Below, piece after piece: positions 1 through 32,000 of a DNA stretch of 32,000 bases. The position numbers were made by a program, and so were the translations under genes. Source of the DNA: Methylorubrum extorquens (GTDB lineage: Bacteria; Pseudomonadota; Alphaproteobacteria; Rhizobiales; Beijerinckiaceae). Every line of letters starts with the position of its first letter. Position 1 is the stretch's first letter. The notes beneath the pieces were generated by a model that searched no databases, had not been told where the DNA came from, and saw only the letters and a list, made by a program, of their open reading frames with translations. The DNA is taken from the NCBI GenBank assembly GCA_900234795.1, contig LT962688.1, forward strand, positions 1,860,001 through 1,892,000, given 5' to 3'.

Positions 1-87
1 CGCGCCTTCCCCCTCACTCAGGCCAACGCGGCCATCGCAGCCCACCGCTGCGGGGCTCTTCAAGGTGCAGCCGTCCTCGTCCCCTGA
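1..87 (+). CDS. 3' end of an MDR-superfamily oxidoreductase-like gene (partial)
   Basis: Frame 1 from base 1 reads RAFPLTQANAAIAAHRCGALQGAAVLVP*. The G..VLVP terminus resembles zinc-type alcohol dehydrogenase / quinone oxidoreductase C-termini. Only 28 codons are visible. Confidence 0.3.
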   Translation, partial: RAFPLTQANAAIAAHRCGALQGAAVLVP

Positions 88-127
88 GTCGGTTCGTCCG
101 GCGTCGGCGGACGGCGCCCCTCTACTC

Positions 128-141
128 TTGAGGTGGATCAA
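128..141. promoter_or_regulatory. FNR/FixK-type box TTGAGGTGGATCAA
   Basis: Perfect TTGA-N6-TCAA palindrome. Its centre is about 75 nt upstream of the ATG at 209. The same 14-mer recurs at 11666. Confidence 0.7.
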
Positions 142-208
142 GGTCCGAGCCGCCGACGCGCGCAGGATGCCTTCATCTGGCCGGCGAGCCCGGCGGAGGG
201 AGGCGGGC

Positions 209-1024
209 ATGAGGATCTCCAACATCATGGTTTCGGTCGATCTCGGGTCCGCGGCCGCGGACCGCGTCCAGATGGCGGCGGGTCTCGCCGAGCGGTTCGA
301 GGCCAGGCTGACCGGCGTCGCCGCGCGCCCGATCCTCGGTCCCATGCCGGTCGGCGACATGCTGGAGGTCGAGCGCGCCTGGGCCGCCGAGGAGCGCTTG
401 GCGGACGAGCAACTGGCGGAGGCCAAGGCTCTGTTCGAGCGCGAGGCTGGGCAGGCACCCCGGACGGAGTGGCGCTCCGCCCGCGCCGATCCGCTGGCCT
501 ATCTCGACAACCAGGCGCGCGCCGCCGACGTTGTGGTCGTCGGTCGGCAAGGCCCAGCGGACGGCGACCCGGGCCTGATGGGCGTTCCGACCGGAGCCCT
601 GTTGATGGAGGTGGGGCGTCCCGTGCTCGTGGTTCCGCCCGGCATCGAGCGCCTCTTGGCGGGGCGCATCGTGGTGGCCTGGAAGGACACGCGCGAGGCA
701 CGCCGGGCGGTCCATGACGCGCTGCCGTTCCTGACCCGGGCCGACGAGGTTCACGTCGCCGTCGTCGGCCCCGACGCCAACCGCGAGGGCACTGAGGACT
801 TGGCCGCCTACCTGTCCGGGCACGGCATCAAGGCCAGCACCCACCTACTGCCGAGCCCGGCCATCGGCCCCGCCGACGAATTGCTTCGGTTCGCCCAGTG
901 CGAGGAGGCGGACCTCGTTGTGATGGGCGCCTACGGCCATTCCCGCCTCCGCGAGTGGATGTTCGGCGGTGTCACCCGCGACGTCCTACAGACGACGCCC
1001 GTCTGCTGCCTGATGAGCCACTGA
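209..1024 (+). CDS. tandem-domain universal stress protein (UspA family), 271 aa
   Basis: ORF 65..1024 trimmed to the ATG at 209, which follows GGAGGGAGG. It begins MRISNIMVSVDLGS and contains VVVG....G and GAYGHSRLREWMFGGVTRDVL motifs. The C-terminus is VCCLMSH. Confidence 0.85.
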   Translation: MRISNIMVSVDLGSAAADRVQMAAGLAERFEARLTGVAARPILGPMPVGDMLEVERAWAAEERLADEQLAEAKALFEREAGQAPRTEWRSARADPLAYLDNQARAADVVVVGRQGPADGDPGLMGVPTGALLMEVGRPVLVVPPGIERLLAGRIVVAWKDTREARRAVHDALPFLTRADEVHVAVVGPDANREGTEDLAAYLSGHGIKASTHLLPSPAIGPADELLRFAQCEEADLVVMGAYGHSRLREWMFGGVTRDVLQTTPVCCLMSH

Positions 1025-1356
1025 TGCGCCCGGCAGCCATCCTCGCGACCGGCGCTCTGGCGCTGCTTCCCGGCCTCCTCTCCCTCCCGGCGAATGCCTG
1101 GGACCGGCAGGTGAAACAGGGCGAGACCCTCGCCCGGAACAACTGCGCCCGCTGCCACGCCGTCGGGCGCGCCGGGGCGAGCCCGCTGCGCGCGGCGCCA
1201 CCCTTTCGCGAACTGCACACGCGCTACCCCGTCGAGGACCTCGGCGAGGCGCTCGCCGAGGGCATCCGAACGGGCCATCCCGGCATGCCCGAGTTCCGGT
1301 TCGACCCGGACCAGGCCGAGGCCCTGATCGCCTATCTCAAGTCCCTGGAACGCTGA
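1024..1356 (+). CDS. small monohaem c-type cytochrome with signal peptide, 110 aa
   Basis: The ATG overlaps the USP stop (TGATG). A hydrophobic N-terminus (ILATGALALLPGLL) is followed by the CARCH haem motif and HPGMP as a likely Met ligand. Confidence 0.8.
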   Translation: MRPAAILATGALALLPGLLSLPANAWDRQVKQGETLARNNCARCHAVGRAGASPLRAAPPFRELHTRYPVEDLGEALAEGIRTGHPGMPEFRFDPDQAEALIAYLKSLER

Positions 1357-1371
1357 GCGAGGAGACCCCTG

Positions 1372-2233
1372 ATGTTCCTGCGCTGCCTCCTCGTTCCTAC
1401 CGCCCCTGGTGTCGATGCTACGCGCCGGCTTGATGCAGCCCTGCGCCTGGGCCGGCGTTTGCATGCCCACATCGCCGTCAGCTTTATGGCGCCCGGCCCG
1501 GAGCACGTCATGGCCAGCATGGCGAGCCTGGTTCCCCTGGACTGCGCGACCATCGACGCCATCGGAGCGGGGCGTGCGCGAGGCCGCGGCCGAGGGCAAG
1601 GCGGCCGTCCAGGCCTGGTGTCAGCGCGAGGGGGTGCCGTTCATGTCGTCCGGCGGGCGGCTCGACGCCACCTTCGCGACCTGGGCCGAACTCTCGGGCG
1701 AAATCGAGCCGCTCCTGACCCTTGCCGGCCGGATCAACGATCTCGTCATCGTCGACCGGCCGGATCCAGGCGTGCCGTTCACGGGACGCGCACTCGACAC
1801 CGCCCTGTTCTCGGTCGGACGCCCGACGCTGATGGTCGGCCATGCCGTTCCCTACGACCTGCTCGACCACGTCATGATCGCCTGGAACGGCAGCCAGGAG
1901 GCGACGCGCCTGATCGGGCAATCCATCACGCTGCTGCACGAGGCCACCCGGGTCACCGTCCTCCAGGCGCGAACGGAGCGATTCGAGGAGGCGCCAACGG
2001 CCGACCTGTGCGCCTACCTGCGCTGGCATGGAATCGTGGCGGAGGCCGCCACCCTGGATATCGAGGGCGGGACCTCGGTCGGGGAGGCCATCCTCGCCGA
2101 GGCCGAGCGACGGCACGCCTCCATGCTGGCCATGGGAGCCTACACCCACAGCCGCGTGCGGGAGTTCCTGCTCGGCGGTGTCACCCGCCACGTCATCGAG
2201 CACGCTCGCATCCCGGTGCTCCTGGCCCACTGA
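1372..2233 (+). pseudogene. tandem universal stress protein interrupted by a frameshift near 1564
   Basis: The USP-like N-terminus (MFLRCLLVPTAPGVDATRRLDAALRLGRRL...) is in the frame of 1372. The rest (ERGVREAAAEGKAAV...GAYTHSRVREFLLGGVTRHVIEHARIPVLLAH) is in the frame of 1409. High third-position GC switches frame at about 1563-1565. Confidence 0.6.
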
Positions 2234-2298
2234 GGCATCGGGCCTGCAAGGAACGAAGAGTAAAGGCTATCCAAGGACGGGCCGGGGCAACTTCCCGC

Positions 2299-2574
2299 TT
2301 ACCGCCGCGGGTTGTGACAATGCATGTGCGGAGGCGCCGTGCCGCAGTCCAGGCTACAGGTCTGCCCAGGCTTGCAGAACCATTGCAGGGTGCCGCTCTT
2401 CAGGCAGGCGCCTGAGCAGTGGAGGTGCGGCGCGTTCTCGGGCTCGACGAAGGTGCCCTTCGCATCCGGGGAACGAGCCGGTCCCTGCGCTTGGACGGTC
2501 GATGCCTGCGACGTGCACGCAACGAGGACCAAGAAGGCCGTGCATGCCTTCGCCGTATGCGCGGTGACGGGCAT
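2299..2574 (-). CDS. small secreted or lipoprotein-like Cys-rich protein, 91 aa
   Basis: The ATG immediately follows the upstream USP stop (CAC TGA ATG on the minus strand). The signal-like segment AFLVLVAC has a lipobox-like LVAC. The mature part has 6 Cys and a His-rich tail. Third-position GC is high. Confidence 0.55.
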   Translation of the reverse strand: MPVTAHTAKACTAFLVLVACTSQASTVQAQGPARSPDAKGTFVEPENAPHLHCSGACLKSGTLQWFCKPGQTCSLDCGTAPPHMHCHNPRR

Positions 2575-3384
2575 TCAGTGGCTCATCAGGCAGCAGACTG
2601 GGCAGCCGGCGAGAAGGTCCCGGGTGACGCCTCCGAACGCCCACTCGCGCAAGCGGCCGTGGCCGTAGCCACCCAAGACGATGAGGTCGGCAGCCTGCTC
2701 GGAGGCCGCCTCGATCAACGCATCCGCGGTCACGGCGCCATAGGCGTCCCTGTGGACCGCGGTGGCGTCGACGTCGTGCGCCTGCAGGAGGCCGATGACG
2801 TCCCGCGTGTCGTCCGACCCCTTCCCTTCGTCGACGGAGATCACCACGACCTGGGAGGCGCGCTTCAGGAAAGGCAGCGCATCCCGGACGGCGCGGCGCG
2901 CCTCGCGGGTGTCCTTCCAGGCGACCGCGACGCGCTTGGCGTCGAGGTGGCCAACCTTGGGCGGGACGACCAGCATCGGCAGGCCGAGCCGCATCAGGGC
3001 ATCCCCGGGATCGACCGACATGAGTCGGCTGCCATCGTCGCCACGGCCCACGACCAACAGATCGGCGGCCGCCGATTGGCGCGCTAAAAATGCTGCGGGG
3101 AAGTCGAGGTTCGAACGCCACTCGACACGGCTACGTCCGCCGCCGGCCTCCTCGAAAGCCTCGTGGGCCAGCCTGAGGTCGTTCAGGACGGCTTCCTGGA
3201 CGGAGCCGATGCAGTACGCGCTTCCGAGCGTCGGACCGACCGGTACGGCCTCGTAGGCCGGCATCTCCGCGGCGACGCCGATCAGGCGGGCATTGAAGTC
3301 GTCCGCCAAATGACCGGCGAGCCTGACGCGCTCGCGCGCATGCTCGCCGAGGTCGACCGCCACCATGATGCTTGCGTACGACAT
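2575..3384 (-). CDS. tandem-domain universal stress protein, 269 aa (alternative start 3399)
   Basis: Begins MSYASIMVAVDLGEHARERV and contains GGYGHGRLREWAFGGVTRDLL. The C-terminus is VCCLMSH. A GGAG lies 7 nt before the ATG at 3384. Confidence 0.85.
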   Translation of the reverse strand: MSYASIMVAVDLGEHARERVRLAGHLADDFNARLIGVAAEMPAYEAVPVGPTLGSAYCIGSVQEAVLNDLRLAHEAFEEAGGGRSRVEWRSNLDFPAAFLARQSAAADLLVVGRGDDGSRLMSVDPGDALMRLGLPMLVVPPKVGHLDAKRVAVAWKDTREARRAVRDALPFLKRASQVVVISVDEGKGSDDTRDVIGLLQAHDVDATAVHRDAYGAVTADALIEAASEQAADLIVLGGYGHGRLREWAFGGVTRDLLAGCPVCCLMSH

Positions 3385-3469
3385 AGGGGGCTCCGCCATG
3401 TGAGTGGTAACGGGGCGCAGGGATGCTGCCCGGACGGGCGAAGCTCACGGCCTCGCCAGGCCGGCCGGG

Positions 3470-4117
3470 TCAGCCCAGCGTCAGGTGGTCCTCGACGGCG
3501 CGCACGCCCGGAGCCGACCAAGCCGCGTTCTCGGCAAGGCGGCGCTCGTACCAGGCGTTCACCTTGCCCTCCAGGACGACCTTGGCGTCCTTGACCGTCA
3601 CCTTGATCGCATCCGCCTCAAGCTCGGCGTTACGCTTGAGCGCCGCCATGATCTTCGCGCGCACGTCGGGCACGCTCGCCCTGGGCGCCACCTCGATGGC
3701 GTTCATGATGCCGGCTACGCCCGCGAGCCGCCGGATCGCCCGGTAGGCCTCCTCCTTCTGGTACTGCCAATCGACCTTACCGCTGAGCGTCACCCAGCCG
3801 TCCTGGACCTTCACCTGCACGGCGCCCTTAGGCACCGTCGCCGACCAGTCCAGCATCTGCACGGCGCGTTGGGCGATGTCCTCGTCGCGCGGCGGCGTTT
3901 CGCCGTCGAAGCGCACCTGGATCTCCTCGACCACCCCGCGCACGCCGCGCACCTTCTGGGCCGCCTTCTCGGCGGCCACGCGCTCCGTGTAGCTACCGAC
4001 GTGACCGGTGAGCGTGACGATGCCGTTCTCCACGGCGACGCCGATGTTGGCAGCGTCGATGCTGGGATCGAAATCGAGCTCGTCGATGACGTTCTGGCGG
4101 ATCAGCTTGTCGCCCAT
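3470..4117 (-). CDS. BON-domain (OsmY-like) protein, 215 aa
   Basis: ORF 3470..4204 trimmed to the ATG at 4117, which follows GGAGA. Repeated BON-type segments are present (V.V.NG.VTLTG.V......A....A..V.GV..V). Confidence 0.8.
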   Translation of the reverse strand: MGDKLIRQNVIDELDFDPSIDAANIGVAVENGIVTLTGHVGSYTERVAAEKAAQKVRGVRGVVEEIQVRFDGETPPRDEDIAQRAVQMLDWSATVPKGAVQVKVQDGWVTLSGKVDWQYQKEEAYRAIRRLAGVAGIMNAIEVAPRASVPDVRAKIMAALKRNAELEADAIKVTVKDAKVVLEGKVNAWYERRLAENAAWSAPGVRAVEDHLTLG

Positions 4118-4166
4118 CGTTCGTCTCCTCGATGAGGTCCAGGTCGCGCCTGGCCGAAGCCGATGC

Positions 4167-4619
4167 TTACGCCCGGCAGGCGGTCGGACATTGATCCAGC
4201 GCAACGGCCTCGCCGACCGCGATCCGATCCAGCATCGGACAGGCGCAGGGGCAGCCCGGGACCGCGCAACGGGCGCTTACGGCGGAGACCATGTCCCGGG
4301 CATCGAACAGCCGGTCGAACCTCGGCACGTCCGAGAAGGCGTCCGGGACGCGTGCGTTTCCAGAGATCAGCGCGAAGGGGACGCCCCGGCGGCGCAGGGC
4401 GCAGGCGAGCGGGAAGCAGGGCCCCTGGTTCAGGTCGACGCTGACGACCGCGAAGTCTGGCGGCTTCTCTTCCAGGCTCTCCGCCGCATCCTGGCAAGTG
4501 GCGTAGGGCCCGCTGACGGCACAGCCGGCGTCGGCGAGCACGTCCTCCAGCCACATGCCCGGCAACGCCTGAGGCTCCGCGACCAGTACGACCGGTCGTC
4601 CCTCTCTTCCGCCATCCAT
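4167..4619 (-). CDS. single-domain response-regulator receiver-like protein with a Cys-rich tail, 150 aa
   Basis: CheY-like layout: VVLVAEPQ...DFAVVSVDLN...FALISG. The acidic pocket (EP instead of DD/ED) and the conserved Lys position (RLF instead of KPF) are degenerate. The tail reads CAVPGCPCACP....QCPTAC. Confidence 0.6.
   Translation of the reverse strand: MDGGREGRPVVLVAEPQALPGMWLEDVLADAGCAVSGPYATCQDAAESLEEKPPDFAVVSVDLNQGPCFPLACALRRRGVPFALISGNARVPDAFSDVPRFDRLFDARDMVSAVSARCAVPGCPCACPMLDRIAVGEAVALDQCPTACRA
4191..4204. promoter_or_regulatory. FNR/FixK-type hybrid box TTGATCCAGCGCAA
   Basis: Its centre is about 80 nt upstream of the BON start at 4117. An identical 14-mer occurs at 6554. It lies inside the 3' end of the receiver ORF. 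Confidence 0.65.
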
Positions 4620-4684
4620 CGCCCGATTCCTAATTCAGGTTGCGGCAGTGCGAGGATGGACCGGTTGGCCCGGGGCGCGTTGCG

Positions 4685-6016
4685 CTAGATCAAGGGAAGC
4701 GCCGCCGTCATCAGCATGGCGAGAACCGCGAGCAGCATGCAGGCTGTGGCGACCCAGCCGAGCAGCTTGAGGGGACCTCGCACCGCGAAGGCGCCCATGA
4801 TGTCGGTGCGCGCCGCCGCCATCATCATCACCGCCATGACCGGCACCGCGATGACGCCGTTGACGACTGCGCTCCAGTAGAGCGCCCGGATCGGGTCGAC
4901 CGCGCCCAGGCTGATGACCATGCCCACCAGCGTGGCGAGCGCCACCGTCCCGTAGAAGGCGCGCGCCTCCAGCAGGCGCCGGCCGAAGCCAACGGGCCAG
5001 CGCCGCGCCTCGCCGACCGCGTAGGCCGCCGAGCCCGCCAGCACTGGAACTGCCAGAAGTCCGGTCCCGACGATGCCAAGGGCGAAGACAGTAGCGGAAA
5101 ACGGGCCAGCCAGCGGACGCAGGGCCTCCGCCGCTTGGGCCGAGGTCTGGATGTCGGTGATACCACGCGGGTGCAGCACCGCGGCGGCGGTAACCATAAT
5201 GGCGAGCGCCACGAGATTCGAGAAGGCCATGCCGACCAGCGTGTCGATCTCGATGCGGTGGAGCGCCGCGCCACCCTGTTCGGGCGCGTGCAGGAGGTCG
5301 CGCCGGCGCGGATAGGCGTGCAGGTCCTCGGCCTCCTCGGCGGCCTGCCAGAAGAACAGGTAGGGGCTGATCGTGGTGCCGAAGAGGGCCACCAGCGTGG
5401 TCAGGGCGCCGCCACTGAGGTTGACCTTCGGGATGGCGAGCGCCGCGCCAAGGTCCCACCAAGAGACGCGGGCAAAGATCACCACGCCGAGATAGGCGAA
5501 CAGACTCAGCGTCAGCCACTTCAGGACGGCGACGTAGCGCGTGTACTGAAGGACGAGCTGCATGAAGGCGCAGATGCCGGCGAAGAGGACCACATAGAGC
5601 CAGCGCGGGCCCGGCAACAGCAGGTTCAGCGCGTCCGCCATGGCGCCGAGGTCGGCCCCGAGGTTCAGGATGTTCGCGGCCAGCAGGAGCACCACCACGG
5701 CCTGGAGCAGGCTGTTCGGATAGTGCTCGCGCAGCACCCGGGCGATGCCGTGGCCGGTGGTGCGCCCAATCCGGGCGGAAACCATCTGAACCGCCGCCAT
5801 CAGCGGCAGGGTGTAGAGCATGGTCCAGCACAGGCCGTAGCCGAACTGGGCTCCCGCCTGGCCGTAAGTGGCGATGCCGCTGGGGTCGTCGTCCGAGGCA
5901 CCGGTGATCAGGCCGGGGCCGAGGACGCGCAGCAGGCGCGGCTTCGAAGGGCCGACGGCAGGGCTCGGCACCTCCGGGTCGTCGGCCTCCTCGGCCGCGA
6001 CGGACGGGACGCTCAT
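4685..6016 (-). CDS. NRAMP-family divalent metal cation transporter, 443 aa
   Basis: Contains GPGLITGASDDDPSGIATYGQAGAQFGYGL and many TM segments. High third-position GC is confined to this frame. Confidence 0.85.
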   Translation of the reverse strand: MSVPSVAAEEADDPEVPSPAVGPSKPRLLRVLGPGLITGASDDDPSGIATYGQAGAQFGYGLCWTMLYTLPLMAAVQMVSARIGRTTGHGIARVLREHYPNSLLQAVVVLLLAANILNLGADLGAMADALNLLLPGPRWLYVVLFAGICAFMQLVLQYTRYVAVLKWLTLSLFAYLGVVIFARVSWWDLGAALAIPKVNLSGGALTTLVALFGTTISPYLFFWQAAEEAEDLHAYPRRRDLLHAPEQGGAALHRIEIDTLVGMAFSNLVALAIMVTAAAVLHPRGITDIQTSAQAAEALRPLAGPFSATVFALGIVGTGLLAVPVLAGSAAYAVGEARRWPVGFGRRLLEARAFYGTVALATLVGMVISLGAVDPIRALYWSAVVNGVIAVPVMAVMMMAAARTDIMGAFAVRGPLKLLGWVATACMLLAVLAMLMTAALPLI

Positions 6017-6270
6017 GCCATCGACTTCGACGCCGAGGCCTTCGCTTCGGCACGGACCGTGCGTGCGACCCGAAGGGCCGCCGCGAGGTCGTCGCCGTCG
6101 GTCCCGTAGCGGCGGCGGAGATCATCGAGCCAACCAGGTCGGCCGTCCTCGGCGTCCGGGATGTCGGCGAACGGCACGTGGTACATGCCGTCGAGCGCCT
6201 CGATCCCGTAGCCGGTGACGGCCCACTGCCGGCCCTGCCAGTGCACGGGTTCGGTGAGTTCGTAGCTCAT
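6013..6270 (-). CDS. hypothetical protein, 85 aa
   Basis: ORF 6013..6573 trimmed to the ATG at 6270, preceded by GAGGAGG. Its stop overlaps the NRAMP start (ATGA). Sequence begins MSYELTEPVHWQGRQWAVTGYGIEALDG. Confidence 0.55.
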   Translation of the reverse strand: MSYELTEPVHWQGRQWAVTGYGIEALDGMYHVPFADIPDAEDGRPGWLDDLRRRYGTDGDDLAAALRVARTVRAEAKASASKSMA

Positions 6271-6280
6271 GCCGGCCTCC

Positions 6281-6496
6281 TCAGGCTGCTTGCCGGGTGA
6301 GTTCGGCGACCTCGCAGGTATCGGCCCGCATCCGCCAGTCGACGACGCCGCAAGCCTCGCACAGCATCGCCTTGGCGGCGAACGCGGCGGCGATGTCCGA
6401 GCGGGCGGTGACGACCGCCTGCTGCTGCAGGACGCGATGGTCGTGCCCGGTGTCGTCCGGGACGGTCTTATGGAAGGTGACGAGGTACTCGCGCAT
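6281..6496 (-). CDS. hypothetical protein, 71 aa
   Basis: First gene after the box at 6554. A GGAG lies 8 nt upstream of the start. Sequence begins MREYLVTFHKTVPDDTGHDHRVL. Confidence 0.5.
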   Translation of the reverse strand: MREYLVTFHKTVPDDTGHDHRVLQQQAVVTARSDIAAAFAAKAMLCEACGVVDWRMRADTCEVAELTRQAA

Positions 6497-6553
6497 GGCT
6501 CGACTCCGTTTGCCGGTGAGGGCGAAATCTGCGGCCGGCTGGTCCGGCCGGCC

Positions 6554-6567
6554 TTGATCCAGCGCAA
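6554..6567. promoter_or_regulatory. FNR/FixK-type hybrid box TTGATCCAGCGCAA
   Basis: Its centre is about 65 nt upstream of the ATG at 6496. The sequence is identical to the box at 4191. Confidence 0.65.
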
Positions 6568-6579
6568 GGGCACCGGCGC

Positions 6580-7098
6580 TCAGGTGCCGGTCGTCGGCGG
6601 AAAGAGGCGTTCGCGGCCAGGCTCCCCGTCTGCCGGACTGCGGGCTTTCGCGGCACGGTGGGCGCGCGCCTTTCCGTGGAGCGGCCAGTAGCGTTCCATG
6701 GCGAGGTAGGTGAAGGAAGCCGACCAGCCGATCAGGAGCAGGCCGTTGAGCGCCTCGACGCCGGTGAGAAGGCGGGCGTGGCCGACGGGCGCGTGGTCGC
6801 CGTAGCCAAGCGAGGAATAGGCGACCACCGAGACGAACAGGCAGTCTTCGAACGTCGTCACCGGCACGCCCGAGAAGCTGCCGAGGCCGAGCCTCAGGAC
6901 GAGCAGCCAGTAGGCGATGGCGTAGATCCAGACCGCGACCGTATGCCCGGCGAAGGCGGCGAGCACCACGGCGACGATGCGCCAGCGCGGCGGCACCGGC
7001 AGTTCGGCGAGGTGCTCCGAGGTCAGGCGCAGCGTCTCGTAGAGCACCAGGATGGTGACCATGACGAGGACGATGCTGGCGGCGAGGACGACAAGCAT
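6580..7098 (-). CDS. two-TM potassium-channel family protein, 172 aa
   Basis: Selectivity-filter-like SSLGYGD lies between hydrophobic helices. Confidence 0.75.
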   Translation of the reverse strand: MLVVLAASIVLVMVTILVLYETLRLTSEHLAELPVPPRWRIVAVVLAAFAGHTVAVWIYAIAYWLLVLRLGLGSFSGVPVTTFEDCLFVSVVAYSSLGYGDHAPVGHARLLTGVEALNGLLLIGWSASFTYLAMERYWPLHGKARAHRAAKARSPADGEPGRERLFPPTTGT

Positions 7099-7208
7099 GA
7101 TGATGGTTCGAAGGAGGGGCCTGAAAGAAGCCTGCCTAACCTGCCGTCGGCCGCCTTGACCTGCCTCAAGCCTGCCGTCCCAGCTACCGGGGCCGTGCCG
7201 GACTCGCC

Positions 7209-7222
7209 GTGATCCAGATCAA
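7209..7222. promoter_or_regulatory. FNR/FixK-type box GTGATCCAGATCAA in a divergent intergenic region
   Basis: One mismatch to TTGAT-N4-ATCAA. Its centre is about 78 nt from the ATG at 7293 (+) and about 118 nt from the ATG at 7098 (-). Confidence 0.6.
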
Positions 7223-7292
7223 CGCGGCCCCCGCTCCATTGGCGTCTCCTGCCTCAATGTGCCCATTCCCGGGCGTCCGGCAGGAGGCGATC

Positions 7293-7532
7293 ATGGCAGA
7301 CATCCACGTAGCTGAGGGTCTCTGGTCCACGGGCATGCTGCCCGAAGGCGTCCTGGAGCGGTGGCTCGTCCCGGACGGGGCGAGCGTGCGGGCCGGCGAG
7401 GCTGTGGCCGCCGTGCGCATCGGCGAGGCCCTGCACGACATCGCTTCCCCCGCCGAGGGTCGCCTGATGATCCTCGCGCCGGTCAACGAGGTGGTCGACC
7501 CCGGCTGCATCATCGCCGAGGTCCATGGGTGA
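7293..7532 (+). CDS. biotin/lipoyl-attachment-like single-domain protein lacking the modifiable Lys, 79 aa
   Basis: ATG at 7293 follows GGAGG. The segment WLVPDGASVRAGEAVAAVRIGEALHDIASPAEGRL follows the lipoyl-domain pattern, but EAL replaces the DKA/MKM position. Confidence 0.55.
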   Translation: MADIHVAEGLWSTGMLPEGVLERWLVPDGASVRAGEAVAAVRIGEALHDIASPAEGRLMILAPVNEVVDPGCIIAEVHG

Positions 7533-7599
7533 CGGAACCGCTCGACGCCCCCGCACTCGAAGGGGCGTCGCGACAACAGGCAGATCGAGGAGACATGTC

Positions 7600-7977
7600 A
7601 TGTCCCAGGCAGGTAGGCAGGTCACGCCCCCGCCGTCGGGTGGGAGAGCGGACGAGATCCAGATCGACATCTTACAGCACGCTGCCGGCATGGCGCTGGT
7701 ACTGGCTGCATGGGTGCTGGTGTTCGCTGACCAGGGCCGGGCGGCCTTCTTCGCGCTCATGCCGGGCCTGCTGATCCTCGCGCTCACCGGATGCAACCGG
7801 ATTCGCTTCCGTCCCGCCCTTGAGAAGGCGGTCGTACTCGCTGGGGCGTGGACGGTTCTCACGCCTTTCCTATTCGGCTTCGCGGCCAACGATGCCGCTA
7901 CCTGGGCGCACGTCGTGGCCGGAGCCGTGACTGTGGCGGTCGCCACGAGGCGGCTCAGGATCGCGAGGGCGTCATGA
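7600..7977 (+). CDS. SPW-repeat-like small membrane protein, 125 aa
   Basis: ATG at 7600 follows GAGGAG. Two hydrophobic hairpins are present. AWTVLTPFLFGFAANDAATWAHVVAGAV resembles an SPW repeat with TPF in place of SPW. Confidence 0.45.
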   Translation: MSQAGRQVTPPPSGGRADEIQIDILQHAAGMALVLAAWVLVFADQGRAAFFALMPGLLILALTGCNRIRFRPALEKAVVLAGAWTVLTPFLFGFAANDAATWAHVVAGAVTVAVATRRLRIARAS

Positions 7978-8351
7978 TGGCCGCGTCGCCCCGATCCGCT
8001 CGCGTTCTTGCGCTGGGCGGCCTGCTCGCGAGCGTCGCTGGCGCGCCGGCCATAGCCGGTCCAACTGAGGACCATCGCGTCCGGGGCTGGACCATTGCCA
8101 CGCAGCTCTGCAGCCAATGCCACGTGATCGGCCGTGCGGCACAGCCGGGCGAGTTCGTCGGTCCGGCCTTCGTCCGAGTTGCGGAGATGCCTTCCACGAC
8201 AGGGCCGGCGCTGGCCGTCTTCCTGCAGAGCCACCACGAGCAAATGCCGAGCCTGCGGCTCGACCGCGACGAGATGGAGGCGGTCATCGACTATATCCTC
8301 AGCCTCAAGACCGAGAGGACGGCTCCTGCGGGCGCGAACCAGGAGGATTGA
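7974..8351 (+). CDS. small monohaem c-type cytochrome with signal peptide, 125 aa
   Basis: ATGA overlap with the preceding gene. Contains the CSQCH motif, and HHEQMPSLRLDRDEMEAVIDYILSL parallels the C-terminal half of the 1024..1356 protein. Confidence 0.8.
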   Translation: MMAASPRSARVLALGGLLASVAGAPAIAGPTEDHRVRGWTIATQLCSQCHVIGRAAQPGEFVGPAFVRVAEMPSTTGPALAVFLQSHHEQMPSLRLDRDEMEAVIDYILSLKTERTAPAGANQED

Positions 8352-8353
8352 GG

Positions 8354-9341
8354 ATGCCGCCGCCCTATCCGGTTCTTCTCGCGGACATCGGCGGCACCTA
8401 TGCCCGCTTCGCCGTCCTCACGTCGACGGGGGGCTCGGCCGGCTCCGATCTGGAAGGTGCCGACGGCCAGCTTCCGCACCCCCCTCGATGCCCTGCAGGT
8501 CTATCTCGACGAACCGAGAACACCACGGCCGCGCTCCACCTGCCTCGCCGTCGCCGGGCGCGTCGCCGGCGGCGTCACGCGACTGACCAACGCGCCCTGG
8601 CGGTTCGACCTCGACGGGATCGGCGTCGCGCTCGGACTGGAAGCGGTGCGGCTGGTCAACGATCGCTCGCCGGGGTCCTCGGCATCCTCGAAGAGGACGA
8701 CCCAGCCGACTTGGTACGGATAGGAGCGGCGGTCGCGGGCACCGGCCCGCGGCTCGTTCTCGGCCCGGGCACGGGCCTCGGCGCAGCGGCCCTGATCCCC
8801 GCTGGCGACCACCTCCTGATACAGAACACAGAGGCCGGGCATGTCGGCTTCGGCCGCTGCGAGCGGGACGACGGTCTGCCGTGGTCCGAACTGATGCCGG
8901 CAGGGGGTAGGCTCGCGGCCGAGACCTTGCTGTCCGGTCCCGGCCTCGTAAGGCTCGCTCGGGCCGTCGCGGCGGCGCGGCATGACGGTCGCCTGGAATG
9001 CGCCGCCGGAGGTGCTCGAAGCGGCCGAGGACGATCCGGTCGCAAGCGAAGCGGTCCATCGGTTCGCGCGCCTGGTCGGCCGGTTCGTGGGCGACCTGGC
9101 GCTGGTGTTCTCGGCGACCGGCGGCACCTACCTCGCCGGCGAGACCGCCCCCGCATCGTCGAGGTCCCGCGAGACGGGGGCGCTCGGCGCCGCATTCGAG
9201 GAAGAGGACCCGTTCCGGGAGGCGATGCGGGCCGTTCCGCGCTTCGTGATCACCCGCCCGGAGCCGGCCATCGACGGCTTGGCGGTGCTCCTGCGCGACG
9301 AGAACCGGTTCCTGTACTCCGGCCAGGACTGGCGGGCTTGA
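8354..9341 (+). pseudogene. glk: glucokinase, multiply frameshifted
   Basis: MPPPYPVLLADIGGTYARFAVL is in frame 2. FRTPLDALQVYL...CLAVAGRVAGGVTRLTNAPWRF...VRLVND is in frame 0. DLVRIGAAVAGTGPRLVLGPGTGLGAAALI...NTEAGHVGF returns to frame 2. PEVLEAAEDDP...GDLALVFSATGGTYLAGE and FREAMRAVPRFVI are in frame 0, with a short excursion (PRIVEV) around 9140-9175. Confidence 0.75.
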
Positions 9342-9351
9342 GGCAGGTCAA
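9338..9351. promoter_or_regulatory. FNR/FixK-type box TTGAGGCAGGTCAA
   Basis: Perfect TTGA-N6-TCAA. Its centre is about 70 nt upstream of the ATG at 9414. It overlaps the glk remnant stop. Confidence 0.65.
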
Positions 9352-9413
9352 CGCCATCCCGCCCGGGCGGCCGCACCGTGATGCCCGCCCTCTACGGGCC
9401 GAGGGAGGCTCCC

Positions 9414-10232
9414 ATGTCCATTGTCAGCATCATGGTCGCGGTCGACGACGGGCGCCACGCATCGGCGCGGGTCCGGCTCGCCGCGGGACTCGCGCACCGC
9501 CTCGGCGCCCGCCTCATCGGTGCAGCCGCCTACATGCCCGACTACCCGCAGGGCTACGGGGAAACCGCCGTGCCGATGGGCATTGTCATTGAGGAGATCC
9601 GCCAAGCCGCCCTCGCCAGGCTCGCGGGCACCGAGCGGTCGTTCCGGAACGCCTCGTGGCTAAACGACCGCATCGAATGGCGCTCCGACCTGACCGCCCC
9701 AGTCCGGTTTCTTAAGGACCAGTCCCGAGCGGCGGACCTCGTCGTGGTCGGGCTCTGCGCGGACGACGAAGGGGTGGCGGATGGCATGGCGGTCGACGTC
9801 GGCGACGCGTTGATGGGGCTGGGCCGGCCCGTCCTCGTCGTCCCGCCTGGCGTCGAGCACCTGGAGGCCGGACGCGTCATCATCGGCTGGAAGAACACCC
9901 TGCAGACCCGCCGGGCTGTAACTGACGCCATGCCGATCCTGCGTTGCGCCGAGGCCGTCTGGGTGTTCCGGATTTCCGATGGCAAGGACCGCGCCGAGGT
10001 CGAGGATGTGGTTCGCTACTTGTCGCTGCACGATGTAAACGCGACGGCGCATCCGGCAAAGCCTTCGGGCTGGACCGTCGCCGACGAAATGCAGAAGGCG
10101 GTGCGTGACTTCGACGCCGACCTGATTGTGGCCGGCGCCTACGGCTACAGCCGCCTGCGGGAGTGGTTCTTCGGCGGGGTCACACGCGACCTGCTGGCGA
10201 AGCCTTCCGTCTGTTGCCTGATGTCGCACTGA
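9414..10232 (+). CDS. tandem-domain universal stress protein, 272 aa
   Basis: ATG follows GAGGGAGG. Begins MSIVSIMVAVDDGRHASARV and contains GAYGYSRLREWFFGGVTRDLL. The C-terminus is VCCLMSH. Confidence 0.85.
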   Translation: MSIVSIMVAVDDGRHASARVRLAAGLAHRLGARLIGAAAYMPDYPQGYGETAVPMGIVIEEIRQAALARLAGTERSFRNASWLNDRIEWRSDLTAPVRFLKDQSRAADLVVVGLCADDEGVADGMAVDVGDALMGLGRPVLVVPPGVEHLEAGRVIIGWKNTLQTRRAVTDAMPILRCAEAVWVFRISDGKDRAEVEDVVRYLSLHDVNATAHPAKPSGWTVADEMQKAVRDFDADLIVAGAYGYSRLREWFFGGVTRDLLAKPSVCCLMSH

Positions 10233-10257
10233 ACAGAGCGAGCGGTCATCTCCATCC

Positions 10258-11115
10258 TCATTGGCCTTGGCACGGCCAGGCATCGTTGGCCGACCCGGGA
10301 CGTGCTCCCGGGCCCACGACACCGGCTGAAGTTCGGATCCGTGCCAGACCGGTCCCGCATGACAAGGAAATTTCGGAGCCCGGCTCAGTCGCGGCTCGCC
10401 CTGCCAGGTGTAGGTAGCCCGCATCGAAATCGGCGTAGGCGGCGAGCCGGCTGGGCTTGGGCACCTTCACCACCCCTCTTTCCAGCCTGATCAGGCCGGC
10501 GTCCTGAAGAGCGTGCAGCACCCGGTTCACGTGGACCAAGCAGACCGCGGCGAGATCGGCGATGACGCCTTGGCGTATCCCTCCCGAGAAGGCGTCGACG
10601 GCGGCCATGCCGGTGGCCTCGGACCGGGCCAGGATTTCGCAGACGAAATGCGCGATCCGCCGCTCAGCTTCCAGACCGCCGTTCGCCAGCCACTGCTGCG
10701 CGATGCCGAGCTCGACGAGGGCCAGCCACCACAGGGCCCGCCCGATGCCGGGATGGTCCCCGATCAGGGCTTCCAGGGTACGGAACGGGACGTCGGCGAC
10801 GAGGGACGGCGAGAGCGCCCCGAGTGAGCCATGGTGCTTGGCCGGCGAAGCCGAGTGGCCGCCGCAAAGGTCGCCCGGGAAGAACAGGCCGACGATGCTG
10901 CGGGTGCCGTCGGACAGCATGTGGTAGCGGCAGGCCACCCCGCGCAGCACGAGGTGCGCGGCTTGTGGGTCCTGCTTCAAGCCGATGTCGGCACGGGCCG
11001 GCACCAGCCGTGGTCGGAGGCGCAGGGAGAGGATGGCTTGCCGCTCGCGCTCGCCCAGCGTGCCGGCCTCCTCCAGCCGCCGGACGAGCCTCGCGAGCGG
11101 TTCCCGCGTTGGCAT
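10258..11115 (-). CDS. Crp/Fnr-family transcriptional regulator, 285 aa
   Basis: cNMP-binding-like fold (LVLRGVACRYHMLSDGTRSIVGLFFPGDL) with an HTH ending in VHVNRVLHALQDAGLI and the family-typical FDAGYLHL. It is a paralogue of 29155..29919. Confidence 0.75.
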   Translation of the reverse strand: MPTREPLARLVRRLEEAGTLGERERQAILSLRLRPRLVPARADIGLKQDPQAAHLVLRGVACRYHMLSDGTRSIVGLFFPGDLCGGHSASPAKHHGSLGALSPSLVADVPFRTLEALIGDHPGIGRALWWLALVELGIAQQWLANGGLEAERRIAHFVCEILARSEATGMAAVDAFSGGIRQGVIADLAAVCLVHVNRVLHALQDAGLIRLERGVVKVPKPSRLAAYADFDAGYLHLAGRAATEPGSEISLSCGTGLARIRTSAGVVGPGARPGSANDAWPCQGQ

Positions 11116-11594
11116 CAGGGCGCCTTGATCTCAATGCGCTTGGTCTCACGAGCGGCGAGGACGGTCTTGGGCAATCTCACCGTGAGGACGCCCTTGTCCA
11201 TGCTGGCCTCGATGTCCTCGGGCCTGATACCAGCCGGCAGTTCCAGCGTGCGCATGAAGGAGCCGTAGGCCCGCTCTGTGATCTTCCGGGATCCTTCGGT
11301 TTCGTCCCTGTCCTGCCGCTTCTCGCCGCTGATGACGAGCATGTCGTCGGCGAGCTCGATCCAAATGTCCTCGCGAACGAGGCCCGGCAACTCGGCGGTG
11401 ACTTCGAAGTGTCCGTCCTTCTCGACGACATCCATGCGTGGCACGGCAGCACCCTGCAGGAGCGGCGGCAGACCGAAACGGAGATCGCCGAACATCTGGT
11501 TGGCCAGTCGCTGCAGAAGCAACATCATCGCTTGATGGTCGGACATCGGCGCCCCGACACGGTCACCGAGGGTGAGGAGCGATCTGAGGTTCAT
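11115..11594 (-). CDS. Hsp20/alpha-crystallin small heat-shock protein, 159 aa
   Basis: Contains FEVTAELPGLVREDIWIELADDMLVISGEK....YGSFMRTLELPAGI....I.ASMDKGVLTVRLPK. Its stop overlaps the Crp start (TGATG). Confidence 0.85.
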   Translation of the reverse strand: MNLRSLLTLGDRVGAPMSDHQAMMLLLQRLANQMFGDLRFGLPPLLQGAAVPRMDVVEKDGHFEVTAELPGLVREDIWIELADDMLVISGEKRQDRDETEGSRKITERAYGSFMRTLELPAGIRPEDIEASMDKGVLTVRLPKTVLAARETKRIEIKAP

Positions 11595-11665
11595 GGTCTA
11601 GTTCCGGTCAGGCGGCCCTGATCGCGCCGCCGGTGGGAGGCTGGCGCCGCCTCGACCGTTCGGCC

Positions 11666-11679
11666 TTGAGGTGGATCAA
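11666..11679. promoter_or_regulatory. FNR/FixK-type box TTGAGGTGGATCAA
   Basis: Identical to the box at 128. Its centre is about 79 nt upstream of the hsp20 ATG at 11594. Confidence 0.7.
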
Positions 11680-11966
11680 TCAATGAGCGCTGCGGCGGCG
11701 TACACGCACCAAAGGGGCCCGGACCCTGAGCGCTCCGGGACGTGGGCGGCGTTCGTTCAAACCACAAGTCAAAAATTGCAAATGGTCGCCATCGATTATT
11801 TCAATGGGCAGCAATGTCTAAAATGAATCTTCTCATGGCCAACTATTGCAAATAAATGCCACTTGAAAATCGCGCGCGCCAATCGATCTCATGGTGCGAG
11901 GTCGCAGATCCGCGTCCTTGCTGCCGGCTCACGGCGCCTCGATGCTCTTCCGAATGAGACAGAGCC

Positions 11967-12425
11967 ATGTCACGAATGCTGGACCGCTCGCGGACCATCC
12001 GCACGCGAAGGGGCCGAGCCCTGGTTTTCGCCGCCGTGCTCCTCGCCGGTACCGGCCCCGCGACCACAGCCTTTGCGGGCGATGCCGCCGCAGCGCCGGA
12101 GGTCGGGATCGTGACCGTCGAACCGAGGCCCGTGACCCTGATCAAAGAACTGCCCGGTCGGGTCACGCCCATGCGCATCGCCGAGGTGCGTCCGCGCGTC
12201 TCCGGCATCATTGTCGAGCGCGCTTTCCAGCAGGGCAGCGTAGTCAAGAAGGGCGAAGTGCTCTACCGCATCGACCCGCTGCCCTTCGAGGTCGAGCTTG
12301 AGAGCGCCAAGGCTCTGACTCCATCGCGCCGCCCGGGCCCGCCTCCGCGACCTGGCGACCGACTATGCCCGGGAGAGCGACTGATGCGACCCGGTCCGCC
12401 CTCAGCCTGCTGGCCGCTTTCGTGA
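11967..12425 (+). pseudogene. RND efflux periplasmic adaptor (MFP) 5' stub
   Basis: A signal-like N-terminus is followed by VTVEPRPVTLIKELPGRVTPMRIAEVRPRVSGIIVERAFQQGSVVKKGEVLYRIDPLPFEVELESAKA. Homology then degrades across frames (RLRDLATDYARE is seen in another frame) and is lost. No RND pump gene follows. Confidence 0.65.
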
Positions 12426-12727
12426 CCGCAGCTTCACTGTGCAACCGCACACTCCGCGATCTCCGCCGGCAGGCTCCTTCTCTCCCCCGTACCCGGTCCA
12501 CCGGGATCTCAGTCCCGAGGAGACCGTCCTCCTTGCCGAGAGCGCGCCTTCACCAAGGTCGTCATCGTCGCCGTCTGGCCCCGGACGTCCCAGGAGGACG
12601 TCGCCCGCCTCGCCATGGCCTGGGCCGCCTACACTCCCTGGCTTCCACCCGAGTTCTCCTGGTACTCATGTCGGCTCAACTCACTGCTGCGTTCAGTGTA
12701 GATGGACGGCATTGCGTGGAGCTCGCG

Positions 12728-13753
12728 TCAAATAACGGCCGGACTCTGACCTGAAGTTCGCGGATTGCACGCCGCCGTATAAGCTTTCGGCGTGCTCCCG
12801 ATTACGTCCTGGATGCGGCAGCTCGCTGGTTCGAGCAGGGCTGTGACGTGGGCCTCCACCGAGCGCGCCAGCCCCACCAAGTCGTAGCCGCCTTCCAGCA
12901 GCGAGACGATGCGCCCGTCGCACTCCCGATCGGCAATGTCTGCGAGCCGTTCTGTGGCCCACCGGTAGTCCGCTTCAGTGAGCGCGAGGTCGGACATTGG
13001 GTCGCGCCAGTGCGCGTCGAAGCCGGCGGAGATCAGGATGAGATCAGGCCGGAACGCCGCGATGCGAGGGAGTACCATCGTGCGGAGCGCCTCACCGAAC
13101 ATGGCTCCGTCCGCCCCGGCCGGAAGCGGCACGTTCACGATCGTGCCGTGCTCGCCACACTCTGACGCCGCGCCCGTGCCGGGGTAGAATGGCCATTGAT
13201 GGGTCGAGCAGAAGAGCACGGTCGGGTCGCTCCAGAAGATCTCTTGGGTGCCGTCTCCGTGGTGAGCGTCCCAATCCAGGATTGCGACGCGGCCTGCACC
13301 ATGCGCCGCCTGGGCGTGACGCGCGGCGACGGCGATGTTGTTGAAGAAGCAGAAGCCGGCGGTCCGCGCCCGGCCTGCATGGTGCCCGGGCGGCCGCATG
13401 GCCGAGAAGGCATTGCGAACGGTGCCCGTCATGACTTCGTCTACGGCCTGCACCGCAGCACCGGCACTGCGCAGCACAGCCTCCAGCGTGCCAGCCGAGA
13501 CGTGTGTGTCTTCGTCTACAGGCGCGATAATGCCGTTCTGCAGACCAGCAATCGTAGCCTCGACGTAGGTCTCCTCATGCACGCGGGTCAGCGCAGCCTC
13601 AGAGACGACCGAAGCTTGCTCGCGTACGAGACCAGCGAAGCGCTCCTGTTCCAGGCAGCGCTCGACGACCCGGATGCGGTCGGCACGCTCGGGGTGCCAT
13701 GCAGGTCCTAGGTGGGCAAGCGCCGATCCGTGTGTGAGGTGCAGGGTCGTCAC
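12728..13753 (-). CDS. histone deacetylase / acetoin-utilisation (AcuC/Aph)-family amidohydrolase, 341 aa
   Basis: Contains RPPGHHA....GFCFFNN, ILDWDAHHGDGTQ, SAGFDAH and LEGGY motifs. Confidence 0.85.
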   Translation of the reverse strand: MTTLHLTHGSALAHLGPAWHPERADRIRVVERCLEQERFAGLVREQASVVSEAALTRVHEETYVEATIAGLQNGIIAPVDEDTHVSAGTLEAVLRSAGAAVQAVDEVMTGTVRNAFSAMRPPGHHAGRARTAGFCFFNNIAVAARHAQAAHGAGRVAILDWDAHHGDGTQEIFWSDPTVLFCSTHQWPFYPGTGAASECGEHGTIVNVPLPAGADGAMFGEALRTMVLPRIAAFRPDLILISAGFDAHWRDPMSDLALTEADYRWATERLADIADRECDGRIVSLLEGGYDLVGLARSVEAHVTALLEPASCRIQDVIGSTPKAYTAACNPRTSGQSPAVI

Positions 13754-14031
13754 CTATAACCTCCCGCTTAAATCACGTTGTTCTTTCCGTACGATGGCTT
13801 TCGCTCCTCAACGCAGATTTGGAAAGGGCGTTGGGATCAGTGGCAGCATTCATTGGCCCGTCCACAGACGCGGAAGGCATTAAACAGGTGGCAAATTGAG
13901 AGTTCCACCCAAAGGTTTGAAGCTAGCGCTCTCAAGAGCTTTCCAGCACACAGCGCGAAATGAAGCCCGCTTCATTGGCGCCAGCTTTTCAGATCCTGCG
14001 CCAGATTAAGAGGCGGGTATCCGCCGCGTCG

Positions 14032-14045
14032 TTGATGTGGATCAA
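14032..14045. promoter_or_regulatory. perfect FNR consensus TTGATGTGGATCAA, with no gene at the usual distance
   Basis: Exact TTGAT-N4-ATCAA. The nearest starts are 13753 (-, about 285 nt away) and 14482 (+, about 440 nt away). Confidence 0.5.
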
Positions 14046-14173
14046 GACTGGCATTGGCGAAAGGGCCGGCGCGTGCGAGCAGGAGTGGGCTTCCCAAAGC
14101 TCGTACTCGTGAGGCGTAGAACAAGCATGCCAAAGTTACAGGCACACCGCTACGGACAGGAGAGGAGTCCAGC

Positions 14174-14370
14174 CTATACTTGAGCTTGGTCTGATTGTAA
14201 CCACAGCGTGCTCGGATGGTTCGTTCTGATGCCTTCCGCCGACACCTCAGCGAGTTCCGTCATCAAGTAGCGCGTGTGAAAGGCGCGGAAGCGTGACGCT
14301 ACAGGGGAAGGACGCTCGCCCGACCGCGTGGCCGCGGGCGTTCGGCCAGTTTCTGACCTTCTACCCAGCC
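14174..14370 (-). pseudogene. decayed paralogue of the small cytochrome c genes
   Basis: The minus strand reads SPVASRFRAFHTRYLMTELAEVSAEGIRTNHPSTLWLQSDQAQV*. Compare SPLRAAPPFRELHTRYPVEDLGEALAEGIRTGHPGMPEFRFDPDQAEAL in 1024..1356. Upstream pieces (EGQKLAER, GHAVGRAS) lie in other frames and the CxxCH motif is lost. Confidence 0.6.
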
Positions 14371-14395
14371 TGTGGACGCATTCCCGGGGAAGCTC

Positions 14396-14409
14396 TTGCG
14401 CTGAATCAA
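14396..14409. promoter_or_regulatory. FNR/FixK-type hybrid box TTGCGCTGAATCAA
   Basis: Its centre is about 80 nt upstream of the sulP ATG at 14482. On the gene strand it has the same architecture as the boxes at 4191 and 6554. Confidence 0.6.
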
Positions 14410-14481
14410 TGCGGCCGCGGTGCTCAGAAGCCCTGGTGAAAGGACTCCTCCCGCCCAACCTCGCAACCCGAAGACGAAGTC

Positions 14482-15763
14482 ATGCCCAACGGCGCTGCCA
14501 CCGCGCACCTCTACAAGCCCAAGCTCGTCACTGTTCTGGCAGAGGGCTACGGAGTGGCAGTGCTCCGCCGCGACGTCATGGCCGGGCTGACTGTAGCCAT
14601 TGTTGCCTTGCCGCTCTCCATGGCCATCGCTGTCGCGTCTGGAGTCTCGCCGGACCGGGGGGCTCTACGCCGCCATCGTAGGCGGCTTCGTCGTCTCCGC
14701 TCTCGGCGGCAGCCGCTTCCAGATCGGCGGGCCGGCGGGAGCCTTCATCGTCCTCGTCTCGGCCACTGTTGCCCGTTTCGGCGTCGACGGCACCCTCCTC
14801 GCCGTGCTGCTCTCCGGTCTGCTGCTGACTCTCGTCGGCGCGTTTCGGCTGGGCTCGCTAATCCGGCATATCCCGCACGCGGTCACCGTCGGCTTCACGG
14901 CGGGCATCGCCTGTACGATCCTGGCCAGTCAGTTGAAGGAATTAGGCGGCCTCAAACTGGACGGCGCTGAGCCTGGACCGGTCATCCCGAAGCTCGTGGC
15001 CATCGTCCGCGCCTTGCCCACTCTCAATCCGACAGCGCTTGCCCTGGGCTGCGGCGTCGTGTTGGCGGTCTTCGCGCTGCGGCAGTGGAAGCCTTCCTTT
15101 CCTGGCATGCTCGTGTCCGTTGCCGCTGCCTCAGCCCTGGCTTGGCTAGGCGGCCTCGACGTCGCCACCGTCGGAAACAGCTTCGGCAGCCTACCGCACG
15201 GCCTGCCTATGCCCCAGTTACCGCCGATGACCCCTCAGTTACTGCGCGACGTCTTCCCGACTGCCCTAGCCTTCACGCTTCTCGGTGGTATCGAGAGCCT
15301 GCTGTCGGCCAAGGTTGCCGACAGCATGACAGACCGCGTTCATCGCTCGAACATGGAACTGATTGCCCAAGGCATCGCGAACGTCGCTTCGGCTCTGTTT
15401 GGCGGCATCAGCGTGACTGGCACAATAGCCAGAACTGCGACTAACGTGCGCGCTGGTGCGGCAAGCCCCATCGCAGGCATCCTGCACTCGGCCTTCCTCC
15501 TTCTCTTCATGCTGGTCGCAACTCCGCTCGCCGGCTTCGTACCGCTGGCGGCTCTGGCGGCTGTGCTACTGGTCGTCTCCTGGAACATGGTGGAGAAGAG
15601 CGAGTTCGTACGGCTCCTGAAGAACCGGTGCACGGCCGCGGTTCTACTCGCCACCTTTGGTCTGACTCTGCTTGAGGATCTGACCGCCGGCATCATCGCT
15701 GGCTGCGTGCTCGCCGCCGTGCTTGCGGTGATGCACCGGGGTGTGCCGGAGGAAGGCGCCTGA
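14482..15763 (+). pseudogene. SulP-family anion transporter, frameshifted in a G6 run and lacking a STAS domain
   Basis: N-terminus (LAEGYGVAVLRRDVMAGLTVAIVALPLSMAIAVASGVSPDRG) is in the frame of 14482. The continuation (GLYAAIVGGFVVSALGGSRFQIGGPAGAF...ARTATNVRAGA...) is in the frame of 14600. The switch is at GGGGGG 14657-14662. The ORF ends right after the last TM segment. Confidence 0.7.
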
Positions 15764-15869
15764 AGTTGCGCTTGCCCTGCCATGCATCAAGCCAGCACAA
15801 CGTCGTCCCACCCAAGGCAGCTCTGGTTGAGTTCATAAAAACTTCGACCGGATCTATATCTACTTAGAG

Positions 15870-16030
15870 TTAGGAACAAAACCTTTTGGCCTGTGCACGG
15901 CAGATGAGGGCGCAGGCGAGTGTGGTGAAGGCGAGATAGAGGTCGGCGCGGCGCTCGTAGCGGATGGCACGCCGTCGGAAGCAGGCCAGCCACGCCAGGG
16001 TCCGCTCCACATGCGCTGATCGTAACCCGG
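15870..16030 (-). pseudogene. IS5-family transposase C-terminal stub
   Basis: The end of ORF 15870..16427 reads VERTLAWLACFRRRAIRYERRADLYLAFTTLACALICRAQ, a typical IS5-type DDE transposase C-terminus. Nothing transposase-like lies upstream of it. Confidence 0.6.
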
Positions 16031-16150
16031 ACCGGGACTGAGTCAGAAGGCTGCCAAGCGGTGCGCGATGCGGTCTGATGGCCGTGTCCTGACCGGCTGG
16101 CTTTGGACCGGGCTGATTGAGAGGATCAGCCTGGATCAGAAGAGTTGGGA

Positions 16151-16222
16151 ATGAAGCGAGGACAGAGGCCGAGCGCGGAGCAGGTCGTGCTGATGCTGCG
16201 CCAGATCGAGGTACAGACGGCG
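16151..16222 (+). pseudogene. IS3-family orfA 5' stub (24 codons), cut by the next IS
   Basis: MKRGQRPSAEQVVLMLRQIEVQTA resembles the N-terminus of IS3 OrfA proteins. Compare MSRKRPKPEEIVAKLRQADV at 19897. It ends exactly at the IS boundary. Confidence 0.45.
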
Positions 16223-16270
16223 TGAGGGTCCCCCGGATCTTGGTCCGGCCGAAAGGTGAGCCTCCGGGTC

Positions 16271-17080
16271 TCATTCGGCGGGCTGCAGGGCCGCCGCCAG
16301 GGCGAATTCCTGGGGCGTTCGCCACCCCAGGGCGGTGTGAGGACGGCTCTCGTTGTAGTGCCGCCGCCACGTCTCGATCTTGCTCCTCGCGTCGGCCAAC
16401 GACAAGAACCAGTTCGCGTTCAGGCACTCGTCGCGCAGGCGGCCGTTGAACGACTCGACCAGTGCGTTGTCGGTCGGCTTGCCAGGGCGCGAGAAGTCCA
16501 ACGTGACACCGTTCTCGTAGGCCCAGCGGTCGAGGGCTTTCGAGACGAACTCAGGCCCGTTATCGACCTGGATCGCGCACGGTGCTTCGCGCAGCAGCGC
16601 CAAGCGGCCGACGACAGCCACGACCTGTTCGCCTTTGATGCCCTGGTCGACCTCGATCGCCAGAGCCTCGCGCGTGAACGCATCGACGACCGTCAAGGCC
16701 CGCAGCCGGCGGCCGTCGAACAGCGCGTCGGAGACGAAGTCCATCGACCAGCGTTCGTTCGGCTGGAGCGCAGTAGGCTGACGCTCACGGTGTGCCGCGC
16801 TGACGTGCCGGCGCGGTCGCTTGAGCCGCAGGCTGAGGCCCTCATCCCTGTAGAGACGGTGGACCCTCTTGTGGTTGACCCGCCAACCCTCCCGGCGCAG
16901 CAGGATGTAGATTCGGAAGTAGCCGTAGCGCACCCGGCTCTTGGCCAGATCACAGATGCGCATCCGCAGCGGTGCCTGATCGGGCTTGGTCGAGCGGTAG
17001 CGGATGCTCGACCGGCCGACGCCGAGCGCGGCGCAGCCGCGCCGCTCGCTCACCCCGTGCGCCTCCTGAACCTGGTGCAC
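16271..17080 (-). CDS. IS3-family transposase OrfB (DDE/rve), probably made as an OrfAB fusion by -1 frameshifting
   Basis: Contains WSMDFV...VDAFTRE...QVDNGPEF...SRPGKPTDNALVESFNGRLRDE. It lies in the -1 frame relative to orfA. Confidence 0.85.
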   Translation of the reverse strand: MHQVQEAHGVSERRGCAALGVGRSSIRYRSTKPDQAPLRMRICDLAKSRVRYGYFRIYILLRREGWRVNHKRVHRLYRDEGLSLRLKRPRRHVSAAHRERQPTALQPNERWSMDFVSDALFDGRRLRALTVVDAFTREALAIEVDQGIKGEQVVAVVGRLALLREAPCAIQVDNGPEFVSKALDRWAYENGVTLDFSRPGKPTDNALVESFNGRLRDECLNANWFLSLADARSKIETWRRHYNESRPHTALGWRTPQEFALAAALQPAE

Positions 17081-17103
17081 GAGCTCGCGTCGCCGAGCAG
17101 GCG

Positions 17104-17370
17104 TCAGAGCTTTTTTGCGAGCACGTCCTGCAGGATGTGCTTGTCGAGGCTCAGATCGGCAACGAGCTGCTTAAGCTTGCGGTTCTCGTCCTCAAGCTGC
17201 TTCAGCCGCCGCAGCTCGCCCGTGCCCAAGCCGCCGTAGAGCTTCTTCCAGCGGTAAAACGTCTGTTCGGAGATGCCCATCCGGCGCAGCACCTCCGCGA
17301 CCGGTGTCCCCGTCTCGGCCTGCTTCAGCGCGAAGGCGATCTGCTCCTCGGTGAACCTGCTCTTCTTCAC
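17104..17370 (-). CDS. IS3-family transposase OrfA, 88 aa
   Basis: Reads MKKSRFTEEQIAFALKQAETGTPVAEVLRRMGISEQTFYRWKKLYGG followed by a leucine zipper. The slippery A AAA AAG is at 17110-17116 (minus strand), just before the stop. Confidence 0.85.
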   Translation of the reverse strand: MKKSRFTEEQIAFALKQAETGTPVAEVLRRMGISEQTFYRWKKLYGGLGTGELRRLKQLEDENRKLKQLVADLSLDKHILQDVLAKKL

Positions 17371-17449
17371 GGCTCTGCTCCTCCCATCAGGGGCTCACAC
17401 AACCGGAAAACTCGCACTCACGCCGGACCAAAGCGATGGGGGGACGTCA

Positions 17450-17623
17450 CGGCTCGCCTGGGGCGGCGCGGAGGCCCAGGCCGAGATGGTGTCGATGGTG
17501 GGCGAGAAGGTCGTGGCCGCGATGGAGGCGGCTAACACGCTGATGACGGGCGGCTCGCACGACCAGGTCATCGCCCGCTACCGGGAGCTGGTCGCGGACA
17601 ACACGCGCCGCCTGACGGCTTAA
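17450..17623 (+). other. 3' fragment of an unidentified gene abutting the IS end
   Basis: The open frame reads ...AQAEMVSMVGEKVVAAMEAANTLMTGGSHDQVIARYRELVADNTRRLTA*. No convincing start or 5' part is present. It is adjacent to the IS boundary at 17449. Confidence 0.3.
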
Positions 17624-17647
17624 GGCTGCGGCGGGCGGAGGCAGGGC

Positions 17648-17920
17648 ATGGCCGGGTCGGTCAGGTGCCGCATCGTCGACATGCCAGACGGGCGCTTCGC
17701 CGTCATGGCGCTGCTCGCCTCCGGCAAAGTTTTCCGCCGCAAGGCGCTTGCGACCCTGGCAGAGGCCGAGGAGGCCGTGGAATGCCTGCGCGACGTCATG
17801 GCTGCGTGCGGGGCGCCGGTCATCGTGGAGGTTTCAGCCTGGTGCGGTGCACGGAGCGGGTTCCGGATCGGCCAAGCTGCCGGGGCGAACGGGGACTGGA
17901 TGTTTCTAAGGCCTGCCTAG
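17648..17920 (+). CDS. hypothetical small protein, 90 aa
   Basis: Reads MAGSVRCRIVDMPDGRFAVMALLASGKVFRRKALATLAEAEEAVECLRDVM. The pattern loosely resembles 29922..30215 (DGRLVLANGRVVAILV...FDSLEAATRWLRQHL). Confidence 0.4.
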   Translation: MAGSVRCRIVDMPDGRFAVMALLASGKVFRRKALATLAEAEEAVECLRDVMAACGAPVIVEVSAWCGARSGFRIGQAAGANGDWMFLRPA

Positions 17921-18142
17921 GATCTCGTGGAACGGGATCTCGAACAAGACCCGTTCTGCCTCGTTCGTGACCACGAAACTGTAGCCCACGGCTTGGTCTC
18001 CGGCGCGCAGCAGCTCGGCCGTCAGACCTGGTATGGCGGCGTAAGCCTCAAGGTAGGCAGCCTCGGCACTGGCGAGTTCGAGCCCGGTCTCGTCGGTCTC
18101 CAGGCGCCCGCGGGCGCACACGTCGAAGAAGAACACCGGCAT
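17906..18142 (-). CDS. DUF6894-like small protein, 78 aa
   Basis: MPVFFFDVCARGRLETDETGLELASAEAAYLEAYAAI matches the MP.(Y/F)(Y/F)F...D.eG.eL family, which I recall as DUF6894. It is a paralogue of 31554..31814. Confidence 0.6.
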   Translation of the reverse strand: MPVFFFDVCARGRLETDETGLELASAEAAYLEAYAAIPGLTAELLRAGDQAVGYSFVVTNEAERVLFEIPFHEILGRP

Positions 18143-18343
18143 GGGTCACCCGCCTTCGCGCCCCCTCGGGAGGCAACCTGCGCCGGGGCGTAAAGTCCCC
18201 TTGCGGCGGGGATTTTTGCTCGGGGCGGAGTCTCCTGCCTTTCAGGCCGGGTTGGGTATCCAACCAAGAGGGGTGCCTCAGGCGGCTGCATGAGCGCCGT
18301 GTCGGGGCAGGAAGTCGAGCTTGGAACTCAGCTTTGAAGCCTC

Positions 18344-19033
18344 TTAATTTGCGATCTCCGCCAATCGGCCCGGCTCGACGACGGTGATCCGCTCCCGGCC
18401 GAGCCGCACGATGCCTCGCTTCTGCCAAGCGCTCAGGACCCGGCTCACGGTGAAGTACGTCAGGCCGGTCATCTCGGCGAGGTCGTGCCTGGTGACCGGG
18501 GAAGCGACCTCCACGCCCACCGAACAGGTCCGCCCGACTTGGGCGGCCAGGCGCAGGAGGACGCTTGCGATCCGCGCCTCCACCGACATGGCGCTCAGTT
18601 CGGTCACCCGCTCGACCATTTCGCGGGCGCGGTCCCCGGCGGTCTTCAGGGCGTTCGCCGAGACCGCCGGGTAGCGGCGGATAAGGTCGAGGACCTGCGC
18701 CGCCCCCCAGCACAGGACGGAGGTCGGCTTGCTGGCGGTCGCCGTCGCGGGGAAGGGGAACTGCTGGAAGACGGCGACGCAGCCGACGAGCTCGCCGGGC
18801 CCCATGAACCGGAGCGTCGTCTGCTCGCCGTGCGGGTCGACCCGCGACAGCTTCACCAAACCGGTCACGACCTGGAAGAGGCGGCTGGGCGCATCACCCT
18901 GGTGGAAGAGGGCCGACCCCTCCGCGATCTGACGATGCGTGGCGATTTCCAGCAAGGCGTCGGCAGCCTCCTGGTCAAGGCCACTCAGCAGTCCTCCCGC
19001 GGCCGCCCTGATCCTTTGCGGTGCCTGGTCCAT
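18344..19033 (-). CDS. Crp/Fnr-family transcriptional regulator, 229 aa
   Basis: A cNMP-binding-like N-terminal domain (LFHQGDAPSRLFQVVTGLVKLSRVDPHGEQTTLRFMGPGELVG) is followed by the HTH RHDLAEMTGLTYFTVSRVLSAWQKRGIV. There is no N-terminal Cys cluster. Confidence 0.8.
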   Translation of the reverse strand: MDQAPQRIRAAAGGLLSGLDQEAADALLEIATHRQIAEGSALFHQGDAPSRLFQVVTGLVKLSRVDPHGEQTTLRFMGPGELVGCVAVFQQFPFPATATASKPTSVLCWGAAQVLDLIRRYPAVSANALKTAGDRAREMVERVTELSAMSVEARIASVLLRLAAQVGRTCSVGVEVASPVTRHDLAEMTGLTYFTVSRVLSAWQKRGIVRLGRERITVVEPGRLAEIAN

Positions 19034-19279
19034 CGCCCCCTACCGTCCCCGTTCCCGGAACTCCTCGACACCGCCCCTGTCGCACCGTGACGCGCAGGAA
19101 CGAACGCCGTCCGCGGCGCGCCGCTGCGAGGCTTGGCGTCGACGCCAGATCCGCCGGTCCCGGCTCGTGTGGCGCGCGGCCATCGGACGCGTCGAGCCGC
19201 CACGGAAGGCGGGCGGAGCGGCCGCCATGCCGGGTTCGACCGAGGCGCAGGCGGTAATCGGCAAGACCGTACGGCTTGT

Positions 19280-19293
19280 TTGCGCGAACGCAA
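19280..19293. promoter_or_regulatory. palindrome TTGCGCGAACGCAA (TTGCG-N4-CGCAA), a candidate Crp-family site
   Basis: Both halves are of the TTGCG type seen in the hybrid boxes, and the palindrome extends to TTTGCG/CGCAAA. It lies between the Crp gene (start 19033) and the cytochrome c start at 19415. Confidence 0.4.
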
Positions 19294-19414
19294 AGAGCAC
19301 GGCGCGCTATCGGCTACGGTGCGCGAGAGGGGCCCACCGCGGTGCGGGCATCCGCGCCACCATCAAACGCGGCGTGGGTCCGCGCCCGTAGGCTATGGTA
19401 GCCGGAGAGCGGTC

Positions 19415-19833
19415 TTGCACCTGGTCCGTGGCGTTGCTGTCGCGACTGCGCTGATGATCTTGGCTTCGCAGCCGGCGCAGGCGGAACCCCTCGCATCTCC
19501 CCCGGACACCATGGCCGAGCGCGTGCTGCCCTGCGCCCCTTGCCACGGCGCGCAGGGCGAAGGGACGCGCGACCCCTATTTTCCTCGCCTCGCAGGCAAG
19601 CCGGCGGGCTACCTGTTCAACCAGCTCGTGGCGTTCCGGAACGGCCGGCGACACTACCCGCCGATGAACTACCTCCTGGCCTACCTGCCGGAGGCCTACC
19701 TCAAGGACATGGCCGAGTACCTGGCCAGCTTGAACCCGCCCCTCCCGGCCCCGGCCGTCCCAACCGTGGGGAAGGAGGTCGTGGCGACCGGAGAGAGGCT
19801 GGTCACTCAGGGCGACGCCTCGCGCAGCATCCC
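19415..19833 (+). pseudogene. c-type cytochrome (probably dihaem), 3'-truncated by an IS
   Basis: A TTG start follows GGAGAG. The signal peptide HLVRGVAVATALMILASQPAQA is followed by CAPCHG and YFPRLAGKPAGYLFNQLVAFRNGRRHYPPM. The reading frame runs into the IS terminus at 19834 after GDASRSIP. Confidence 0.65.
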
Positions 19834-19896
19834 TGATCCGCCCCCAGCGGAGTGGTCCGCCCTTTAGTATGGCTTTCGAGCCAGGAGGACGGATCG

Positions 19897-20175
19897 ATGT
19901 CGAGGAAGCGACCCAAGCCTGAGGAGATTGTCGCGAAGCTGCGCCAAGCCGACGTGCTGATCGGTCAAGGTACGAGCGTGGCGGAGGCAATCCGGGCGAT
20001 CGGCGTGAGCGAGGTTACCTACTACCGCTGGCGTCGTGAGTTCGGCGGGCTGAAGACCGATCAGGTCCGGCGCATGAAGGACCTGGAGACGGAGAACCAG
20101 CGGCTCAGGAAGGCGATTGCAGACCTGACGCTCGACAAGCTCATCCTGCAGGAGGCGGCACGGGGAAACTTCTGA
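19897..20175 (+). CDS. IS3-family transposase OrfA, 92 aa
   Basis: ATG follows AGGAGG. Reads MSRKRPKPEEIVAKLRQADVLIGQGTSVAEAIRAIGVSEVTYYRWRREFGG followed by a leucine zipper. The slippery G GGA AAC is at 20163-20169. Confidence 0.85.
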   Translation: MSRKRPKPEEIVAKLRQADVLIGQGTSVAEAIRAIGVSEVTYYRWRREFGGLKTDQVRRMKDLETENQRLRKAIADLTLDKLILQEAARGNF

Positions 20176-20210
20176 GCCCCGCGCGCCGACGCGCCTGTGT
20201 CGAGCACATC

Positions 20211-21080
20211 ATGCTGACGATGAACGTCTCCGAGCGGCGCACCTGCCGGGCGCTCGGTCAGCATCGCTCGACGCAGCGCAAGGTGCCGCGGGGCCGGGAG
20301 GATGAGGCCGCGCTCACCGCCGACCTCGTCGCGTTGGCCGAGCGGTATGGCCGCTACGGTTACCGCAAGATCTGCGCGCTGCTGAAGGCCGCCGGCTGGT
20401 TCGTCAACGACAAGCGCGTCGAGCGGATTTGGCGGCGTGAAGGGCTGAAGGTGCCGACCCGCCAACCCAAGCGCGGGCGCCTCTGGGACAACGACGGCTC
20501 CTGCTTGCGGCTGCGGCCTGAGCGGCGCGACCACGTCTGGTCCTACGACTTCGTCGAAGCGCGCACCCACGATGGCCGGAAGGTGCGCATGCTCAACGTG
20601 ATTGACGAGTTCACCCGCGAGTGCTTGGCGATCCGGGTCGCACGCAAGCTCAAGGCAGTCGACGTGATCGACGTCTTGTCCGACCTGTTCATACTGCGCG
20701 GCGTGCCCGAGCATGTTCGCTCGGACAATGGCCCTGAGTTCGTGGCCAAGAGCGTGCAGGCTTGGATCATGGGGGTGGGCGCGAAGACGGCCTACATCGC
20801 GCCAGGATCGCCCTGGGAAAATGGCTTCGTCGAAAGCTTCAACGCACGGCTACGCGACGAACTGCTGGACGGAGAGATCTTCTATAGCTTGCGGGAGGCG
20901 CAGATCCTGATCGAGAGCTGGCGGCGGCACTACAACACCGTCCGCCCGCATGGCGCACTCGGCTATCGGCCGCCCGCGCCAGAGGTCTTCTTACCCGCGT
21001 TCACCGCTTGGCCGGCTGCGCTCACCCCACCGGCTCCGCCGGCCAAGCGACCCGTGGAGCAAAGGCCAACCGTGCACTAA
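20211..21080 (+). CDS. IS3-family transposase OrfB (rve/DDE), -1 frame
   Basis: Contains WSYDFV...IDEFTRE...RSDNGPEF...PGSPWENGFVESFNARLRDE. After a -1 slip the frame reads GKLLSPARRRACVEHIMLTMNVSERR. Confidence 0.85.
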   Translation: MLTMNVSERRTCRALGQHRSTQRKVPRGREDEAALTADLVALAERYGRYGYRKICALLKAAGWFVNDKRVERIWRREGLKVPTRQPKRGRLWDNDGSCLRLRPERRDHVWSYDFVEARTHDGRKVRMLNVIDEFTRECLAIRVARKLKAVDVIDVLSDLFILRGVPEHVRSDNGPEFVAKSVQAWIMGVGAKTAYIAPGSPWENGFVESFNARLRDELLDGEIFYSLREAQILIESWRRHYNTVRPHGALGYRPPAPEVFLPAFTAWPAALTPPAPPAKRPVEQRPTVH

Positions 21081-21114
21081 CTCTATGCCTGGACCACCCG
21101 GTGGGGGCAGATCA

Positions 21115-22211
21115 AATGTTGCCCGCTTCTCGCGGATGATCCGCCAGGATGGAGGAGTGGCCGCGAAGTCGCTGCGATAGGGACGCGAGACGGCGCCGAT
21201 TTCGGTCCAGACACGTTGAGCCAGATCGCAGGAGGCTGTGCCAACCAAATCGGTACCGCTGATCGTCACCGAGATGCGATCGGAATAGGTGAAGATCCAA
21301 TCCGACAATCCGTTCACGACACCCATCATGCGTGGCATTTCGGCCGGACCACGCGCACGAAAGTGCACATTGACGATTCCTCGATCATCCGACGGGACCT
21401 TCAATTCGGGCATGATACTGGACGCGGCCTTCGGAGCGACCGCAAGGATCACCCGATCACCTGATTTCAGCTGTGTCGTATCTTGCTCGAACACAAGACC
21501 GGCAACGTGGCTATCGTCGGAGACGAAGCGGCGGAGGCGATTGTTGTAGCGGAATACCGCACCTCTCTCCTTCAGGTACTTCAACGCCGGATCGATGAAG
21601 GCCGTCGAAAGCCCCTTGGTGGCGATGAGAGGTTTGCACGCCCGTCCGCCCGCGCCGACGGTTTCCCGCAGCACCTTCGCTGCGATGCCGGCGTCCGCAT
21701 CCCGCGGATCGATGTTGAGTGCGGCCAGAAGGACAGGGCGCCATAACCGCTCGTAGAGCAGCCCCTCGCAGGCGAGGACATCCGACACCTTCGTGCCAGG
21801 TTCAGCCGAAAGGAGACGGAGGATCGACGCGTAGTCGGCGACGTGGCTTCCCGGAACGCGTCGGCGCGAATCCAGCACCCACCACGGAACACGGCTGCGG
21901 TTGAGACGCAGCGTCCACCGTAGTCCGGCTGCGAGATCGACGAACGGAAATTCGGCCTTTTCATGTTCGACGACGGCATTGCTGCCGCCGATCCGGCTCA
22001 GGAAGGCAACCGTCGCGCGGTTACCGGAAAGGCCGAGATGATTGCCGTTGTCGATCGTCATCCCGAGCTGCAGGTCGTGATAGGATCTGCAGCGGCCACC
22101 GGCATGGCCGGCAGCCTCGTGGATGATCACCGGATATCCGGCATCGACGAGCTCGACGGCCGCGCAGAGCCCGGACAGGCCGGCGCCCACGATGTGAACG
22201 ACGTTCGACAA
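21115..22211 (-). pseudogene. hpnE: HpnE-like FAD-dependent desaturase (hydroxysqualene dehydroxylase family), 3'-truncated by IS copy A
   Basis: Contains VHIVGAGLSGLCAAVEL...EAAGHAGGRCRSYHDLQLGMTIDNGNHL...WRIIREKRATF. The IS terminus starts right after the ATF codons, so roughly the last 50-60 residues expected for the family are missing. Confidence 0.6.
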
Positions 22212-22218
22212 TGCGTCG

Positions 22219-23655
22219 CTACCGAACGAGCACGTTGCGGAACTGCCAGGGGTCGCTCGGGTCGATGTCCTCCGGGAACAGGCCGGGGCGGTCGGTGAGC
22301 GGGGTCCAGTCGGTGTACACGCCCACGACCGGGCCGAGATACGGCGTCTGCACTTCCAGGCAGCGGCGGAAGTCGATCTCGTCGGCCTCGACGATGCCGG
22401 CCTCCGGGTTCTCCAGGGCCCAGACCATGCCGGCGAGCACGGCGCTCGTCACCTGAAGGCCGGTCGCGTTCTGGTAGGGGGCGATCCGCCGGGTCTCCTC
22501 GATGGAGAGCTGCGAACCGTACCAGTAGGCGTTCTTCTTGTGGCCGTAGAGGAGGACGCCGAGCTCGTCGATGCCGTCGACGATCTCGTTCTCGTCGAGG
22601 ATGTGCTGGTGCTCCTGCACCTTGCCGGCATTGCCCCACATCTCGTGCAGCGAGAGCACGGCGTCGTTGGCCGGGTGGTAGGCGTAGTGGCAGGTCGGAC
22701 GGTAGACCGCCTCGTTACCCTCGCGGACCGTGTAGTAATCCGCGATCGAGATCGCCTCGTTGTGGGTCACGAGGAAGCCGAACTGTGCCTGCGCGGTCGG
22801 CGTCCAGGAGCGCACGCGGGTGTCGGCGCCGGGCTGGAGCAGGAAGATCGCGCAGCGCGAGCCCTTGGTCTGCTCCTGGGCATTGGCGGGCTTCCAGGTC
22901 TCGTGCGTGCCCCAGCCGAGCTCGGCCGGCTGGTTGCCCTCGGAGACGAAACCCTCGACCGACCAGGTGTTGACGAACACGCCCTGGGGCTTGGGGTTCT
23001 TGGCGCGCTGGGTGTCGCGTTCGGCGATGTGGATGCCCTTGACGCCGAGTTCGCGCATGAGCGCGGCCCATTCCTCGCGGGTCTTCGGCTCAGGGGTCGA
23101 GGAGCCGGTGTCCTTGGCGACGTTGAGCAGCGCCTGCTTGACGAACCACGAGACCATGCCGGGGTTTGCACCGCAGCACGACACCGCGGTCGTGCCGCCG
23201 GGGCTCGCGGCGCGCGCATCCAGAATGCGGTTTCGTAAAGCGTAGTTCGTCCTCTCCGCCTGGCTGGCTCCGGCGTCGAAGTAGAAGCCCGGCCAGGGCT
23301 CGGCCACCGTGTCGATGTAGAGCGCACCGAGTTCACGGCAGAGTTCGAGGATGTCGCGCGAGGAGGTGTCGACGGAGAGGTTCACGCAGAAGCCCTGGCC
23401 GCCGCCCTCGGTGAGGAGCGGGGTGAGGATGTCGCGGTAGTTCTCCTTGGTGAGCGCGACCTTCTCGAAGCGCAGGCCGTGCTTGTCGGCGAGATCCTTG
23501 TGGGTGTCGACCGGATCGATGACCGTGAAGCGGCTCTTGTCGTATTCGAAATGCCGCTCGATCAGCGGCAGGGTTCCCCGCCCGATCGAACCGAAGCCGA
23601 TCATCACGATCGGGCCGGCGATGCGGCCATGCACGGGCCAACGGCTCTCAGTCAT
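22219..23655 (-). CDS. hss: homospermidine synthase, 478 aa
   Basis: Contains GPIVMIGFGSIGRGTLPLIERHF, GFCVNLSVDTSS, YIDTVAEPW, ERTNYALR and SCCGANPGMVSWFVKQAL, which I recognise as the bacterial HSS family. Confidence 0.85.
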   Translation of the reverse strand: MTESRWPVHGRIAGPIVMIGFGSIGRGTLPLIERHFEYDKSRFTVIDPVDTHKDLADKHGLRFEKVALTKENYRDILTPLLTEGGGQGFCVNLSVDTSSRDILELCRELGALYIDTVAEPWPGFYFDAGASQAERTNYALRNRILDARAASPGGTTAVSCCGANPGMVSWFVKQALLNVAKDTGSSTPEPKTREEWAALMRELGVKGIHIAERDTQRAKNPKPQGVFVNTWSVEGFVSEGNQPAELGWGTHETWKPANAQEQTKGSRCAIFLLQPGADTRVRSWTPTAQAQFGFLVTHNEAISIADYYTVREGNEAVYRPTCHYAYHPANDAVLSLHEMWGNAGKVQEHQHILDENEIVDGIDELGVLLYGHKKNAYWYGSQLSIEETRRIAPYQNATGLQVTSAVLAGMVWALENPEAGIVEADEIDFRRCLEVQTPYLGPVVGVYTDWTPLTDRPGLFPEDIDPSDPWQFRNVLVR

Positions 23656-23753
23656 TACTCAAAGTCCTGCGGAGGTAAGGTGTTTGCAAAGTTGCGGCCG
23701 CGATCATGCGGCCGACGTTAGAGCTGATCGGCGGCCGGCACGGGCTGTGAAGA

Positions 23754-24203
23754 TCAGCGGAGTAAACGATCGAATGGCCTGGGCGGCACGGCGTCATCCG
23801 TGCACCGTGGCGGTCCGACATCTGCGATTTCGACGACGTGCTCGCGTCCCGTGGCATTGTCGCGAAACGGCATGCGGTCCCCTCTCCTGAGACCGAGCAT
23901 CGCAACTCCGAGCGGACTCGCCGCAGAGATTTCCTCTTCCGAGGCGAACACGCGGCTTGGATACACAAGACGCCGCGCATGGGCCGTCGGCTCATCGTCG
24001 AGCCGATAGCTCACTCGACAAGTGATGGCCACGACCCCTCCCAGCGGCGGGGGAGCAGCGAAAGTCACCGCACGGTCGAGTTTTGGAAGAAGAAACTCAG
24101 CATCAGGATCGCCGCGCTGATACGCAGCAAGACCAAAAGCGACGAGACGATCGAAGTCGTAGGTTGGAAGCGTAATCGGAGGAAGTTTCCGAACAGCGCC
24201 CAT
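23754..24203 (-). CDS. Rnk/GreA-GreB C-terminal-domain family protein, 149 aa
   Basis: The N-terminus is LPPITLPTYDFDRLVAF. The C-terminal domain reads ITCRVSYRLDDEPTAHARRLVYPSRVFASEEEISAASPLGVAMLGLRRGDRMPF. Confidence 0.6.
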   Translation of the reverse strand: MGAVRKLPPITLPTYDFDRLVAFGLAAYQRGDPDAEFLLPKLDRAVTFAAPPPLGGVVAITCRVSYRLDDEPTAHARRLVYPSRVFASEEEISAASPLGVAMLGLRRGDRMPFRDNATGREHVVEIADVGPPRCTDDAVPPRPFDRLLR

Positions 24204-24501
24204 TCTGACACCTCACAGCATGACCGCTCCGCACGGCCAAGCCGCGCAGAGTGGCTGACGGCGCAGCCCGTTCGGGACCTGCGCGTCGGAAAGGACGAAG
24301 TGCTGGAGATCTATCCCTGGAACGGGCCGCGCCTTGTCAGGCCGGCCAAGCGCCAGGGCTTAAGAGCCTGCTTGCAGGCTGCCCGCACGCCCTAGAAGGC
24401 GAATGCTTTGGAGACGGTTCGGCATAATCTAACGGAGCATAGGCTAAGCCATGCGGCTGTCAAGTGGGCCAAGAGAGATGTTTCTGCGGTGCAGGATCAC
24501 C

Positions 24502-24786
24502 TCAATTGCCTTGTGCCAGCGAATTGACAAGATCATCAACTTCGCTGATGCTTCGAAAATAATGTGCAACCCTATCACCCTCAATCGTGTCCTGCTTCGG
24601 GCAGGTAGCCTGATCGCAGGCGAGTAGCCCCGGGCCGGCGGCGCATCGGCGCACGCAGAGCTTGGGGATTGTGCGAGGGTTTTGCCGAGCCACTGTCGGC
24701 GGCTGCGGCAAGAGCGCATGGCGACCGCCACACCAAATTTTTCGTTCGACATGTGAAGCGAACGCGTCCTTCGCGTCGACAAACAT
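24502..24786 (-). CDS. hypothetical Cys-rich protein, 94 aa (weak)
   Basis: This is the only protein-like ORF in the 0.9-kb spacer between the two Rnk-like genes. It has six Cys (WCGG, LCVRRC, LACDQATC) and moderate third-position GC. No family was recognised. Confidence 0.25.
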   Translation of the reverse strand: MFVDAKDAFASHVERKIWCGGRHALLPQPPTVARQNPRTIPKLCVRRCAAGPGLLACDQATCPKQDTIEGDRVAHYFRSISEVDDLVNSLAQGN

Positions 24787-25094
24787 GCGCTGGCTGCCGG
24801 ATAGGCAGCTCTGATGCAGTAGCGGAGCGGGATCTATGGATGCCCCTGAGCGCGATCCGGAACCTCATCCTACGGGCGACGTAGGTGAGACGGCGAGGAA
24901 ACGAGAACAGCCCATCTCCGTGCCCGACGTGGCACCGCCTTCACGCACCGTGCTTCCGTTTTCGCGCAGAAATTATCCGTATTCGCCGGGCTCAGCAAAA
25001 AGCGAAAATGATCTCCTGCTTCCTCCAGAAGTCGAGGGCGATCCGGGCCCGAGTGCAGCGTAGTACGACAGCGACCCAAATAGGATCGAAGAAG

Positions 25095-25508
25095 TTGACA
25101 AAAGTTTCCCTCGCTGCGGCGAAGCCGCGCATCAAGATGACGGCCGACGACCACGAACGTTTGTCGCGACTGGCGGCAAGCGCCATGGATCGCGCGCCGG
25201 AAGTCGTTTCATTTCTTTCGGACGAACTTGACCGGGTTCAGATCGTCCGGGGCGGGGCCGCTCAAGGCGATTTCGCACGCATGGGCAGCCGGGTGGACTT
25301 CCGCGACAATTCGACGGGCAGGATGCAATCCGTGACGCTAGTCTACCCTGGAGAGGCTGACATCGAGCAGGGCAAGGTTTCCATCCTGACCCCGATTGGC
25401 GCAGCCCTGATCGGCTTGAGCAAGGGGCAGTCCATCGATTGGGCCACTCGGACGGGCGAGACCCGACGCCTGACCGTGCTCGCGGTTCGCGAGGCTGCTT
25501 TCGCCTGA
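25095..25508 (+). CDS. rnk: regulator of nucleoside diphosphate kinase (Rnk)-like, GreA/B-domain protein, 137 aa
   Basis: A TTG start at 25095 gives KPRIKMTADDHERLSRL as the N-terminus. GSRVDFRDNSTGRMQSVTLVYPGEADIEQGKVSILTPIGAALIGLSKGQSIDW is the canonical Rnk/Gre C-terminal domain. An ATG at 25137 is the alternative start. Confidence 0.75.
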   Translation: MTKVSLAAAKPRIKMTADDHERLSRLAASAMDRAPEVVSFLSDELDRVQIVRGGAAQGDFARMGSRVDFRDNSTGRMQSVTLVYPGEADIEQGKVSILTPIGAALIGLSKGQSIDWATRTGETRRLTVLAVREAAFA

Positions 25509-26226
25509 AACGGCATGCGGATCGGCTCTATCGACGAACGATCCTGCGTGTCCTGTTCCAGCCCGACGAGGTAGCCCTCGGTGGCGAGTGCGTCTGCGTC
25601 CGCGATCGGCATGCGAACGCATAGCCCCGCGTGATGGGCTCGGCGGTACGTCAAGACGCGACAGGACTGCGTGAAGTTCTGGGCATCCGCTTCGACCGAG
25701 CGGCGGCGCCTGGAACTCCAGGCATTTCACTGACCGGGACACCGATGCTCAGCTTCGAGCAGTGTTCGACTCGGCTACACTTGGGCCCGCTTCGATGGAG
25801 CGAGCGGACCTTCGCTCATCCGCGTGCGAAGGTCCCCTAATGGCGCACAGCAGAACAAGCTGCGTGCGAACTCCTGACCCCTTGCAGACTGCCGCCTCGT
25901 CCCTTCCCTCGTCAGCTTTAGGCTCAGGAGCGGGCCTGACGTTGACGCGCTTCACTGGTTCGGTGACCGATGCGCTGAATAGTCAGCCAAGCCGTCGAAA
26001 CGGTGAGCATGTTGCGTCGCGTACCGTGTTGTTGGCCGACAATCCTGCAGGCGTAACGTCCCGAAAGACCAGTCGGACAGCGCGAGAGAAGATGTCTCCG
26101 GCCGGGCCCCAACTGATTTTATGCCTAAAAGGCCCAGCGAGTCGTTGACACCCCCTTAGGCTTTACTCGTCAGAACAGGCACGATCAGGAACTGCGCTCG
26201 TTCGGGTGCCTTGAGGTTGGAGGCCG

Positions 26227-26235
26227 GGTAGCGCT
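26227..26235. repeat. left copy of the 9-bp direct repeat GGTAGCGCT flanking the IS
   Basis: An identical 9-mer immediately follows the other IS end at 27744-27752. Confidence 0.7.
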
Positions 26236-26307
26236 TGTGCGTCGTCAGATGATTTGAGACGGTTTGCGGTGCTCAGGAACGGAGGCTCTGGTCCATCTGG
26301 GTGAGGG

Positions 26308-27288
26308 TTAGGCGGCCTGCGCGTGATGGCGCAAGCGGCGGTGCATGAGAGTCTGGCGCTTGATCTGCGCTCGATCGCGCAGGATGGCCTCGCCACGGCC
26401 GAAGTAGACGTCGGACGGGGTGAGGTTGCCCAGGCTCTCATGAGCCCGGACATGGTTGTAGTGCTCGACGAAGGCGGCGACCCGCGCCTCCAGCTTGCCG
26501 GGCAGGTAGGCGTGTTCGAGCAGGATGCGGTTCTTGAGCGTCAAGTGCCAGCGCTCGATCTTGCCCTGTGTCTGCGGATGGCGGGGCGCCCCCCGGATGT
26601 GGGTCATGCCCCGGCTGCCGAGCCACGTGGCCAAGTCAGCCGCGACGTAGCTCGATCCGTTGTCGGTGAGCAGCCGTGGCCGGTGTGCCACCTGCACGGG
26701 GTCGAGGCCGGCAGCCGTAAGCGCCAAGTCGAGTGTGGCGGTGACGTCGCTGGCCTGCATCGTCGTGCACAGCTTCCAAGCTACGATGTAGCGCGAGAAG
26801 TCATCCAGCACCGTCGAGAGATAGTACCAGCCCCAGCCGACGACCTTCAGGTAGGTGAAGTCCGTCTGCCACAGCTGGTTGGGCGCGGTGGTCTTGTCGC
26901 GGAACTCATCGGCGGCGTTGGCGACGATATAGGCCGGGCTGGTGACCAGATCCTGAGCTTTGAGCAGGCGGTAGACGGTGGCTTCGGAGACGAAGTACCG
27001 CCGCTCGTCGGTGAAGCGTACCGCCAGCTCGCGCGGGCTGAGTTCCGGCTCTTCCAGCGCGAGCGCGACAATCTGCTCGCGAACCTCCATGGGCAGGCGG
27101 TTCCACACCCGGCTTGGTCGCGAGGGGCGATCGACCAGAGCCTCGGGGCCGCCGCGTTGGTAGGTGTCGTACCAACGGTAGAACGTGGCTCGGGCGACGC
27201 CGAGCTTGTCCAGGGTGGCGCGCACCGGCAGGTGGGACTGCTCGACCAGCCGGATGACCTCCAGCTTCTCGGGGGCCGGGTACCTCAT
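26308..27288 (-). CDS. transposase OrfB (HTH + rve integrase core), 326 aa
   Basis: Contains LWQTDFTYLKV, LSTVLDDFSRYIVAW, LLTDNGSSY and PQTQGKIERWHLTLK. Confidence 0.85.
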   Translation of the reverse strand: MRYPAPEKLEVIRLVEQSHLPVRATLDKLGVARATFYRWYDTYQRGGPEALVDRPSRPSRVWNRLPMEVREQIVALALEEPELSPRELAVRFTDERRYFVSEATVYRLLKAQDLVTSPAYIVANAADEFRDKTTAPNQLWQTDFTYLKVVGWGWYYLSTVLDDFSRYIVAWKLCTTMQASDVTATLDLALTAAGLDPVQVAHRPRLLTDNGSSYVAADLATWLGSRGMTHIRGAPRHPQTQGKIERWHLTLKNRILLEHAYLPGKLEARVAAFVEHYNHVRAHESLGNLTPSDVYFGRGEAILRDRAQIKRQTLMHRRLRHHAQAA

Positions 27289-27659
27289 GCCTCGTCGCCC
27301 CCAGCCCCGCTCATGCTTTTTTTGAGCAGGCGGTTCTCCAGGACGAGGTCGGCCACGACCTCCTTCAGCGCGCCCGCCTCGCGGCGCAGGTCCTTGACCT
27401 CATCGGCGGTGGCGGCACGGGCCGTGTCGCCGGCCAGCCGCTTCTTCCCGGCTTCCAGGAACTCCTTGGACCAGCCGTAGTACATCGAGCTGGCGATGCC
27501 TTCGCGCCGGCACAGCTCGGCGATGCTGTCCTCGCCGCGCAGGCCTTCCAGCACGATGCGGATCTTCTCTTCGGCCGAGAACTGCCGACGCGTAGCGCGG
27601 CGGATGTCCTTGATCACGGCCTCCGCCGGCTTCCGTACCGGCCCGGATGACTGTTTCAT
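27285..27659 (-). CDS. transposase OrfA, 124 aa
   Basis: Contains RRQFSAEEKIRIVLEGLRGEDSIAELCRREGIASSMYYGWSKEF followed by a coiled coil. ATGA overlap with orfB. An A7 run (27317-27323, minus strand) could also give a -1 fusion. Confidence 0.85.
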   Translation of the reverse strand: MKQSSGPVRKPAEAVIKDIRRATRRQFSAEEKIRIVLEGLRGEDSIAELCRREGIASSMYYGWSKEFLEAGKKRLAGDTARAATADEVKDLRREAGALKEVVADLVLENRLLKKSMSGAGGDEA

Positions 27660-27743
27660 CTTCGCTCCTGGGGGCTACGATGAACCAGCCATCCTCCGTT
27701 CGTGAAGACCCTCAATCTGTCTCAGGAGTGCTGACGGCGGACA

Positions 27744-27752
27744 GGTAGCGCT
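27744..27752. repeat. right copy of the 9-bp direct repeat GGTAGCGCT
   Basis: See 26227-26235. Confidence 0.7.
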
Positions 27753-27810
27753 GAAGTTTTGGTCCGGGTGAGAGGCTGATCTGCCCCCACCGGGTGGTCC
27801 AGGCATAGAG

Positions 27811-28680
27811 TTAGTGCACGGTTGGCCTTTGCTCCACGGGTCGCTTGGCCGGCGGAGCCGGTGGGGTGAGCGCAGCCGGCCAAGCGGTGAACGCGGGTAA
27901 GAAGACCTCTGGCGCGGGCGGCCGATAGCCGAGTGCGCCATGCGGGCGGACGGTGTTGTAGTGCCGCCGCCAGCTCTCGATCAGGATCTGCGCCTCCCGC
28001 AAGCTATAGAAGATCTCTCCGTCCAGCAGTTCGTCGCGTAGCCGTGCGTTGAAGCTTTCGACGAAGCCATTTTCCCAGGGCGATCCTGGCGCGATGTAGG
28101 CCGTCTTCGCGCCCACCCCCATGATCCAAGCCTGCACGCTCTTGGCCACGAACTCAGGGCCATTGTCCGAGCGAACATGCTCGGGCACGCCGCGCAGTAT
28201 GAACAGGTCGGACAAGACGTCGATCACGTCGACTGCCTTGAGCTTGCGTGCGACCCGGATCGCCAAGCACTCGCGGGTGAACTCGTCAATCACGTTGAGC
28301 ATGCGCACCTTCCGGCCATCGTGGGTGCGCGCTTCGACGAAGTCGTAGGACCAGACGTGGTCGCGCCGCTCAGGCCGCAGCCGCAAGCAGGAGCCGTCGT
28401 TGTCCCAGAGGCGCCCGCGCTTGGGTTGGCGGGTCGGCACCTTCAGCCCTTCACGCCGCCAAATCCGCTCGACGCGCTTGTCGTTGACGAACCAGCCGGC
28501 GGCCTTCAGCAGCGCGCAGATCTTGCGGTAACCGTAGCGGCCATACCGCTCGGCCAACGCGACGAGGTCGGCGGTGAGCGCGGCCTCATCCTCCCGGCCC
28601 CGCGGCACCTTGCGCTGCGTCGAGCGATGCTGACCGAGCGCCCGGCAGGTGCGCCGCTCGGAGACGTTCATCGTCAGCAT
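27811..28680 (-). CDS. IS3-family transposase OrfB (copy B)
   Basis: The 289-aa translation is identical to 20211..21080. Confidence 0.85.
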   Translation of the reverse strand: MLTMNVSERRTCRALGQHRSTQRKVPRGREDEAALTADLVALAERYGRYGYRKICALLKAAGWFVNDKRVERIWRREGLKVPTRQPKRGRLWDNDGSCLRLRPERRDHVWSYDFVEARTHDGRKVRMLNVIDEFTRECLAIRVARKLKAVDVIDVLSDLFILRGVPEHVRSDNGPEFVAKSVQAWIMGVGAKTAYIAPGSPWENGFVESFNARLRDELLDGEIFYSLREAQILIESWRRHYNTVRPHGALGYRPPAPEVFLPAFTAWPAALTPPAPPAKRPVEQRPTVH

Positions 28681-28715
28681 GATGTGCTCGACACAGGCGC
28701 GTCGGCGCGCGGGGC

Positions 28716-28994
28716 TCAGAAGTTTCCCCGTGCCGCCTCCTGCAGGATGAGCTTGTCGAGCGTCAGGTCTGCAATCGCCTTCCTGAGCCGCTGGTTCTCC
28801 GTCTCCAGGTCCTTCATGCGCCGGACCTGATCGGTCTTCAGCCCGCCGAACTCACGACGCCAGCGGTAGTAGGTAACCTCGCTCACGCCGATCGCCCGGA
28901 TTGCCTCCGCCACGCTCGTACCTTGACCGATCAGCACGTCGGCTTGGCGCAGCTTCGCGACAATCTCCTCAGGCTTGGGTCGCTTCCTCGACAT
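28716..28994 (-). CDS. IS3-family transposase OrfA (copy B)
   Basis: The translation is identical to 19897..20175. Confidence 0.85.
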   Translation of the reverse strand: MSRKRPKPEEIVAKLRQADVLIGQGTSVAEAIRAIGVSEVTYYRWRREFGGLKTDQVRRMKDLETENQRLRKAIADLTLDKLILQEAARGNF

Positions 28995-29154
28995 CGATCC
29001 GTCCTCCTGGCTCGAAAGCCATACTAAAGGGCGGACCACTCCGCTGGGGGCGGATCACGCGCAAGCGAGAAACATCGCAAGAAGTCATCATTTGAAGGAG
29101 TGAGTGTCGTAATTCTAACATACGATTTGGTGTCTGTCGGATAAGATACCTTCA

Positions 29155-29919
29155 ATGAAGCAAGCACTGATCCGGAAGCTTGAGGGCTACGAGGAACTTT
29201 CCGATCAAGATCGTTGGGCGCTGAACGGGTTAGTCACCAAGGTCCGTCAGGTAGGCGCGCGCGTCGATCTGATTCAAGAGGGAGATCCTCCGGAGAACGT
29301 CCACCTCATCCTCAACGGTTTCGCCTGCCGCTACAAAGTGCTGCCCAATGGCCAGCGCCAGATCATGGCCTTCTTGGTACCCGGTGATTTCTGCGACCTG
29401 AACGTCTTCATCCTGGATCACATGGACCATTCCATCGGGACGATCTCGGCGTGTCAGGTGGTCGATATTCCGCGCCAAGCCATCGAGGAGATCACCGCGA
29501 ACCACCCGCGCATCACGCGTGCGCTCTGGTGGTGCAACTTGGTGGACGAGGCGGTGCTGCGCGAGTGGCTGGTCAACCTGGGCGGCAGGCCAGCCAACGA
29601 GCGCATCGCCCATCTTCTCTGCGAGTTGCTGGTGCGCTTGAGCGCAGTCGGCTGCACCAAGGACAACAGCTACGAGTTTCCCTTCACGCAGACCGACATC
29701 GCCGACACGATGGGCCTGTCCGCCGTGCATGTAAGCCGGACCTATCGGGAGCTCAGAGAGACGGGTCGGATCACACTCAAGCATCGCAGCCTGACGATCC
29801 ACGATGTTGAGCAGCTGAAGAGTTACTGCGGCTTCAACCCGAACTACCTCCATCTCTCGAACACACGCTGGAAAGACCGGCGCAATCCTACTTGGCTAAA
29901 CCAAGCCCGGAGTAGCTAG
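29155..29919 (+). CDS. Crp/Fnr-family transcriptional regulator, 254 aa
   Basis: cNMP-binding-like domain (VHLILNGFACRYKVLPNGQRQIMAFLVPGDF) with the HTH DIADTMGLSAVHVSRTYRELRETGRI and the FNPNYLHL motif. It is a paralogue of 10258..11115. Its GC content is lower than the left half of the window. Confidence 0.8.
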   Translation: MKQALIRKLEGYEELSDQDRWALNGLVTKVRQVGARVDLIQEGDPPENVHLILNGFACRYKVLPNGQRQIMAFLVPGDFCDLNVFILDHMDHSIGTISACQVVDIPRQAIEEITANHPRITRALWWCNLVDEAVLREWLVNLGGRPANERIAHLLCELLVRLSAVGCTKDNSYEFPFTQTDIADTMGLSAVHVSRTYRELRETGRITLKHRSLTIHDVEQLKSYCGFNPNYLHLSNTRWKDRRNPTWLNQARSS

Positions 29920-29921
29920 CC

Positions 29922-30215
29922 GTGATAGGGCGGCACAAAATCGAGACGCTGATCATCCTTCAGCCGGTCACGCTCGACACAGGCAGCAGCGATCAGGACG
30001 GGCGCCTCGTTCTAGCGAACGGGCGGGTGGTGGCAATCCTGGTTCGCCTCGACGCTTCCCGGCATGATGGCATGGAGGGATGGTTTCTGGAGGTCGGGCT
30101 CGGTCATCTGCGAGATCTGCGCCCTGCGCCCTTCGACAGCCTAGAAGCCGCAACACGCTGGCTGCGGCAGCACCTGAGAGGCGCAACAGTCTCGACCGAA
30201 GGAAAAACCTCATGA
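29922..30215 (+). CDS. hypothetical small protein, 97 aa (GTG start 2 nt after the crp stop)
   Basis: Tight spacing to the regulator gene. Sequence contains DGRLVLANGRVVAILVRLDASRHDGMEGWFLEVGLGHL...FDSLEAATRWLRQHL. Confidence 0.45.
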   Translation: MIGRHKIETLIILQPVTLDTGSSDQDGRLVLANGRVVAILVRLDASRHDGMEGWFLEVGLGHLRDLRPAPFDSLEAATRWLRQHLRGATVSTEGKTS

Positions 30216-30319
30216 TCAGCTTCCTGGTTATTTACATGGATGCTTTAGGTCCGAAGCAGCCGTCGAGGTTTTGGGTGTCTAGTTTCAGGAGAGACTACGG
30301 TTCAAATTATACGGTATAA
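30212..30319 (+). CDS. possible 35-aa hydrophobic mini-ORF
   Basis: ATGA overlap with the preceding stop, and GAAGGA lies 8 nt upstream. Sequence is MISFLVIYMDALGPKQPSRFWVSSFRRDYGSNYTV. No homology was recognised. Confidence 0.25.
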   Translation: MISFLVIYMDALGPKQPSRFWVSSFRRDYGSNYTV

Positions 30320-30410
30320 TATATCAATGTTACAATTTTATTGCAGGTATGAGGAAAACCTAATCCTGTAATATTTGAATAAAAATAGTGACAGCGAAAA
30401 AGGCCAGGTC

Positions 30411-30617
30411 ATGACCCTGCTTTCAGCCCTTTATGAAGATATGTTGCAGAACCCGTGTCCCTCTTGTAAGACTGTGCATATGCAGAAAGGCAGATGGTTC
30501 GCGACAGTTACAAAGTACCAATGTCTACATTGCGACCTGACGGTGCTTCTGACCTATCAGCGAAAAGTCGAAATTTTTACCCTACACCAAGCTCGCAAAG
30601 ACAAAATTGGAACATAG
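30411..30617 (+). CDS. zinc-ribbon mini-protein, 68 aa
   Basis: Reads MTLLSALYEDMLQNPCPSCKTVHMQKGRWFATVTKYQCLHCDL, with two CxxC pairs spaced 21 residues apart. It sits in a strongly AT-rich islet. Confidence 0.45.
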   Translation: MTLLSALYEDMLQNPCPSCKTVHMQKGRWFATVTKYQCLHCDLTVLLTYQRKVEIFTLHQARKDKIGT

Positions 30618-31525
30618 ATTTATGCTAAAAACGGTCATACTAATTGCAGATTGAGTTTATAATTTATATATATACAATTTGAAGCGATTGATAGCTAGTA
30701 AAACGCACTCGAAAGTCCATCATCTTGCAGAACTAGACTCGCGGCCGCTCTTTCTACAAGCATGGGCCCGGCGATCGAGCGCACGCGACCCTACATCGGG
30801 GACTGGTCGCGGACGGGGGCGCTTCCGTTCGGCGGGCCAGCGCAGAGCTGACCGGGACTATCCGTCCCCCCTCGGCCTTCTACCTCATGCCCCGTCCCCC
30901 GAGTGGGCGTTTCCATCTCGATATTTACTTCTCCCCGCCCGGTCCGCAGCGCGGGGATTTTCGTGCCCCGTATAGGCTTCAGGCCGCCAGCCTGTGACAC
31001 TTGGGCTACGATTTTAGACGCACGGTTGATCAAATGACGGCACAACTCCGCGCCGATGTCGTCACTGTCTAGGTCTGCTATCCCGACACGTGAGCGGCGG
31101 ACTTTATGAGCCTGGATCAAAGAAATCGAGGGCGGGTGCTGCGACGCCGTCACGAAGCCTGGATTGATAGGCGATCGTTGCGCACAGCCAAGGCGATCCG
31201 GCGATCGAAACGCGTGGAATGTCGAGCGCAGATTGACATCCAAGACCTAGCCTTAAACGACAACGTGGTTCGGCCCTGAGTCTGCAACCGGATGGAATGA
31301 GCAGACTACCCCGCCCAACTCAACCGCGGCAGGTTTTTCGTTTGGCGGTTATATCGTTCGCGCATACGGAGCGTTCAGCTTTCGAAAGCAACAAACGCCC
31401 GACGATTTTTCGTCAACGCTGACAGCCAAATCTCATCATACGATAGAATGCGCATCTCCGATGCATGGCATCATAAGCGCACCCACGCCTTCAAATTTCG
31501 GCTTAGCGTGGATGAGGGCGTCGCG

Positions 31526-31547
31526 CCCCCGCCGTTGCCGGCGGGGG
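31526..31547 (+). promoter_or_regulatory. GC hairpin covering the likely ribosome-binding purines of the next gene
   Basis: CCCCCGCCG (31526-31534), loop TTGC, CGGCGGGGG (31539-31547). The ATG at 31554 is 6 nt downstream of the stem. Confidence 0.4.
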
Positions 31548-31553
31548 GGCTAC

Positions 31554-31814
31554 ATGCCGCGCTACCACTTCAATGTCTATGATGGCGTCAACTTCCTCGA
31601 TAAAAAGGGTGTCGAGTTACCAGACTTTATGTTCGCGCGCCGAGAAGCTATTCGGTATGCCGGCGTGCTTCTTGAGGAAGGCGCACGACTAGAAAGCCTC
31701 GGCTCCGAATGGCGGATGGAAGTTACGGACGGCGCAGAACTGATACTTTTCAGGCTCGACTTCTTTGTGACACCATCTTCGGCAATTGGTTCGCTAAAAA
31801 GTCGGAGTAAGTAA
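31554..31814 (+). CDS. DUF6894-like small protein, 86 aa
   Basis: ORF 31461..31814 trimmed to MPRYHFNVYDGVNFLDKKGVELPDFMFARREAIRYAGVLL. It is a paralogue of 17906..18142. Confidence 0.6.
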   Translation: MPRYHFNVYDGVNFLDKKGVELPDFMFARREAIRYAGVLLEEGARLESLGSEWRMEVTDGAELILFRLDFFVTPSSAIGSLKSRSK

Positions 31815-32000
31815 GTAAATTACTTCCACGCTTTTGGCTTTGCAGTCCGTTTAATTGCTTCGCCGAAGTCGTCATCGTCCCCGCTCACCTCGGCTCCGCG
31901 GCAAGCCTTAAGAACCGGCGCTTCCGCTCCTCGGGAGGCAGCTTCTCGGTGCCGACCTTAGCTGGCATCTCGCCGGCATCAGGACGGCCTTCTAATCGTT

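Follow-up and report, generated by a model that had tools for sequence, protein, structure and literature searches.

The window analysed here, a stretch of 32,000 nucleotides, has 99.9% identity with DM4 and belongs to M. extorquens. On the evidence of its sequence, the island within it is quite probably a low-oxygen regulon of the FNR/FixK type, with approximately ten transcription units that each carry a class II-placed box and would be driven by the FNR/FixK proteins of the host. The units in the window are approximately ten small operons for stress, ion transport and electron transfer, and every transcription unit between positions 128 and 15763 was found to be preceded by a box. The genes of the island and the element at its edge were as follows.

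209..1024, plus strand: USP1, two-domain universal stress protein, 271 aa (Pfam Usp); identical protein in AM1
1024..1356, plus strand: 110-aa small cytochrome c, overlapping the USP1 stop at its start (TGATG)
1372..2233, plus strand: USP2 (Pfam Usp), frameshifted relative to its 286-aa L020 orthologue; ends the USP1-cytochrome c-USP2 operon
2299..2574, minus strand: 91-aa ORF of unassigned function (gene call), immediately downstream of USP3
2575..3384, minus strand: USP3, 269 aa (Pfam Usp); 68% identical to the AMS5 core-cluster USP
3470..4117, minus strand: BON-domain protein, 215 aa, three BON domains (Pfam BON, E 1.9e-50)
4167..4619, minus strand: orf150, weakly like a single-domain response regulator (NCBIfam PRK13435, 38.5 bits, far under the cut-off)
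4685..6016, minus strand: NRAMP divalent-metal transporter, 443 aa (Pfam Nramp, E 7e-80)
6013..6496, minus strand: orf71 and orf85, small ORFs heading the NRAMP operon (gene calls)
6580..7098, minus strand: two-TM K+ channel-like protein (Ion_trans_2), 172 aa
7293..8351, plus strand: operon: 79-aa biotin/lipoyl-like ORF, SPW-repeat membrane protein, 125-aa cytochrome c
8355..9341, plus strand: glucokinase pseudogene, Pfam matches in three frames; the L004 version is intact (327 aa)
9414..10232, plus strand: USP4, 272 aa
10258..11115, minus strand: CrpA, 285-aa regulator of the Crp family with no Cys cluster; translationally coupled to hsp20, whose stop overlaps its start
11115..11594, minus strand: Hsp20/alpha-crystallin, 159 aa (Pfam HSP20, E 1e-23)
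12728..13753, minus strand: histone-deacetylase-family protein, 341 aa (Pfam Hist_deacetyl, E 1e-89)
14482..15763, plus strand: SulP anion transporter, frameshifted in the window, intact (426 aa) in DM4
16271..17370, minus strand: ISMex11-like element of the IS3 family, bounding the box-bearing block on the right

The gene content proposed in the earlier note was borne out, with four two-domain USPs (USP2 being frameshifted), BON and Hsp20 proteins, NRAMP, an Ion_trans_2 channel, two small cytochromes c and SulP. A family search with the 91-aa ORF at 2299..2574 gave no match. USP1 is 54% identical to the core-genome USP adjoining fnr, and the 110-aa cytochrome c is 76% identical to a core-genome cytochrome c. 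The NRAMP gene shares 84% nucleotide identity with a copy on a plasmid of M. currus, where the orf71-orf85-NRAMP order is also found and the orthologous promoter retains TTGATCCATCGCAA. A conjugative plasmid in Methylobacterium sp. XJLW also carries the SulP module. The FNR/FixK-type boxes were located at the following positions, with distances measured from the box centre.

128..141: TTGAGGTGGATCAA, 74.5 nt upstream of USP1; invariant in Leaf123
4191..4204: TTGATCCAGCGCAA, 80.5 nt upstream of BON-USP3; within the 3' end of orf150
4680..4693: TTGCGCTAGATCAA, 67.5 nt upstream of orf150 (150 aa); overlaps the NRAMP stop
6554..6567: TTGATCCAGCGCAA, 64.5 nt upstream of orf71-orf85-NRAMP
7156..7169: TTGACCTGCCTCAA, 64.5 nt upstream of the K+ channel gene
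7209..7222: GTGATCCAGATCAA, 77.5 nt upstream of the operon headed by the biotin/lipoyl-like ORF
9338..9351: TTGAGGCAGGTCAA, 69.5 nt upstream of USP4
11666..11679: TTGAGGTGGATCAA, 78.5 nt upstream of hsp20-crpA
14032..14045: TTGATGTGGATCAA, the top-scoring box (24 bits), 285 nt upstream of the histone-deacetylase-family gene
14396..14409: TTGCGCTGAATCAA, 79.5 nt upstream of SulP

All eight boxes of the earlier note were found at its coordinates and with its sequences, but the count was incomplete, as two further real boxes are present at 4680 and 7156. Seven of those eight had been placed 65-81 nt from a start codon; their centres were measured at 64.5-80.5 nt, the exception being the box at 14032, and nine boxes in all lie 64.5-80.5 nt upstream of start codons. 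The likely target of the box at 14032 is the histone-deacetylase-family gene, reached through a 285-nt leader; the M. currus homologue of this gene has a strong box 157 nt upstream. A further match at 12132, within a truncated RND adaptor ORF, is probably due to chance.

The pattern TTGA-N6-TCAA with at most one mismatch gave 19 matches in the window compared to 4.2 expected, a number reached by none of 100 shuffles, and 11 of the 19 fall within 128-14409. An independent weight matrix constructed from the ChIP-chip sites of R. sphaeroides FnrL (PMC2908626 Table 2), used with a threshold of at least 12 bits, gave 11 matches in 1-15763 and none in 15764-32000, while first-order Markov simulations of the island (n=1000) averaged 0.30 matches and never exceeded 4. 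The scores of the boxes fall inside the range of the FnrL sites bound in vivo in R. sphaeroides. Across the window, Leaf123 and a Logan contig, all eight shared boxes were invariant at 14 of 14 positions, in promoters with 68-99% invariant columns; the box at 7156 forms an invariant block in the promoter with only 68%.

No sigma-70 consensus promoters were found at the box sites. Peaks of A/T were observed at +30/+31 and +34/+35 from the box centre in 19 of 31 oriented promoters, against a background of 0.28 (p ~1e-4 each), although the signal is modest and a weaker bump was also seen in the opposite-direction control. This A/T-rich, -10-like signal 30-35 nt downstream places the box centre near -41.5, consistent with the class II arrangement that the earlier note had read from the spacing. 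In 11 of 13 oriented cases the TTGCGC half-site was promoter-distal.

The island is larger than the 15 kb first supposed, as it extends past the left edge of the window for at least 10 kb. It is also found in AM1, and as a whole is a mosaic accessory gene cluster carried by AM1 and DM4-like strains, with approximately 15 transcription units over at least 25 kb when the leftward part is included. The leftward extension encodes phosphoketolase, acetate kinase, an alcohol dehydrogenase, an aquaporin-family (MIP) channel, two further BON proteins and an ATPase-inhibitor zeta subunit. It contains another four or five boxes, with start-codon distances of 74.5, 71.5 and 63.5/64.5 nt among them. The same boxes were found outside the island: on the M. 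currus plasmid they lie ahead of ccoN, ccoG, hemN, ompW, a USP-cytochrome c pair and the NRAMP operon, in genes that adjoin fixLJ and three E--SR regulators, and in the M. extorquens core genome they are found at the divergent cydAB/cydDC promoter and at USP-cytochrome c, beside the FNR-type gene.

The box sequence alone cannot separate FNR, FixK and Dnr/NnrR-type proteins. The three Crp-family regulators of the window (CrpA, CrpB and CrpC) are all without the E--SR motif with which FNR reads DNA. A canonical FNR-type protein (P0039), with a Cys cluster and the sequence TIETVSR, is encoded outside the island; its 90%-identity cluster includes proteins of DM4, AM1, PA1, AMS5 and Leaf123, and its gene adjoins cydABX/cydDC and USP-cytochrome c in the M. 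extorquens core genome. A FixK-type regulator, also containing TIETVSR, adjoins FixLJ in the related strain AMS5 and is presumably present in PA1. The proposed trigger is a drop in oxygen or respiratory capacity, upon which one or both of these chromosomal E--SR regulators, the FNR-type protein with its N-terminal Cys cluster or the FixK-type protein, would bind the boxes and recruit RNA polymerase. The genes induced would be those for the USPs, Hsp20, BON proteins, small cytochromes c, NRAMP, K+ channel and SulP in the window, and to its left those for the phosphoketolase-acetate kinase pair, alcohol dehydrogenase, MIP channel and zeta subunit. CrpA, itself box-controlled in the hsp20 operon, is probably a second tier. 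We infer the oxygen signal, the binding protein, the transcription start positions and the physiological role; if correct, the induced set would be the anoxic/hypoxic survival programme of an obligate aerobe.

Some of the 14-mers repeat exactly (128 and 11666, 4191 and 6554, with 7156 the reverse complement of 9338), as might be expected if one promoter or repeat element had been duplicated to give the boxes, or if they were chance matches. The identical boxes have unrelated flanks, however, and are included in no longer repeats, while the boxes stay conserved inside diverged promoters and their number was reached by no shuffle, so that such an origin is effectively refuted. It is very unlikely that the island is primarily part of the PhyR/EcfG general stress response, with the boxes secondary: USP, Hsp20 and BON are typical general-stress cargo, but GGAAC-N15-18-CGTT gave one match in 32 kb against 0.78 expected, at 17929, outside the island promoters. 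An unlikely reading is that CrpA or its paralogue CrpC is the main reader of the boxes, making the island a self-contained, auto-activating module that would not need the host FNR/FixK. The crpA gene lies behind a box in the hsp20 operon in the island and core cluster alike, the CrpA family is narrow (39 homologues at E<=1e-10) and confined to Methylobacterium-like genomes, and the TTGCGC half-site class could signal a different specificity. Against this, the recognition helix of CrpA has LVHVNR in place of E--SR, the TTGA-reading residues of FNR/FixK, and CrpA reaches only 43 bits against FnrL/Fnr models. The boxes are absent around more distant CrpA homologues (L008, L009). The same boxes, TTGCGC types included, lie ahead of ccoN, hemN and cydAB and on FixK2 targets in Bradyrhizobium, which is without CrpA, and TTGCGcaggATCAA is bound in vivo by R. 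sphaeroides FnrL (PMC2908626).

It is also improbable that the sites are genuine Crp/FNR-family sites responding to a signal other than oxygen, such as NO (by way of a Dnr/NnrR-type paralogue) or a stress linked to energy, redox state or formaldehyde. Boxes nearly identical to these are recognised by Dnr/NnrR-type proteins, the predicted DNR regulon includes a USP (PMC2908626), and the sole expression data on related clusters come from formaldehyde experiments (PMC6858071). RNA-seq of PA1 identified only 23 differentially expressed genes, including Mext_1355-1363 and Mext_3498-3508 (PMC6858071 Table 1), with clusters whose expression rose in tolerant cells that were growing and fell strongly in poisoned ones, the variable being formaldehyde exposure and not oxygen (PMC6858071). 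Loci matching these responders, taken from AMS5 and another M. extorquens strain in place of PA1 DNA, have boxes 62.5-87.5 nt upstream of the responding operons; paralogous box-bearing clusters are co-regulated in PA1 in this formaldehyde experiment. The pattern would nevertheless fit a draw-down of oxygen, with respiring cultures up and non-respiring poisoned cells down, and the co-regulated set contains cytochrome bd oxidase and the cydDC exporter. The M. currus boxes on cbb3 oxidase, hemN and fixLJ neighbours mark classic low-oxygen functions, and the Cys cluster of the FNR-type protein is typical of oxygen-labile Fe-S sensors. The earlier proposal that FNR/FixK-type boxes join these operons into one regulon is upheld by the FnrL-range scores, the fit to the FixK2 consensus, classic targets, conservation, -10-like signal and co-expression in PA1.

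Most likely the island is a gene cluster for low-oxygen survival that was assembled horizontally, of a kind already known in Burkholderia and Bradyrhizobium. The parallel drawn in the earlier note with the DosR (DevR) regulon of Mycobacterium tuberculosis stands as a functional likeness only, in that both include many USPs, alpha-crystallin and transporters and concern hypoxia in an obligate aerobe, while regulator, motif and layout differ. DosR itself belongs to the NarL/LuxR-type response regulators and recognises another DNA motif, and its regulon is dispersed and not one island. No DosR-type regulator was found in the window, and a DosR-like core pattern was not enriched (11 matches compared to 13.9 expected).

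The same parallel was previously drawn for the lxa locus of Burkholderia cenocepacia J2315, in work that measured both its induction at low oxygen and a survival phenotype (Sass et al. 2013, PMC3721108); for the island, such a response is predicted. Like the island, lxa is a contiguous cluster in an obligate aerobe that contains several USPs, an alpha-crystallin sHSP, phospholipid-binding (BON-type) proteins, a sulfate transporter, electron-transfer and fermentation-type enzymes and regulators (PMC3721108). Both have a TGA-N6-TCA inverted repeat in many of their intergenic positions, with 17 in 50.7 kb of lxa (PMC3721108) and 10 in 15.6 kb of the island. The box density that had been called unusual has a precedent. 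The two come from different phylum classes and their likeness is one without demonstrated orthology or synteny; the island is smaller, denser, IS-flanked and partly plasmid-borne in other genomes, and its NRAMP, K+ channel and small cytochromes c set it apart from lxa.

The alphaproteobacterial FnrL/FNR core regulon has uspA and ompW as predicted members (Dufour et al. 2010, PMC2908626), and a reduced FNR regulon with a dominant FixK regulon was predicted for the group containing Methylobacterium (PMC2908626). Most of the island cargo is outside this core, while the box scores are in the ChIP-verified range and the M. extorquens FNR-type protein resembles FnrL/FNR systems in its Cys cluster and the position of its gene beside USP-cytochrome c and cyd. 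The FixK2 consensus of B. diazoefficiens, TTGA/C-N6-T/GCAA, includes TTGCGC-type half-sites, and the boxes lie mostly 59-89 nt upstream of start codons of targets that include USPs, Hsp20 (hspC2), phosphoketolase-acetate kinase, cytochrome c, an RND adaptor and a host-attachment protein, several sharing one neighbourhood, bll4634-blr4654 (PMC9104804, PMC6515984). FixK dependence of the island is inferred only, and the island differs in being without fixNOQP or nif context and in its extra regulators CrpA, CrpB and CrpC. The island boxes match the FixK2 consensus, TTGATCCAGCGCAA being identical to a FixK2-dependent 14-mer of B. diazoefficiens (PMC9104804 Table 2). The two regulons are alike in gene families, box variants and start-codon distances, and the M. 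extorquens group too possesses FixLJ together with a FixK-type regulator (TIETVSR).

Scanning of the window recovered all eight FNR/FixK-type boxes (14-mers, named here by their window start coordinates) reported in the earlier note, together with two good boxes that had been left unlisted, 4680 and 7156. The pattern TTGA-N6-TCAA with at most one mismatch occurred 19 times compared to 4.2 expected, a number that was not attained by any shuffle, and 11 of the 19 matches lay within 128-14409. To avoid circularity the weight matrix was taken from FnrL sites of Rhodobacter sphaeroides that had been verified by ChIP-chip (Dufour et al., PMC2908626). With this matrix 11 sites reached 12 bits or more in 1-15763, compared to 0 in 15764-32000. 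First-order Markov simulations (n = 1000) gave a mean of 0.30 sites and a maximum of 4. The match at 12132, inside a truncated ORF, is probably a chance occurrence. In approximately 47 kb of other M. extorquens-group DNA the same matrix found 3 matches, of which two or three have plausible targets.

The ten boxes scored 13.4-24.0 bits with the FnrL matrix, for which the FnrL ChIP sites themselves score 11.4-24.8, and they agreed with TTGA/C-N6-T/GCAA with the one exception of a G at position 1 of box 7209. Boxes sharing the same 14-mer had unrelated flanks and were not contained in any longer repeat, and are therefore independent sites.

The gene anatomy, obtained from Pfam and NCBIfam scans combined with the gene calls of identical public contigs, resolved ten transcription units, listed here with the box of each:

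Box 128, forward strand: USP1 (universal stress protein), cytochrome c and USP2 (frameshifted)
Box 4191, reverse strand: BON, USP3 and orf91
Box 4680, reverse strand: orf150 (weakly receiver-like)
Box 6554, reverse strand: orf71, orf85 and NRAMP
Box 7156, reverse strand: K+ channel-like protein
Box 7209, forward strand: biotin/lipoyl-like ORF, SPW protein, cytochrome c and a decayed glucokinase
Box 9338, forward strand: USP4
Box 11666, reverse strand: hsp20 and crpA
Box 14032, reverse strand: probably the histone-deacetylase-family gene
Box 14396, forward strand: SulP

Each transcription unit in 128-15763 thus has its own box, the sole exception being a truncated RND-adaptor fragment (11967-12425). 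Kinship of orf150 with the "host attachment" protein that holds the equivalent place in the core cluster was considered and rejected, the two sequences being unrelated.

The close spacing described in the earlier note was borne out, with 64.5-80.5 nt between the box centre and the first downstream start codon for 9 of the 10 boxes. Box 14032 lies 285 nt upstream of the deacetylase-family gene, and in M. currus, too, the homologue of this gene is preceded by a strong box, at a distance of 157 nt. Between box 14032 and the window gene, the long leader contains a perfect 7+7 palindrome, ATGAAGC-CC-GCTTCAT (13960-13975), which overlaps the start of an upstream ORF of 31 codons. No sigma-70 consensus promoter coincided with a box, as would be expected for activator-dependent promoters. 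Intrinsic terminators were not predicted anywhere in the window, a result that is uninformative on operon ends.

The position of the boxes relative to transcription was approached by aligning 31 box promoters, none orthologous to another, drawn from the window and from further Methylobacterium loci and oriented to their genes. The A/T fraction rose to 0.61 at +30 and +31 from the box centre, over a background of approximately 0.28 (binomial p ~1e-4 each), and was approximately 0.5 at +34 and +35, with a strong preference for C at +29; the opposite-direction control gave a smaller bump at +30. If this signal represents a -12/-11 ... -8/-7 element, the box centre falls at approximately -41.5, the class II position. 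The alignment is suggestive only, and would place the box centres near -41.5 with predicted leaders of approximately 22-40 nt.

A further regularity concerned the half-sites. TTGCG(C/A/T) was promoter-distal in 11 of 13 oriented cases (p ~0.01, one-sided). Boxes of this type are 4191, 6554 and 14396 (and 4680) in the window, 1388 in the AM1 locus L015, 12048 in the M. extorquens core-genome locus L019, 13135 and 18492 in the AMS5 locus L021, and 2675, 3243, 5474 and 7528 in locus L011, and the exact 14-mer TTGCGCTGGATCAA was found again at unrelated promoters. The TTGCG-type boxes may form a sub-class read by a particular paralogous regulator.

The same cluster was present in Methylobacterium sp. 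Leaf123, at 88-91% nucleotide identity to the window, and on a Logan contig whose CrpA is 88% identical. All 8 shared boxes were unchanged at 14 of 14 positions in the three genomes, and the fraction of invariant columns in the promoters around them was 0.68-0.99. Where the surrounding promoter has diverged most, namely in the channel/BL divergent region and at orf150, the boxes are conspicuous as blocks without change. The hsp20 promoter together with 60 nt past its box (11592-11740) was 99% invariant across the three genomes, compared to 68-90% for neighbouring promoters, a hint of additional regulatory content or of recent recombination. No Rfam family reached its gathering score in the window, and hence no ROSE-type thermometer was matched for hsp20.

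A protein identical to USP1 is encoded in AM1 (CP001510.1, locus L015), where the genes left of the window encode a Zn-alcohol dehydrogenase, a second BON protein, a 66-aa ORF, phosphoketolase, acetate kinase, a MIP channel, a third BON protein and an ATPase-inhibitor zeta subunit. The following boxes were found in this part of the AM1 locus:

L015 383: box at the far end of the locus
L015 1388: box 74.5 nt upstream of BON
L015 4184: box, spacing 71.5 nt
L015 7938-7951: box TTGAGGTGGATCAA, approximately 2 kb left of window position 1, between the divergent xfp-ackA and orf66-BON-ADH operons

The last of these is 63.5 and 64.5 nt from the start codons of the divergent xfp and orf66, and from this geometry looks like a shared bidirectional activator site. 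L015 1-10000 carries 4-5 boxes, beside the 10 of the window. The clustering of boxes into a block of approximately 15 kb holds as clustering, but the extent is larger: because the AM1 locus left of the window carries more cargo and more boxes, the last at L015 383, the island spans at least 25 kb with approximately 15 boxes.

Three members of the Crp superfamily are encoded in the window:

10258-11115, reverse strand: CrpA, recognition helix LVHVNR, start overlapping the hsp20 stop
18344-19033, reverse strand: CrpB, recognition helix YFTVSR, cNMP-binding, 229 aa
29155-29919, forward strand: CrpC, recognition helix AVHVSR, a CrpA paralogue of 254 aa in a low-GC segment (52-58% GC)

CrpA is a Crp-superfamily member (Pfam HTH_Crp_2) encoded within the island. 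Its assignment as an FNR/FixK protein was rejected: the helix is LVHVNR, the Cys cluster is missing, and the scores were 43 bits for both the FnrL and Fnr models and 33 for FixK (cut-offs 228-300). The NCBIfam equivalog cut-offs proved too strict to classify any regulator here, and only relative scores were used, by which the FnrL, Fnr and FixK models gave the window Crp proteins 43-74 bits, compared to 152 for P0039, an FNR-type protein encoded outside the window, and 210 for the AMS5 FixK. All three window proteins lack both the E--SR motif, with which FNR/FixK recognition helices read TTGA, and the FNR Cys cluster. CrpC has 34% identity to CrpA, shares its unusual helix type and a C-terminal NYLHL motif, and has no FNR/FixK boxes near its gene. 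The CrpA family comprised 39 proteins at E<=1e-10 among 5.8 billion, those with a named source all being from Methylobacterium or Methylorubrum. A search of genome contigs with CrpA gave four loci, two of which (L008 and L009, with regulators 38-46% identical) have no boxes; CrpA-like proteins are therefore not tied to box clusters. CrpB forms a pair with a DUF6894 gene (17906-19033, reverse strand). It has the same length as the FixK-type protein of the core cluster, 229 aa, but at 26% identity the two are unrelated.

Canonical regulators are encoded elsewhere. P0039 has the N-terminal sequence CAHDRSERGCAACKVRLVSVC with a Cys cluster and the helix TIETVSR, and its gene adjoins cydABX, cydDC and USP-cytochrome c. 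Proteins of DM4 (CAX23595.1), AM1, PA1, AMS5 and Leaf123 belong to its 90%-identity cluster, and through this cluster, DM4 included, a cognate E--SR regulator is present in genomes of the same species. In AMS5 a FixK-type protein (TIETVSR, without a Cys cluster) adjoins FixLJ-like genes. Because the window Crp proteins lack E--SR and canonical FNR-type and FixK-type proteins are encoded elsewhere, the boxes are most likely read by the host FNR and/or FixK, with crpA a predicted member of their targets. Two other kinds of control were also considered. No NarL-type (DosR/DevR-type) regulator was found among the window ORFs, and a DosR-like core pattern was not enriched in the window. EcfG/PhyR general-stress promoters were discarded, the motif having a single occurrence, no more than chance predicts, which lies outside the island.

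The same boxes occur on classic targets within the genus. On an M. currus plasmid the NRAMP operon (84% nucleotide identity) lies within a microaerobic cluster containing fixL, fixJ, ccoNOQP, ccoGHIS and hemN, and the plasmid also bears ompW, USP-cytochrome c and three E--SR regulators. Island box variants, including TTGCGCTGGATCAA, lie upstream of ccoN (75.5 nt), hemN and ompW (79.5 nt) on this plasmid, as well as 72.5 nt upstream of its USP and 65.5 nt upstream of the NRAMP operon. The core-genome locus L019 (20.7 kb) has only three pattern matches, two of which are placed at the cydAB/cydDC divergent promoter and 87.5 nt upstream of the USP-cytochrome c operon. The M. bullatum locus L014, with a USP-cytochrome c-fnr arrangement, was set aside as support, its box being approximately 440 nt from the USP start.

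The island genes have paralogues in the core genome at 45-76% identity (Hsp20 70%, CrpA 57%, USP3 68%, USP1 54%, cytochrome c 76%, orf66 51% and its BON 73%). An indirect link between boxes and expression comes from RNA-seq of strain PA1 under formaldehyde regimes, in which paralogous clusters are co-regulated, with the boxes read in the corresponding loci of related strains, L019 and L021. Only 23 genes were differentially expressed in the PA1 subpopulation tolerant of formaldehyde (Lee et al. 2019, PMC6858071 Table 1); the signature genes fall in six clusters and most are also strongly down in poisoned cells (PMC6858071). Two of the clusters hold 20 of the 26 genes listed for the tolerant subpopulation (PMC6858071 Table 1). 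Mext_1355-1363 comprises a USP, cytochrome c, a cNMP-binding regulator, cydDC and cydABX, and Mext_3498-3508 comprises Hsp20, a Crp/Fnr-family regulator, UspA, a hypothetical protein, BON, a hypothetical protein, UspA, Crp, a FixJ-like protein, a PAS kinase and UspA (PMC6858071).

L019 is the counterpart of Mext_1355-1363, and L021 corresponds to Mext_3498-3508 gene for gene, also in length except for the Crp/Fnr-family gene (840 compared to 861 nt) and the 74-aa ORF (225 compared to 222 nt). Boxes in L021 lie 75.5, 65.5, 63.5 and 62.5 nt upstream of the responding operons, namely hsp20-crp, hyp74-BON and the two 286-aa USPs, while at the FixLJ-like genes, which do not respond, there is only an AT-rich look-alike. 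The authors drew no link to oxygen or to FNR/FixK (PMC6858071). We infer that the PA1 signature may reflect oxygen draw-down.

Window 256-19833 is 99.93% identical to the DM4 chromosome (FP103042.2, ~4.41-4.43 Mb), and departs from it at 19834 because of an IS insertion. Links to mobile elements, a mosaic structure and a patchy distribution are those of a probable horizontally acquired island. The right flank carries an ISMex11-like IS3 element with more IS copies beyond, the SulP-IS-DUF6894-CrpB segment is also present on a conjugative plasmid of Methylobacterium sp. XJLW, and the NRAMP operon and HDAC-like gene were found on the M. currus plasmid. The window contains no tRNA or integrase and hence no tRNA integration site, and the GC content of 1-11 kb is not atypical. 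Decay was evident at several genes. The RND efflux operon beside hsp20 is truncated in the window and intact in the Logan contig, glucokinase (8355-9341) is split over three frames in the window, AM1 and DM4 and intact in Logan assembly SRR21970170, and USP2 (1372-2233) is frameshifted relative to a 286-aa relative. The frameshift in SulP (14482-15763) occurs in the window only and may stem either from a genuine mutation or from faulty assembly.

Further right, a 1281-nt perfect inverted repeat (19834-21114 and 27777-29057) consists of two IS3-family copies with orfA/orfB and rve domains. These enclose 6.6 kb encoding an amine oxidase, a saccharopine-dehydrogenase-like protein, an Rnk/GreA-like factor and another IS, and by this arrangement 19834-29057 looks like a composite transposon. 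Homology to DM4 stops exactly at the left IS3 copy, within a cluster of cytochrome c genes that runs uninterrupted in DM4.

Under oxygen limitation, host FNR/FixK-type regulators would probably activate the island promoters from boxes in the class II position, this being the most likely mechanism. A broader reading is considerably more tentative: that the island is a pre-wired, transferable addition to the FNR/FixK regulon, whose modules, already provided with the near-universal TTGA-N6-TCAA box, move between Methylobacterium chromosomes and plasmids and are correctly expressed on arrival, and that CrpA forms a second tier. This tier would consist of a Methylobacterium-restricted subfamily with helix V-H-V-(N/S)-R, translationally coupled to hsp20. 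If the broader reading is true, the PA1 23-gene "formaldehyde-tolerance" signature (USPs, Hsp20, cytochrome bd and acetate kinase) would be the FNR/FixK low-oxygen regulon, and a re-reading of the "formaldehyde-tolerant subpopulation" as FNR/FixK activity is suggested.

M. extorquens, an obligate aerobe, serves as a model methylotroph and industrial chassis, and no description of a low-oxygen regulon in it was found in the literature searched. The island offers a map of promoters, candidate regulators and cargo for surviving oxygen depletion on leaves, in biofilms and in dense fermentations, the cargo including an ATPase inhibitor and a way of making ATP through phosphoketolase and acetate kinase, and its promoters are putative natural microaerobic-inducible parts. 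For regulon evolution, it suggests that boxed modules shuffled by IS elements and plasmids can still plug into a conserved global regulator.

Close relatives of these boxes are known. The FixK2 consensus of B. diazoefficiens is TTGA/C-N6-T/GCAA, and FixK2-dependent units include phosphoketolase-acetate kinase, hspC2, a USP (-72), a host attachment protein (-69), an RND adaptor (-75), cytochrome c and blr1289 (PMC9104804; PMC6515984); the blr1289 box is the same 14-mer as island boxes 4191 and 6554 (PMC9104804). For FNR in the alphaproteobacteria the predicted core regulon takes in uspA and ompW, and at hemN a TTGCG-type half-site is bound by FnrL (PMC2908626). A close parallel in cargo is the lxa locus of Burkholderia cenocepacia, which has 50 genes, among them those for six USPs, an alpha-crystallin, two phospholipid-binding proteins and a sulfate transporter, with a TGA-N6-TCA motif at 17 intergenic points, and which is induced by low oxygen and required for anoxic persistence, lxa deletion mutants being impaired in viability when anoxia is prolonged (PMC3721108). 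The island resembles it in the contiguous four USPs, Hsp20 and BON of the window, the two further BON proteins to the left and the motif between genes; the likeness is one of gene families and motif only. The parallel with the mycobacterial DosR regulon proposed in the earlier note stands for the cargo, where it had already been drawn for lxa by authors who named both Anr/Fnr and the DosR regulon (PMC3721108), but the island is not a DosR regulon. Nor is the clustering of boxes as unusual as was thought: clustered USP/sHSP/BON hypoxia regulons with FNR-type boxes are already established in Burkholderia, Bradyrhizobium and Pseudomonas, and the island is a compact, mobile-looking further example of this cluster type.
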